From assembly GCA_963737635.1 (NCBI GenBank), contig CAVTTL010000001.1, positions 1,120,001 through 1,184,000 of the forward strand: DNA of 64,000 nucleotides. The letters are read 5' to 3'. Below the pieces are notes generated by a model, which saw only the letters and a program-made list of their open reading frames with translations, searched no databases and was not told the DNA's origin. Shown here in pieces: positions 1-64,000 of the stretch; position 1 is the first letter of the stretch, and each line of letters opens with the position of its first letter. The translations under genes were made by a program, and so were the position numbers. This DNA comes from an uncultured Methanoregulaceae archaeon (GTDB lineage Archaea > Halobacteriota > Methanomicrobia > Methanomicrobiales > Methanospirillaceae).

Positions 1-264
1 CCTGAGCACCGGATGAAAGAATTTGATCATCCCGCGGTTTTTCCTGAGGAACTTCCCCGGAGGATCATGAAACTCTTCTCCTACAGAAACGATATCGTGC
101 TCGATCCTTTCAATGGTGTGGGAACGACCACGCTTGCCGCAGCAAAATCCGGGCGAAGGTTTATCGGGATCGACATTTCCAAGCAGTACTGCGATATGGC
201 GATACGGCGTCTGCAAGCGGTAACGGACAATCGCCAGCCGGAAGTTCACGAATCTGAAGAGTGA
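1..264 (+). CDS. N4/N6 DNA methyltransferase, C-terminal part (5' end outside window)
   Basis: HPAVFPEELPRR..DIVLDPFNGVGTT..GRRFIGIDI: motif X/I arrangement of beta-class amino-MTases; frame open from base 1. Confidence 0.85.
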   Translation, partial: PEHRMKEFDHPAVFPEELPRRIMKLFSYRNDIVLDPFNGVGTTTLAAAKSGRRFIGIDISKQYCDMAIRRLQAVTDNRQPEVHESEE

Positions 265-302
265 AATCCCGTTTTTCAGATGCTGGTAAGTCGAAAAAAA
301 AT

Positions 303-1409
303 TCATCCCGGCATGTTAGCTTTCACCCAGACATAGGTACCTTTCCGATCATATGCATGCGAAATGATGTAATTGTAGACCTCTGCATAGGAGTCGTATT
401 GTGCCACCCGGTACTGATACGTTCCAAGCTCCGTGTCATAATCAGATACAAGGGAGTTGTGGGATGAAACCAGCGCATTGTATGCCCCAATATCTCCAGA
501 GCTTCGTAAAGCGAGCATGCGTGCTTCGAGTTGACTGATCTGGCTCTGTTTTGCAGTCAGATCGGAGGCCAGCGGTTGTATCTGCGCGTTCATATCCTGC
601 ACTTTTTGTTCTGAAAGATTGGACATTTCATGGATGTACGCGGTTTCTGCACCGCTTGCGTACAGGGCAGTCCCGTTCCCGACCGGAATAACCAGTGGTT
701 CAGAGATGAGAACAACACCCCCTTCAAGTTCATCGGGCGGTATGCCAACATAGGAGAGATTTGTCGTCTCGAGGTAGGTATACCCGGTATTTTTGTACAG
801 TGAATCCGGGGACCCAACACCGACAGCCATGTGAGACTCAGGGGAAAATAAGAGGAGGGAAACCTTATACCCCTCGCGGGAGAGGAGACCGGCAAGGAGC
901 ACGCTTCTGTCTTCGCAGTTTCCGGCACCTTCAACAACTGTCTCAACTGGGTACTTGGTCGGATTGCCGGGCGTGGTCACATAGGTAAGGGACTGGGTAT
1001 AGGCGGCAATCAGTTCGAGGTATTCGTCGCTTGAAAGTCCCTCATCGTCCCGGATCTTCCGGAACTGGCTGATGAGATCAGCGTACATCTGGTCCTGTGC
1101 CGGGTCGTTGACCATCTCAAGGTAACTATCAGTAACCCAGACATTCTCGGTTACATTTCCATAGATGGAGACAGATTTGTCCGTGGATTTTGCCCCGTTA
1201 TAAACGGCCGCATCGACTGGGACTGAGATGGTGATCTGATTCTTCTCAAAGGAAAATGTATGGGTGGCTATAATAGGTGACGATTCCTCTGCTCCCACGA
1301 CAATATGCGGGACATCCACTGCTTGTCTGGTATATAGGTAACCAGATGTTATGGCTACAGCGAGGAGGACGATTATGAAGACGATGAGGTATCTTTCTGT
1401 CCGGTGCAT
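303..1409 (-). CDS. Exported transglutaminase-like cysteine-protease domain protein with C-terminal coiled coil
   Basis: N-terminal TM; KYPVET..G.GNCEDRSVLLA..L..H MAVG..YLETT motifs. Confidence 0.7.
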   Translation of the reverse strand: MHRTERYLIVFIIVLLAVAITSGYLYTRQAVDVPHIVVGAEESSPIIATHTFSFEKNQITISVPVDAAVYNGAKSTDKSVSIYGNVTENVWVTDSYLEMVNDPAQDQMYADLISQFRKIRDDEGLSSDEYLELIAAYTQSLTYVTTPGNPTKYPVETVVEGAGNCEDRSVLLAGLLSREGYKVSLLLFSPESHMAVGVGSPDSLYKNTGYTYLETTNLSYVGIPPDELEGGVVLISEPLVIPVGNGTALYASGAETAYIHEMSNLSEQKVQDMNAQIQPLASDLTAKQSQISQLEARMLALRSSGDIGAYNALVSSHNSLVSDYDTELGTYQYRVAQYDSYAEVYNYIISHAYDRKGTYVWVKANMPG

Positions 1410-1422
1410 GACTGTTGTTCCA

Positions 1423-2199
1423 TTAAACGAGATTTCCGATATCTCCGATGGCGCTTATTACGGCCTCAGGTATTACTTTACTTTTATCGAGCGCATCCTT
1501 ACTGAACTTGCCGGTTCTGACAAGGATGCCCCGCATCCCTGCTGCCTTGGCACCACCGATATCGGTAAGGATGTCGTCACCTATCATCACGACATCCTTG
1601 GGCGCAAGTCTCATGTCGCGTAGTGCGAGATCAAAAAACTTCTTTGCAGGTTTGCCCACCACCGTTGCGGTCTTCCCGGTTGCAAACTCGAGAGCCATAA
1701 CAAATGGCCCCGCTGAGAGGGAGAGCCCGTCAGGTGCCATCCAGTAGCGATCCCTTTCAAGTGCGATAATGTCAGCTCCTTCTATCAGGCAACGAAAGGC
1801 CAGGTTCATGTTCATATACGTGATCCCTTCTCCTGCATCACCGATTATTACATAGTCAACTGCCCTCGAACCGGCTTCGATACAAACGTCTGCAAAATCC
1901 TGTGAAGCGTCCTTGGTCGTAAGGAGATATGCCCGGTGTTTTCCGGTTTCTTCCATGTATTTTATCGCTGCAAGCGTCGGTGTGAAGAGTGAGTTTTCGG
2001 GAATACCAAACCCGAGCCTGTCCAGCCGGGCCGCGAGGGAAGCCCGGCACTTACGGGTCGAGTTGGAAACGCACCGGAACGGATAGCCCTGTGCTTTGAG
2101 CAGCTCTATTGCTTCAAGGGCCCCGGGAATTGCCATGTCTCCAGTGGTGAGTACGCCGTCAATGTCGATCAAAAAACCTTTCACATTTTCAAGGGTCAT
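1423..2199 (-). CDS. HAD-IIA family hydrolase (TIGR01458/LHPP-like)
   Basis: DIDGVL, SNST, GKP, MIGDD..TDIGGA motifs. Confidence 0.9.
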   Translation of the reverse strand: MTLENVKGFLIDIDGVLTTGDMAIPGALEAIELLKAQGYPFRCVSNSTRKCRASLAARLDRLGFGIPENSLFTPTLAAIKYMEETGKHRAYLLTTKDASQDFADVCIEAGSRAVDYVIIGDAGEGITYMNMNLAFRCLIEGADIIALERDRYWMAPDGLSLSAGPFVMALEFATGKTATVVGKPAKKFFDLALRDMRLAPKDVVMIGDDILTDIGGAKAAGMRGILVRTGKFSKDALDKSKVIPEAVISAIGDIGNLV

Positions 2200-2874
2200 A
2201 CCAGATCCCCGGCTATTTCCTTATGCCAGTTGGTACAGAAGGCTTCTGTGATAGCACAGGCGAGTCTGCCGGTTTCCCTCAATCCTTCTTCCGGTCTCTT
2301 CAAGCACTTTCAATCGGTCCGTCTTTGGGAGGTCCTCTGACCACTTTGCGATTACCGGTTCCGTCACTTCCGGATGGAACTGGATACCAAGTGCACGGCG
2401 GATTAAAAAGGCTTGGTTTGTGATGACGTCGCCATTGACGAGAAGTTGTGCCCCTTCGGGAAGGTCAAAAGTCTCCTTATGCCAATGGAAGACCTCAAAT
2501 GACTTTGGAAAAATCTTTTGCCACGCCGGTGAGCACCCACAGATGGTCCGCCATCCCATCTCTTTTTCGTGTGCAAAAACCCTCTTCCCGCACGTTGCAG
2601 CGATCATCTGGGCGCCAAGGCATATCCCAAGTACCGTGCAATCGCGCCCGATCGCCTTTCTTACCAGTTTTTTTTCGGTGGAAAGAAAGGAAAACTCGCG
2701 TTCGTCATTGACGCTCATCTGGCCCCCCAAGATAATAAGCTTTTCCGGCGGATCGTCCGGGAGTTTGTCATCCCTATAAAGCCGGAGGATTTTGAAAGGT
2801 TCGTTGCGAGCATCTAAGTATTCAGTGATGCTGCCGGCAGGTTCGTTCTCTCCGTGCTGGAGGATCGTGATCAT
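2196..2874 (-). CDS. Type 1 glutamine amidotransferase (GMP-synthase-like); apparent +1 indel near 3' end
   Basis: LGICLGAQ and QFHPE motifs; removing G2264 extends the frame to TGA 2196-2198, overlapping the next ATG. Confidence 0.85.
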
Positions 2875-2981
2875 TAGAAAATGGTGTGCATAGCGTGATG
2901 ATGAGCATTCGCATTACTTTCACCCCTCGCGGCCGGCCTTTAATTGTCTAAACTCCGGACTTCACTGTACAGGTTGCCGGT

Positions 2982-4058
2982 ATGCAAGCAGAAAGCAGGA
3001 TGGGGTCTCTCTGGCGGCAGCGGATGGACTCCATAAGGGAATATGAGGTCGTCCGCGATGGGAATATCTTTGGTGCCGGCCTTTCCGGCAGCTGTGTCTT
3101 TTCATCGGACTATGATAAAGCTCAAAATCTTATGAACGGGCTGATGACACGGTACGAAGGCGTTTCCTTTGATTCGCTCTTTCCCGGCCAAGAGATTATA
3201 AATGAGAATGGCAGTTTTATGGTCCTTGAAAGCCGCCATGACCTGCCGATAGTATCATTAGATACTGACCGCTTGGAACGGGAAATGCTTGGTGATCTCA
3301 CGCTTGTCCGCGGTGTCGGGGCAGTGACGGAACAGCGCCTGAAGGCACGAGGCTACCGGACAATTTCTGATCTCTGCCAGCATCCGAAGTTCCGGCCCGT
3401 GGCCCGGCAGGTAATGGACCGGTTGGATCGGGCTGATCCGGCCGATATGATGGATTTTGTAAGCGGCCGGCATGAGAAATCACACCGTTTCGTTCTTGGC
3501 GCAGCCAGTTCATTTTCACCCGATAATTACGTGTTTCTGGATATCGAGACGCTCGGGCTCTTTTCCCGGCCGATTATCCTTTTTGGTATCGGTACCGTTG
3601 AGCAGAAGAGCCTCGTTGTCCGTCAGTTCCTGTTACGGGATATCGGTGAAGAGGCACCGGCACTGGCCGAGACCGCCGCCCAGTGCGTTGCAGGAAAGCG
3701 GGCGCTTGTCACCTTCAATGGAAAAGCGTTTGATCTGCCCTATGTGCAGGATCGTCTTGCCTATTACGGTCTTGGTGCAATCCCTCGTATCCCGCATTTT
3801 GATATGTTGCACTTCTCCCGGCGCCGGTGGAGAGATCAGCTTTCGTCCTGCCGTCTTTCCACACTTGAGTCTGCAATTCTTGGGATCAATCGGGCTGAAG
3901 ATCTTCCCGGACAGATGGTGCCCGAATTTTATGAGACTTATTTAAGGACGCAGAATTGCGGCCCCCTTCTTCCTATCGTTGACCATAACTGCCAAGACGT
4001 AGTCTCGCTTGCACTTCTCTTCTTTTACCTGCTGGGGGAGAATTATGGCTGTCACTGA
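2982..4058 (+). CDS. YprB/MrfB-like RNase_H_2 (DEDD) exonuclease with HhH motif
   Basis: FLDIETLGL, LVTFNGKAFDLPY, HFDMLH, HNCQDV; VRGVG HhH. Confidence 0.85.
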   Translation: MQAESRMGSLWRQRMDSIREYEVVRDGNIFGAGLSGSCVFSSDYDKAQNLMNGLMTRYEGVSFDSLFPGQEIINENGSFMVLESRHDLPIVSLDTDRLEREMLGDLTLVRGVGAVTEQRLKARGYRTISDLCQHPKFRPVARQVMDRLDRADPADMMDFVSGRHEKSHRFVLGAASSFSPDNYVFLDIETLGLFSRPIILFGIGTVEQKSLVVRQFLLRDIGEEAPALAETAAQCVAGKRALVTFNGKAFDLPYVQDRLAYYGLGAIPRIPHFDMLHFSRRRWRDQLSSCRLSTLESAILGINRAEDLPGQMVPEFYETYLRTQNCGPLLPIVDHNCQDVVSLALLFFYLLGENYGCH

Positions 4059-6354
4059 CGTTATCCGGCTTCTTGGGACCAACCCGGTATACCGCAGCCG
4101 GGTCACCTGCAGGCAGGTTTTGGACCCGGTGTCGGCCCGGTACGGTACGTTAGACCGGCCGCTTCCACATGAACTTGCTGACTATCTTGCACACAATAAC
4201 ATCCAGCTGTACGCTCACCAGTGTGAAGCGATCAATGCGCTACGCGCCGGGAAAAACGTGATTATTACCACGCCAACAGCAAGCGGAAAAACCCTCGCGT
4301 TTAACATTCCGGTATTGGCAGGTCTTGTCGCAGATCCGGAAGCACGTGCGTTGTATCTGTATCCTACAAAAGCGCTCTCAAACGACCAGTACGCCACACT
4401 TGCGGCAATGGAAAAGTATACCGGTATCCCGGCAAGACCGGCAATCTACGATGGTGACACGCCGCAATCGAAACGCGCAGCAATCCGGGAACATGCCCGG
4501 ATTGTCATCTCCAACCCTCACGAGCTCCATCAGGTACTGTCTTGGCATGCAAAATGGAGTCCCTTTTTCTCTCATCTGAAATTTGTCATTATAGATGAAG
4601 CTCACCGGTACAGAGGAATATTTGGCTCCCAGATCGCGTTTTTGATCCGGCGTCTCCTCCGGGTGGCCCGTTTTTACGGCTCTGACCCGCAGTTTGTCCT
4701 CTCGACAGCTACCCTTGCAAATCCTGAAGAGTTTGCCAGACGGCTCGTGGGTCAATCATTTGCGCTTGTAGATACGGACGCCTCCCCCCATGGAACACGT
4801 CATTTTGTACTCTACAACCCGTTCTATGATGGGATAGGGGAACGTTCCGCTCATCAGGAAACAAAGGATCTTCTCCTTTCCTGCGTGAAAGGGGATCTTC
4901 AGACGCTTTGCTTTACTGGTTCCAGGAAGATGGCGGAACTTGTTACGATTTGGGCCCAGGAGGATGCCCGCTGCACATCTGCACGTTTGGCCCAGTCGAT
5001 CTCTGCATACCGCGCCGGCTATCTTCCCGAAGAGCGGCGCGTGATCGAGCGGCAGCTCAAAAACGGGGAGATTCGGGGCGTGGTGTCGACCAATGCGCTC
5101 GAACTCGGCATCGATATCGGCTCGCTTGATGCTGTGGTCATTGACGGTTACCCCGGCACAATGATGTCGGTCAGGCAACAGGCAGGGCGTGCCGGCCGTA
5201 AAGGTGGGGAATCACTTGCTGTGCTCGTAGCGCAGGCAAACCCCCTCGACCAGTACTTCATGCACCATCCGGACGCATTCTTCTCACGTTCTCACGAGCA
5301 TGCTATCATTGATACGCAGAACCCTTACATCGTTTCAGGACACCTTCTTTGCGCTGCGGCAGAACTGCCGTTACGCGAAGAGACCGATGCCAGGGTGTTC
5401 GGGGAATCGTTTGCGCCCATTCTTGACGGGCTTGCGGAGAGCGGACTGCTCAAGAAGACACCCCGGGGATGGGTGTATGCCGGCCGTGGCCGGGCTGCCG
5501 ATGCAGTAAGGCTCGATGGCATGGCAGCCGAGAGTTTCCGGATCCTGTCCAACGGCAAGGTGCTCGAGACCATGGATCGGGCGCAGGTATACCGTGAGGC
5601 ACACAAAGGCGCGATCATGCTCCACCAAGGTGAGACCTACGTAGTAAATGAGATGGACCTTGAAACGCATACAGTCAGGGTGAGTGAGACCGAAGTGGAT
5701 TATTATACCCAGCCGTTAAAAGAGGTCGATCTCCGCGTCATCGAAACCCTGGAAACCCGGGAAGTAAACGGCGTAAAATGCGCGTTTGGTGATGTGGAGG
5801 TTACTGAACAGTACACCGCCTACAAGATCAAGAGAGGCGATACGATTCTGGGTGTTGAACCTCTTTCCCTGCCACCGCTTACGTTCAGTACCAAAGCGTT
5901 CTGGCTTATCCTGCCCGATCCGATTGCGGCATCGGTGGGAATATCAGAACTTGATCTTGCTGGTGGCCTTCATGGTGCGGAACATGCACTCATTGCGCTC
6001 ATGCCCCTTCATGTCATGTGCGATCGCTGGGATATCGGAGGCCTTTCCTGCCCCTCGTTTGGCGAGAATGGTGATCCGATGATCTTCGTGTATGACGGGT
6101 ATGAAGGAGGGATCGGTCTTGCAGAAAAAGCGTTCACCCTTCTTCCCGCACTTTTTTCGAGTGCCTACGAGCTCGTCCGCGATTGTTCATGCCGGAAAGG
6201 CTGTCCCTCCTGCATCTACTCGCCTAAGTGCGGGAATGACAATGTCCCCCTCGACAAAGATGCGACAGTAACTATCCTTGCCGGTATCAGTAACAGTCCA
6301 GCAACAAGTGAGACAGCTGGGCACACAACTGTGCAGGAACCTGTTCCCCTCTGA
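4045..6354 (+). CDS. DEAD/DEAH helicase with DUF1998 Zn domain (MrfA/SftH/Hrq1 family)
   Basis: PTASGKT, YPTKAL, DEAH, TNALELGIDIG, QAGRAGR, C-terminal C.C..GCPSC..SPKC. Confidence 0.92.
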   Translation: MAVTDVIRLLGTNPVYRSRVTCRQVLDPVSARYGTLDRPLPHELADYLAHNNIQLYAHQCEAINALRAGKNVIITTPTASGKTLAFNIPVLAGLVADPEARALYLYPTKALSNDQYATLAAMEKYTGIPARPAIYDGDTPQSKRAAIREHARIVISNPHELHQVLSWHAKWSPFFSHLKFVIIDEAHRYRGIFGSQIAFLIRRLLRVARFYGSDPQFVLSTATLANPEEFARRLVGQSFALVDTDASPHGTRHFVLYNPFYDGIGERSAHQETKDLLLSCVKGDLQTLCFTGSRKMAELVTIWAQEDARCTSARLAQSISAYRAGYLPEERRVIERQLKNGEIRGVVSTNALELGIDIGSLDAVVIDGYPGTMMSVRQQAGRAGRKGGESLAVLVAQANPLDQYFMHHPDAFFSRSHEHAIIDTQNPYIVSGHLLCAAAELPLREETDARVFGESFAPILDGLAESGLLKKTPRGWVYAGRGRAADAVRLDGMAAESFRILSNGKVLETMDRAQVYREAHKGAIMLHQGETYVVNEMDLETHTVRVSETEVDYYTQPLKEVDLRVIETLETREVNGVKCAFGDVEVTEQYTAYKIKRGDTILGVEPLSLPPLTFSTKAFWLILPDPIAASVGISELDLAGGLHGAEHALIALMPLHVMCDRWDIGGLSCPSFGENGDPMIFVYDGYEGGIGLAEKAFTLLPALFSSAYELVRDCSCRKGCPSCIYSPKCGNDNVPLDKDATVTILAGISNSPATSETAGHTTVQEPVPL

Positions 6355-6362
6355 TGGCGTTC

Positions 6363-6596
6363 TCAATCCACAAGTACGACTCGTCTTTCGGGCTCCGGCA
6401 CATCATCTTCGAAGATAAACAGATCATCGATTTTTGCATTCAGCGTCTTTGCGATATCGTGGGCGAGCCGGAGCGAGGGATTGTACTTCCCCTGTTCAAG
6501 AAATACGATCGTTTCACGCCGCACGCCTACCTTTTTTGCGAGGTCTTCCTGGGTAAGGGCGTACCGGGCCCGGTATTCCCTGATTCGGGTGATCAT
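6363..6596 (-). CDS. XRE/Cro-C1 HTH transcriptional regulator
   Basis: [27 protein letters not shown]. Confidence 0.9.
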
Positions 6597-6614
6597 CCTA
6601 TAACTCCGGGACTT

Positions 6615-6986
6615 CTAGTCTTTATTGATGTCACCCTGTCTATTGTAATACCAATACAGTAGTGTGGAACTCAGTATCATAGTAAAGAACATTACCATAA
6701 TTGCTGAACCGGCATCCATAACAAGCACTTTCGAATAGATAAGGACCGAGAGAACAATGGCAAACGTGATGGAAAATGAAAACGCCTTCATATATGTATG
6801 ACCCCGGATTTTCAGGGTCCGTTCATCTTCTATAACATCGGCTTTTTTCTCGTACCATGTTGTTATGAGCGAAAGTACAATTAACATAAGGCCCATTGGA
6901 ATAAGAACACCAGAGAGCAGTACAATTTTCCGGAATTGGGGTATCCAGTCACAGATCAGGAGAAGGAGCACCCCCACGATTGTCAT
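6615..6986 (-). CDS. DUF2178-like membrane protein
   Basis: About 4 TM segments with central EDER motif; typical partner of the downstream XRE gene; GGAGG RBS. Confidence 0.7.
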   Translation of the reverse strand: MTIVGVLLLLICDWIPQFRKIVLLSGVLIPMGLMLIVLSLITTWYEKKADVIEDERTLKIRGHTYMKAFSFSITFAIVLSVLIYSKVLVMDAGSAIMVMFFTMILSSTLLYWYYNRQGDINKD

Positions 6987-7226
6987 ACATCCTCCGAATA
7001 ACAGACTTCCTGCGAATCCAAGTTATCATCGCACGATATCCTACAATAATGTGGTATCTCTGTCTCATGAGAATTACCTCACATTTTGTTATATAATTCT
7101 AACAACTTTGAAAGTATTAAAGTTATTTATTTCTAACATTATGAGATTCACCCCATAAATATCGAGAACAAAGATTATGCCATTCCTGTACGCTTAAGTG
7201 GGATGGCGTTTCAGGTATGGTAACGT

Positions 7227-8192
7227 ATGGCCCGGACCCCGCCGTTCAAGGAGATTATCGCCAGGTCACCGCAGGTTTTTATCATCGGTGTGTCTGGGGA
7301 TAGCGGGTCGGGAAAAACGACCTTCACCAACGCAATCCGCCAAATCTTCGGGCCGGAGATGGTAGCCACTATCACCCTAGATGACTACCATAAATACAAT
7401 CGGGAAGAGCGGCATCGCCTTAAGATAACCCCGCTGCACCCGGATGCAAATAATCTCGAGCAGCTTGAAGTGGATGTGGCTCGTCTTAAGGAAGGTAAGG
7501 CGATCGAAAAGCCGGTCTATAATCATGCGACCGGGACTTTTGATCCTCCGGGACTTTTTGCTTCAAAAAAAATTGTCATCCTCGAAGGGCTCCATACGCT
7601 TTTTACCCCAACACTTCGGGACCTCGTGGATTTCTCTGTTTTTGTCGATCCGGATCAAGAGGTCAAGTATGCATGGAAGGAGCAGCGCGATGTTGGGCAG
7701 CGGGGCTATTCATCTGTTGAGGTTGACGATGAGATCGGACAAAGAGAAGTAGATTATGCAGCGTATATCGAACCACAGCGTTGTTTTGCTGATGTGATCA
7801 TCCGAATCGGATATTCGAAATACGGGCAAGAGATGGGGCCGGCAAAGAATGTCTATTCAATCTCACTTATGCAGAATCCGACGAACCAGACAATCGGCGA
7901 CATCGAATTGTCCATCGATCTTACATCTCTTCTTGCGCTTCAGGAGAACAATTTTTGTATCGAGTTTTCGACCCGGAGAATCGAGTGCACCTTCCTGCGG
8001 GCCCTTACCTTTGACGGCGAGATGAATTATGATGCGGTGCGGAAGCTTGAGATCCTGATCGAACAACAGACCGGCGTTCACCCGATCGCTATGTTCGAGA
8101 ACCGGAAGACCGTGAACGCGACTGATATCGTCCAACTTATTCTCTCATGGCGGATTATTAATCGTCGGATCTTCCTGCAGGATTCAGTCTGA
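7227..8192 (+). CDS. prk: Phosphoribulokinase (archaeal type)
   Basis: IGVSGDSGSGKTT, LDDYHKYNREER..ITPLHP.AN, EGLH, ~320 aa. Confidence 0.82.
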   Translation: MARTPPFKEIIARSPQVFIIGVSGDSGSGKTTFTNAIRQIFGPEMVATITLDDYHKYNREERHRLKITPLHPDANNLEQLEVDVARLKEGKAIEKPVYNHATGTFDPPGLFASKKIVILEGLHTLFTPTLRDLVDFSVFVDPDQEVKYAWKEQRDVGQRGYSSVEVDDEIGQREVDYAAYIEPQRCFADVIIRIGYSKYGQEMGPAKNVYSISLMQNPTNQTIGDIELSIDLTSLLALQENNFCIEFSTRRIECTFLRALTFDGEMNYDAVRKLEILIEQQTGVHPIAMFENRKTVNATDIVQLILSWRIINRRIFLQDSV

Positions 8193-8210
8193 TCTGATAA
8201 AAAAGAACGA

Positions 8211-9792
8211 TTATACCATTTCTGATCTGACCGTGAGGAAAACCGGTCCCCGGACATCTACTTTCTTCTTGGTATCCGTAATCGCCCGCATTGCGTACTC
8301 TTCTATTCTGAGATTGATGTCGCTGGGGTGCTTCGCCATCTTGACCTGCACGAGGGTTCCTTTACCGCACCGGGCCGCCTGCTCGACGCCAGCCGCGGCA
8401 AACGCTGAGGCGGCACCGAGATACGAGATACCGGTTGGGGCACCCTTTATGCGCACATCCTTCCATTTATCGATATCAGGCACCCCAAGAATATTTCCCT
8501 CATGGACGAAGATTTCGTTTCCACATGCCGGACCGCAGAGCTTTGCGTTCGCCTCAGTTTCCTCGACCGTTACTTTCACATGCGTGCCGTTCAGGGTACC
8601 CTCCCAGACGTCAAAAGAACAAGGGCCCTGTTCCGTGGCATGGGCTGATGCAACTTTGGCAATGGCTATCGCAATGGCCTTTCCCTCGACTGTAACAGGC
8701 TCTTCCTTAAGGTGCACGGCATGTGCGATCTCCCGATCTTCAGGCAGGCGGGGGAAAAACTGGGGATACGAGAGCTGCCGGACATCATTTGCATTATACG
8801 CGATCATCGCAAGTCGTTCGACACCAAGGCCGAGATTCATGACCGGAACTCCGATACCATACTCGCCAAGGGCAGAAGGAGAGTACATGCCAAATGTCGC
8901 CACCTCGACCCAGCCATGCACCGGGTGTTTTGCATAGACCTCGGTCTGCGAGTCCGGCATATAGTACTTGGAACGCTTATCATCGGGCTGGAACCGGAAG
9001 TCCTCGTACCCGAATGCGGAGAGGAGCGCTTCGCTCACAGCCTTTCCGTCTTCGTTAGTAACATCGTCTCCCGCCACAACGCAGGAAGCGGAGTGATATG
9101 TCATAAGCCGGGTTGGCCCCTCAGCCTGTTCGCGCCGGAAACAGCGATCGACCGAGAAGAACCGAATGGGAAGAGGTGCGCGTTCCCAGAGAGAGTCTAA
9201 GCGTCATGAACCAGCCACTGGTCATGTGGCTGCGGAGTGTGGTGCGCGATGACTCCGGCGCAAGAGCCTTGAATTCCGGAAAGACCGAATCTAGGATATG
9301 GACTACATTTCCGTCGTCAGTCTCGAGCACTCTTGCCAGTTCGTGAGTCAGCTCGTCGCCATCGATCTCCGATTTCTTATATGCATGGAGCGTCTCCCGG
9401 AGTTTCTCTTCAGTTGAGACCGGCATGATTTTTTTGAGGATCATATTTATCTGGTCGAGCTGGGTTCGTGCAATCCCTACGTTCGGGCGCGGGAGGCCGC
9501 CGAGATAAAAAACCCGGTCGAGCACGGCCATCGCCTCTGGACCGAACTGCCGGTAGATGTCACTTTCCTCCACGATAACCGGGTTCTCGCATTCATCGAA
9601 ACCGAGAGAAAGGTAGATTTCGCGCAGCCGGTTGATGGTCGCAAAGATCGGGTGTTCCTGCGCTCGTGCGTACCGGAGGCGGGGGTAATTTCGGTCTCCC
9701 CCGGGTGGCGTAATTACGGAAGGGCCTTCATGCCATGCATCTTCGAAGTTCGTATGGGATTTTTCTTTCCAATCCTGTGGGTTGAATCTCAT
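8211..9792 (-). CDS. sepS: O-phosphoseryl-tRNA(Cys) synthetase; split by one extra base (G9195)
   Basis: [27 protein letters not shown], restored [29 protein letters not shown]. Confidence 0.95.
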
Positions 9793-10698
9793 TTACACAC
9801 GCTCCATGCAGATGACCCTGCTTAAGGGGTTTTCATCCCGGATTTTATAATCGCACGATGCAGCAATTCTTTCTGCAAAGGATCGTACCTGCACATGTTC
9901 CGGCATGTTATTGCGTTGCAAACGGTTTCTACTGTATCCCAGATACATGTATCCCTTTACTTCGACAAAAGTGGCCCCCGCGTCCTGGAGGAGCCGGGCG
10001 TACCCCTCCGGGTCAGTATCATTCAGGCCTGCAACAAGGGTGATCCGGACGGCCGACCTCTTCGTTGAGAGCTGCCCAAGGCTTTCTTTGATGTGGCCCC
10101 AGAACTCTTCTGCATCGCCCATAGGCCGGCAGGTTTTTTCGTAAATATTTCGATCCGGCGCATCGAGTGAAACGTACTGCTGGAAGGGCCGGCACCGGGC
10201 GAGCACACCGGGGTTGGTGCCATTGCTGACTACAAACGTGGTGTAATCGTTCTCATTGAACAGATCCACCAACTCCGGGAGCCGGCTGTACAATGTCGGT
10301 TCTCCCGAAAGGGAGATCGCTACATGCCGGGGGGCAAGCGCCTCCTGCCAGCGCTCTCCGGTTACGGTGTTGTCCAGTACCGCATTATACCCCGCCAGCG
10401 CTTTTTTCTGGAGCTTTTTTATTCCTTCAAGGATCGTCTTTGGTGGGCAGTCCTCTTCTTCTCTTATTTCGTGTTCAAACGAGCGCCAGCAAAAGAGGCA
10501 GCGCTGGTTGCAACGAAGTGTGGGGCTCATCTGGACGCAACGGTGGCTGTCGATCCCGTAGAACTGGTGCTTATAGCACATCTCCCCACCGGCGAGTGCC
10601 CGCTTGCACCAGAGGCAGGGCTTGAGGGCTGCAGATGAGGCAGGTGAAAAAAAGAGGTAGCCCTGTTTTTTCAGGGAGTCACATGGTGCGGATGGCAT
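9793..10698 (-). CDS. taw1: 4-demethylwyosine synthase Taw1/TYW1 (radical SAM)
   Basis: CYKHQFYGIDSHRC, CNQRCLFCWR, ISLSGEPTLY, EVKGYMYLGYSR. Confidence 0.95.
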   Translation of the reverse strand: MPSAPCDSLKKQGYLFFSPASSAALKPCLWCKRALAGGEMCYKHQFYGIDSHRCVQMSPTLRCNQRCLFCWRSFEHEIREEEDCPPKTILEGIKKLQKKALAGYNAVLDNTVTGERWQEALAPRHVAISLSGEPTLYSRLPELVDLFNENDYTTFVVSNGTNPGVLARCRPFQQYVSLDAPDRNIYEKTCRPMGDAEEFWGHIKESLGQLSTKRSAVRITLVAGLNDTDPEGYARLLQDAGATFVEVKGYMYLGYSRNRLQRNNMPEHVQVRSFAERIAASCDYKIRDENPLSRVICMERV

Positions 10699-12358
10699 CG
10701 ATCCCAAGTGTCTCAAGAGACTCTTGTAAGGTGTTCTGTACAGCTTTTACAAGCGTGAGCCGGCGATCCCTAATCTTTCCCTCGCTTTTCAGGACTGGCT
10801 CGTAGTGGTAGAACGTGTTGAACGTGTCGGCCAGTTCGTGAGCGTACGTAGCAAGCAGATGTGGACGGAGCTCAGCTACCACTTTCTCGATGACACCCGG
10901 GAATTTTGCGATCTTCTTTGCAAGCACGATCTCCTGCATGGTCTCAAGATCGTAGCACTCGGCAAAGGTGCCGGCCTTTTCGAGGATACTGCACGCCCGT
11001 GCGTGGGCGTACTGGATATAGGGGCCGCTCTGGCGCTCGAAGTCGAGAGCTTCCTTCCAGTCAAAGACTGTGCTTTTTTCAGGCGAGATCTTCACGATAT
11101 CATAGCGGATACCAGCCCGGGCGACGGATGCCGCAATGTTTCTGCGGGTGATTTCATCGAGTTCTGGCCGCCGTATGGTTACTTCATCGAAAGCGCGCTT
11201 CGTTACCTCGGTGATCAGGTCGTCTGCAGATACAAACTTGCCCGCCCGGGTGCTCATCGATCCCTCAGGAAGCGAAACGAACTCGAAATGGACAATCTCC
11301 GGGACTTTTTCGCCGAGCAGTTTCATGGTGCACTGGAGCTGTGCCCCAATCAGTTTGTGATCAGAGCCGAGAACATCGATGACCCGGTCGAAGTTCGCGC
11401 TCTTCCAGGTATGGAAAGCGAGGTCACGGGCTGCATAGACCGATGTTCCGTCGCTCCTCCTGATCACGTACTTATTGGTGAACCCGAACTCTGCGAGGTC
11501 GAGTGCTAGGAGGGCTTCCTCATGCCGGGCCTGCGGGAATTTTGCGATCTTTTCGATGACCCGCTTGGTGTCCCCGTTCCTGACAAAGTCGCTCTCCCAG
11601 ACGAACCTATCGTGCTTGACGTTGAGGTTCATCATCGTGACTGCAAAACCGTCAAGGCATCGGGAAACTTCCCTCCGGAACTTCCTTACGGTCTCCGGGT
11701 CCCCGGTTTCCACCAGTTGCATGAGGTTGTCGACCTGCTTTGTGATGTCGGGATCTTTTTCTATTTCCCGGTTGGCTGCGATGTAGATCCGGGCGATATG
11801 GGCATCCTCTTTTTCCCCCTCGTGTTGCGCATGTTCGAGGTGGTCGAAGCCCCAAACGACGATGGCGATCTGCCGGCCCATATCATTGACGTAGTACTGG
11901 ACTTCAAGCCTGAATCCGGCCTTCCTGAATGCCCGGGCAAGCGTGTCGCCGATAATAGAGTTCCGGATATGGCCCACATGAAGAGGGCCGTTGGGGTTCG
12001 CACTGGTATGCTCAAGCACGACCCGGGTCTCCTTTTTCGGGAGCGAGCCGTAGCCGGGTTGTGTTGCTGCTTTAAGTGCGTCACTGACATAGGCGCTGCC
12101 AAGAATGAAGTTGATGTACGGCCCTTTCGCCTCAACCGTGATGCCTCGGGCGACGAGATCTTTGTTGTCCGCAAGCGCTGCCGCGATATCCTGCGCAATT
12201 TTTACCGGCGCTTGCTTTCTTGTTTTCGCCAGGGAAAAGGCTACAGTCGATGCAAGGTCTGCGTGCTCCCCGCCATCCGTGAGCTGGATATCTGTCAAAC
12301 CTGTGCAATTGGCAAGTGCCTTTGCAATTACTGTCGTTGTGTCAAAAACCATCAGCAT
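10679..12358 (-). CDS. argS: Arginyl-tRNA synthetase
   Basis: EHTSANPNGPLHVGHIRN, MSTRAG, PYIQYAHARACSI. Confidence 0.97.
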   Translation of the reverse strand: MLMVFDTTTVIAKALANCTGLTDIQLTDGGEHADLASTVAFSLAKTRKQAPVKIAQDIAAALADNKDLVARGITVEAKGPYINFILGSAYVSDALKAATQPGYGSLPKKETRVVLEHTSANPNGPLHVGHIRNSIIGDTLARAFRKAGFRLEVQYYVNDMGRQIAIVVWGFDHLEHAQHEGEKEDAHIARIYIAANREIEKDPDITKQVDNLMQLVETGDPETVRKFRREVSRCLDGFAVTMMNLNVKHDRFVWESDFVRNGDTKRVIEKIAKFPQARHEEALLALDLAEFGFTNKYVIRRSDGTSVYAARDLAFHTWKSANFDRVIDVLGSDHKLIGAQLQCTMKLLGEKVPEIVHFEFVSLPEGSMSTRAGKFVSADDLITEVTKRAFDEVTIRRPELDEITRRNIAASVARAGIRYDIVKISPEKSTVFDWKEALDFERQSGPYIQYAHARACSILEKAGTFAECYDLETMQEIVLAKKIAKFPGVIEKVVAELRPHLLATYAHELADTFNTFYHYEPVLKSEGKIRDRRLTLVKAVQNTLQESLETLGIDAIRTM

Positions 12359-13623
12359 CCCGTCCTGTACCTGAGGATGGCAGCGATACCGCCAAATGCG
12401 GAATAGAGGATAGACCCCTCCTCAAAATCGTCTGAGATCAGCTCAACTTTTGCGCTGGAAAGATCGGCAAGTTTCGCGAGCTCGTCGATAATATCTATCT
12501 CTTCCTCAAGTACGAGGGGCGCGGTGCACTTCGGGCACGTGCCAAGTTCGATATCCCGGACAGTTGTTCCCACCGGCATACTCACCGTCCGCTCATCGGT
12601 ATAGTCACAGCTCTGGCACTTTATTTTGAGCCGTGACTTCCGGAGGTTCGAGGAGAGAAGGAGTATATCGACCGCGCCGACTTCAAGATTTTTCCGGATG
12701 CTCTCCTCCCCGTAGGCGGCGAGGCCGTTATCTTTCACCAGTTCTTTTAAGAACCGGTCCATGAAGGCTTTCTCTTTTACAACCTCCATGCCAGAGAGTG
12801 CGTCCTTTGCGGCATCGACGAGTTCAGGGAGTCCATCCTCATTGGTATACGCGACATCGAAGAGGCCGATGATCTTTTTCTGGACTTCATGGTGGAGGTA
12901 GTTCCCCGCCTCGAACTCCTCTTTTGTCGGGCTCGGCCCACCGATCAAAAGACCCTTGAACCGCTCGAAGAAGTTCTTCTCGGCCAGAAAGATCGCGCTG
13001 GAACGCTCACCGACTTTCGTGTAGAATTCATTGATCGCTATCTCACGGAGCCTGCCAAACCGGGCCGCCGATTGGCCACCTTTGCGCTGCTTACCGGGTA
13101 CCGTTGAGGTTGCACCACCGATTGCTTCGATCCGGTTGCCGCGCAGAAATCCCCAGTATGCCTCACGCCGGTCAATAACCAGAAGGCCGTAGACGTACTT
13201 CTCCTCGAGCATCTGCTTGAGGGGTTCGAGCTCGAACTTCGAGCTGCACCGATACATGTAAAGGTTGAGGGGCTCCGGGGGCTCGATAACGGTGCACTGG
13301 AGATCAGTGCGGTCACCGTAGAGCCTTACCGTACCGCAGAAGACTGCCATACCTTTCTCGGGCGGGCGCTTGTAGTACTTGAGTCGTGAGAGGATCGACG
13401 AGATGGCACTCTGGACGTTTGTTCTGGTCTGTTTGCTCTTGATGTTTGCGCACTGGCCAAACTCGTCCTTGAGCTGGCCTGTCACATCGTAGATCTGCTT
13501 GTCAGGGGGGATATAGAGCGTGATGAGCTCCGTTCCGTCCCCTTCCAGGGCCTCAAGTTTCTCGAGTGTTTTTTTGAACTCGTAGCGCTTGCGCGCTTCG
13601 TCCATCTCCACGGGTTCTGTCAT
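12352..13623 (-). CDS. prf1: Peptide chain release factor aRF1
   Basis: NIKS, Y.C and GGQS motifs. Confidence 0.97.
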   Translation of the reverse strand: MTEPVEMDEARKRYEFKKTLEKLEALEGDGTELITLYIPPDKQIYDVTGQLKDEFGQCANIKSKQTRTNVQSAISSILSRLKYYKRPPEKGMAVFCGTVRLYGDRTDLQCTVIEPPEPLNLYMYRCSSKFELEPLKQMLEEKYVYGLLVIDRREAYWGFLRGNRIEAIGGATSTVPGKQRKGGQSAARFGRLREIAINEFYTKVGERSSAIFLAEKNFFERFKGLLIGGPSPTKEEFEAGNYLHHEVQKKIIGLFDVAYTNEDGLPELVDAAKDALSGMEVVKEKAFMDRFLKELVKDNGLAAYGEESIRKNLEVGAVDILLLSSNLRKSRLKIKCQSCDYTDERTVSMPVGTTVRDIELGTCPKCTAPLVLEEEIDIIDELAKLADLSSAKVELISDDFEEGSILYSAFGGIAAILRYRTGC

Positions 13624-13661
13624 GAGCGAAATTCAGCCTCTGTAATAAAGCTAGTACCTAT

Positions 13662-14550
13662 TCACGTTTGTGTACCATAAATTTGCGCTAAGAGGGCCAT
13701 AAGCCGGTTGTCGACATCCGGGTTGATTCCATGGTCTCCGTCAAATTCGATGAACGTTTTTGGCTGGTTTGCCGTTACAAAGAGAGCCTGCCCTTCCGCA
13801 AACGGGATAATCGGATCGGTCGCGTTGTGGAACATCCAGACCGGGCGCGGGGAGATCGTCGGCAGGTAGGTACTTGGCTCAAGTGATGCGGCAAACCGGA
13901 GTACGTCCCCGGATCCTCCCTGTGCAAGCACTGCCTCTTTAATTCCCCAGTCCGCGGTGGAGATCCCGATATATCCGGCAAAGTTTTTGTCAACACCGGC
14001 TGCAACCGCCGCGTACCGGCCGCCGTTACTGCCCCCGACAGCGTAGACCGGGACGCCAAACCGTGAGGCAAGCATGGCGCGAGCCGAAGAAATATCGCAG
14101 ATAGTCAGGTAATATTCAGGCCATTCTTTGTTTTCGAACATTGCATAATCCGTATTCGGGTTGAACGGGTACCCTGCGGTTTCCCCGCCCCGGCCGCGGT
14201 AATCAAGGAACATAAAGGCATACCCGGCCGCGGCGTACTGGACCATCCGCTCCGTATGTCCCGTGATCTTCTCTCCGGCGCCGGGAGATACAGCAGCACG
14301 GCTTTTGGATCTTTCGGATAACTCAGGTACGTTACCACATCGCCCGTCTGAGTATTGAGGATAATTTTCGATTCGGTATAGGTTTCATTTGAAAAAATTA
14401 CAGTTTCATTAGGGATAACCGGTGCGCACGTGACCGAAAGTATGCCATTACTATTTACTGAGTACGAAGGTGTTGTGGAATTTGTGCATCCTGCACAAAA
14501 TGCGAGCACAATTAGACAAGCAAGGCCAGCAGCGATAAAAAAGCTCTCAT
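13662..14550 (-). CDS. Exported alpha/beta hydrolase lipoprotein; two apparent 1-nt deletions (~14540, ~14284)
   Basis: AGC lipobox-like signal, PGAG, DYRGRGG, GGSNGG nucleophile elbow, D and H catalytic residues. Confidence 0.7.
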
Positions 14551-14552
14551 GC

Positions 14553-15050
14553 TTATTTCTCCCTGCATCGCTGGATCAGGCAGATCGTCTTTGCATCACA
14601 GATAGTACCGTCTGCAACCATCGCGTCCATCTCTTCTCTGGTAACATTAATCACTTCGATCACTTCGTCAGCGTCTTTTTCAAATTCATGAGAGGGTGAG
14701 AGGTCTCTGGCCTCAAAGAGCCAAATCTTTTCATCGGTATAGCCAGGCGTTGTAAAGATAAAGCCCCGTGGGATGATGGTCCCTGCCGCAACGCCGGCTT
14801 CCTCGATGAGCTCCCGGTGAGCGGTCGCAAGTGGATTCTCCCCGTCTTCCATTGTCCCGGCTGGGGCCTCATATATGTACTGGCCGATTGCGTACCGGTA
14901 CTGGCGCAGAAGCTTGTACCCGTCCGGTGTGACCGGCAGGATCGCGACTGCGCTGCCAGGGTGCACAGTTACCTTCTCGGCCTCAACACCATTTGGGAAC
15001 CGCACATTCGACTTTTCGATCCACAGGCGCCTGCCGCGGAAGATCTCCAT
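14553..15050 (-). CDS. NUDIX hydrolase (ADP-ribose pyrophosphatase-like)
   Basis: RQYRY..EAPAGTMEDGE..TAHRELIEEAG Nudix box. Confidence 0.9.
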   Translation of the reverse strand: MEIFRGRRLWIEKSNVRFPNGVEAEKVTVHPGSAVAILPVTPDGYKLLRQYRYAIGQYIYEAPAGTMEDGENPLATAHRELIEEAGVAAGTIIPRGFIFTTPGYTDEKIWLFEARDLSPSHEFEKDADEVIEVINVTREEMDAMVADGTICDAKTICLIQRCREK

Positions 15051-15721
15051 CAATCGGCCTCGTAATGGATTGGATCGGTCATGCCGAGCGCTGAGAATGC
15101 CGCGCGCCGGAAATGGCAGGAGCCGCAGGTCCCGCAAGCTCTCTCCTCATTCTGGTAGCACGACCACGTGTATTCGTACGGGATGTAAAGTTCTTTTCCC
15201 AACTTGAGGATGTCTGTCTTGGTCATGTGGATGAACGGGGTGAAAAGTTCAATGCGCGTTGTCTCCCTTGTCCCGAGCTCGATTACCCGCCGGAAAGCGT
15301 CGATAAATGCTGGCCGGCAGTCAGGGTACCCGGAATAATCGAGAGCCTGCACACCGATGAAAATCGCGTCCGCTTCGCGAGCCTCAGCAAAACTGGTGGC
15401 AATGGCAAGGAGGTTTGCGTTCCGGAACGGGACATAGGTGTTGGGTACATTTGTCCGGGCCGAGTCGAACCGATCGACCGGGATCGTCGCTTCGGTAAGG
15501 CTGCTTGCGCCGAACTGCCCGAAATATCGGAGATCGATCTCGACATAGTCCTTTCTACCAAGCAGCGCTGCGATCTTTTGTGCGCAGGCCCGTTCTTTTC
15601 TCTCGGTGCGCTGGCCGTAGTTAGCATGAAGAGCGAGAATATCGTAGCCTTTGCTCTTTGCATAATACGCAAGGGTCGTTGAATCCATGCCTCCCGAGAG
15701 AAGACAGACCGCTTTCATCAT
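15050..15721 (-). CDS. queC: 7-cyano-7-deazaguanine synthase
   Basis: SGGMDS, YVPFRN, GYPDCR, SCY..CGTCGSC. Confidence 0.96.
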
Positions 15722-16326
15722 TTTACACCTATAATCTTATGGAGCTGGAGTTGAAACCGGACCTGCAGGCCATTTTCGAGTATATACCTGATAATTGGCT
15801 GGTAATCTGCACCCTCGACCGGGGAAAAGAAGATCTCCCCGGCAATCGGATAGCGCTCCATTACGTCCTTTGCATACCGGCAGTCCTCCTCATCCATGAC
15901 CACGAACTTCACGCTGTCTTTTGGCCGGATGGCTGCAAGGAGCGCGAGATCGCTTATCTCACCTGACGAGGGACATTTGACATCCATGCAGATGGAGGCG
16001 TACGGCTGCAGATCCGTAAAGGCGATCGTACCATTGGTCTCGATTTCGATCGCTGTCCCGCGCTTGTGCATTGAGGAAAGAATACCTAAAAGGGCCACTT
16101 TCTGGAGCAATGGTTCGCCGCCGGTGATACAGACTAGGTGCGGATTCTTTCGCCAGCACTGTTCGAGCACTTCTTTACAGTCCATATCAGTTCCACCCTG
16201 CTGCGCGTATACTGTGTCGCACCAGCGGCATGAAAGATTGCATCCCGCAAGCCGGATAAAAAGACAGCGCCTGCCCTGATTGTGTCCCTCACCCTGGAGG
16301 CTTTCAAAAATTTCTGCGATCTTCAT
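15718..16326 (-). CDS. queE: 7-carboxy-7-deazaguanine synthase (radical SAM)
   Basis: [33 protein letters not shown]. Confidence 0.95.
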
Positions 16327-16727
16327 TCTGCGATCTCTGCATAACAATTCGGCGATTCCCAGACCCGGATTTTTATTACATGCGCTTCGATGTCTTGGGC
16401 GTGACAGATGCCATCAAGATCTTCCTTGAAAATCCTCGCGAGCAATTCGCTTGTTGGGTCACCCGGAGTTGTGAGTACGTGCTGGAACTTTTCGATACAG
16501 GCTGCCATGGGGTCGTCGCGATTAAGAATAATCTGGTGGTCGTACTTCCCGATAGCCTGCTTGATGATATTATAATCGAGCAGGATACCGGTCGTCGCGT
16601 CAGGTTCGCCTTCTATCCAGACTTCGACCTTCCAGCGGTGGCCATGGAGGTTTGCACATTTCCCTTTGTAATGGAGGAGCCGGTGGCTGGCATCGATCTG
16701 GACTTCCTTGTAAATCGCGACGGTCAT
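16323..16727 (-). CDS. queD: 6-carboxytetrahydropterin synthase
   Basis: ASHRL..KCANLHGH, PTSE..WES. Confidence 0.93.
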   Translation of the reverse strand: MTVAIYKEVQIDASHRLLHYKGKCANLHGHRWKVEVWIEGEPDATTGILLDYNIIKQAIGKYDHQIILNRDDPMAACIEKFQHVLTTPGDPTSELLARIFKEDLDGICHAQDIEAHVIKIRVWESPNCYAEIAE

Positions 16728-16893
16728 TGCCCATAAGTTTGGCGTCGGGAGGATATAATATTATTATGAGTGAGGGATAATAGTGTAAGACAGGCAGGTG
16801 GATGCCACAATTTATAAATCGGTTCCCCGCTTTAGTATATATCTCAGTGTGGGGTATCGATAACCACAAAAACAACTGAAATGAGGCTCTTTA

Positions 16894-17322
16894 ATGGGAC
16901 AGGGTAAATTCGCAGCCAGAAAACTGGTTCGGGACTCAAAAAAATTCCGGTGGAGTGATAAGAACTACGCACGCCGCGAACTCAACCTCGATGTAAAGTC
17001 GGATCCGCTGGAAGGCGCTCCGCAGGCGAGGGGTATCGTGCTGGAGAAAGTCGGTGTTGAGGCAAAGCAGCCCAACTCGGCGATCCGGAAATGTGTGCGC
17101 GTCCAGCTCATCAAGAATGGTCGACAGGTCACCGCGTTTGCAGTCGGCGATGGTGCTATTAACTTCATCGATGAACACGATGAAGTTGAGATCGAGGGTA
17201 TCGGTGGCCGGCTGGGTCGATCTATGGGAGATATCCCTGGCGTCCGGTACGTCGTAACGAGCGTGAACAATGTCTGCCTCCATGAAATGGTCATTGGCAG
17301 GAAAGAGAAACCGCGCAGGTGA
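16894..17322 (+). CDS. rps12: 30S ribosomal protein S12 (uS12)
   Basis: [26 protein letters not shown]. Confidence 0.98.
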
Positions 17323-17324
17323 TT

Positions 17325-17930
17325 ATGATGGCAGAAGCAGAAGTAAAAACCGAAGCGAAGCCCGAAGCAAAGAAGCTGCTCTTCAATAAGTGGGATGTGT
17401 CCGAAGTCAAGGTGACTGACCCGAGCCTCGTCAGGTACGTGAACCTCACCCCTCAGATCATCCCCCACTCCTGTGGTAAATTCTCGCGCCAGGAGTTCAA
17501 TAAGGCCAATATGATGATTGTCGAGAGACTGATCAACAGCCTGATGCAGACCGAGAATAATACCGGCAAGAAGCAGCTGGCAATAAGGATCGTGCGGGAT
17601 GCATTCGAGATCATCAACAAGAAGACGAAAAGAAACCCTGTTGAAGTCCTTGTCGAAGCGATTGGCAACACCGGTCCCCGGGAAGAGACCGTCCGGTTGA
17701 AGTACGGTGGTATCAACGTACCCAAATCTGTAGACACTGCCCCTCTGCGCCGGGTGGATTCCGCTATCGGTTTCATCGCGGAGGCAGTCTGGAAGTCCTC
17801 GCGCAAGAACAAGAAGCCCGCGAGTGCAATCCTTGCCGACGAACTGATTGCTGCCTCAAAAGGAGACGCGAAATGTTACTCGGTTGGGAAAAAAGAAGAA
17901 AAGGAACGGATTGCAAAATCCGCCAGGTAA
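17325..17930 (+). CDS. rps7: 30S ribosomal protein S7 (uS7)
   Basis: IVERLIN, PREETVRLKYGG, KEEKERIAKSAR. Confidence 0.98.
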   Translation: MMAEAEVKTEAKPEAKKLLFNKWDVSEVKVTDPSLVRYVNLTPQIIPHSCGKFSRQEFNKANMMIVERLINSLMQTENNTGKKQLAIRIVRDAFEIINKKTKRNPVEVLVEAIGNTGPREETVRLKYGGINVPKSVDTAPLRRVDSAIGFIAEAVWKSSRKNKKPASAILADELIAASKGDAKCYSVGKKEEKERIAKSAR

Positions 17931-17954
17931 AACATCTTTTTTGAGGTCATTTTC

Positions 17955-20151
17955 ATGTCACGTGGCAAAAAAACGGTAGAGCGCGTAGTCGAGCTCATGA
18001 AGGATCCCAAGCACATCAGAAATATCGGTATCGTGGCGCACATCGACCATGGCAAGACCACCCTTTCCGATAACCTGCTTGCGGGTGCCGGTATAATTTC
18101 TGAGGAGCTTGCAGGCAAGCAGCTCTTTATGGATTCCGATGCAGAAGAGCAGGCCCGGGGTATTACCATTGATGCCTCTAACGTCTCGATGGTGCACGAG
18201 TATGAAGGTCAGGATTATCTGATCAATATGATCGATACGCCAGGCCACGTAGACTTCGGCGGTGATGTCACCCGTGCGATGCGTGCAGTCGATGGCGCTG
18301 TTGTGCTCGTTGATGCAGTCGAGGGCACGATGCCCCAGACTGAGACCGTGCTCCGGCAGGCATTAAAAGAGCAGGTCCGCCCGGTCCTCTTCATCAACAA
18401 GGTGGACCGGCTGAGTCAACGAGCTCAAGGTTGATGAGACCGAGATGCAGATCCGGCTGGGCAAAGTCATCGACAAGGTCAACAAGCTTATCAAGGGCAT
18501 GAACGAGGAGTCCTACAACAACGGCTGGAAACTCGACGCCGCGCAGGGCACAGTTGCCTTCGGATCAGCGCTCTACAACTGGGCCATCTCGGTGCCGTAC
18601 ATGAAAAAGAGCGGCGTCTCCTTCAAGGATGTCTACGAGAAGTGCCGCTCGGGCGACATGAAGTACCTCGCGAAGCACAGCCCGCTCTACGAAGTCGTGC
18701 TCGACATGGTCGTGCACCACCTGCCAAACCCGCTCGAGGCCCAACCCCGGCGTGTCAACGTGATTTGGCACGGCGACAAAACTACGAAGGAAGGCAAAGC
18801 GATGCTTGCCTGCGACCCGACAGGCCCCGTAGCGATGATGGTCACCGATATCTCGTTCGACCCCCACGCGGGCGAAGTCGCCACCGGCCGTCTCTTTTCG
18901 GGCAGCCTCAAGCGCGGCGACGGGCTCTATGTGATGGGTTCCGCGAAAAAAGAGAACCGGCTCCAGCAGGTCGGTATTTTCATGGGCCCGAAGCGTGTCG
19001 AGGTCGAGGAGATTGTCGCAGGAAACATTGCGGCAGTCACTGGTCTTCGGGATGCGATGGTCGGCTCCACGGTTACTTCACTTCAGGACATGTTCCCGTT
19101 CGAGTCGCTCAAGCACTACTCGGAACCGGTCATGACCGTTGCGGTCGAGGCAAAGAACATGAAGGATCTGCCCAAACTCGTTGAAGTGCTGCGGCAGGTG
19201 GCAAAGGAAGACCCGACGCTCGGTATCGCGATCAATGAGGAGACGGGCGAGCACCTGATCTCTGGTATGGGCGAACTGCATCTCGAGATTGTCACGGGCC
19301 GTATTAAGCGTGACAAGGGTGTAGAAATCGTCACTTCCGAGCCGATCGTCGTGTACCGTGAGACGGTCACGGGAAAGGTGGAGTCGGTCGAAGGCAAGTC
19401 CCCGAACCGGCACAACCGGTTCTACTTCGACCTTGAACCCCTTCCGGATGAGATCGTCAACCTGATTAAAGCCGGTGAAATCTCGATGAACCAGCAGGCC
19501 ATCGAACGCCGCGACGTGCTCCTGAAGGCCGGCATGGGCAAGGACGAGGCAAAGAACGTCAAGCATATCAAAGGCACGAACATGCTCATCGATATGACCA
19601 AAGGCGTCCAGTACCTCAACGAGACGATGGAACTGATCATCGAGGGTATCAGCGAGGCCCTTGCCGGTGGCCCGCTTGCCGATGAGCCGGTCCAGAACCT
19701 CAAGATGACACTGGTTGATGTCAAGCTGCACGAGGATGCGATTCACCGCGGTCCTGCCCAGGTCATCCCGGCGGTGCGTGGCGCGATTAAGGGCGGCATG
19801 CTCATAGCAGGCGACTCGTTATTGGAGCCTGTCCAGAAGATCCAGATCACCGTCCCGATGGATCAGATGGGTGCCGCGACCTCCCAGATCCAGGGCCGGC
19901 GCGGGCAGGTCTTTGACATGCAGAGCGAAGGAGACTCAATCACGGTCGTGGGCAAGGCTCCCGTTGCCGAACTCTTCGGGTTTGCCGGTGACATCCGGTC
20001 CGCGACTGAAGGTCGCGCGATGTGGAACACTGAGTTCTCGGGATTCGAACTGGTCCCCAACAACATGGTCAAGGAAGTTGTCATTGCAATTCGCAAGCGC
20101 AAGGGCTTAAAGGATCAGATGCCGACCCCGTCAGATTACCTCTCCGTGTAA
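17955..20151 (+). CDS. fusA: Elongation factor aEF-2; split by one extra base (G18415)
   Basis: [18 protein letters not shown], restored [16 protein letters not shown] diphthamide loop. Confidence 0.97.
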
Positions 20152-20159
20152 TTTTTTTT
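20152..20159 (+). terminator. Oligo-T archaeal terminator after fusA
   Basis: T8 immediately after the stop codon. Confidence 0.55.
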
Positions 20160-20449
20160 AAATCCAACCGTTTGGTGAATAGGGCGGGATATTTTTCGAT
20201 CTCAATCAGATCATCAGGTTAAAAACCAGACCTAGTCCATCGCCCGGCTTTTAAAATTAATTTTTTTATGTCCTGATAGCAATTGCCGGATAGATAATTC
20301 TTTGATTTTATTACATCTGGTTGATTTGAAAAATCCAGTGGTAAAAAATTATGAATTCCCATTGAAGAATACTACAGTATCGGATATTTTTTCTTTATTT
20401 GCGAATAGATAATTATACAAGACCAAATTATATATCCAAAAGGGTTGTT

Positions 20450-20809
20450 ATGAAAAAAAAGGTCCTCATTGTCGAAGATGATCAAGTAATCCAGCGGGTA
20501 CTCGAATGGCGCCTCATTTCATTTGGATATATGGTCTGCGGGAAGGCAACGACCGCTGAAGATGCTTTCTCAGAGGTGAAGACTACCGAGCCTGACGTTA
20601 TCCTTATGGATATCCATCTGAAGGGTCGTATCGACGGGATCGATGCAGCTCTTGCGATCAAAAAAATGTATCATCTCCCGGTTATCTTCCTTACTGCCCA
20701 TTCAACAGAATCTGAGCTTACACGGGCAAAGACGGTTCCACCGGATGGCTACATTCTTAAGCCTTTCAATGACACGGATTTGTGGGTTGCTTTGGAGCTC
20801 GGTACTTGA
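20450..20809 (+). CDS. Stand-alone response regulator receiver
   Basis: VEDD, LMDI, FLTA, KP motifs. Confidence 0.9.
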   Translation: MKKKVLIVEDDQVIQRVLEWRLISFGYMVCGKATTAEDAFSEVKTTEPDVILMDIHLKGRIDGIDAALAIKKMYHLPVIFLTAHSTESELTRAKTVPPDGYILKPFNDTDLWVALELGT

Positions 20810-20990
20810 AAATCGCGTTCAGAAATCATCAGATTTGATCGGATAACCTGAGCATTCTTTGAACCTCGGCTTGACGAATATCCCTGAAGTCTTTTCCGTA
20901 TCTTAAAAATCCTTTTTTGTGCCTTAAAAAATTGGTAGCCCAAAAAAAATTATGGGCTTGCTTCTGGACTTCAACCAGAATTCACAATCC

Positions 20991-22196
20991 TCATCCTTGA
21001 GATATGGAGCTCCCCTTTGCCACGTGTGTTGTCCAGATGAGAAGAATAGTCCCTGCTGCTGCAATCACAGCTGCAACGATAAATCCGGCGCTGTACCCGA
21101 CAAATGTCCAGATAAAGCCAATCATTACGCTCGACACAAGATCCCCGACACCGTTTACGGCTGCTAGTGCCCCATATCCAAGCCCACGTGACCCCTCTCC
21201 CACCATTTCCCCGGCAAGCGCCCCTTCCAGAGCGTCTTCTGCTGCGATAAACAATCCACACAGCCCAAACAGGATACCATAGGCAATAATGTTTGGTGGT
21301 GCAAGAACAAAGCCTATGAAACTCACCACTGCAATTGCATATCCTGCAATCAGGACTGACCTTCGGCCCACACGATCGCCCATCCAGCCAAGTGGGTAAG
21401 ACGCCGCTGCATAAACGATATTGCGGATCAGGTAAAGGCCCGCGCCAGCTGCAGTTGCCATTACAAAACCAAGCGAAGGAGTAAGGGCGACAATCACGAA
21501 GGCAATGAGCAGCGTCTGGGAAAAATCAGCAATCCCGAAGACCAATACCGCGCAAAGAAATGCCTTGAACCGCGACGGCAGGCCACGGAGTGAAGGAATT
21601 AGCTCGCGAGGACGATTCTGCGGAGTGTTTCCCCTCTCCTTTAAAAACAGCCATATTGCAATAAATGCCAGAAATCCCGGGATCACGGCAAACCAGAATA
21701 GTGTCCGGATCGCAACTGTTGAGACGAGCACGAGCGCGATCGCCGGTCCGGCAATCGCCCCCAGCGTATCGCCGGCACGATGAAATCCGAATGCCTTACC
21801 GAGGTCTTTTTTTTCGACAGAATTAGCGAGAATTGCGTCCCGGGATGGTGCCCGGATCCCTTTACCGATCCAACCGATAACCCTCCCTGCAAGTACCATA
21901 AACCAAGAAGCGGCGACGGCAATAAATGCAGGAAATATGGCGGTTGCCACAGAACCGGCGAGAGCAAACTCGCGACGCTTGTCAAATTTGTCGGCAAAGT
22001 ACCCCGAAAACAGTTTTACAAAACTAGATGCTCCGTCGCTTAATCCCTCGATAACACCGAGGGCATACACTGGAGCACCGAGGATAATCAAAAATGAGGG
22101 GAGCAGCACAGTGACGGTCTCGTAGCCGAGATCGCCAAAAAAACTCGCTAGGCCGGCACCGAGGACTGTGGAGTTCAACCATTGGGGCCATTTCAT
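20991..22196 (-). CDS. MFS transporter
   Basis: About 12 TMs; GYFADKFDKRR and GDRVGRR MFS loop motifs. Confidence 0.9.
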   Translation of the reverse strand: MKWPQWLNSTVLGAGLASFFGDLGYETVTVLLPSFLIILGAPVYALGVIEGLSDGASSFVKLFSGYFADKFDKRREFALAGSVATAIFPAFIAVAASWFMVLAGRVIGWIGKGIRAPSRDAILANSVEKKDLGKAFGFHRAGDTLGAIAGPAIALVLVSTVAIRTLFWFAVIPGFLAFIAIWLFLKERGNTPQNRPRELIPSLRGLPSRFKAFLCAVLVFGIADFSQTLLIAFVIVALTPSLGFVMATAAGAGLYLIRNIVYAAASYPLGWMGDRVGRRSVLIAGYAIAVVSFIGFVLAPPNIIAYGILFGLCGLFIAAEDALEGALAGEMVGEGSRGLGYGALAAVNGVGDLVSSVMIGFIWTFVGYSAGFIVAAVIAAAGTILLIWTTHVAKGSSISQG

Positions 22197-22758
22197 AGCA
22201 GATGTTATCGTCGGAATACAAAATAAAGGGATACACTGTAGAGATACATCGGCAATCCAGATCCGGTTTAGCCTGTACGAATGTTAATGCAGGAATTTTA
22301 ATATCCAGATTTCAGCTAACTATCCGGTTCGATATCCGAACTCACGCCATTCTGGTAATATATATCGCGAACTGGTTTACTCTGTTATCAGCCTTGGACG
22401 CGTTTAAAAACACCAACCAGGCAGGAGATTCTCAATAGTATGACAAATCTTAGTGATGTTGTACGGCAGGTTGAAACCGCCCTGTGCGACCCCCTCTATC
22501 CTCCCACTACTCAAGAACGTGAAGCGTATGTCCGCATTCTTCTTCAGGTTTGTATTGGCGTAGTGGAGGCCAAAGGGAGCCGGTGACCGGTTGGTTTCAT
22601 TGTTCCGACAGGCACCGTTTACCTGTTTCAACAAGGTACGTACAAGCACAGGTAATTATTCCTGCAATCCGGATTATTCCTCTATTGAACATTTCTTACC
22701 GCAGTTGCGTAAACCCTATAATATATCAGAATAAGAGAGAGGAACCGGCGTTATATCT

Positions 22759-24129
22759 ATGACTATCCAGAGGAGTACCAGTTGCGATGAGATTACATCC
22801 GAAGAGGTTGCTTCGGGGGTCCGGGCACTTATGCCTGATATTATCGAGGATCTCAAATGTCTTATCCGTCACCCATCCGTAGCCTTTCCTGATTATTCCG
22901 AAGAACCGGTCATCACGATGGCAGATGCGACGGTTGCGGTGCTGAGGAAGTACGGGCTTCCTGATGCCCACCTTATAGATATCCCGGGGGGATATCCGGC
23001 GGTTTTCGCTGAAATCCCAGCTCCGCCCGGAATGCCGACCGTTCTGATGTACGCTCATTACGACGTCCAGCCAGCACGAAAAGAGGATGGCTGGGAGACC
23101 GATCCCTGGGAACCGGTGGAAAATGAAGGCCGTCTTTATGGACGCGGCGCGGCTGATGATAAATCGGGAATTATGCTCATCGCATCATCCATCGGAATTT
23201 TCCAGGGAAAACCTCCTGTGGGGGTGAAGATCCTTATAGAAGGTGAAGAAGAAACAACAAGTCACCTTGAGGATTTCGTTGCCGCATGCCCAGATCTTTT
23301 CTCATGTGATGCGTTTATCATTGCCGATAATGGCAACCTCTCTGTGGGAAAACCGGCGCTTACAACAACCCTCCGGGGGGAGGTTTCATGTATCGTTGAG
23401 ATCAGAACACTCGACCATGCAGTACATTCCGGCATGTTTGGGGGAGCTGCACCTGACGCACTGGTTGTCATGATAAAGATCCTTGCCACGCTCCATGATG
23501 CCAAGGGCGATGTGGCTGTAAAGGGTCTCCGTTCGGATGCCTCCGGGTCGGAAGGATTTTCTGTTGAAAGCTACCGGGATAGTGCCGGGGTGCTTGACGG
23601 CGTAGACCTTATCGGTACTGGTCCGCTTGGTGATCGATTGTGGTCCCGGCCCTCGGTGACGGTGATCGGCATCGATGCGCCTTCAATAAAGGCAGCCGCA
23701 AATATCCTGATTCCTCAGGCAGCGGCGAAGATCAGCATGCGTATCGCCCCGGATGCGGACGCGGGGCACGAGCTGCAGGTTTTAATGGATCACCTTCGTG
23801 CAGCAGCACCGTGGAATGTCCATGTTGAGATTCGGGAAATTGGCTATTCGGCAGGTTTTACCTGCCCGACCGGTGGCCCCGGTTATATGGCGGCAAGAAG
23901 CGCACTGGAAACTGCCTTTAAACAACCCGTCTTCGAAAAGGGGACCGGCGGTTCGATCCCCTTGCTTCGGGTGCTGCACAATGCTGTGCCCCATGCTGAG
24001 TTCATCCTCTGGGGTGCCGAAGACGCTGCGGGTTCGCGCATCCATGGAACAAACGAAAGCGTGGATATCGGTGACCTCGAGAAAATTATTGTAGCCCAAA
24101 GCCTGTTCCTTTCGCTGCTTAAAAAGTGA
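22759..24129 (+). CDS. M20 family dipeptidase
   Basis: YAHYDVQP, GRGAADDKSG, EGEEE, IHGTNE. Confidence 0.92.
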   Translation: MTIQRSTSCDEITSEEVASGVRALMPDIIEDLKCLIRHPSVAFPDYSEEPVITMADATVAVLRKYGLPDAHLIDIPGGYPAVFAEIPAPPGMPTVLMYAHYDVQPARKEDGWETDPWEPVENEGRLYGRGAADDKSGIMLIASSIGIFQGKPPVGVKILIEGEEETTSHLEDFVAACPDLFSCDAFIIADNGNLSVGKPALTTTLRGEVSCIVEIRTLDHAVHSGMFGGAAPDALVVMIKILATLHDAKGDVAVKGLRSDASGSEGFSVESYRDSAGVLDGVDLIGTGPLGDRLWSRPSVTVIGIDAPSIKAAANILIPQAAAKISMRIAPDADAGHELQVLMDHLRAAAPWNVHVEIREIGYSAGFTCPTGGPGYMAARSALETAFKQPVFEKGTGGSIPLLRVLHNAVPHAEFILWGAEDAAGSRIHGTNESVDIGDLEKIIVAQSLFLSLLKK

Positions 24130-24207
24130 CGATAATCCTTCGTCTCAGGAAACTCGAGCGGGAAGCGCCTCTCAGTTTCAGGTAATCGGAGGTTCCGGTG
24201 CTTTATT

Positions 24208-24933
24208 CTAGGTGTACCGGAGCAGGAACAGGCCGTACACCACAAAGACAATGCCGATTATTACGGATGTGATCAGGGAATGGAATGACTGTGCCGGCAC
24301 TGCGAATCCCCCGAGCGTAACGAGCGAAGTAAAATCAAAAAGGGCGTGAATACCGACAAGGGGCCAAATACTCCCCGTCCTGAGACGGAGTGCCGATAAG
24401 GTAATGCCTATGCCGAATGCAGCAATGCTATCAACGATCGCAAAAGTGGGATCCCATGTGCCACCAAGAGTATTGAGCAGATGAGGCGCTGCAAAGAAAA
24501 AGGAGCTGATCCCTACAGCACTGAGCACACCCGTAGGGAGGAGCGTGGTGAGGATCAGGCCGCGGAAATACGTTTCCTCTGCTAATCCTACTACGAGCGT
24601 AAGGACCGCAAACTCAAGGATACTCACAGGTGCAGTTACCCGGATCTCCCCGAAAAGAGACAAAAGAGCGATCGCACCAGGCAGAACGAAAAGGGGGACA
24701 TCTGCCCAGCGGACTCCTGTGGTGTAGCCGGCTTTCTCCCGCCAGCCAAGATGCCAGACAAGAAAAATTCCGGTGAAGGCTAAAACTGAATCGCCGACTG
24801 CCACCTGGGTGAGTGTTCCCATCAAGAATATTTCGTTGATTGCTCCGATCCCAAGGACCACGCCAATGACGATCCCAAGGAAACCGGTGGCACTGATATA
24901 TGGGTGTCCGGCCGTGAATCGTTGGAGTGTCAT
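24208..24933 (-). CDS. CPBP (CAAX/Abi) intramembrane metalloprotease
   Basis: EETYFRG, FAAPH, HALFD motifs. Confidence 0.9.
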   Translation of the reverse strand: MTLQRFTAGHPYISATGFLGIVIGVVLGIGAINEIFLMGTLTQVAVGDSVLAFTGIFLVWHLGWREKAGYTTGVRWADVPLFVLPGAIALLSLFGEIRVTAPVSILEFAVLTLVVGLAEETYFRGLILTTLLPTGVLSAVGISSFFFAAPHLLNTLGGTWDPTFAIVDSIAAFGIGITLSALRLRTGSIWPLVGIHALFDFTSLVTLGGFAVPAQSFHSLITSVIIGIVFVVYGLFLLRYT

Positions 24934-25296
24934 GAATAGCCGGTTCCTAATAATCTTTCAACTATAAAGGAGTTATTCGATATGCTCTCGTGAAAAGGTT
25001 GCGGGATGTGCTTGGGGTCGTACGGATTCGCGGCTCTTTTTGTCTCACTATACATCAGATTTTTCGCGCGCCCGGCCGATCCGGCCCTGTTCGAAAGCAG
25101 AATCTGTCAATAAAACAGCCGGATTATTCCTGCACTAAAACAGCTCCGATTGGCAGATGGGACAGTCCGGAACGATTACACCGTATGGCACAACCGCACG
25201 GACGACCGGAATTTACCGGGACGGTAACGACCCTTAAATGAATCGGGCGGGAATATTCGATCAGACGGCTCATGCCGGAACAGGGAGGAAAATGAG

Positions 25297-26311
25297 ATGA
25301 ACCCCAAAATTGGCGTGCTCCTCGCGCTGGTGGCGCTGGGACTGCTTTGCGCGATCGGGCCCGCCGCAGCGGACAGCACCACCAACACGCAGGGAATGCA
25401 GTACGATATTCAGCCGTACAACGGGCCCATTGGCCCGGACAGACTCGCTCTACGGTCTCAAAATCGCCTTTGAAAATCTCGGTGATGCATTCATTTTTAA
25501 TCGAAGCGAACAGCTTCAACAAGAGATCAACCATTCTGATACCCGCCTTGGCGAGCTGGAAAGTGCGCTGGCCGCAAACAGGACCGATGCCGCTGACCGG
25601 GCACTGAACCAGTACTGGCAGGATATGAACCAGACTGAACAGACATTGTCTTGGTTCAATAATACCAGCTCAATGCCGGAATTTAATGGTACGTTTAATG
25701 GCACTGGCACAATGCCGGAGTTTAACGGGAACTATAACGGTACAGGGTACTCTGATAGGCTCAACTGGACCGGGTACACTCCGGCGCCCATTGACCCGGA
25801 CCTTGTCCACGCACAACAGATGATCCTCCTGCACCAAGAAGTCCTTGAAAACCTCCTGAACTCGCATCCCGATAACCAGGGCCTCACGCAGGCGTATAAT
25901 AAAAACCGGGATTTGGAGCAGAGGTTTGAGCAGAAGACCCAGCTGCAATTCGATCTCCTTCGTGATGCAGAGAACAGACCCATATTCCGTCCAGTACTCT
26001 TGAGTGCCATCGCCCAGAACCGGACTCTCCCGGTATATTCATGGAACAAGCCCGGCCCTGCCGCGAACAGGGTGGCTCCGATGGCAAGAAACCAGACTTG
26101 GGACACCTCCACGCATCCGGGAAACGGGCAGTATCACGGGCAGGTAAACCAGTCAGGGCAGGACCAGCAGCGGCAGGATCTCCAGGTAAACCCCGGCCAT
26201 GACCAGAACCCCGCCAACAGGCAGAGGAACAGCAACGGGAATGAGAGCGACAATGCATATATCAACCGGAGCACTTATGGGAACCGGGATTTCCGGTTCT
26301 ACAACCCGTAA
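25297..26311 (+). CDS. Secreted DUF5667-like protein; extra base G25442 separates the signal peptide from the rest
   Basis: GGGAGG then ATG 25297 MNPKIGVLLALVALG...; restored PYNGPIGPDNSLYGLKIAFENL; N/Q-rich tail. Confidence 0.7.
25672..25746 (+). repeat. 39-bp tandem coding repeat (MPEFNG.[FY]NGTG x2)
   Basis: atgccggaatttaatgg.. / atgccggagtttaacgg.. Confidence 0.7.
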
Positions 26312-26400
26312 CACTGTTATTGGATTCGTAGCTGGCACTCCACTGCCGGTTGCGTATTTTTTAATACAGTGTGGAATAACGATCAACAAAAGGGTACATC

Positions 26401-27351
26401 ATGGATACGCTGAAACGGTACGTGGCCACCATTATCATTCTGCTCCTGCTCTGTACCCTGCAGCTTGCAGAGGCTGCATCCACCCCGGAGTACGCAACAA
26501 CCTATACGATCACCCTGCAACCAGATGGTTCAGCGCTCTGGTCCGTGGAGTACCGCACCCCTCTTGCAACCGGTGACGATCTCGATAATTTCCAAAACTA
26601 CTCAACCGACTTAAACTCCATCTACCTTCCTCAGCTTGAAGACCTGATGCAGCATTCCGCCGCAGAGGCAGCTGCCGGTACTTCTCGGCCAATGGAAGCG
26701 GTCAATTTTTCCGGGAACACCGTCATCCAGTCATCCCCGACCGGAAAATTCGGGGTGGTGACGTACACGTTTACGTGGACGAACTTCTCCGTTCCCGGAG
26801 GGAGCCTCACTACTGGCGACGCATTTGCCGGCGGGCTGTACCTGGACAAAGATTCGACGCTGGTCATCCGGTACCCGAACGGCTATACGGTCACGTCCGC
26901 AGACCCTGCCCCTGACCAGCAGTCAGACAACAGCCTCGTATGGTACGGCGAGCGGGAGTTCGGTGCCGGGGAACCACAAGTTGTGCTCGCGGCACCGGCA
27001 TTCCCGATGCTACCTCTCCTTATCTCCATTATAGTCGTTATCATCGGAGTAGTTGGGTTCATAGCATACCGGAAGTGGAGACCGGTATCTGGGCCGGAGG
27101 AAGCAGCTGGCGCGTCTGAAGATCCGCCACTCTCGCTGTCTGAATCAGATCTGGCGAGCCTCGAAGACCGGATCCTCCGGCTGCTAAGGGCGAACAATGG
27201 CGAACAGTTCCAGTCTGAGATTGTAAAAGAACTAGGTCTGCCAAAATCGACCGTGAGCTCCACACTCAACGATCTCCACCAACAGGGGATCATTCAGAAG
27301 ATAAAAAAAGGCCGGGAAAACCTCATCCGGATCATTGGTGAGAGCAAGTAA
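26401..27351 (+). CDS. Membrane-anchored wHTH regulator (signal peptide, extracellular domain, TM, C-terminal wHTH; COG2512-like)
   Basis: C-terminal QSEIVKELGLPKSTVSSTLNDL..KKGREN after a TM segment. Confidence 0.8.
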   Translation: MDTLKRYVATIIILLLLCTLQLAEAASTPEYATTYTITLQPDGSALWSVEYRTPLATGDDLDNFQNYSTDLNSIYLPQLEDLMQHSAAEAAAGTSRPMEAVNFSGNTVIQSSPTGKFGVVTYTFTWTNFSVPGGSLTTGDAFAGGLYLDKDSTLVIRYPNGYTVTSADPAPDQQSDNSLVWYGEREFGAGEPQVVLAAPAFPMLPLLISIIVVIIGVVGFIAYRKWRPVSGPEEAAGASEDPPLSLSESDLASLEDRILRLLRANNGEQFQSEIVKELGLPKSTVSSTLNDLHQQGIIQKIKKGRENLIRIIGESK

Positions 27352-27401
27352 TTCCTGGTTGAGCGGCCGCGGTAGGTTTTGCAAGATACGGTACAGTCTC
27401 A

Positions 27402-28544
27402 TTATTTCCCGAAATATTCCGTCACTTTTTTCAGATTATAGCGGATCGGCAGGTTCTGAGGACATTTCCCCTCGCATTCTCCGCATTCCTGGCAGCACGA
27501 AGCGTAATGGGGGATGCCATCGAAGAAACCCCCGAGGAACATTGAATAATGCTGCCGTGCATCCTCATCGTCCTCATAAATGTGCCCACGGTTGTACATC
27601 TCGAAGCACTCCGGGATGCTTACGCCGTGTGGGCAGGGTACACAGTACCTGCAGCCGGTGCAGGGGATGATGATCCGCTTTTGCAGCTCTTTTTTCACTT
27701 TCCCAAACAGGGAGAGCTCTTTTTTTGTAAGCGAATGAGGCAATCCGGTTTCTGCGAGAGTGACATTCTGCCTGACCTGCTCCGGGCGTGACATGCCGGA
27801 GAGAACGACCGTTACTTCCGGGTGGTTCCAGACCCAGCGGAGCGCCCATTCAGCGGGGTCGTGATGGGTTTCTGCCTTTTGCCAGATCTCCGAGATCCCT
27901 TTGAGATCTCTTGCGAGCAAACCGCCACGGATAGGTTCCATGACTACGATGCCCAATCCTTTCTTTGCCGCATATTCCAGCCCCTTTGTGCCAGCCTGGT
28001 ACTGTTCATCCATGAAGTTGTACTGGATCTGGGTAAATGTCCAGTTGTAACTGTCCACGATCTCCTTGAAGAGCGCTGTATTGTCATGGAACGAAAAGCC
28101 GGCATACCGTATCCGACCGTCAGCGATGGCATCATCAAGAAACTCAGTGACATTGAGCCCAGAGAGATTCTCCCAAAACGGGCCGTTGAGCCCATGCACA
28201 AGATAGAAATCAATATGGTCTGTCCTGAGACGGCTGAGTTGTTCGTTGAGGTACTTATCCATATCCTGCCGTGAGCTGACAAGCCAGCTCGGAAGCTTTG
28301 TGGCAAGGCTCACCCTTTCGCGGTACCCTCCGGCAAGGACCCGGCCGACAAACGGTTCGCTTTCACCATTATGGTAGGGATAGGCAGTATCAACGTAATT
28401 TACACCGTGGTCGATTGCGTACCTGAGCATCCCGGTTGCCTGTTCTTCGTCAATCTGCCCGGCAGTGGTCACCGGGAACCGCATACATCCGAACCCGAGA
28501 ATGGAAAGTTCCGGATCGGCCTTGTTCATTTTCCTGTAGAGCAT
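27402..28544 (-). CDS. Aldo/keto reductase with C-terminal 4Fe-4S dicluster
   Basis: GFGCMR, DTAYPY, C..C..C..CP and C..C..C...CP. Confidence 0.92.
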   Translation of the reverse strand: MLYRKMNKADPELSILGFGCMRFPVTTAGQIDEEQATGMLRYAIDHGVNYVDTAYPYHNGESEPFVGRVLAGGYRERVSLATKLPSWLVSSRQDMDKYLNEQLSRLRTDHIDFYLVHGLNGPFWENLSGLNVTEFLDDAIADGRIRYAGFSFHDNTALFKEIVDSYNWTFTQIQYNFMDEQYQAGTKGLEYAAKKGLGIVVMEPIRGGLLARDLKGISEIWQKAETHHDPAEWALRWVWNHPEVTVVLSGMSRPEQVRQNVTLAETGLPHSLTKKELSLFGKVKKELQKRIIIPCTGCRYCVPCPHGVSIPECFEMYNRGHIYEDDEDARQHYSMFLGGFFDGIPHYASCCQECGECEGKCPQNLPIRYNLKKVTEYFGK

Positions 28545-28882
28545 TGTCTGTCACCAATATCAATAATCCAGAATGCAGGTGGGATATAGCATAAATTCTT
28601 GCATCGGCATCCGGCCCTGATTCGTAGCTGATTGTATTATTCGTAAATTTTATAGAGATCCACCCGGCAATGCACAAGTACGATTCAAAAATCTATGAAA
28701 ATGGTGAGTAGTAATGGACAATCTGTTAAAGATTATTGAGGAGCGGTACCCGGTCAGAGGGGTTTTCCTACATAGATCGGTGTAGATACTAATTACACTT
28801 AAAAAAGAAGAGATCTATTAACATCGGCAGTAGATCTGATATTTTTAAGATATGAAATATTATTTATCAACTATTGAAAACA

Positions 28883-29308
28883 TTAGTCTGGATCTTTTTT
28901 GAATGTCAAGTCAATCCAATTGATAATCTGATCCCTCAACTGACGGAATTCTCCGCGGATTTCTTCTTGGGATCCGGTAAATCCCGATGGATCTGGGAAA
29001 TTCTGGTTAATCACTTCGTCCGCACCAGGGAAAAACGGGCAGACTTTGTTTGCCGCATCGCATACCGTTACTACTATCTGTATACCTTTTCCGAAGAATT
29101 CGTCGACAAGTTTTGACCTGTATCCGGAGATATCTATCCCGATCTCTTTCATCACTTCGATAGCCATTGGGTTGACCCGGGAAGCTTCAATCCCTCCGCT
29201 GAACACTTCATAGCGATCCCCGTATTTAGATCTCATGTATCCTTCTGCTATCTGAGATCGGGTGGCATTATGCATGCAAATAAAAAGGATTTTTTTCTTT
29301 TCTGGCAT
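28883..29308 (-). CDS. arsC: Arsenate reductase ArsC (LMW-PTPase fold)
   Basis: CMHNATRS P-loop, VTVCD..CP, FPDP. Confidence 0.85.
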   Translation of the reverse strand: MPEKKKILFICMHNATRSQIAEGYMRSKYGDRYEVFSGGIEASRVNPMAIEVMKEIGIDISGYRSKLVDEFFGKGIQIVVTVCDAANKVCPFFPGADEVINQNFPDPSGFTGSQEEIRGEFRQLRDQIINWIDLTFKKDPD

Positions 29309-29466
29309 TGGTCATCACATCATATCACTGATGATTCTTTTCATAACGTGGGAGCCACATATTCTTAACGTGCCCCATCATAAATGCAAATCATTCTTGG
29401 CCATCATTATTTGGTAAATGTTTTTTCCCTGCGCAACCTTGGCCCATTGGATTCTTAAGGGATAGT

Positions 29467-29880
29467 TTATCTTTTCCAGACCTCCAAGCTCGACATGTTC
29501 CGGCCATGGTAAGTGATCTCGGATGCTGTGAATACCAGAACCACGAAATCTGGATTGTCCGCCGATTTGAAATACTGTTCAAACATCGGGTTCCAATATT
29601 TTTTCTTGGTAGGAATGTCCTCGTGGACCTTTCCCTTTGCCTTGATCTCTACATATGGGTCGGAGAACTCTTTTCCCGACCAGATTGAAATAGCAGCATC
29701 GGGGTTTTTTACAAGTTGTTCAACTTTCTTGGAACTCTTCATGGTTCCCCCGACGAGGGTCATGTCAGGAAAACCGGCCAGCACCATGAATCGCACTGCA
29801 GGCATTTTCCCATCAAGAGTGGCAACGGCTGCCGGGTGTTGTTCGCCTATTACTTCGAGGATATTCTCCTTGAGTGACAT
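29467..29880 (-). CDS. Pyridoxamine-5'-phosphate oxidase-like / general stress protein 26 family
   Basis: P.VRFM..T...S.KVEQL..NP, YWNP..F...DNP. Confidence 0.75.
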   Translation of the reverse strand: MSLKENILEVIGEQHPAAVATLDGKMPAVRFMVLAGFPDMTLVGGTMKSSKKVEQLVKNPDAAISIWSGKEFSDPYVEIKAKGKVHEDIPTKKKYWNPMFEQYFKSADNPDFVVLVFTASEITYHGRNMSSLEVWKR

Positions 29881-29967
29881 AGTGCCCTTATAAATATTTC
29901 ATCTATGATAAAAGTTATGATAGAGGAAACATTTCTGTCTCTTTTTGTCATCATTCAGCCTACCCAG

Positions 29968-30018
29968 TGTTTCAAAATATGTTTCAAATTCTGATTTTCG
30001 GGAAAGGGTCTTTAAAAA
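29968..30018 (+). promoter_or_regulatory. Stress-regulon promoter module 1 (upstream of cheW-like/ccdA/dipZ/msrA)
   Basis: tgtttcaaaata tgtttcaaattctgattttcgggaaagggtc TTTAAAAA. Confidence 0.8.
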
Positions 30019-30138
30019 TTTCCTTTAATACGGGTCTGGTGAAGATTTCCTGTCATGAAGGATTTCCTCATGCTCTTTTGGGAGCGTTGAGGAGTACTCC
30101 CTGCATGGCAACAGAATTGACATCCGAGGATTGAGAGT

Positions 30139-30732
30139 ATGGATCTTGTTACCTGTGAAAAAAATCCTGGTTATCCCGGAGATTTTCCACTCAGGGAAGA
30201 AAATGCACCGCTAGTAGAAACTCTGCAGTTGCTCGTTTTCGCTATTGAAAGGAAGTATTTTGCCATCGATCTCACGGAAGTAAGAGATATTGTCAGAGAA
30301 GCACGCATGAAACATCCGGATAGCGTCAAACCGTCAATAGTTAGAGGAATTATCCGGAGAAACCGGAGAAATACGATCGTTATTAATTTGAACCGCTGCC
30401 TCAGAATCCAGTGGGGATTTGACATCGATGAGAGGAACACTGGGATCCTCGTGCTCGATGAAAAAGTAGGGGATTCAACTCTGGGAATACTAGTAACCGG
30501 AATTTCGTCGATCGTGACCGTAAAATATTCCCGATTAAAGTCGGATCCAGTTCACGCAGGAAAAGACATTCTACCGATCCATGGTGTCATCAGAAAAACC
30601 GGATCCGGCATTTTCTCAGGAAATGGGAGCCCCATAATCTGGATAGATCTCCGGAGCCTGGTAAACAATTGCAGTTCTGGCGATCTCTTTGCCGACGGAG
30701 AGTCGGAGCTCGTGAGAATTGCAGATTTATAG
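30139..30732 (+). CDS. Divergent CheW-like domain protein
   Basis: QLLVF.....FAIDL.EVRDIV, VRGII..R..TIVINL, LGILV..I. Confidence 0.7.
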   Translation: MDLVTCEKNPGYPGDFPLREENAPLVETLQLLVFAIERKYFAIDLTEVRDIVREARMKHPDSVKPSIVRGIIRRNRRNTIVINLNRCLRIQWGFDIDERNTGILVLDEKVGDSTLGILVTGISSIVTVKYSRLKSDPVHAGKDILPIHGVIRKTGSGIFSGNGSPIIWIDLRSLVNNCSSGDLFADGESELVRIADL

Positions 30733-30911
30733 AATCAAGATAAAATGGCGCTCTTTGCGTCACACCGGAAAAGGATCAGAGGAAACAATTGATGAACATG
30801 AGTCAGGAAATTGTAGAAGATAATCGATGTTAAAGAGACAAAAACAGGAAGTTTCAATGGCATAACAGGAATTGCTCTCAAAAATTATCCCGGAAATGTC
30901 AGGGTAGGATC

Positions 30912-31622
30912 ATGATCGCAGTATCTTATATTGTAGCATTTATCGCAGGAATCGTCTCGTTTCTTGCGCCATGTGTTTTACCTTTAGTTCCCGGATTCCT
31001 CATCTATCTCGCAGGAACTTCCGCAAAGGAGGGATCCGGGAAGCGTTGGGACATTGTCCTCGCAAGTATCCTCTTTGTCGCCGGTTTCTCGCTTGTCTTC
31101 TCCCTCCTTGGAGTGCTCCTGAACACGATACTGACTTCAGTCTCAAATGGAGTGCAGCTCTGGTTGTCAAGAGCCGGGGGACTAATCATCATATTTTTTG
31201 GTCTTTATCTGGTCGGGTTGATCCGGATCAGCTGGCTTGAGCAGGAACATAAGTTCAGTGTTACCGGGATAAAATCGAAGTATCTTACATCTTTTGTTTT
31301 CGGGGTCGCATTTGCCGCCGGGTGGACCCCCTGCGTAGGTGCGGCACTTGGAGCGATCCTTGGTCTGGCAGCAACTCAGCCGACGCTTGCGTTCACACTT
31401 CTTCTCGTGTACTCGGCAGGTCTGGGTGTGCCATTCATCATCACCGGCCTGTTCGCTTCCCAAGCCGTAGGCTGGATCAAAAAATACTCACGTGTGCTTC
31501 AGTACGTCAATATCGTTTTCGGTATTCTGCTCATCATCATCGGCATTTTGATCTTTACCCAGACACTCTCACTCATTGCAAACCTGCCGGCACTCAACGG
31601 ATACCTCCTCGGGAGTGGATAG
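30912..31622 (+). CDS. ccdA: CcdA/DsbD-like thiol-disulfide membrane transporter
   Basis: SFLAPCVLPLVP and GWTPCVG motifs. Confidence 0.9.
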   Translation: MIAVSYIVAFIAGIVSFLAPCVLPLVPGFLIYLAGTSAKEGSGKRWDIVLASILFVAGFSLVFSLLGVLLNTILTSVSNGVQLWLSRAGGLIIIFFGLYLVGLIRISWLEQEHKFSVTGIKSKYLTSFVFGVAFAAGWTPCVGAALGAILGLAATQPTLAFTLLLVYSAGLGVPFIITGLFASQAVGWIKKYSRVLQYVNIVFGILLIIIGILIFTQTLSLIANLPALNGYLLGSG

Positions 31623-31624
31623 AT

Positions 31625-32725
31625 ATGGAAAAAAGAACCCTTGCACTCATTGTGGCCCTTATTCTTATCGCCGCAGCAATTGTTGCTCTTTCCTCGCTTA
31701 GTCCGAACCGGACCTATACTGGTACGGCAGTTACGCCGGGAAACCGGACGGTAATTAACGAAGAAAAAGCAAAGATTTACCCTTACGCAAAAGAGATTGC
31801 CGAGCCATCAGGATTCGTGAACGTCGATAATATCACAATAGGAAGCCTGATAGGAAAGGATGTCATCCTTGTGGACTTCTGGACATATAGTTGCATTAAT
31901 TGCCAGCGGACGATCCCGTACCTGGACCTCTGGTACGAAAAATACCATGATCAGGGTCTCGAGATCATCGGTGTCCATACACCGGAGTTCCAGTTCGAGC
32001 ACGATATCAGCAACGTCAGGATGGCCGTCCAGAAATTTGGTATCCAGTACCCTGTCGTGCTTGACAACAACTATGCCACGTGGGACTCGTACGGGAACCA
32101 GTATTGGCCCGAGGATTATCTCATCGACATCGACGGTTTCATCGTGTATCATCATATCGGGGAAGGCGATTACAACGAGACCGAGGCAGAGATCCAGACC
32201 CTTTTGATGGAGAGGGCGGAGGCGCTCGGCATTAACGTGAGCATATCAAATACAACCGGGGTTCCGGTTAATGCAGTTTCGATAAACTTTTCAGACATCG
32301 GGAGCCCGGAAACTTACTTCGGTGCAGCAAGAAACCAATACCTGGCAAACGGGCAACCTTCCGTAACCGGGCTCCAGACGCTTGTGTTACCTTCGGCAAT
32401 ACAGCTCAACGCGCTGTACTTATCCGGGACGTGGAACTTTGCTGATCAGTATGCAGAAAATACTGGAAATGCACGTATCGTGTTCCAGTATAACGCAAAG
32501 AATGTATATTTCGTTGCCAATGCCGACAATGCCACCGACGTGAATGTCCTGTTGGATGGAAAACCAATTATTAACAATGCCGGCGCTGATGTCAGCAATA
32601 GTACCGTTACCATCAAAGTCGATCAGCTGTATTCTCTTGTTCAGGGTAGCGATTATGGGGTACATACTTTGGAACTCGACATTCCGGAACCAGGATTAAG
32701 AGCATACACGTTCACATTCGGATGA
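31625..32725 (+). CDS. Membrane-anchored thioredoxin with DipZ-type C-terminal domain
   Basis: VDFWTYSCINC, GVHTPEF, NQYWP..YLID, SPETY, AYTFTFG. Confidence 0.85.
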   Translation: MEKRTLALIVALILIAAAIVALSSLSPNRTYTGTAVTPGNRTVINEEKAKIYPYAKEIAEPSGFVNVDNITIGSLIGKDVILVDFWTYSCINCQRTIPYLDLWYEKYHDQGLEIIGVHTPEFQFEHDISNVRMAVQKFGIQYPVVLDNNYATWDSYGNQYWPEDYLIDIDGFIVYHHIGEGDYNETEAEIQTLLMERAEALGINVSISNTTGVPVNAVSINFSDIGSPETYFGAARNQYLANGQPSVTGLQTLVLPSAIQLNALYLSGTWNFADQYAENTGNARIVFQYNAKNVYFVANADNATDVNVLLDGKPIINNAGADVSNSTVTIKVDQLYSLVQGSDYGVHTLELDIPEPGLRAYTFTFG

Positions 32726-32752
32726 TCGCAAGAAGTCTTGAGGAGGAGAACC

Positions 32753-33529
32753 ATGGATGAAAAACAGGAGACTGGGAAAAAAACAGAAAAAGCGACATTT
32801 GCCGGTGGGTGCTTCTGGTGCATGCAGCCGCCTTTCAGGATTGCTGAAGGTGTGATCAGTGCGATTTCAGGCTATGCAGGTGGCACAAAAGAAAATCCCA
32901 CGTACGAGGAGGTATCTTCCGGTACAACGGGACATGTCGAGGCAGTTCAGGTGACCTACGATGAAGAAAAAATATCGTATGACTCGCTGCTCGATATTTT
33001 CTGGAAACAGATAGACCCAACTGATCCTGCAGGCCAGTTCGCGGATAAAGGATCGCAATACAAGACAGTCATATTCTACCACGACGATGAACAAAAAAAG
33101 CTTGCAGAAGCATCAAAGAAGAAAATTGAAGCATCGGGAAAGTTTGCAAAACCCATTACCACAGAGATCCGGCCTTATACGAATTTCTACCCTGCCGAAG
33201 AGTACCATCAGGATTACGACCAGAAAAATCCGGGGCGTTACAGGGAATACAAAGTCCTTTCCGGCCGCGAATCGTTCATTAGTAAAATGTGGGAGACGCC
33301 ACGTGTTGTCCGCGTCTATGCCACTCCGGGATGTACCGGCTGCCGTGCAGTCAAGGAGTACCTCAAATCTAAGAAAGTGGAATTCACCGAAATTGATATT
33401 GCAGCCGATGAAGAGGCAAGAAATATGGTGATTGAAAAAACCGGCCACATCGGATCCCCAATCGTCCAGATAGGTGAAACCTTCATCTTTGGGTTTGACA
33501 AGAGGAAAATGGATCAATTACTGCCGTGA
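32753..33529 (+). CDS. msrA: Peptide methionine sulfoxide reductase MsrA fused to a glutaredoxin-like domain
   Basis: FAGGCFWC, FYPAEEYHQDY; C-terminal YATPGCTGC..P.V.IG..GFD. Confidence 0.92.
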   Translation: MDEKQETGKKTEKATFAGGCFWCMQPPFRIAEGVISAISGYAGGTKENPTYEEVSSGTTGHVEAVQVTYDEEKISYDSLLDIFWKQIDPTDPAGQFADKGSQYKTVIFYHDDEQKKLAEASKKKIEASGKFAKPITTEIRPYTNFYPAEEYHQDYDQKNPGRYREYKVLSGRESFISKMWETPRVVRVYATPGCTGCRAVKEYLKSKKVEFTEIDIAADEEARNMVIEKTGHIGSPIVQIGETFIFGFDKRKMDQLLP

Positions 33530-33577
33530 TCTCATTTTACCTAATTACGACCTTCCCCTATTTTCTGATGGAGGAAT

Positions 33578-33628
33578 CATTTCAGTACATGTTTCAAAAT
33601 CTGCTTTTTGAGGAAGATCCTTTAAAAT
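33578..33628 (+). promoter_or_regulatory. Stress-regulon promoter module 2 (upstream of sod)
   Basis: catttcagtaca tgtttcaaaatctgctttttgaggaagatcc TTTAAAAT. Confidence 0.8.
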
Positions 33629-33703
33629 TTCGTGGGAAATACCGAAACCGGATAGGACTATTCCTTTCATGATTAGTCCTCGAGAAAAAGGGAGGTATTG
33701 AAC

Positions 33704-34321
33704 ATGGAATCAGACAAATTCTACACGTTACCGAAGCTGCCTTATGACTATACAGCCTTGAAACCCTATATTTCTGAAGAACAACTAAAACTGCATCATC
33801 AGAAGCATCACCAGGCGTATGTCAACGGGGCAAATGCCATCTACGAGAAATTTGATAAAGCACGTAAAGAGAATTCAGACTTTGACGTTAAAGCGACATT
33901 CAAAGAGTTGTCATTCCATATAGGAGGATTTAAGCTCCACAATTTATTCTGGGAGAACCTTGCTCCCGCTGGGAAAGGCGGAGGCGGCGCTCCAAAAGGA
34001 GCACTTGGGGAAGCAATTAATACGGAGTTTGGGAAGTTCGACCGTTTCAAAAAAGAGTTTACTCAGGCCGCAGCAAGTGCCGAGGGATCAGGATGGGCCG
34101 CGCTGACGTTCTGCAGGAAAACCGGAAGGCCGCTTATAATGCAGATAGAGAAACACAATACCAATGTCTTCCCCGGTTTCGACATTATCATGGTCCTTGA
34201 TGTCTGGGAGCATGCGTATTATCTCGATTATAAGAATGATCGGGCAAAATTTGTCGATGCATTCTGGAATATCGTAAACTGGGATGAAATCGGCAGGCGC
34301 TTTGACCAGGTACGGAAATGA
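33704..34321 (+). CDS. sod: Fe/Mn superoxide dismutase
   Basis: [18 protein letters not shown]. Confidence 0.97.
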
Positions 34322-34479
34322 TAAAAACGCCGGGAAAGGTAATCCGGTGCAACAGGAAATCGGTACTGGTTCTTTATGATCAGATTGCCTGTAAAATAAG
34401 ATCATAAATTATTTCAACGGGAACCTGCAACGCCATCGCCGGCCTTTTAGGTTATCGCCGAATACTGGTGAATTGAACT

Positions 34480-35871
34480 ATGGCTGTGGAATATGATCTG
34501 ATTGTTATCGGAACTGGTGCGGCTGGCGTATCAGCAGCTACTACAGCAGTGCATCTGGATGCAGCTCATGTAGCCGTTATTGAGCGAGGGCCTCTCTGGG
34601 GCACATGTGTCAATACCGGGTGTATCCCAAGCAAATTTCTCCTTACTTTGGCCGGTTACAACTATTACCGTGGACATGGGCATACTGGTGTCCATATGGA
34701 GAGTCAGCTCGATCTTAAACAGGTGCTCGAGGAAAAAAATGTACTCCAGAAAAAGCTGCGGGAGAAAAAACGAGACAACCTTTTCACCAGACTTGGCGTC
34801 GAGCTTATAGAAGGGGAAGCGAAATTTCTCTCACCTTCTGTATTGCAGGTAGGCGACAGAAAACTCACTGCACAGCGTTTTATCATCGCGACTGGTTCTT
34901 CGCCTGCAGTCCCACCCCTTGACGGTATCAGATCGGTCCCGCTCATGACAAGCACGGACGCTATGGACCAGGAACAGATTCCCTCAACACTTACCATAAT
35001 CGGGGGAAGAGCACTCGGCCTTGAATTTGCCCAGCTGTATGCCCATTTGGGGACCCGTGTCACCCTTATCCAAAGAAGCCCCCGGATCATTCCTGAGGAA
35101 GATCCCGAGATCGCGGGCCTGATGACTGGCTATCTAACTCGTGAAGGGATTAATATCATCACTGGTGCGGAAATCAGGCGTATTGAACGAGCCGGGAGTG
35201 CGATTTCGGTTATTGTACGCGTTGGCGCAGAACAAAGGGTTATCTCTGGGGAACATCTCTTCCTTGCGACGGGACGTTCCCCGAATACAAAAGAACTCGA
35301 CCCCGGATCTGCAGGAGTTGACACGAGAAAAGACGGGGCAGTTATTGTTGATACTACCTTGAAGACATCTGCTCCCCACATTTGGGCAGCTGGTGATGTG
35401 ACCGGTGAACCGATGCTCGAAACAGCGGCAAAGTACGGCGGCGAAATCGCTGCATCAAATGCCCTGCGGGAATTGAAACGATCATACAATAGTGCGCTTC
35501 TCCCCAAGGGGATCTTCACCATGCCACAGGTTGCGAGCGTGGGAATGACTGAAGAGAGCGCCCGCAGAGCCGGCATGCAACCGGTATCACACAGCATCAG
35601 CACTGACTCGATGGCAAAGTTCTCGATAGATGGAGACACACGGGGCCTCGTAAAAATCGTTGCCGACCGGGCGACCCGGCGTATCTTGGGAGTTCACATC
35701 TGCGCTCCGCTTGCCACCGAAATGATCCAGGAAGGGGTCATTGCTGTTATGAGATACCTGACCGTGGATGATCTTGCGGGAACCCCTCACATCTTCCCAA
35801 CAGCGACAGAAGCACTTGCCGTTTGTGCCCGCGGCTTGCGGGACCATACCGGATCGTATCCTGAATGTTGA
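34480..35871 (+). CDS. Pyridine nucleotide-disulfide oxidoreductase, MerA-like
   Basis: GTGAAG, GTCVNTGCIPSK, WAAGDV, HIFPT; no C-terminal CC. Confidence 0.8.
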   Translation: MAVEYDLIVIGTGAAGVSAATTAVHLDAAHVAVIERGPLWGTCVNTGCIPSKFLLTLAGYNYYRGHGHTGVHMESQLDLKQVLEEKNVLQKKLREKKRDNLFTRLGVELIEGEAKFLSPSVLQVGDRKLTAQRFIIATGSSPAVPPLDGIRSVPLMTSTDAMDQEQIPSTLTIIGGRALGLEFAQLYAHLGTRVTLIQRSPRIIPEEDPEIAGLMTGYLTREGINIITGAEIRRIERAGSAISVIVRVGAEQRVISGEHLFLATGRSPNTKELDPGSAGVDTRKDGAVIVDTTLKTSAPHIWAAGDVTGEPMLETAAKYGGEIAASNALRELKRSYNSALLPKGIFTMPQVASVGMTEESARRAGMQPVSHSISTDSMAKFSIDGDTRGLVKIVADRATRRILGVHICAPLATEMIQEGVIAVMRYLTVDDLAGTPHIFPTATEALAVCARGLRDHTGSYPEC

Positions 35872-35897
35872 GTATTTCCTGAAATAGGGCAGAATCA

Positions 35898-35948
35898 TTT
35901 TTCAAATGATGTTCTATAATTTGGAAATTGTCAAAATAATTATCTGAT
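35898..35948 (+). promoter_or_regulatory. Degenerate copy of the promoter module
   Basis: tttttcaaatga tgttctataatttgg.. same 12-bp period, poor BRE/TATA. Confidence 0.3.
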
Positions 35949-35978
35949 GTTTGGACGCGACTACAGTGAAGTGGTTGT

Positions 35979-36876
35979 ATGAAAGCGTGTCTTGTGCTCA
36001 TGGCATTCTTGGTATTGATATCGATCCTTCTTGTCACTGGTTGCACCCAGAATCAAGCGTCCCAATCGGCAGCTCAGTCTGGTTCACCTCCGGCGTCGCA
36101 GCAGGCCACTCAGTCTGCTGATACCATTAAGGTTGCATCGTCTTCTCTGGGAAATATTCTCGTAGATGCACAGGGCAAGACCCTGTATTATTTTGCTCTT
36201 GACGTACCTGCAAGCGGTGCAAGCGTATGCAGTGGCTCATGTGCGGGTATCTGGCCGGTCTTCTATACCGGGGCGATTACCGTATCGCCGCCTCTAATGG
36301 CGTCCGACTTTTCGTCCTTCGTCCGGTCTGACGGCATGAACCAGACGACATACCGTGGATGGCCGCTCTATTACTTCCAAGGAGACAACAACCCCGGCGA
36401 CATCTCTGGTGAGAATGTCACCCATAACTGGTTTGTAGTCAAACCGGATGAAACCGTAATGATCGCCCAGCGTAGTTCATTAGGTTTATTCCTCGTCGAC
36501 AAGATGGGTAATACCCTGTATTACTTCGCAAAAGATACTCCGGGGATGAGTTCCTGTACAGGGGCATGCACGGGAAAATGGCCCCCATTCAATGCCGGGA
36601 CGGTTAGTGCTCCATCAGGTACTAAACCCGGCAGATTTCAGTACAGTGACGAGATCAGATGGAACTAACCAGTCCGCGTTTATGGGAAGACCGCTGTATT
36701 ATTTCTCCAACGATACTATGCCCGGGCAGACAAACGGCGAGGGGTTCAATAATCTCTGGTATGTTGCAAACGTTACCGGTTACGCTCCATCTGCACCCAC
36801 ACCAACACCTACACCGACCCCAACCCCCACACCAACCCCGACAACAGTGTCTTACGGTGGAGGAGGGGGCTATTAG
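35979..36876 (+). CDS. COG4315-type secreted repeat lipoprotein (Y-X4-D); one extra G at ~36618
   Basis: TGC lipobox-like signal; repeated G.TLYYF..D / CxGxC...WP / GxPLYYF; PT-rich tail. Confidence 0.85.
36793..36843 (+). repeat. Pro-Thr coding repeat linker
   Basis: APTPTPTPTPTPTPTPT. Confidence 0.8.
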
Positions 36877-36904
36877 AGAGGATCCGGTGTTAAACGGGGG
36901 CTGT

Positions 36905-37981
36905 ATGAGTGTCTTATCTCCCTACAGGATGGGGGACCTCGTTCTTTCGAACCGGATGGTTATGGCACCGATGACCCGGTGTCGTGCTGGAAAAGGCAAT
37001 ATACCGGGTCCATTATCGGTTATCTATTATGAGCAGAGATCATCCGCAGGTCTCATTATTTCTGAAGGTTCACAGGTAAGCCCCCAAGGTGTTGGTTTCT
37101 ACCGGACACCAGGAATTTATTCAACCGGACAAGTTGAAGGCTGGAAAAGTGTAACACGGGCGGTTCATCGCGCCGGGGGAAAGATCTTCCTCCAGCTCTG
37201 GCACGTTGGGCGTATGTCACACCCCGATTACCTGAACGGCGGGCTTCCGGTCGCCCCGTCAGCGCTTCCGGTCAACGAAGAGATCCATACTCCGGTTGGC
37301 AAGAAAATGATCCCGGTTCCCCGGGCACTCGAACCAAAGGAGATCCCGGAGATCGTACAGCAGTTCGGGAAAGGTGCCGCAAACGCGAAAGAAGCAGGTT
37401 TTGACGGTGTTGAAATCCATGGAGCAAATGGTTACCTGCTGGACCAGTTTCTCAGGGATGGTTCGAACCAAAGGACGGATAACTATGGGGGAACTCTTAA
37501 AAACCGGGCACGTTTACCGCTTGCGGTTGCTGAAGAAGTGGCAAGGGTGTGGGGCCCAAAAAGAGTTGGGTATAAAATCTCACCTCATTTTCTAAACCAT
37601 GCCATGTCTGATACGAATCCCCGGGAGACCTTTGCTTACTTGGCACAGGAGCTGGGCAGGCTGGGTATAGGCTATATTCATCTTGTGGAGCCGATCGGGG
37701 GAAGGCTCGGGCAAATACAACCCGAGATGCAGATGGCCCCTCTAATCCGTAAAAAATTCGATGGCACGCTTATCCTTAACGGAGGCTATGATCTCAAAAG
37801 CAGCACTGAAGCAATTGAGAGCGGCCTTGCTGACCTGATCGCTTTCGGTGTCCTGTTCCTGGCAAACCCGGATCTTCCCGAGAGATTCGGGAAGAATACG
37901 TCTCTGAATCGCGAAGACATCTCAACATTTTATTCAGGTGAAGAGAAGGGATACACGGATTACCCGTCGCTCGGGTCGTAG
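36905..37981 (+). CDS. Old yellow enzyme / alkene reductase (NemA-like)
   Basis: MAPMTRCRA, QLWHVGR, EIHGANGYLLDQF, GYTDYP. Confidence 0.93.
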   Translation: MSVLSPYRMGDLVLSNRMVMAPMTRCRAGKGNIPGPLSVIYYEQRSSAGLIISEGSQVSPQGVGFYRTPGIYSTGQVEGWKSVTRAVHRAGGKIFLQLWHVGRMSHPDYLNGGLPVAPSALPVNEEIHTPVGKKMIPVPRALEPKEIPEIVQQFGKGAANAKEAGFDGVEIHGANGYLLDQFLRDGSNQRTDNYGGTLKNRARLPLAVAEEVARVWGPKRVGYKISPHFLNHAMSDTNPRETFAYLAQELGRLGIGYIHLVEPIGGRLGQIQPEMQMAPLIRKKFDGTLILNGGYDLKSSTEAIESGLADLIAFGVLFLANPDLPERFGKNTSLNREDISTFYSGEEKGYTDYPSLGS

Positions 37982-38041
37982 AAGAAAATCAGGAACAAGG
38001 GTAGTCCTTAAAGGGTAGATTCACTCAAAAAAAGTTTTACG

Positions 38042-38353
38042 TCATTTTTTCCCGAGAAGTCCCTGAGCATACCGTTGTGCCATCTCGGACCCCTTCGTGC
38101 AATAGAACCTGTTTTTGAGCCCGATCTCGCTCGTAACCGGGCAGGTCGGGCAAATACAATCTTTCTCCTGGGAAATACAGACAAAACTCTTTCCTTCTGC
38201 ACAAAAGAGTATTTCCTTGGCATTCTTCGCACATCCAGTGTATGTCGGGCATGAAGGACAGGTACACATCTTCTTGAACGTTTCCACTGCCTCCATCATC
38301 TGGGCAGGCGACATTCCTGCCATCGACTTCATCGCATCATCGAATTTGTCCAT
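38042..38353 (-). CDS. DUF2769-like Cys-rich protein
   Basis: C.CPSCPTY..C..LFC..GKS..C..C.CPTCPV..FYC..G. Confidence 0.8.
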   Translation of the reverse strand: MDKFDDAMKSMAGMSPAQMMEAVETFKKMCTCPSCPTYTGCAKNAKEILFCAEGKSFVCISQEKDCICPTCPVTSEIGLKNRFYCTKGSEMAQRYAQGLLGKK

Positions 38354-38372
38354 GATATTTCCCTCCGACTAT

Positions 38373-38852
38373 CTATTCAATGGCAATTTTTCCCCCGGAA
38401 TCTTTTGCTACCTTCTTGAGATGGATTTCCAGAACACCATTCTTGAACGTTGCAGAGGAAGCATTTTCTGTCACCGGTTTTGGGAGGGGAACGATCCGTG
38501 TCATCGATCCAAAACTGCGCTCACGCAGATAGTAGCCCTCGTTTTCCTCTTTTCTTTCCTCCCTGCGTTCGCAGGATATCTCAAGAGCTTGCGGAGTAAC
38601 CAGATCTAGAGAAATATCCTTTTTGGCCAGTCCCGGGATCATATCGGCAGTCACGACAACTTCGTCGTCCTTTTCGGTGACATCTACATGCAAGTCTGTG
38701 CGCTGTGCAGGAAGCATCTTTGTCCCTGCTTCCGCGGTAGCGGGTAACAACGCCGCCGGGCCAGTATCGTACATCTGCCGCGACAAAGACTCCATATACT
38801 TCCGCATGTCTTCGAGTTCATCAAAGATCGATCTATAATACCATCGGACCAT
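38373..38852 (-). CDS. Hsp20/alpha-crystallin small heat-shock protein
   Basis: VDV.E....ADMIPG, RERSFG..R..LP, A.FKNGVLEI. Confidence 0.93.
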   Translation of the reverse strand: MVRWYYRSIFDELEDMRKYMESLSRQMYDTGPAALLPATAEAGTKMLPAQRTDLHVDVTEKDDEVVVTADMIPGLAKKDISLDLVTPQALEISCERREERKEENEGYYLRERSFGSMTRIVPLPKPVTENASSATFKNGVLEIHLKKVAKDSGGKIAIE

Positions 38853-38970
38853 TATTCTCACCCCATTTTTTAGTGCGGATCCCAATCCGCAGAAGGTAAG
38901 GAATCATTGTTATCCCGATGTGTCCCCGGGTAACCTGCTATCCTTATCAGGTAGCATATTGTTGAAGAAT

Positions 38971-39021
38971 ATTTTATCAATTTAATCTGAAAACTCATAT
39001 TTTGAAACATTTTTTGAAAAG
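38971..39021 (-). promoter_or_regulatory. Stress-regulon promoter module 3 (upstream of hsp20)
   Basis: Reverse complement: cttttcaaaaaa tgtttcaaaatatgagttttcagattaaatt GATAAAAT. Confidence 0.72.
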
Positions 39022-39082
39022 AATAATACCGGTCGTTCGTGCCTGGATAGGCAACCCGAGCTGAGAATTATCTACGATTAGA

Positions 39083-39359
39083 TCAACTGGTTAAATCTTC
39101 GGGTCTCAGCAACGAAAGGACAGCCTCAATATTGGAGATCTCGCGCTTGATGATTTCTTCATGAAAATAGTACCTCAGTTTTTGTTCGAATTTCAACCGG
39201 AAATTGTGGTTCCATCCGTGTCCCGGATCGGTACTGGTTCCTGATATAGAACTGGAACTCGTCAAGATCCTGGCGGGTGAGTTTGTCGATGAACATTGCC
39301 TGGTACTTATTCATCAGGTACTGTTTCGTATCTCCAAAAGGAATGTTTTCTTGTGCCAT
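39083..39359 (-). CDS. Small hypothetical protein (~90 aa), joined by removing one G at 39230/39231
   Basis: MAQENIPF..RNQY+DPGHGWNHNFRLKFEQKLRYYF..; two overlapping ORFs that join in frame. Confidence 0.5.
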
Positions 39360-39374
39360 GTTATCCACGAAGTG

Positions 39375-39599
39375 TCATACCGACGATTTAATCCTGTGCA
39401 GATCGGGGTCAATCAGATAAATTGCCGGATTGTTAAGGAGATCAAGCACATTGATCTTCTGATCGATAAGCTCATCATAGGTGAAGAAATTGTTATTCTC
39501 ATTTCCTGCACCGGACCAGAACACCTGGACACCATTTTGGTATTTTTTACTACTTTCAATCTGTTGCATTTTTTTCCTCTTCCTATCTCTCCTCTTCAT
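39375..39599 (-). CDS. Small hypothetical protein downstream of dnaK
   Basis: Compact ORF co-oriented with dnaK, globular composition. Confidence 0.55.
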   Translation of the reverse strand: MKRRDRKRKKMQQIESSKKYQNGVQVFWSGAGNENNNFFTYDELIDQKINVLDLLNNPAIYLIDPDLHRIKSSV

Positions 39600-39753
39600 G
39601 CCATTCCGGGAAATGAAGTCCCAATGGCAGACGCTTCTCTTCTGGACTATTTGCTCCGTGCCGGAATGCCGTTTTCAGATCGTCAGGTGAAGCATCCCAT
39701 CTTACGCCAAGTACCTCGTAATAATCACCCTTCGCCATGGGTCGGGGAAACTA

Positions 39754-41622
39754 TTATTTTTCATCATTCACTTTGAAATCCGCGTCGACAACCCGCTCGC
39801 CTCCCTGACCGCCTGGCTCTTCACCTGAGGATGCAGCCTGCGGGCCGGGCTGCTGCTGTGCTTGCCGGCGGGCGGTCTCCTGGTACGCGGCTGATCCCGC
39901 TTCCCCGAGAACCTTTTGGAGTTTTTCGGTTTCCGACTTTATTTTTGCAACATCCTTACCTTCCAGTGCCGCTTTGACAGCAGTTATTGCCCCGTTAAGC
40001 CGGTCCGTCACGTCAGCATCTAGTTTGTCGGCCAGGTCGACCTTCGTTTTTTCCGCAGTATACACTAAGGAATCGGCGGTATTGCGTGACTCAGACTCCT
40101 CTCTTATTGCCTTGTCCTGCTCCTCGTATTCTTTGGCATCGCTGACCATCTTTTTCACATCGCTGTCAGAAAGTTTCGTTGAAGCGGTAATGGTCATCTT
40201 CTGCTCTTTACCGGTGCCGAGATCTTTTGCCGAAACATTGAGGATACCGGAAGCATCGATATCGAACGTAACTTCGATCTGCGGAACGCCCCGGGGAGCC
40301 GGCGGAATGCCTACGAGGTTAAACTGGCCAAGGCTTACATTGTCTGCCGCCATCGCCCGTTCACCTTGGAGTACATGAATGGTAACCGAGGTCTGCATAT
40401 CTGCTGCGGTAGAAAAGATCTGGCTCTTCTTCGTCGGGATCGTCGTATTCCTGTCGATTAGAGGGGTTCTTACACTCCCAAGCGTTTCAAGGCCTAGGGT
40501 CAAGGGTGTGACATCGAGGAGCACCATGTCCGTGATCTCTCCTCCAAGGATCGCCCCCTGAATCGCTGCACCCATGGCAACGCACTCCATCGGATCGATG
40601 CCTCGTACCATCTTATTGCCGACATGATCTTCGATGAATTTCTGGACGACCGGCATCCGGGTCGGTCCCCCGACAAGGATCACCTTCTGGATATTCCCTT
40701 TGGTCAGTTTCGCATCTTTCAATGCCTGGTCGAACGGGACGATACACCGTTTAATGATCGGTTCAATCAGCTGTTCGAGCTTGGCACGTGACAATTTGAT
40801 GGAGAGATGCTTGGGGCCTGATTGTGTCGCAGAAACATAAGGAAGATTGATCTCAGTTTCGAGCACCGTCGAAAGCTCGATCTTTGCCTTCTCGGCTGCT
40901 TCTTTTACCCGGTTGATTGCCATCTTGTCGGTGCGTAGATCTATCCCTTCCTGCTTCTTGAACTCTGCCGCGATCCATTCGTAGATTGCATTGTCCATAT
41001 CGGTACCGCCGAGCTGGGTATCACCAGATGTCGCGAGAACGGTAAATGTACCGCCGCCAAACTCCATGATGGTGACATCGAGGGTACCACCACCAAGATC
41101 GAATACGAGGATCTTATACTCGCCTCCTTTATCAAGCCCATAAGCCATGGATGCCGCTGTGGGCTCGTTGACAAGCCGCACGACTTCGAGACCGGCAATT
41201 TTTCCCGCATCCTTGGTCGCCGTCCTCTGGTTGTCGTTAAAGTAGGCAGGTACCGTAATTACTGCCTTCTTTACTGGTTCGCCCAAGAAGGCTTCCGCGT
41301 CTCTTTTTATCTTCTGCAGGAGAAATGCCGAGATCTGCTGGGGTGTATATTCCTTCCCGTAAATCTTGTAAATATGAGAGGTGCCGATCTTCCTTTTTGC
41401 CGCTGTTACCGTGCCGTCAGGGTTGCTTACGGTCTGCCTTCTGGCTGGTTCCCCCACAAGGAGCTGGCCGTCAGCGGTAAATGCGACATACGAAGGAAAC
41501 ATTTTCCCGGCAACAGTCGCTCCTTCTGCAGAAGGAATAATAGTCGGTTTGCCGCCAACCATTACTGCTGCTTCGCTGTTGGATGTTCCAAGGTCAATAC
41601 CAATAATTTTTTCCTTACTCAT
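39754..41622 (-). CDS. dnaK: Chaperone DnaK (Hsp70)
   Basis: [30 protein letters not shown]-terminus. Confidence 0.98.
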
Positions 41623-42103
41623 TCTTCTCACCTTTGGGTTCCACTATGTGTTCTGCAATCTTTACTTTCGAAGGCCTGATCACTTTGGATTTCAACCGGT
41701 AACCTTTTCCCAGATCCTCAAGGATCGTGTTCTGCTCGCCGGAGCACTTCTCTGTGCATATGGCTTCATGGCACTGTGGATCGAATTTTTTTCCGATGCA
41801 TTCTATAGGCTGCAGGCCATACGAGGATAGGACATTAATGAATTTTTTATAAATCATCTCCATTCCCTCCCTGTTTTTTTCCTGTTCGAGGCATGGAAAT
41901 GCATGTTCGAAATCATCAAGGATCACGAGGAGATCCTCTATCAGGCGCTCATTTGCGAGCTCCGTGATCAGCTCTTTTTCTTTTGCTGAGAACCTGCGAA
42001 AATTCTCAAAATCGGCCTGAAGGTACCTAAGCTGGTTAAGTCGCTCCCCGGCAAAACGGGTCTGTTCCTCAAGTTCTTTTTTTAGTTGTCCGATCTCATC
42101 CAT
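41615..42103 (-). CDS. grpE: Nucleotide exchange factor GrpE
   Basis: [29 protein letters not shown]; GAGGTGA RBS before ATG 42103. Confidence 0.93.
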
Positions 42104-42399
42104 CGGATCACCTCTTTTTTTATCGCTCTCCGTATGCCTTTCAGTCAAACCGGGGATGGATCCAGTAACGCCGGATGAAATCGGAATATATACAGCTCTC
42201 TGAATGACAACGGTTACAACCATCTCCCGGACAATAAAATCCGCCAAGGTAAACTGTTGCAAAAGGGTATTTTTTAACGCATCCTTTGCCTTTGCACAAA
42301 TTACCCCCGTTTTTCTCTATGCTCTCACCCGTTACACGCAATCTGCCTGCAGTTTCAAATACGGGAATCGATCTCACCCGTGAGCGCATTAATTAGGAG

Positions 42400-42450
42400 A
42401 TATAATAGGATCTTTCTTAGAAACCAGATTTTGAAACAAAATTTGAAATA
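42400..42450 (-). promoter_or_regulatory. Stress-regulon promoter module 4 (upstream of grpE-dnaK)
   Basis: Reverse complement: tatttcaaattt tgtttcaaaatctggtttctaagaaagatcc TATTATAT. Confidence 0.82.
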
Positions 42451-42478
42451 TCAGGAGGATTTTTTTTAAGAAATCCAA

Positions 42479-42946
42479 TCAGCAATATCCTGTTCGCAGG
42501 TCTTCTGGCCTGCCTCCCGTCATCGCAAACCTGTTTTCAACATCCTCCTGGAAATATCCCAGGTGAATTAAATCACGCTGTATCGCGACAAAAAACGAGG
42601 GATTCAAGGGAATGCCGGAGTAATCAGCAAGGAGATCGGCAAGAATCCCTGGCAATTCAACCCCTCTTTCACGATAAATCTGCTGTAACAGCATGAAAAA
42701 TGCATTATTTACTGTATCATTTCCGTATAGATCAGGTTTATCGCGGGATAATCCCAATAGCCCGTCCCACATTTCGTAGATGCCATGTGCCCTGCAAAAC
42801 TGCGAAAACTGTTCGGATGCCAAGTAGTCAAGAATACCCAGACGCCGTAAATGATCTGCCAACTGCCTGATTAATTTCCGCCAATCCTGTGGTATGGGTA
42901 CACGATCTTCCCCGTGAAGGCCGCTTGATATCATAAATATGGACAT
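42479..42946 (-). CDS. Hypothetical protein
   Basis: 155-aa ORF abutting the GT4 gene in an operon. Confidence 0.55.
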   Translation of the reverse strand: MSIFMISSGLHGEDRVPIPQDWRKLIRQLADHLRRLGILDYLASEQFSQFCRAHGIYEMWDGLLGLSRDKPDLYGNDTVNNAFFMLLQQIYRERGVELPGILADLLADYSGIPLNPSFFVAIQRDLIHLGYFQEDVENRFAMTGGRPEDLRTGYC

Positions 42947-42952
42947 TATGAA

Positions 42953-44092
42953 TCAACTGCACACCTGAGCATAGGTACCCGCCATCCGGGTTGCAATAGG
43001 GCTCCAGAGGAACTGCCGGTCTACCTTAGTTCTTCCCCGTCTACCGAGTACCTGCGCATTGGTAGGATCGCGAATTAACGTGCCGATCCCCCATGCGAGT
43101 GATCCGGGTTCCGGCTGCACTTTGATCCCGTTCACGAACGTATCGATGTTTTCCGAAAGGCCCCCGACATCACAGGCAACGACTGGTTTCTCCGCGCTCC
43201 ATGCTTCAAGGAGGACAAGTCCAAATGGTTCGTTCCTACTCGGGATAACGACCAGATCGCACGCATTCAGGAGACGGATGTATTCCGAGTCAGGGATGTA
43301 CCCTACAAAATTGACCGGGAGATCCTTTGCCCGCTCCTGAAGGTACTGTCGCATCCCCCCGTCGCCGGCAACGATCACTTTTGCATCCCAGTGTTCACGG
43401 CATACCGACCGTAACGCCTCGATAAACAGATCAGGGCCTTTCTGGTATACCAGCCTGCCGACAAAGAGGATCAGCGGGGCATAAGGATGGATCCCATAAC
43501 GCTGTTTAACCTCCCCGGGATCGATACTCGCTTGGTACTGCTGTGGCACGATACCATTTGGTACCACATCGCATTTCCAGTCAGGGACGTTATAGAGCTG
43601 CATTACCTCGTTCTTCATCACAGTCGAGACTGCGGTCACCCTTTTTGCCACCAGGCCACCATACCATTCCTTGCCGGAGATTGCGTTATACTCCCACCAG
43701 CCCCCAAATTGGTTGCCATTCCTGCCGTATTCCGTGGAATGGAACGTAAGAATAGTCTCCCGGTCCTGCAACCGGTGCAGCGCCTGGACTGGGTGCCAGT
43801 CATGGAAGTGTAGGATATCGAATTTTCCTTTCTGGTCGCACTGCCGGAACTGATCCACCATCTGGTTGCTCATGTCCTCGCAGTACTGAACGGTATTGTT
43901 GCCCTGTGGCCGGCAGTAATGGTACGACACGCCATTGATGGTCTGGTCCTGCATCCACCCGCGGGTGAAGAAGTGAATCTCATGATCCTTTGCAAGAGTC
44001 TCGGCAAGGTGGGTTGCCGCACTCGCGAGTCCCCCGACGCGCTCAGCATACAGGGACTCCCAACAGAAGAATGCTACGTTAAGCGACTCCAT
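42953..44092 (-). CDS. GT4 glycosyltransferase (glycogen-synthase-like)
   Basis: RVGGLA, HFHDW, HSTEYGR, VGRLVYQKG, EPFGLVLLEA. Confidence 0.88.
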   Translation of the reverse strand: MESLNVAFFCWESLYAERVGGLASAATHLAETLAKDHEIHFFTRGWMQDQTINGVSYHYCRPQGNNTVQYCEDMSNQMVDQFRQCDQKGKFDILHFHDWHPVQALHRLQDRETILTFHSTEYGRNGNQFGGWWEYNAISGKEWYGGLVAKRVTAVSTVMKNEVMQLYNVPDWKCDVVPNGIVPQQYQASIDPGEVKQRYGIHPYAPLILFVGRLVYQKGPDLFIEALRSVCREHWDAKVIVAGDGGMRQYLQERAKDLPVNFVGYIPDSEYIRLLNACDLVVIPSRNEPFGLVLLEAWSAEKPVVACDVGGLSENIDTFVNGIKVQPEPGSLAWGIGTLIRDPTNAQVLGRRGRTKVDRQFLWSPIATRMAGTYAQVCS

Positions 44093-45528
44093 AACTGTTC
44101 CCTCCGCTCGTTCATGATCGTAATCAGTTCCTGCCGGTCCCGGCGCCCGCTAATATCCCCGGCCAGTTTCTGGTCTTGGAGCGTATGTTCGATCCATTGG
44201 GCAATATCGCCCCGCTCTTGGTGATAGATAATCGAATCCGCTGGCACTACTTGGAGCAGGTCGCAGAACTGGTCGAGACTGTAGGCGGCATACCCGACGT
44301 ACCCCGAAGGTGAGGTGAAATGAAATGCCTCTTCCGGTGTCAGGGTCCGCAGGGTCTTTGCCGATCGTTTGTTTTTCATAAGCCGGATATTCCGGTTTTC
44401 GAAATCGGCAAGGATTGCCATGTAGGTCTTAAATGCGTCACCGGCCTCGTGGTGGCTGAAGTAGTTATGTACTTCACCGCAGGTTCCGTACTTGGAGGCC
44501 ATATAATAGAAGTGGTCACTGGTCTGGAGGTACCGCCATATCGCCTTATCCTTGGCAAACGCGGCCGCCTTCTGGATCGCAGAATATGCCGTATGCTGAC
44601 GCTCGTTGCCCATCCACGCAGATGCGTCCTTCTCGATATCGGCCCAGGATATAGTCTCCCGGACATCAATCGTACCGACCGGCAGATAACTCTCCAGTGC
44701 TTCAGTAGGCAGGATGGTCCGTACACCCCGCTTTTCCAGCTCTTCCGGAAGAAACGAGAGAAAATTGAGGATCCCGGTCTCTTTCCAGAAATGTTCCCCA
44801 AAGGTCTCGTAATCGATAAAAACGTTTACCAGATCACCGGATGTACCGCTTATCCATTCAGCATAGGTGTCTGCCGTCAGCGGGAACTTGTCCCACCCCC
44901 GGTTGCCAAACCGGAAAGCGATATCGTCAGAGACTTGGGTATCGCGGAGGAGGACCGGCATATCTTCACAACTATAGATGTGGTGCGGGCTGCGCCAGTT
45001 GAGAATCCGGTCCACACCTTCGGTGTAGACTCCAGTATACCCCATCTTTTTTACACAGGACGCGATGTTGTTATTAAACGTAAATTCAGTATTTTCAAAA
45101 ACCACCGGACGGATCCTGAAAAGGTCATACATCAGGTCGGTATGCATGGTAGCCTGTTCCATAAACTCCGACTTATCCCCAAAGCAGCCTGCAATGCTAT
45201 GGTAATAGGTCTGTCCCAGCAGCTCGGTATTCCGGTGCCGGGCTACCTGGTCGAAAAGGGCAAGGACATCCGGTTTCCATTTCTCCAGCTGCTCGATAAG
45301 CGTCCCGGAAAAAGAAAACGTACAGTGGAATCCTTCGTCGAGTTTTTCTAGGATGATCCGGGTGGCCGGCAGGTAACATTTTTCTGCAACCCTGTCCAGG
45401 ACATCCCGGTTAATTTCATCGAAATAGAGCGCATCGAGATCCTTTTCCTTCTTCTTTGGATCCGGTGAGAAGTGCCGGTTCAGCCTGAATGGCTGGTGCA
45501 CTTCAAATCCGATACAGATATCTGGCAT
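44074..45528 (-). CDS. GH57 alpha-amylase with C-terminal DUF5752-like domain
   Basis: FEVHQPFRL, QTYYHS, ENTE, DYETFGEH, LQTSDHFYYM. Confidence 0.92.
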   Translation of the reverse strand: MPDICIGFEVHQPFRLNRHFSPDPKKKEKDLDALYFDEINRDVLDRVAEKCYLPATRIILEKLDEGFHCTFSFSGTLIEQLEKWKPDVLALFDQVARHRNTELLGQTYYHSIAGCFGDKSEFMEQATMHTDLMYDLFRIRPVVFENTEFTFNNNIASCVKKMGYTGVYTEGVDRILNWRSPHHIYSCEDMPVLLRDTQVSDDIAFRFGNRGWDKFPLTADTYAEWISGTSGDLVNVFIDYETFGEHFWKETGILNFLSFLPEELEKRGVRTILPTEALESYLPVGTIDVRETISWADIEKDASAWMGNERQHTAYSAIQKAAAFAKDKAIWRYLQTSDHFYYMASKYGTCGEVHNYFSHHEAGDAFKTYMAILADFENRNIRLMKNKRSAKTLRTLTPEEAFHFTSPSGYVGYAAYSLDQFCDLLQVVPADSIIYHQERGDIAQWIEHTLQDQKLAGDISGRRDRQELITIMNERREQLWSRLT

Positions 45529-45684
45529 TTATTCTCGTCCTCCAATCATGGTCTTGCCTACCGACTGTTTCCTGGATGGTTTCGGGGATGTACTTACCTA
45601 TTCTCACACCCCTACACACCCTATCCCCCCATCATGTGGCCCTAGTGGTCGGGTGATAACAATCATCCTGCTTTCTCTCAGGAA

Positions 45685-45735
45685 CAATAATAGACCCTTT
45701 CCCGAGTATCAGATTTTGAAACACGGGTTGAAACC
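45685..45735 (-). promoter_or_regulatory. Stress-regulon promoter module 5 (upstream of GH57-GT4)
   Basis: Reverse complement: ggtttcaacccg tgtttcaaaatctgatactcgggaaagggtc TATTATTG. Confidence 0.8.
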
Positions 45736-45772
45736 AGAGCCCCCCCGATTAAAACTGAGTCAAAATACAATT

Positions 45773-46444
45773 CTAATACCCGAGGGACTCGCTGACAAGG
45801 ACAAGGTTAATGCGCCCTTCCTGCTTCTCGTTTGCAAGAATCACGCATTTCCCGATCATACTGGGAGTACCATAGGCTTTCATAGCCCGGGTATTCTCAA
45901 GAGGGAAGACATATTTCCTGATCCGGTTTAGTGCGTCCTCGACCGTGGGGACAATTTTATTGACCCCTGCGACCAGAACAAGATGCCCCGCAGCAAAAGG
46001 CCACGCACCGACACGGCTTCCGCTGGCATCGCAAGCAACAATCTCACCTCTCTGGGAAATCGCATTCACTGACGAGATGAAATAATCGGCCGTAACGGAT
46101 TTTCTCCGCAGCTCTGCACGTTTTACCGGATCATCCTCGGCAGTGATCTTCGTATGTAAAAGATTCCACCCACTCTTTCCTCCGGCAACATAATCCTCGA
46201 ACCCGATCTCGATAAGGGTTGTCGAGGAACCGCTCATAACTTCAGCGTTAGGTGGGATAAGTTTCCGAACCGCTGCAAGCGCCTCGTCGCCATTTGCAGC
46301 ATGGGAAACCTTTATCCCCCGTTTTTCTAGAGCCTTAATTGTTATAGCAACAACTTCCGGTGTCGGAAAAATGTTCCACGAATCCGCATCCACGGCACTT
46401 TCCGGGTAAAGGTTTACGGCGCTATACGGGGTAATTCTACTCAT
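45773..46444 (-). CDS. LUD-domain (lactate-utilisation LutC/YkgG-like) protein
   Basis: GSSTTL.EIG, DYFISSVNAI...GEI..D..G.RV, G.NKIVP. Confidence 0.8.
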   Translation of the reverse strand: MSRITPYSAVNLYPESAVDADSWNIFPTPEVVAITIKALEKRGIKVSHAANGDEALAAVRKLIPPNAEVMSGSSTTLIEIGFEDYVAGGKSGWNLLHTKITAEDDPVKRAELRRKSVTADYFISSVNAISQRGEIVACDASGSRVGAWPFAAGHLVLVAGVNKIVPTVEDALNRIRKYVFPLENTRAMKAYGTPSMIGKCVILANEKQEGRINLVLVSESLGY

Positions 46445-46482
46445 GTGCCCTCTTGTCGCCTTGTAGGTACAGGACACCAGAC

Positions 46483-46731
46483 TTAACCGGATCGGCTTTC
46501 CGCCACCGCGGTCTCCTGTACCGAGCCCAACCGGTACTGGTATATAATCTGGCGCATATCCTGCAGGTTCATCTTCTCGATGAGGAGTTTCTTCTCCTTG
46601 AGTTTTTTTAACGCGTAACGCACCGTTCGTGGCGAGTAGTTCACTTTTCCGGCGATCTCCTTGTGAGTCATGGCACCACCGGTACCAAGAATCTCAAGGA
46701 CGATTTTTTGTGACTGAGGTAATGATTTCAT
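46483..46731 (-). CDS. Small winged-helix transcriptional regulator
   Basis: LP.SQK.VL..L...G.MT.KEIA....YSPRTVRYALKKL..D.RQ..Y. Confidence 0.85.
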   Translation of the reverse strand: MKSLPQSQKIVLEILGTGGAMTHKEIAGKVNYSPRTVRYALKKLKEKKLLIEKMNLQDMRQIIYQYRLGSVQETAVAESRSG

Positions 46732-46758
46732 AATTCACTCCTTGGTTTATGCGAGGCA

Positions 46759-47109
46759 TCAGCCGCAGCTGGTCCCGCAACTTTCACTCTGCCCGCTGTC
46801 TGCTGCATCCTTATCTGCTAAGATACGGGGAAGCGCTTTTTTTACAAAATCATCGATCGTTCCCATCTCTCCCCAGGATTCCGTCTCGTAATTCTCGGAA
46901 TTATCCGGATTGGGCAGGATCAGCACATTGCCCTCCTCGCTCGGTCCGGAGACATACTTTTTCCCCCGGTGCAGGTTGTGTACACCTTCCGCACCGCCTT
47001 TGGGGATCCGTGCATAGATAATCCAGTAGGTCAGTTTATCTGTTGCACTAACATAGACCTCATAATCCTGCTCGAACTTTTTTAAGAGTTCCAGTGTTTT
47101 ATCCTCCAT
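46759..47109 (-). CDS. Hypothetical protein
   Basis: AGGTGA RBS then ATG 47109; C-terminal C..SCG. Confidence 0.6.
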   Translation of the reverse strand: MEDKTLELLKKFEQDYEVYVSATDKLTYWIIYARIPKGGAEGVHNLHRGKKYVSGPSEEGNVLILPNPDNSENYETESWGEMGTIDDFVKKALPRILADKDAADSGQSESCGTSCG

Positions 47110-47311
47110 GATCTCACCTGGTCCTAGTGCCTGCATCTCACGATGACAGATTCATTTTTTCGTTCTCTCTGGTTTTCTATCTTGATCCGGTTTGAATCAC
47201 CGGACTCATTGGCGACCGGATTGACGCGATACAACGGCATTCCTTGTTTTTTTTGGAAAACTACCGGTTTTTTGGGGCGCCTTCCCTGCCTGCATGGAAC
47301 TGGACAACAAA

Positions 47312-47362
47312 AAGGTATAGGTTCTTTCCCGAACAGCAATCTATGAAACAAATTTTGAAACA
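47312..47362 (-). promoter_or_regulatory. Stress-regulon promoter module 6 (upstream of hypothetical-wHTH-LUD operon)
   Basis: Reverse complement: tgtttcaaaatt tgtttcatagattgctgttcgggaaagaacc TATACCTT. Confidence 0.78.
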
Positions 47363-47397
47363 TGAATCAGGAGGAATAAGATGCACCATTAAATACG

Positions 47398-47676
47398 TTA
47401 GACGGGTTGCTCAAGGATAAGTTCCAGGATACCGTCATGGAATTTTTTGGTACTGATCCGCGATCCTGCGGGAACAGTAATTTTTTTCATGACCCTCTCG
47501 TTTTCTTTTGGCACTGAAATGGTAAGCCGGGTCTTTTCCAGATCGATCCGGATCTTCTCCTCAGGAATTCCATGGAGCTGGCATATGATACGGATCGAGT
47601 TTTCGATCTTGGTGACCTGTGCGGGTGGCACAATAGTGTTTTTTTGGCGTTTTTGTGGTTTTTCCGGACTAGTCAT
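47398..47676 (-). CDS. Minimal Hsp20-like protein
   Basis: L.GIPEEKIRIDL....L.IS..K.I.VP..KKFHDGILELIL; GGAGG RBS. Confidence 0.75.
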   Translation of the reverse strand: MTSPEKPQKRQKNTIVPPAQVTKIENSIRIICQLHGIPEEKIRIDLEKTRLTISVPKENERVMKKITVPAGSRISTKKFHDGILELILEQPV

Positions 47677-47885
47677 AGCGTTTCCTCCAGACTCTTCATG
47701 AAAAAAAACGAGGAGGTCTAACCATTGTCTGGTATCGGGAGCAAGATCAAAAAGCGCCCGCAACAGTATCGGAATCCGGTTATACCGGGAGAAATAGGTA
47801 TCTGGAGGTTACAGGTGTTGTTTCAAGATTTAGAACAGTATAAGACAGTAATTTCCTGCGCTTTCGCCGCGTAGGGCTAAAAAAA

Positions 47886-49225
47886 TTATCCTTTTACCGG
47901 TGCAGCAGATTCTATCCCGATAATATGCTGGAATACAAACTTAAATTCATTTAGCCGCTGCCGGATGTATTTCTTTCCGATCTCCGTCGGGTAATATAGT
48001 CTTGGATTTACCGGACACTTTCATCTCGAGGTATCCCTTGCTCTGGAGCTCGTAGAGGAATGAATAGATCCGTGCCTGAGGAATGAGGACATTGTACCGA
48101 TTATGGATCTCGTGGACGATATCGAATCCGGAGATCGGTTTTTCCAGAGTCGAAAGGATGACCGGTTCAAGAAGTTTTTTAACCACGTCTTCAATCGTGG
48201 ATTGGGGTACAACACTGATAGCCTCTGCCGGGAACGAGTTATGGGTAAAGGAAATAGTCGTGTCCTTCCCGGTCGATATAATGATTTTTGCAATGCCTTC
48301 CGAGATCAGCCGGATCCGATCATGATCGAGATTTGCCATATTGACTGCGATGATGCCGGTGATTGGAACCCCGGCCTCTTTTTTTGCAAGGATCATATTC
48401 TTTACTTCTACGATATCATCAAATTCTTCTGTATCTGAAAAATCAAACACAACCTGGAGTTTTCCTTGCGCATTGTCGGCAGGAAGACTCGATGTGCATT
48501 TCTCCAGGATACGGGGCAGGAAAAAGAGTTCGCCCTTTTTTATGCGCCGGGTAAACAGCAGGCCTTTTGAGATCTCTTCAAGGAAATATTTCTGCAGGAC
48601 AGACTGGTGATAGGCAAAGAAAAACCGCCCCCCTTTCTGGATACCGGCCTCGATGGCGAATTTGAATATTGGTTCTTTCACCGAGGGATCCACGTATAAA
48701 AAGAGGATAATCCCGGTAAAGATGTCCTTTAGAAGGACGGTCTTGATCTCGGGGAGCGCAAGGTATTCAGCGTCCGTCATGCCGGCGGCTTCAGGGTACT
48801 GCCCCAGGGTGGGGCGCAACCCGGGTTGCCTCTGCTTTCTTTTTCATTTCCTGTTCCGAAGCCCTCCGGAACAGGGCTATTTCAAGGGCAGCTTTTAACT
48901 CCAGTTCGTTAAAGGGTTTGACAATATACCCGTACGGCCGGACCTGCTTGGCCTTCTCGATAATTGCATCATCGGCGTACGACGTGATGAAAATCACCGG
49001 GATATCCAGTTCGTTTACAATCGTCCGAGCTGCTTCGACACCATTCACCTTCCCCGGCATAACAATATCCATCAGGATCAGATCAGGAGTAAGCCGCCTG
49101 GCTTTCTCGATCGCATCATCCCCGGATGCTGCCATCCCCACGACTGTATATCCCATCACGTGCAGCCGCTCTTCAAGCTGCATGGTGATGATCGCTTCAT
49201 CGTCGACAACAAGAATTTTTGACAT
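47886..49225 (-). CDS. Response regulator REC - MEDS-like - PadR/wHTH (two apparent extra Gs, ~48795 and 47999); may instead be REC plus a separate MEDS-PadR gene starting at 48780
   Basis: REC motifs VVDD/MD/TS/KP; LFLY.D....F..I..G...G..F; LE.VIL..L.KP.SGFDI.....ARIY..LY.L...GYL; restored KIYYPTEIGKKYI. Confidence 0.75.
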
Positions 49226-49229
49226 CCTA

Positions 49230-52200
49230 TCACCTGCATGTTTCAAGGGGGAAATCGATATTCACGAGCGTACCCCGGTCGCTGCTTTCTATAGCGAGGC
49301 TCCCCTGAAGCTGCCGCACTAGGTTCCGGATCAACTTCAGCCCCAGACTCGAGGTGGTACCGGGATCCACGTCCGGGGGGATACCGGTCCCGTTATCCTG
49401 AATCGTGATATGGACCCGTCTCCCGTCCTGCTGTGCACGAACACGGATAGTCCCCTCTTTTCGCCCTTTAAAGGCATAGATAAACGAGTTTGACAGAATC
49501 TCGTTTAATGCCAGTGCACATGGTATAGCTAAGTCCACCGGGAGAGAAAACCCTTCCGCATCTACCTCGCAGCTGATCACAGGGCCGGACTTCCCGTAGA
49601 TCCCGGAAAGATCATTTGTCATATCCTGTATCTGGGCACCCATATCGATCCGGCCGGACTGGTTGCTCTGGTACAGCCGGGTATGGATCTGGGCCATCGT
49701 CTTGATCTTCAGCATCATATCGGTCAGGATGCCAGTGGTCACCGGATCATGGGTTCGCGATCTGGTCATCTCGAGGAGGCCGGTTATAATCTGGAGGTTG
49801 TTTTTGACCCGGTGGTGGATCTCCCGGATCAGGCTGTCTTTTTCTGCGAGTGTGGAAAGTATCTTTTCATTGGCCCGTTTTGTTTCGGTTACATTTCGGA
49901 AATACCCTATAATCCCGTCGATTTCTCCCAGATTATTCATTTTGGGCACATACGATCCATCGAAGTAGTTTATCTCACCCCGGGCGCTCGCAATCGCTAT
50001 TTCATTGGGAACTGCTATCCCGCTTTCCAGGACGCGCTTCTTGATCGTAGTCAGGGCATCTGCATCTTCCCGGGACGCAAGATCGTAATCGGTCTTCCCG
50101 ATCATATCGTCCTCGGTGATATCCATCTGTGGATTTATGACCATGGTATATCGGAGATCGCTATCCTGCACCAGAATATGATCGGGAGTACTGGTGGCAA
50201 TGATCCGGAATTTTTCAAGGCTTTCCTTCAAGGCCTCTTCGGCATTTCTCCTCTCGGTGATGTCACGGTAACTCCAGACCCGGCCAATAATGGCATCGCC
50301 AATTTTCTGAGGCCGTGAAAACCGCTCAAAGATCCGGCCATCTTGGAGCCTGACCATATCATAGCTCTCACGTCCCGGGTGACTGTACAGTTCATTCCTG
50401 CGATCGGTAAACTCCCGGATGTCTTCTACAAGCGGAAAAATATAGGCAAGCGCAGTCGCCTCACCCGCGGCCTCAAGTACATGTTCCGGGATCCCCCAAA
50501 TCGCACAGAATTTCTTGTTGTAACTGGTAATTTGCCGGTCGCTATCCACTACGAGAATACCGTCAGCTGTGGAATCAAGGGCAGCCTGAAGCAGCGATGC
50601 AGTCTTCATCGCCATCTCTTCGGCACTTTTACGGCCCGTAATATCCTGGCCTTGGGCCATCGTGGAGATTATCGTGTCACCATCGGCATCATAGACGTTT
50701 GCTGAATTCCAGAGCACAATTTTTACGGCACCGGATACATGCCTGACCGGGATCTCCACCGACTCCCAGCGTTCCCCGCAGCTGGTCTTCCGGATCAGTT
50801 CCATGGACTCATCTTTGAATTTTTCCGGGAAGAGGGTATCAAGGGGTTTTCCTATCACCTCATCTGCGGCCATTCCGGTCAGGAACTCAAAGGCCTGATT
50901 AAACCGCAGGATTCTGAACCGGGTGTCCCACACGATGATGGGGGCATTGGCATAGGCGATCAAGTTCTCGAGGTACTGGCTTGTCCCCCTCAGGGTATCA
51001 TCGGTTTTTTTCCGCGCCATCGCTATTGCAACCAGATCGGTTACGGCCTGCATCAGGTCTAATTCCTCAGCGGTAAACGTAGGCCTGTCTTTGGTCCCGA
51101 AAGAAAGCGTCCCAAGGGTAGTGCCCCGGTAGATGAGGGGATGGCATGCATACCCGGAAATCCCGAAGGAGCGGACGAGGCAGAGTGCATCTTCATCGGA
51201 GTTCTGGATATCGCACGCCACCACCCTTTTGCCCCCCTGGGCCACCCGGCCACAGACTGATTCACCGATATTGAGGGTGGAAAATTTGCCTACCTCTCCA
51301 TCCGGGACACCGGCACTGGCGTTCAGCTTCATCCGCTGCCTGCTTTCGTCGATTAGATAATTATAAAAGATATCGCAGGAAAGGAAATGCATTACCCGTT
51401 CGCCGATGATCTGGACAACACGTTCAGGCTTCTCGGAACTCATCAGGAGCCGGGCAGAGTCTGCGAGAATCCTGAGTTTTTCCTTCTCTTTTTTTAGCCT
51501 CTCTTCCTGCTTCCTTCGTTCGGAGATATCCTGGAATGTCCCGATCACCGAAGAACGTGCCCCCTCCCGTACCGGGGAGAGCCCCCGAAGTTCAGTCCAG
51601 ACCTTCTTTTTCGAGCCAGTGGTAATCAGGAACTCAAGTTTAAAAGGCTCTCCGGTGGCAAGGCATCGTTCAATGTTTTTCCGGATAATGGGCTGGTCAT
51701 CCGGGGAAAAAAAGTCCAGCCCCTCAGAAAGGCCTAACTGGTAGTTGCAGGGAGTCTCGAAGATGTCGTACGCCCCGACCGTCCACTGGAGATAATTAGT
51801 ATGCGGGTTTGCCTTCCACCCCCCAATCTTTGCGATCTTTTCAGTCTCCCGCAGGAACTGTTCGCTCTCGTGCAGGGCCCGTTTGTTTCTGGTAATTGTA
51901 TCGATATCCTGCCGTAAGTTCTTTTCAACAGCCAGATGTTCCGAATTGTGGGCGCTGAGAGTCTGCATTCCTGCTGGCAAGTTCCTGTTCTGTCCGGTCA
52001 AGATAGAGGCCAATTTCTCCCGACAATCTGCCGACAATGATTGAAGTACCGGTGATGAAGATGACGAGGCCGGCTGAGATGATGACAGCGTTTGAGATGG
52101 CAAACCACCCGGAAATAAGATAAAAAAGAATTGTTTCACCCCCGGTTATGGCTAAGGAGAGCGGGACAAAGGTCCGCAACAGCCGTGCCCTGATGGAATT

Positions 52201-52908
52201 TCCCGTAAAAAAAGAAAGTGGTCTCGTTGCCGGGCCTGCAGCAAAAATAAGCCCCAAGCCGATTAAGAACGCGGCAAGGGCGGAGAGCATAGCAACCGGA
52301 ATGACCGATGGTGAAATAATGAGGGGTGTCCCGAACAGGTAACTCAACGCGAGTGTGAAACCCGTAAGTATAAGAATGATCCCGGTAATCACAGAAATTT
52401 GCCGTGCCCGGGAGCGCGGTGACGACAGGAAGTCAGGATCGATGCAGAAAAACAGCCCGGCGGCCGCGATGACGATCAGTGCTGAAGCTACCGGGGAGAT
52501 TGGCGATGACCGGGGCCCAAAGATCACCAAGCCTGCCGAAACAAACCATGATTCTAGGATAAACTGCTTTCCGTTCAGGTTTGATAGGATATTAAGAAGT
52601 TCTGCGACTGCGATAACGACAAGGACAAATCGCAAAAGAATAAGGGAAGCATGGCCGACCTTTCTTATTGACGTGTAGATAAGGACCCCGCCGAAAAAGA
52701 TCCAGATAAAAGCAGCGCTTAATGCAATGGTTTTGCACCCTTGGCATACACTACTTATGGCAGTACTACCGGTTATATTCCCGGCAATTCCGGTGAGACA
52801 GGTCAGTATGGCAAGGAGACCAAAAGTCAAAGTCAGTCGTTTAAACAGAACTGCATCTGTCTCCATGCCGGGTACATACGCATCGCTTGACGGTACCTTC
52901 AGGAACAT
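49230..52908 (-). CDS. Membrane sensor histidine kinase (multi-TM, PAS, GAF, 3xPAS, HisKA_2, HATPase); extra G51961
   Basis: EIHHRVKNNLQ, NEILSNS..YAF, DNGTG, SLGL; frames join as RNADLSAHN. Confidence 0.9.
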
Positions 52909-53188
52909 TACCTTGCTACCCCGGGAACATTTACCGTAATTCCGTATAGAATAGAACTCCGGTATCTTTATTTAAACATTATCAGATGTTTCAAAAAATG
53001 AGATCAAAGAACCGGCGTAAAACACTGGTGCTGGCATGCGGTCTCGCCGGGAAAGGACCGTGCCGGAACTACGACCTTCAAATATGACTCATGTGACATC
53101 CGCTGAAAGCTGGACAAGATTTTATCTTTATCTCCGATAAAGCAACGGATTGTCCGGTTTACCGGAAAAAAAAGTAGGAGGCACGTTA

Positions 53189-53392
53189 ATGCACGAAGGA
53201 ATGGATCCTGCAATGCAGCACGAAATGCAGATCATGACCGACATGTGGGACATGCTCAGCGATGACCAGAAAAGAACCCTCATGAAACGCATGCTTGATG
53301 GGAAGATCATGATGAAAGAGGAAATGATCAAGCACTTCCAATACAAGATGGAAACGATGAGGATGATCAAGAAGATGCTGGACGAGTGCTAG
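53189..53392 (+). CDS. Small Met-rich helical protein (67 aa, 16 Met)
   Basis: AGGAGG RBS then ATG; MHEGMDPAMQHEMQIMTDMWDML... Confidence 0.75.
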   Translation: MHEGMDPAMQHEMQIMTDMWDMLSDDQKRTLMKRMLDGKIMMKEEMIKHFQYKMETMRMIKKMLDEC

Positions 53393-53527
53393 CGTTGTTG
53401 TTGTTTTCTCTCTTCATCTCTAACTGCCGTATACACGGCATCCATGAAAACCGACTCAGAATTTCACCTCGTAAAAACGGCCAGGCCGTTTTTACTATAG
53501 TATTTTATTTTTCGAAAAAAGCATTTA

Positions 53528-55693
53528 CTACTTGAAGCATTCTTCTGCACAGTCAAGAAGGGACGGGTAGTATTTGGTGACGTACTCTTTGACCATGCGA
53601 CGGGCAGAAAATGCTGCCGCATTGCTTTTGATGGATTCTTTCATCATCTTTACCCATCCATGGGGTATACCATCGATGGAGAAATTGTAATAAAGAGGTA
53701 CAACCTGTTTTTCGAGGATGGTATAGAGTGCATTTGCATCGGCAGCATCCCGTGTTTCCGGAGACGGGTCGCCTTCGAAAGCCCAGCCGTTTTTTCCGTT
53801 GTAGCCCTCAATCCACCACCCGTCGAGGATACTCATGTTAAGCACCCCGTTCAATGACGCCTTCATGCCGCTCGTCCCGCACGCTTCCATGGGAGGTACC
53901 GGCGTGTTCATCCAGACATCCACGCCGTGCACCAGATACTGTGCCATCTGCTCCCCGTAGTCCTCGACAAATCCGATCCTTCCCCCGAACTCAGGCTTCC
54001 TGGCATATTGGTATATCCTTTGTAAGAGCATTTTGCCCTCATGATCGGCCGGGTGCGCTTTTCCTGAAAAAATAATCTGGACTGGTTGCCAGGGATTATT
54101 CAGAATGCGCCGGAGACGGGCCGTATCATGGAAAATAAGATCGGCGCGTTTATAGGTGGAAAACCGGCGGGCAAACCCAATCGTAAGAACCGATGGGTTA
54201 AGCATCAGGCACTCTGCAATCAGGTTATCGGGTTCGTTCAACTCTTTTTCCCACTTGATGCGTTTTCTCTCCCTGATCCGATTGAAGAGTTTTTGTTTGA
54301 GCCAGATATGCATCTTCCAGAGTTCCTTATCAGGGATCTCGTCAATGACCTGCCAGATATCCGGGTTATCGTGGTTCGTGTGCCAGTGGGGATCGATACA
54401 ATCGAAATATTTTGAGTAGAGCGTATTCATCCGGGGGTTCAGCCACGTGAGTAAATGGACCCCGTTCGTAATGTGATCGATGGGAATATCCTTCTCTTCC
54501 AGATCAGGCCACAGGCAGCGCCACATGGCCCGGGCAACGTCGCCGTGCTTCTTTGATACCCCGTTATGGTACTGGGAAAGCTTGAGCGCAAACGCCGACA
54601 TGTTGAACCCCCTGCCCGCCTCGCAGGGATGACGTCCCAACTCATAAAAGGTATCGGCATCGATCCCCAGCTGACCGTAATATTCCGAGAAATAATTGTC
54701 CATCAGTTCACGGGGAAAAATGTCATTCCCTGCAGGAACCGGCGTATGGGTCGTAAAGACTGCCATCCGTTTTACCTGTTCCATGGCAGCCGCAAAGGTC
54801 ATGCCGGACGACACCCGCTCCCGGATTCCCTCAAGCTGCGCAAATGCCGGGTGCCCTTCGTTGAGGTGAACAGCGGAGTAGGTGATCCCCAGTTCGCCAA
54901 GCATCCTGCGCCCGCCGATCCCAAGAACGATCTCTTGTCTGAGCCGCTGTTCGGTCTGCTCGGCATACAGGCGGTGGGAGATGGTCCTGTTCTCGGGGAC
55001 ATTCTTTTGAATGTCTGTGTCGAGCAGATAGAGCGGGATCTTCCCCACGTTCACCTTCCATACCGCGGCATACATCTCGGGGGTGATGTAGGGTACCTTT
55101 ATCACCATCTGGCTCCCGGAAGCGTCCAGGACCCGGGTGATGGGTGTAGCATCCCGGTTCAGCGTTTCCGTGATATTCTCCTGCCAGCCATCGGCATTGA
55201 TATGCTGGTGGAGGTACCCCTCCGAGTAAGCAAATCCCACACCTACAATGGGCACCCCGAGATCGCTGCATTCCTTTAAATGATCGCCGGCAAGGAACCC
55301 GAGACCACCCGCATAAAAGGGGAGTGAGTGATGCAGGCCGTACTCGGCAGAGAAATAAGCGATGGTAAGAGGCCGGGTAGTTGCATAATGTTCCGCAAAC
55401 CAGCCTCTGTGGTTTGCCATGTACTGGGAAAACCGGTTCATGATGATATCATACCGGCGCATATATTCCGGGTTTGTCAGGACGCCCTCGATGAATTCTG
55501 CCGGAATCTCCTGAAGCATTTTCACCGGATTATGGACGCTTTGTTTCCATGCCTGCTGGTTGATCTCCTTGAAGAGCACCCGGGCTTCGGGGTGCCAGCT
55601 CCACCAGAGATTGTATGCAAGGTCGATAAGACCGGACAACCGTTCCGGAACATGGGGGAATTTATCTTTCAGCTCATCCTTATGGTCTGGCAT
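53528..55693 (-). CDS. glgP: Alpha-glucan (glycogen) phosphorylase
   Basis: AYNLWWSW, Y.GGLGFLAGD, HLNEGH, FARRF..YKR, EACGTSGMKA. Confidence 0.95.
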   Translation of the reverse strand: MPDHKDELKDKFPHVPERLSGLIDLAYNLWWSWHPEARVLFKEINQQAWKQSVHNPVKMLQEIPAEFIEGVLTNPEYMRRYDIIMNRFSQYMANHRGWFAEHYATTRPLTIAYFSAEYGLHHSLPFYAGGLGFLAGDHLKECSDLGVPIVGVGFAYSEGYLHQHINADGWQENITETLNRDATPITRVLDASGSQMVIKVPYITPEMYAAVWKVNVGKIPLYLLDTDIQKNVPENRTISHRLYAEQTEQRLRQEIVLGIGGRRMLGELGITYSAVHLNEGHPAFAQLEGIRERVSSGMTFAAAMEQVKRMAVFTTHTPVPAGNDIFPRELMDNYFSEYYGQLGIDADTFYELGRHPCEAGRGFNMSAFALKLSQYHNGVSKKHGDVARAMWRCLWPDLEEKDIPIDHITNGVHLLTWLNPRMNTLYSKYFDCIDPHWHTNHDNPDIWQVIDEIPDKELWKMHIWLKQKLFNRIRERKRIKWEKELNEPDNLIAECLMLNPSVLTIGFARRFSTYKRADLIFHDTARLRRILNNPWQPVQIIFSGKAHPADHEGKMLLQRIYQYARKPEFGGRIGFVEDYGEQMAQYLVHGVDVWMNTPVPPMEACGTSGMKASLNGVLNMSILDGWWIEGYNGKNGWAFEGDPSPETRDAADANALYTILEKQVVPLYYNFSIDGIPHGWVKMMKESIKSNAAAFSARRMVKEYVTKYYPSLLDCAEECFK

Positions 55694-55809
55694 GAGGAGA
55701 AACCATCCTTAGTATACTTTTATTGAAGTATGGTTAATACTATGGGAATTGCACCGGCAGATTTATAACCTCTTCACAACCTATCCAGTCTTTTGTAAGG
55801 TGAGTTACT

Positions 55810-57043
55810 GTGAGTACCCTGGGACGAGCTATATGCGGTCGTGCAAAAACCCCGACCGGTTCCGGTGCTGACCGGGTTCAACGCCAATATCGACCGGGTT
55901 ATTACGCTCACACCTCAATTGCTCAGCGTTCTCCGGGAGCATGCCGGGTCTAGCGCTTTCCTTTCGCGGCTGTACCATTCGCTGCGGTACTGTGCTGCCG
56001 ATGAGATGGTGATCAGTGATCCGGCAGTTTTTTCCGGAATTGCATCGGCTCTCCCGGATGAAGCAGGAGCTCTCAATCTGGGTGGGCAGGCAGCACTTGC
56101 CGGGGTCCAGATGCAGAGGCTTGGGATGACGCCTGTCACTTGTGTCGTCCCGGGGAGCGGCCCCAGAACGCGGATGATGCTGAAGGAGAGCGGCGTCCTT
56201 CCCCTGACCTTCCCGGAATCTCACGATCACCCGGATATACTCCATCTCATCTTCGAACATGCCCCGGGTCTCGTGCCTCTGGCTCCCCGGGTTGTACCCC
56301 GGAGCAACCGGTTTATTGTTTCCCCGGAGCATGATCCGTCAACGGTACTCATTCCCAAGGAAAAGGAGGCCTCGTTCCTGGAACAGATCCGATCCTGTAA
56401 GCGTGCGTTTCTTTCCGGCTACCAGTTCCTGAGGGATGATGGGGAGTTTATTGCCGCCGCCTCCCAGCTGCAGGCAATACATAATGTCCACCCCCGGATG
56501 AGAACCCATGTGGAATGCGTTTCCGGGCTGCAACCCCGGGTCTTGTCCCTTATGCTTAAACACATCTTTCCGAATACGGACAGTATTGGGCTCAATGAGC
56601 AGGAACTGGACGCCTTTACCCGGGTGCTTGACCCGGGAAAGGCCGGAGGCATTTTTTTATCCCCGGCGGGGATTGTACGAGATGCCCTTGCCCTTGCGCA
56701 TGCCACCGGGGTACCCAGGCTGCACCTGCACACGTTTGGGTATTATATTCTCATCCTGAAACCCGGGACCGGGGATCCGGAATTATCCAGGGATGCCCTT
56801 CTCTTTGCCGCACAAGAAGGTGCAAACGCAGCGGGGGAGGGCCGGCAGGTCTTGGCCCGGGAAGGCCTCCACGCATATGCCGATATCCGTACTGATTCAG
56901 GTTTGGATAAACCGCAGGGCGTTTTTACCGTTGGGGATCGGGTTGTGGTATTGGTCCCCACTCTTATTGCACAAAACGTCCGGAAAACAACCGGGCTTGG
57001 GGATATTCTTTCTTCCACTGCGTTTGTTACCGATCCCTTCTGA
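55810..57043 (+). CDS. ADP-dependent glucokinase/phosphofructokinase family (start probably GTG 55810 with extra G55814)
   Basis: GFNANID, LGGQA, HLIFE, PRSNRFI, SIGLNEQE, HTFGYY, TTGLGD. Confidence 0.88.
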
Positions 57044-57066
57044 CCGCAAAAAAAAGTTAAAACGAC

Positions 57067-57342
57067 TCAATTCTGAGCATTTCTTGTCTCCAGTTTTAGC
57101 TCCTGCAATACTGTCCGTATATGGTTTTTAAGTAATTTTTCCCCCTCCTCGGAGATCAGCCAGTCTATCATATGATTTTTATAATAAATCTCATCCCTAA
57201 AAAACGATATCAGGGCAGCGGTGATTACGTCGTTTCTGGATGCGTACTCCCCGTTTTCAATAGCCTCATTGATCTTTTGCAGGAGATCATGCGGGCATTT
57301 ATAGGACAGCTGCACCTTAGGCTTACCCTTGATCGAAGGCAT
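57067..57342 (-). CDS. Ribbon-helix-helix (CopG/Arc) regulator
   Basis: VQLSYKCP..LL.KI...I..G.YASR.DVI..AL. Confidence 0.75.
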   Translation of the reverse strand: MPSIKGKPKVQLSYKCPHDLLQKINEAIENGEYASRNDVITAALISFFRDEIYYKNHMIDWLISEEGEKLLKNHIRTVLQELKLETRNAQN

Positions 57343-57590
57343 TTACATAACAATGCAAGGTTTATTTAAACTATTTTTGTAATTCTAATGAGGTTCTAGA
57401 AAACTTTATATTGGAGCACATTTCCCATACTGTATCAACCATGTTTTGCAATACCTTTATCTCCACCTTTCAGGAATGCACCGTTCCCGGGAAATGTTTT
57501 TCCAGCACCGTCCGGCATACTTGTCCTTCCTATGATAAAATCCGTCCGGTTCCGTGACATTTTAACGATGAATAAAACCGGAAAAAACGA

Positions 57591-59643
57591 ATGCTGACGC
57601 TGGACTTTATGGAGCGAACAGAGGGAGATTTCTGCGACGGAAACACCCTGCATGAACCATGCCAGGGTAATCCGAAACCCTGTTTATCCCCCCAGAAGAA
57701 CCGTGCGATATCCATTTTGTATGTCGACGATGAAATCTCGATGCTTGGCATCACAAAACTGTATCTTGAGCGGAGCAGTGATTTCACCGTTGAAACGGTC
57801 GACTCCGCGCAGAATGCTCTCGAGATGCTCAAAGATCGCCAGTACGATGCCATCGTCTCTGATTACCAAATGCCGGCGATGAACGGCATTACCTTTTTAA
57901 AAACACTGAGATTCAGGGGAGATACCACTCCCTTTATCCTGTTTACCGGCCGGGGACGGGAGGAAATTGTTATCGAGGCACTCAACAGCGGTGCCGATTT
58001 TTATCTCCAAAAGGGAGGTGGCCCTTCGTCGATGTTTGTCGAACTGGCGCACAAGCTCAGTTTGATCGTGGAGCAGCGAAGAATAAAGACCGAGCTCTCT
58101 GAATCCCGTCGCAGGCTCGCCGACATTATCGAGTTCCTGCCGGATGCTGCTTTTGCCATAAATTCCGAAGGAAAGGTCATTGCATGGAACAAGGCAATCG
58201 AAGCAATGACCGGTGTACCTGCCGCTGATATGCTCGGGAAAGGCGATCATGAATACGCAATCCCATTCTACGGGGAACGGCTGCCGCTCCTGATCGACCT
58301 GATCTTAGGACCGCCGGAAAAAATGAGTGAAAAGTACTCCAATATTGTGCGTGACGGGGATATTCTTAGTGCAGAAAACAGCCTCGCCCATCCGAGAGGA
58401 ATTGACCTTATCTTTACCGGAAAGGCGAGCCCCCTCTATAACCAGAAAGGAGAAGTGATCGGGGCGATCGAATCCATCCATGATATCACCCGGCAGCGAA
58501 AAGCCGAAGAAAAATTGAGGATTGCCCACAAAGACCTGAATGCTGCGTACGAACAGCTGACCACAACCGAAGAGGGAGCTGCGCCAGAATTATGATGAAC
58601 TTGCCCGAAACCAGCGGGCTCTCGGGGAAAGCGAGAGAAAATACCGGCGTCTCGTTGAGGCGGCGAACGAGGGTATCTGGGTGGTCGACCGGGATATGAA
58701 TACCACGTTCGTCAACCAGCGTTTTACCGATATGCTCGGTTATACCCGCGAGGAGATGGCAGGCCATAATGTGCTGGAGTATGTTATGAGCGAAGACCGC
58801 AGTTCCCTGGAGGCTCAGGTTGTCAACCGGAGAAATGGGTTTAAAAGCCGTTACGATTGCCGGTTCGTGCACCGCGACGGGAGGATCATCTGGTGTTTTC
58901 TCTCCAGTTCGCCCCTGCTCGACGAGTCCGGTTGCTTTCAGGGATCTTTTGGCATGGTGACAGACATCACCGAATGGAAAAAAGCAGAAGATGCCCTCAA
59001 ACACGTCAACAAGAAGCTGATCCTGGTCAATCACGTAACCCAGCACGATACCCTGAATGCTCTTACCGGTATTTTCGGACTGGTTGATATGGTATCCTCA
59101 ATTGAAGTCAAGGGTAAGCATGAGGCCGAGCTTGCACGTATCAGGGATCTTGCCCGGGTCATCCAGTGCCAGGTCGGCTTTATCAAGGATTACCAGGATG
59201 TGGGTGTTTATCCCCCGGCATGGCAGCGCATCCGCGACCCAATTTGTGCAGCGTTTGCAGTGCTCGGGAATATTACCCTGCAGGTTGAGGTGGCCGATAT
59301 GGAGATTCTCGCTGATCTGCTCTTGGGAAAAGTCTTTTCTTCGCTTGCCGCATTTGCGGTGAGGCCCGGTGAAAGAATTACGAAGATCCGGTTTACTACG
59401 GTTGAATCTCCGAATAGCTTGAAAATTATCTATGAAGATAATGGGACCGCGGTCCCGGTGGAGGAAAAAGAGCAGATATTCAAGAGAGGCTATTACCAGA
59501 ATACCGGTTTTGGTTTGTTTTTGTCCCGGGAGATCTTGGCGATAACCGGAATCACTATTCAGGAAACTGGTACGCCGGGAGAAGGGTCCCGGTTTGAGAT
59601 TTCAGTGCCCAGAGAAAAGTTCCGGCCCGGTTTTGATGGGTAA
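57591..59643 (+). CDS. Hybrid sensor kinase REC-PAS-PAS-HK; extra G at ~58575
   Basis: YVDDE/SDY.MP/FTG; two PAS domains; QHD.LN.L; EDNG, TGFGLFLSREIL. Confidence 0.88.
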
Positions 59644-59666
59644 GGAAAACGGCCAAACGCAGGGAT

Positions 59667-60050
59667 GTGGCAGGCACGAGAACAAAAAAGGTTACGTACT
59701 TTACCGAAAAAGAGGAAGAATTAGCCGATCTTCTCATAACGATTGGTATAAAGAAAAATGTGGCAAAAGTGCTGGTATTTTTGGCAGATAGTCCCGAAAC
59801 GACCAGCCGGGCCATTGAGCGCGGAACTGATCTTCGCCAACCGGAAGTGAATATTGTCATGCACTATCTTATGGATCAGGGCTGGATCGTGAGCCGCGAG
59901 AAGAAAGTGGAGAGCAAGGGACGCCCGTTAAAGATCTATGAGCTGGCAATGCCCTTCACTAGGATTATCGATCTCATCGATGAAGAGAAGAAGAAAGAGG
60001 CGACCAGCAAGCTCACAAAAATACGAAAATTGTGGGATTATGTCGACTGA
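59667..60050 (+). CDS. Archaeal wHTH transcriptional regulator (COG4738/TrmB-like)
   Basis: NVAKVLVFL..TSR.IERGTDLRQPEV..GRP..Y.L. Confidence 0.85.
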   Translation: MAGTRTKKVTYFTEKEEELADLLITIGIKKNVAKVLVFLADSPETTSRAIERGTDLRQPEVNIVMHYLMDQGWIVSREKKVESKGRPLKIYELAMPFTRIIDLIDEEKKKEATSKLTKIRKLWDYVD

Positions 60051-60115
60051 CGCCAGTGTAGAGACCTTAATTCATGATCTTTTAAGGGAGGTGCTCTCAC
60101 GCTCCCCGTGCAGCA

Positions 60116-60487
60116 TCAATACCTTCTTCCCGGCACAACACCCCGGATACCTCCCCGGACTTCCGATACGTCCCCGGCGTAGCGGGGGATCATATGGCAG
60201 TGGCAGTGCATAATGGACTGTCCCGCTGCTTCACCCACATTGAACCCGATATTGTAACCGGCAGGCCTGAAATGTTCCTCGATCACCTGTTTGCATTCAT
60301 CGATGAGCTCAAGCGTTGCAAGACGCTCTTGGGATGTCAGTGAAAAGAAATCAGGTATATGCCGGAACGGGATCACCAGTAGGTGGCCTTTGCTGACCGG
60401 GAACCGGTCCCAGCGGGCATAACAGAGATCGTTTTTTGCGATAATGTCATCGGCAAAAGGATTACAGAACGGGCATTTCGGCTCCAT
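60116..60487 (-). CDS. HIT family hydrolase
   Basis: CPFC, FPVSKGH.LVIP.RH, AAGQ..HCHCH.IPR. Confidence 0.92.
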   Translation of the reverse strand: MEPKCPFCNPFADDIIAKNDLCYARWDRFPVSKGHLLVIPFRHIPDFFSLTSQERLATLELIDECKQVIEEHFRPAGYNIGFNVGEAAGQSIMHCHCHMIPRYAGDVSEVRGGIRGVVPGRRY

Positions 60488-60789
60488 GCATCAGGCCCCC
60501 GGACATTGGTGAGATACCGGCATCTTTCTCTCGGGCGCCCAATATACGCTTTCCTGCTGATTAGAGATGAACGCCATGGCTTCTATCAACAGGACCCGTA
60601 TTTCATGGAGATCGTACGATGCCATAAATTGAGCTCTCCTGCAATGCTTTTCGTTCTTTCCTTTGAGGAATATATGTCGGTCTTCCTCCGCTGGCTGATT
60701 GTTCAATTCGACAGTATTAATTGCCCATGGCAGTAATCGATCCATAAGCTGATATGTCCCTTTGAGAAAGCCATCGCAGGAATGATCCA

Positions 60790-63095
60790 TTGACTGTCCA
60801 GATCGATTTACCCCAAAAGAGCAATTCCTCCGCGGCCACCACATCATGCGGAAAGCTTACTTTTAAACACCTGACTATAGTTTTTGGGCTTTCGACGTTA
60901 GTCATAGGTGCACTCGGGATTTTTGCAGTACCGCTTGGTATTCCCCTGATTTTTGGTCCGAACCAAAGTTACCGGGTAGAAGCGTTAAGCGCAGCCCTGA
61001 TCTGGATCTTTGTCGGTTCAGTTCTCACATATCACGCTGTAAGACCGCTGCAATGGACCCTGGGACTGGTCATACAGGCAATTCTGGTTCTCGTTGCGGC
61101 CGCTGAATCTCTCGAGTTCACCTGTAGTATCTTGGGAGGTCACTGTTTCATCGAGGCCCTTTTTGTCAGGGCAGGGACGGTAATCATGGGGCAGTTATCG
61201 TCCCCTATCTCCCCTGCAGCTGCCGGTCTTGCAGTTCCCGTGACCATTGCAGTGGTTTTCATTATCCGGGACCCGGTCCTTCTGCAAAGTCGATGAAGAT
61301 TCGTGATGCGATCGGCATTCTTGGACTCTTGATCTCCATTATAAGCTTCACTTTTGTGATGAGCTATGCTTATGGTTCACCCCTGATCTATGGAACACAA
61401 TTTATACCGATTGCATTCATGTCGGCACTTGCTGTATTCTTTGCCGGGGCCGCCCTTGTCGCCGCTGCCGGTCCGGAGGCATTCCCGATCAGGTTATTAA
61501 TCGGTAAATCCATCAGGGCACGCCTCCTCCGGCTCTTTGTTCCGCTGGTTATCTGCATTATCTTTATCGAAAATGTTGTGTTTGTTGGACTGTCTTCGTG
61601 GTTCAATATCCACAATGCAATCCTCCTCTCGGTAAGCCTCGTTATTTTTATTGTCGTCACGGCTTTCGTAGTTACCAAAGTTTCTGCATCGATGGGAAAG
61701 AGACTTGAACATGCTGAGCAGGAGCTTGTCCGGAAAAACGAAGACCTGAACGCGCTCAATGAGGAACTTACAGTTGCCCAGGAAGAATTGCGCCAGAGTA
61801 ACGATATGCTTCTGGCAAATGAACGCCAATTGGCGCAGAAAAACGAAGATTTAAACGCGCTCAATGAGGAACTCACGGTTGCCGAGGAAGAACTGCGCCA
61901 GAGCAACAATGAATTGATCCGGCGGGAGCAGGAAGTCAGCGCCGAGAAAGAACGGCTCTCATCCCTTATCAACAGCATCAGTGACGAGGTCTGGTTTGCG
62001 GATACCCGGCAGAGATTTACTCTCGCCAATGAGGCCGGCCTCAGGGAATTTGGCCTCAGTGCCGGTAACCATATCGACGTGGAAAAATTGGCAACAAATC
62101 TTGAAGTATTCCGCCTGGACGGCAGCCCCCGGCCTGTAGAGGAAGCCCCGCCGTTGCGTGCCCTGAAAGGGGAAGTGATAAAGAACCAGATAGAGATCGT
62201 TCGCACCCCAAGGCAGGGAGCGATGCGGTACCGGCAGGTGAGTTCCTCGCCGGTAAAGGATATTTCGGGAAACATTATCGGATCAGTATCGTTGGTAAGG
62301 GATATTACGGAGCAGAAGCAGGCTGAGGAGGAACTGAAGCGAATGAATGCAGATCTCTCGGTTGCTTATGAGGAAATCACGGCAAAAGAAGAAGAACTCC
62401 GCCAGAATTTCGAAGAACTGAGCCAGCGGGAGCAGGACCTCCACAAAGCGTTGACCGAAAAAGAGGTTCTTCTCTCTGAGATCCATCACCGGGTCAAGAA
62501 TAACCTCACGGCATTTATCTCCCTCCTCTCCCTTGAAGGTTCAATAGAAGATTCGCCGGCCGGGAAAATGCTCAGGCAGGACCTGCAGAACCGTGCGAGG
62601 AGTATGGCCCTCATCCATGAGACCTTATACCGGACCAACAGGTTCGACGAAGTTGATCTTGGGGTGTACCTCGGAACACTGGTCAACCAGGTTGCGCAGA
62701 TATTCAGGATGACCCGGCCGGTAAAAATGGTAGTTGACGTCCACGGTGTTATGCTGGACCTCCCCCGGGCCACCCCGGTGGGTCTGATCGTCAACGAATT
62801 GGTAACAAACTCTTTCAAGTACGCTTTTCCGGAGTCGTTCGATGTCCAGGCTGCCCGAGGGGCTCCCCCCACTATCTCGGTAACTCTGGTAAAAGATGAT
62901 GGGTTCTATATCCTGACCGTAAAGGACAACGGGACTGGCCTTCCCCATGATCTTGATATTACAAAAACCAAGACCCTCGGGCTGAAGCTGGTGAACTTCC
63001 TTGCACGTCACCAGCTACGGGCGACAATTCAAACCAAAACACAAAACGGGACCGAATTCGTGTTCAGGTTCCGGGAGAACGATCTAAGTGAATAG
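60790..63095 (+). CDS. Membrane sensor histidine kinase (multi-TM, coiled coil, PAS, HisKA_2, HATPase); apparent 1-nt deletion at ~61268
   Basis: N-terminus paralogous to the 49230-52908 kinase; EIHHRVKNNL, NELVTNS.KYAF, DNGTG. Confidence 0.88.
61734..61915 (+). repeat. 105-bp tandem coding duplication (KNEDLNALNEELTVAxEELRQSN x2)
   Basis: aaaaacgaaga..aacgcgctcaatgaggaact at 61734 and 61839. Confidence 0.85.
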
Positions 63096-63465
63096 GTCGT
63101 GTACATCCGTTCTGGTTGTAGAAGACGACGGTCTTATTGCGATGCACCTGAGCGAGGTATTGGAGAAGGCAGGTTATCACGTGAGTACCCCGGAATTTTC
63201 CGGGGAGAATGTGATAAACCGGCTCAAAACGGCACCTCATCCGGATGTCATACTGATGGATATAGGCCTTGGGGGAAATCTTAATGGAATTGAAACGACG
63301 CGGCAGATCCGCCAATTGTACGATATCCCTGTTATATTTCTGACCGCATATTCGGATGAAGCAAGGATTGCAGAAGCAAAGGAGATCTCTCCTTATGGGT
63401 ATATCCTCAAACCGTGCATAGAACAGGATCTTGTGGCTGCAATTGAGCACGCATTGGGCCGGTAA
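63088..63465 (+). CDS. Stand-alone response regulator receiver
   Basis: VVEDD, LMDI, FLTA, KP; overlaps the kinase stop. Confidence 0.9.
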   Translation: MNRSCTSVLVVEDDGLIAMHLSEVLEKAGYHVSTPEFSGENVINRLKTAPHPDVILMDIGLGGNLNGIETTRQIRQLYDIPVIFLTAYSDEARIAEAKEISPYGYILKPCIEQDLVAAIEHALGR

Positions 63466-63667
63466 TCAACCGGTATGAGAACAGGTCTGGAGATCGCAAA
63501 GAGATAATCGCTTAAAGTTTCTATCTATCATCACCTGAAATTATCTGAAGAGTCGTCCACCACCGGACTCATCAAAATCCCCGGATCGCCAAAAAACCCC
63601 GGAATAACTGCGGAATTTTTCGCAGTCATGGTCGGATATTTATATTTCTCACATATACAATCTTTGT

Positions 63668-64000
63668 ATGAATTACAAGGTAGTCATCATCCTTATCGTG
63701 TGCATCGCGGCAGTGGTTATTGCCGGGTGCACCAGCACTCAAAACAGCGTGGAGAGATCCACGATTATGCAAAGTTCCCCGGCATCTGTGGGAGGCAGTG
63801 GAGATTCGTATAGTTTTGTCCCAAGCGCGAAAACGGTCGAATCAGTGCCGATTGCACCACCGGTCCCTACATCCAATGGGCTGCCGGGCGAGGGAATCGA
63901 TCAGAAGATCATCAAGACCGCGGACATCTCGCTTGAAGTAAGCAATGTCACCAGCGCTGCGGCAGCCATCGAACAGATGGGCACCGGGGCAGGAGGATAC
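63668..64000 (+). CDS. DUF4349-like lipoprotein, N-terminal part (runs off window)
   Basis: Translated by hand: MNYKVVIILIVCIAAVVIAGC..DQKIIKTADISLEV.NV..A...I......GGY. Confidence 0.75.
   Translation, partial: MNYKVVIILIVCIAAVVIAGCTSTQNSVERSTIMQSSPASVGGSGDSYSFVPSAKTVESVPIAPPVPTSNGLPGEGIDQKIIKTADISLEVSNVTSAAAAIEQMGTGAGGY

Follow-up and report, generated by a model that had tools for sequence, protein, structure and literature searches.

The window, a 64,000-nucleotide stretch of DNA from an uncultured Methanoregulaceae archaeon, raises the question of why genes for oxidative defence, chaperones and carbohydrate metabolism are preceded by the same short intergenic element at six places, and which protein would recognise it. 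The reading favoured here, with a probability of roughly 0.55, is that a single conserved promoter module recurs at all six sites and is likely to be bound by a response regulator encoded beside them. The features concerned are listed in Table 1.

Table 1. Promoter modules, related sites and candidate regulatory genes in the window.
Feature	Position	Strand	Downstream genes or context	Basis
Module 1	29968..30025	+	CheW-like (30139-30732), DsbD_TM/ccdA (30912-31622), thioredoxin-like (to 32725), MsrA-glutaredoxin (32738-33529)	R1 profile 55.7 bits; Pfam of genes
Module 2	33577..33635	+	Fe/Mn superoxide dismutase, sod (33698-34321)	R1 53.7 bits; Pfam
Module 3 (weakest; lacks GAAAG tract)	38965..39022	-	hsp20 (38373-38885), DUF2769 (38042-38353)	R1 32.3 bits; Pfam
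Module 4	42394..42450	-	conserved 82-aa Cys-rich ORF (42141-42389), grpE (41615-42262), dnaK (39754-41631)	R1 52.8 bits
Module 5	45679..45735	-	GH57 (44074-45528), GT4 glycosyltransferase (42953-44092), 155-aa ORF (42479-42946)	R1 46.2 bits; Pfam
Module 6	47306..47362	-	125-aa no-family protein (46759-47136), small winged-helix protein P0001 (46483-46731), LUD-domain protein (45773-46477)	R1 48.4 bits
Repeat pair without TATA	47809..47825	+	opposite orientation, between regulator gene and small Hsp20-like gene (47398-47763)	1 mismatch
Candidate cognate regulator	47947..49246	-	REC receiver, ~150-aa alpha/beta domain of no family, PadR-type winged helix
Sensor histidine kinase	49230..52908	-	multi-TM N-terminus, PAS/GAF, HisKA_2, HATPase	Pfam
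GATCTCATTTTTTGAAAC, inverted pair TCTCA / TGAAA	52988..53005	-	~12 nt 5' of TATA-like TTTAAATAA, kinase-regulator operon

The module is about 55 nt long and consists of tandem repeats, nnTTTCAnnnnn-TGTTTCAAAATC-TG(a)TTTT, followed by a TATA box at a fixed distance; two, and perhaps three, direct repeats are present, with a spacing of 12 bp. A preliminary description of this DNA had reported six such sites, and all were recovered at the same coordinates and on the same strands in a gapless alignment, each 61-226 nt upstream of an ORF on its own strand, with gene names that agree with the Pfam assignments. As described there, TTTCA stands unchanged in each of the two repeats at every site, a TG lies 12 nt past the proximal TG in six of six, and a GAAAG/GGAAG tract occupies the same offset in five, being absent from the hsp20 site. 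The pattern TTTCA-N5-TGTTTCA with at most one mismatch has seven matches in the window, six of them exact, compared with a mean of 0.44 and a maximum of 2 in 100 dinucleotide shuffles. Taken singly, the 9-mer TGTTTCAAA shows hardly any enrichment in the window (27 occurrences, 17.8 expected), so the special feature is the repeat pair with its context. The claimed 31-nt spacing also extends beyond the window: of 87 different repeat pairs in the fetched loci, picked by repeats alone, 62 have a TATA, TTTA or TATT that begins precisely 31 nt downstream of the proximal TG, followed by offsets of 34 (11 pairs) and 17 (9 pairs), with a residual ascertainment bias in these counts because some of the loci were fetched with a TATA-containing model.

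A position weight matrix scan of the genome gave 52-70 bits for the eight training sites and 30-39 bits for five independent sites, the next best match scoring 17.6; all 13 sites lie 60-230 nt upstream of ORFs on the same strand. The R1 profile detected 12 sites in this genome (G000) at E<=0.01, marking 12 promoters, and most of the nameable genes downstream belong to oxidative defence, chaperones or carbohydrate metabolism (sod, hsp20, grpE-dnaK, GH57-GT4, ccdA-trx-msrA, GAPDH, desulforedoxin and others). One island of 17.4 kb contains six of the 12 sites, a clustering that might point to local duplication of a promoter or the spread of a small repeat element, and the sites are AT-rich (GC 0.17-0.42) in a genome of 52% GC, so that chance similarity also has to be considered. 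Such non-regulatory explanations are nevertheless highly improbable. The flanks and non-motif columns differ among the sites, further sites are found far from the island (contig C1 at 0.2, 0.5, 1.73 and 1.76 Mb), the shuffle and reversed-pattern controls gave close to zero matches, and dozens of genomes with proteins of 60-90% identity have the module in front of the orthologous genes. Conservation and controls thus already contradict a non-regulatory origin.

Regarding conservation, the R1 module was matched in 69 of 101 Methanoregula genomes and in 36 of the 46 high-quality ones. A strict 24-nt pattern occurred in 11 of 24 congeners and in none of 16 genomes from five other families (reversed-pattern control 0/41), while a variant of the module is present in a second family (g2). 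Conservation upstream of orthologues had been proposed as a check, and the module is indeed kept 5' of sod, hsp20, grpE-dnaK and GH57 in many Methanoregula genomes. The 68 downstream ORFs collected from relatives included 11 SOD, five GH57, and four each of HSP20, small winged-helix, DUF1059 and GrpE proteins, plus about ten copies of the Cys-rich ORF preceding grpE. In the four congeners examined that have neither module nor regulator, sod is retained and the DNA upstream of it is unrelated. Enrichment and conservation upstream of orthologous genes together bear out the original view that the sites are a real cis-element common to a regulon and not a chance similarity. The genome is that of a Methanoregula, and the preliminary description had rightly looked for its relatives among the Methanomicrobiales. 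A literature search found no description of the motif or of the regulator considered below.

A candidate regulator that the preliminary description had not noticed is encoded at the edge of the island, together with a sensor kinase. In the window the regulator appears as two frames, P0127 (48791-49246) and P0006 (47947-48819). One letter at 48794 is absent from the contigs of four of four runs and one at 48000 from those of all three covering runs; because these contigs lack the extra bases, the split is an assembly artefact and the gene is intact in the population. Receiver and PadR domains were found by Pfam in 21 of 21 regulator homologues (PadR best E 5.8e-10). The receiver scores 82.5 bits against Response_reg, and D8, D9, D53, T81, K103 and P104 are invariant in the 21 sequences. 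The PadR match covers the C-terminal ~90 aa and reaches 28.5 bits, above the cut-off of 27, in the Methanoregula boonei orthologue (P0128, ABS56046.1, immediately followed by Mboo_1529), whereas the window's own copy, with its frame-shifted C-terminus, falls below the cut-off at 19.5 bits. Membership of the OmpR/PhoB family was considered and rejected, since in all 21 homologues the output domain found by Pfam is PadR, with no Trans_reg_C match. The middle domain had no Pfam match at E<=5; its predicted structure is an alternating beta/alpha fold (pLDDT 60-84), Foldseek matches cover the receiver only, and a resemblance to MEDS (PF14417) has an Atlas feature score of just 0.77, which is lead-grade. 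The kinase occupies two overlapping frames in the window and is 68% identical over 928 aa to a single 1253-aa kinase of M. boonei. A PAS/GAF kinase with HisKA_2 and HATPase domains lies directly 5' of the regulator in the window, in M. boonei and in the second family.

Across genomes, the module is found together with this REC / alpha-beta / PadR winged-helix regulator and its PAS/GAF kinase, and it is physically linked to them. Among the 101 genomes of the genus sample, 60 carry both module and regulator, nine the module only, five the regulator only and 27 neither; for the 46 high-quality genomes the numbers are 34, two (weak matches), none and ten. The order sample of 121 genomes contains 14 with both, eight with the module only, all of them weak matches (E>=1.4e-4), and five with the regulator only, four of these being <=42% identical. 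The Fisher P value for this co-occurrence overstates the case, because the genomes are related and not independent. In 24 of 30 regulator loci a same-strand module follows no more than 1.5 kb downstream, usually at 0.6-1.3 kb, and the other six have no strong module within that distance. Genomes with two paralogues (e.g. G049 and G201) have a module after each regulator, and genomes of the second family have only one or two modules, located directly after the kinase-regulator pair. Inheritance of a single genomic island could by itself account for both co-occurrence and adjacency.

A rival candidate for the binder is the 82-aa winged-helix protein encoded downstream of module 6, which would then also regulate its own gene and leave the response regulator as only a neighbour within the island. 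This gene for the small protein sits in a module-driven operon here and lies directly downstream of a module in three relatives (G019, G013 and G104), and in a tree of 33 homologues all eight rows from module loci fall into one Methanoregula-only group of 11, the module being found in none of the other 22 rows (fetched loci). The support for this group is weak (73/99), however, and membership of the regulon would explain the linkage without any role as the binder. The protein was not found in four of five genomes of the second family that have both module and regulator, and 82 aa with no evident oligomerisation domain are an odd fit to a three-repeat site of ~36 bp. It is therefore considered an unlikely binder. 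DNA-binding candidates other than the response regulator are this small protein (clade A) and, in the second family, a winged-helix PAS kinase and a TrmB-like protein encoded downstream of the module.

With the response regulator as the binder, the following mechanism can be proposed. The kinase would sense a stress signal, for which redox state or oxygen is the obvious guess because of the gene content downstream, and would phosphorylate the canonical receiver at Asp53. The regulator would then bind across the tandem repeats, between about -73 and -40 and immediately 5' of BRE/TATA, and help to recruit TFB/TBP, so that all module promoters would be activated together; the small winged-helix gene of the regulon might act as a secondary or feedback regulator. 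A constant distance between the element and the TATA downstream of it is what an archaeal activator site would be expected to show, as the preliminary description had argued, and we infer activation by the regulator from site position alone. Its further proposals of head-to-tail binding, weak TATA boxes and stress co-induction of a general-stress regulon are hypothetical.

The same geometry could also reflect an operator for a repressor or for an unlinked factor, which would keep the stress genes off until a signal arrives, the constant spacing serving as a steric block of TFB/TBP. The archaeal heat-shock regulators Phr and HSR1 are repressors, and in the Methanoregula consensus the BRE region is adjoined by the degenerate third repeat and by a conserved AA at -7/-6 of TATA, so that a bound protein could occlude TFB. 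Yet in a gapless alignment of 34 module sites the best-conserved positions lie 30-55 nt 5' of TATA and not over TATA, BRE or the start site, and with an unlinked factor it would be a coincidence that the module co-occurs with and adjoins the kinase-regulator pair; control of this kind thus appears improbable. The consensus also contains a partial dyad, AAAATC-T-GATTTT, which is not kept in the second family.

Activation by the neighbouring regulator would resemble the PhoB/OmpR regulons, with their pho box, in several respects: a two-component regulator with a winged-helix output, an adjacent kinase gene, direct repeats in tandem, set at a constant distance upstream of the core promoter, and a scattered regulon activated together by one regulator. 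It differs in the archaeal TBP/TFB promoter, the PadR-type rather than Trans_reg_C output, the additional ~150-aa alpha/beta domain between receiver and winged helix, and a repeat period of 12 instead of 11 bp, binding here being putative. The analogy with Lrp-type activators made in the preliminary description holds for position only. Ptr2 (Lrp family, Methanocaldococcus) and TFB-RF1 share a site just 5' of BRE/TATA at a fixed distance and recruit TBP/TFB, whereas the repeats here are direct and not palindromic, the candidate is a phosphorylation-controlled response regulator, and the sites have no linked Lrp-type protein. An Lrp/AsnC binder was rejected: the small 82-aa protein has HTH_24/MarR-type matches and no RAM domain, and the regulator combines REC with PadR.

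PadR-family proteins usually bind inverted repeats as dimers. The candidate shares its C-terminal domain with them and differs in having it fused behind a receiver and a further domain. Their operators are palindromes, while the putative sites here are direct repeats, with the pair upstream of the kinase-regulator operon as the only inverted one. Direct repeats are also the best-conserved features of the module, and their 12-bp period is longer than one helical turn.

Archaeal chaperone or oxidative-defence genes, the kinds of gene marked by the module here, are known to be controlled elsewhere by Phr and HSR1 (heat shock) and by MsvR and RosR (oxidative stress), which are one-component factors with palindromic sites of different sequence. 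For none of these four do we know of a single motif that brings together sod, msrA, hsp20, dnaK and glycogen genes. Closer in type are FilR1 of Methanosaeta, LtrR of Methanococcoides and Bat of haloarchaea, which are archaeal two-component regulators with HTH outputs; FilR1 is arranged as wHTH-DUF1724-REC and LtrR as HTH-REC, compared with REC, a middle domain of no family and a C-terminal PadR winged helix here. DNA-binding response regulators are rare among archaea according to a census (Galperin et al. 2018, PMC5847659), in which the term 'PadR' is absent from the main text and the accession of the M. boonei orthologue from the supplements, all but one file being covered. In the literature searched, no archaeal DNA-binding response regulator turned up for which a motif and a regulon of such kind are defined.

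The wider proposal is a two-component stress regulon of a methanogen that covers oxidative defence, chaperones, glycogen and glycolysis, in which a PadR-output regulator would bind pho-box-like repeats at a fixed distance from TATA; it is put forward tentatively, at slightly less than even odds. Methanoregula is a dominant methanogen in wetland soils and acidic peat, habitats whose methane output is controlled by exposure to oxygen and by swings in temperature, and the proposal bears on how methanogens of this order coordinate oxygen and heat defence. If correct, the proposal would join bacterial-style signalling logic to a eukaryote-like promoter, would for the first time assign a DNA target and a regulon to the REC-PadR architecture in archaea, and could serve as a case study of a bacterial-type signalling output contacting the archaeal TBP/TFB machinery. 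The ~55-nt module with its known positions, its target operons and the named candidate regulator and kinase form a package testable in the cultured M. boonei 6A8, and methanogen genetics may gain from the module an inducible promoter cassette of natural origin.

Two further elements adjoin the candidate genes themselves. The inverted pair upstream of the kinase-regulator operon is a possible autoregulatory site, and its pattern recurs in 13 of the 101 genus genomes, with no match for the reversed control. Partial matches in opposite orientation and consisting of the repeats only, like the one next to the regulator gene in the window, adjoin this gene in 12 of 30 loci of relatives.

The preliminary description had placed six intergenic copies of a promoter module in the window, and these are present at the coordinates assigned to them and align without gaps, with the TG at +12 in the sites and the GAAAG/GGAAG tract in five of the six. 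The gene names proposed for their surroundings agree with Pfam, which assigns CheW-like, DsbD_TM, thioredoxin-like, MsrA-glutaredoxin, Fe/Mn superoxide dismutase (SOD), HSP20, GrpE, HSP70, GH57, GT4, small winged helix-turn-helix (wHTH) and LUD. The repeat pair TTTCA-N5-TGTTTCA occurs in the 64 kb six times exactly and once with one mismatch, these seven standing against 0.44 expected and a maximum of two in 100 dinucleotide shuffles. Taken singly, TGTTTCAAA is hardly enriched (27 occurrences against 17.8 expected), so that the signal lies in the composite. A single TGTTTCAAA near the kinase gene was rejected as a module, because it belongs to an inverted element at the kinase promoter. The probability that the cis-element and its regulon are real and conserved is put at about 0.9. 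Locations are listed in the table.

Locations of the module sites and associated features (window positions, unless contig C1 of the source genome G000 or a locus L fetched from a relative is named)
Feature	Location	Strand	Also at
Module, CheW-like gene and ccdA operon	29968	+	
Module, sod	33578	+	
Module, hsp20	39021	-	
Module, grpE-dnaK	42450	-	
Module, GH57-GT4	45735	-	
Module, hypothetical-wHTH-LUD	47362	-	
CheW-like gene	30139-30732	+	L068 (G077)
Cys-rich ORF	42141-42389	-	L097 (sister genus)
Small wHTH gene (P0001)	46483-46731		
Small Hsp20-like gene	47398-47763		Mboo_1529 (M. boonei)
Repeat pair without TATA	47809-47825	+	L133:1131-1167, L131:1348-1373, L127:1274-1305, others
Response regulator	47947-49246	-	
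Kinase	49230-52908	-	
Lone TGTTTCAAA, rejected	52987	+	
Inverted pair	52988-53005	-	L116:240-257
Third HEAT-repeat target	C1:204363		
Repeat pair, dropped	C1:235436		
Possible 13th site	C1:496893		
Second site cluster	C1:496893-514103		L002, L003
g2 locus with the module variant	L114:2862-5985 (G130)		L101-L107
DUF1059 targets	L022, L081, L083, L088		
Stretch upstream of sod	L160-L162 (G004, G015, G003)		

The source genome (2.46 Mb, 52% GC), in which the window spans C1:1120001-1184000, was scanned with a 52-nt position weight matrix (PWM) built from eight clear sites; the training sites scored 52-70 bits, five untrained sites 30-39 bits and everything else at most 17.6 bits. R1, a sequence-only covariance model from 34 sites of several genomes, reported 12 sites in this genome at E<=0.01, six of them inside the 17.4-kb island of the window, and an ORF lies on the same strand 60-230 nt downstream of every site. 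Outside the window, sites precede the genes of a bacterial-type GAPDH, a 47-aa desulforedoxin, three small HEAT/PBS-repeat proteins and a 117-aa protein without known function. One further site, with an ATP-cone protein downstream, scored 30.4 bits by PWM without an R1 report at E<=0.01, and was retained as a possible 13th. A few TTTCA-N7-TTTCA pairs with PWM scores below 12 bits were dropped as background. At a distance of 0.65 Mb the genome has another, looser group of sites, in which three weaker modules precede the ATP-cone protein and two HEAT/PBS-repeat proteins of about 130 aa, and one strong module precedes GAPDH.

The best named relative of the small wHTH protein is Mboo_1535 of Methanoregula boonei 6A8, which identifies the genus as Methanoregula. 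A check of conservation among relatives was positive: 11 of 24 congeners contain a strict 24-nt pattern that none of 16 genomes of five other families has, and its reversed control occurs in none of 41. R1 detected the module in 69 of 101 genus genomes (36 of the 46 of high quality), with up to 19 matches per genome that are often clustered; M. boonei has nine. In the order as a whole, matches came from 22 of 121 genomes. The strong ones were limited to Methanoregula, a single genome from a sister genus, in which the module precedes a Cys-rich ORF upstream of grpE, and g2, a genus of a second family. The module also recurs upstream of orthologous genes, since the 68 downstream ORFs of relatives include SOD (11), GH57 (5), HSP20 (4) and GrpE (4); about ten more are the 78-82-aa Cys-rich ORF before grpE, and others encode the small wHTH (4), DUF1059 (4) and, once each, DUF2769, CheW-like, AHSA1, PEGA and DUF488 proteins. 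No DUF1059 gene lies downstream of any module site in the source genome, and regulon membership differs between species. Of 87 repeat pairs selected by their repeats only, 62 have a TATA-like tetramer whose start is exactly 31 nt downstream of the proximal TG. In all this the module behaves as a functional promoter element and not as a repeat or a chance occurrence. Four congeners that lack both the module and the regulator discussed below keep sod (69-74% identical) with unrelated upstream DNA.

The rigid distance of the conserved repeats upstream of the BRE/TATA suggests that the module probably serves activation. Were transcription to start some 25-30 nt past the TATA box, the repeats would lie at about -73 to -40. 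A direct-repeat reading of the site is favoured over a dyad, because two perfect T(T/C)TCAAAATCTG units persist in the g2 variant, which has lost the partial dyad AAAATC-T-GATTTT of Methanoregula.

A candidate binder that the first reading of the sequence missed lies at the edge of the island, where a 969-aa PAS/GAF/HisKA_2 kinase is accompanied by two short ORFs, one with a receiver domain and the other a 290-aa protein with a weak PadR match. In other genomes the two ORFs form one response regulator of about 450 aa, the g2 version being 63% identical; the M. boonei orthologue, ABS56046.1, matches Response_reg at 82.5 bits and PadR at 28.5 bits (cut-off 27). All 21 aligned homologues possess both domains, with receiver residues D8, D9, D53, T81 and K103 invariant. 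The frame was compared with contigs assembled from four public sequencing runs, each belonging to a different study; one of these may be the source. One letter at 48794 is absent from the contigs of all four runs and one at 48000 from all three that cover it, so the split of the regulator and its odd C-terminus are assembly errors, namely single-base insertions; at 48460 the run contigs read C and the assembly T. The kinase, too, falls into two pieces, a membrane part of 327 aa and the 969-aa part, where M. boonei has one 1253-aa protein, and other genes of the genome may be broken by the same type of error.

In the predicted structure of the full-length regulator (mean pLDDT 68.8) the receiver is followed by a disordered linker, then by an alternating beta/alpha domain that measures about 150 aa and has no family, and lastly by the winged helix. 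Modelling the C-terminal 270 aa by themselves gave a worse result (pLDDT 54). A Foldseek search of the PDB with the full-length model returned receiver-domain matches only, and an Atlas lead to MEDS (score 0.77) found no support in the Pfam search.

The distributions of module and regulator largely coincide. In the genus sample (n=101) both occur in 60 genomes, the module only in nine, the regulator only in five and neither in 27. Seven of the nine module-only genomes are at most 76% complete and the other two have weak matches only; all five regulator-only genomes are at most 85% complete, and two carry a 44-45% identical paralogue. The corresponding numbers for the 46 high-quality genomes are 34, two, none and ten. 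In the order sample (n=121) 14 genomes have both and 94 neither; the eight with the module only show weak partial matches (E>=1.4e-4), and four of the five with the regulator only have relatives at no more than 42% identity. Of 30 regulator loci, 24 have a same-strand module no more than 1.5 kb downstream, and in genomes with two paralogues each regulator copy has a module after it. In g2 the one or two modules per genome directly follow the kinase-regulator pair. Since kinship makes the genomes non-independent and the regulator lies inside the same island, this is a strong association, not proof.

The main rival is that the small wHTH protein P0001 binds the module. It is itself a module target, and in three genomes its gene is the first after a module. 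Its homologues form two groups, one of 11 that is confined to Methanoregula, eight of them with a module in the locus retrieved, and a widespread one of 22, none with a module, although this split is weakly supported. The protein was, however, not found in four of the five g2 genomes that have module and regulator, and it is likely a secondary or feedback factor. A PDB sequence search with it gave weak MarR/AdcR-type matches only (E>=0.005). PadR dimers usually bind palindromes, which makes them an uneasy match for direct repeats; the direct-repeat reading fits tandem binding of the kind seen at the pho box. On balance the response regulator is somewhat favoured as the cognate factor of the module.

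A literature search on the motif, Methanoregula stress promoters, archaeal two-component systems with PadR and M. boonei locus tags returned nothing relevant, and the motif, as had been suspected, has no published description in the literature searched. Archaeal DNA-binding response regulators are very few according to the census of archaeal two-component systems (Galperin 2018, PMC5847659), the main text of which contains no occurrence of 'PadR'; ABS56046.1 is absent from those of its supplements that were searched. The MetOD5 domain described there in Methanoregula (about 300 aa) has as its example ABS56126, an accession other than ABS56046.1, and may or may not correspond to a domain of this regulator. 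A regulon driven by a two-component transcription factor is of a well-known kind; the motif, the regulator architecture and the gene set in an archaeon appear to be undescribed.

In g2 the variant TCTTTTCAAAATCTGTCTCAAAATCTG is flanked by the kinase-regulator pair on one side and by a 706-aa wHTH-PAS-PAS-kinase on the other, after which comes a TrmB-like regulator; the arrangement has the look of a signalling cascade and not of a stress-gene regulon. This wHTH-PAS-kinase was rejected as a common binder, as its relatives in the source genome are many scattered paralogues with at most 31% full-length identity. Four other Methanoregula genomes have, downstream of the module, a gene for a 56-67-aa DUF1059 protein. 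Three congeners without module or regulator share another conserved stretch, CCTGCC(G/A)CCAT(C/G)CA(G/A)TAC..., 60-110 nt upstream of sod, to which a different regulator may bind.

The operon of kinase and regulator has a TATA-like box that is preceded, at about 12 nt, by the inverted pair GATCTCAyTTTTTGAAAC, conserved between the source genome and M. boonei; the pair uses the TTTCA/TCTCA half-sites of the module. The pattern occurs in 13 of 101 genus genomes (control 0), with at least five sites upstream of the kinase gene, and hints at autoregulation with a different geometry. Just past the stop of the regulator gene, in the opposite orientation to it, a repeat pair without TATA precedes the small Hsp20-like gene. 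The gene of the stand-alone CheW-like protein, an unusual companion of disulfide-repair genes, heads the ccdA-thioredoxin-msrA operon in the source genome and in G077; in M. boonei, ccdA is the first long ORF after the module. In the grpE-dnaK operon the module is directly followed by the Cys-rich ORF, also in about ten relatives and the sister genus; the ORF is conserved, has no Pfam family and carries a C-x4-C-x2-C-x5-C cluster, and its product could partner the chaperone system in a redox-sensitive way.
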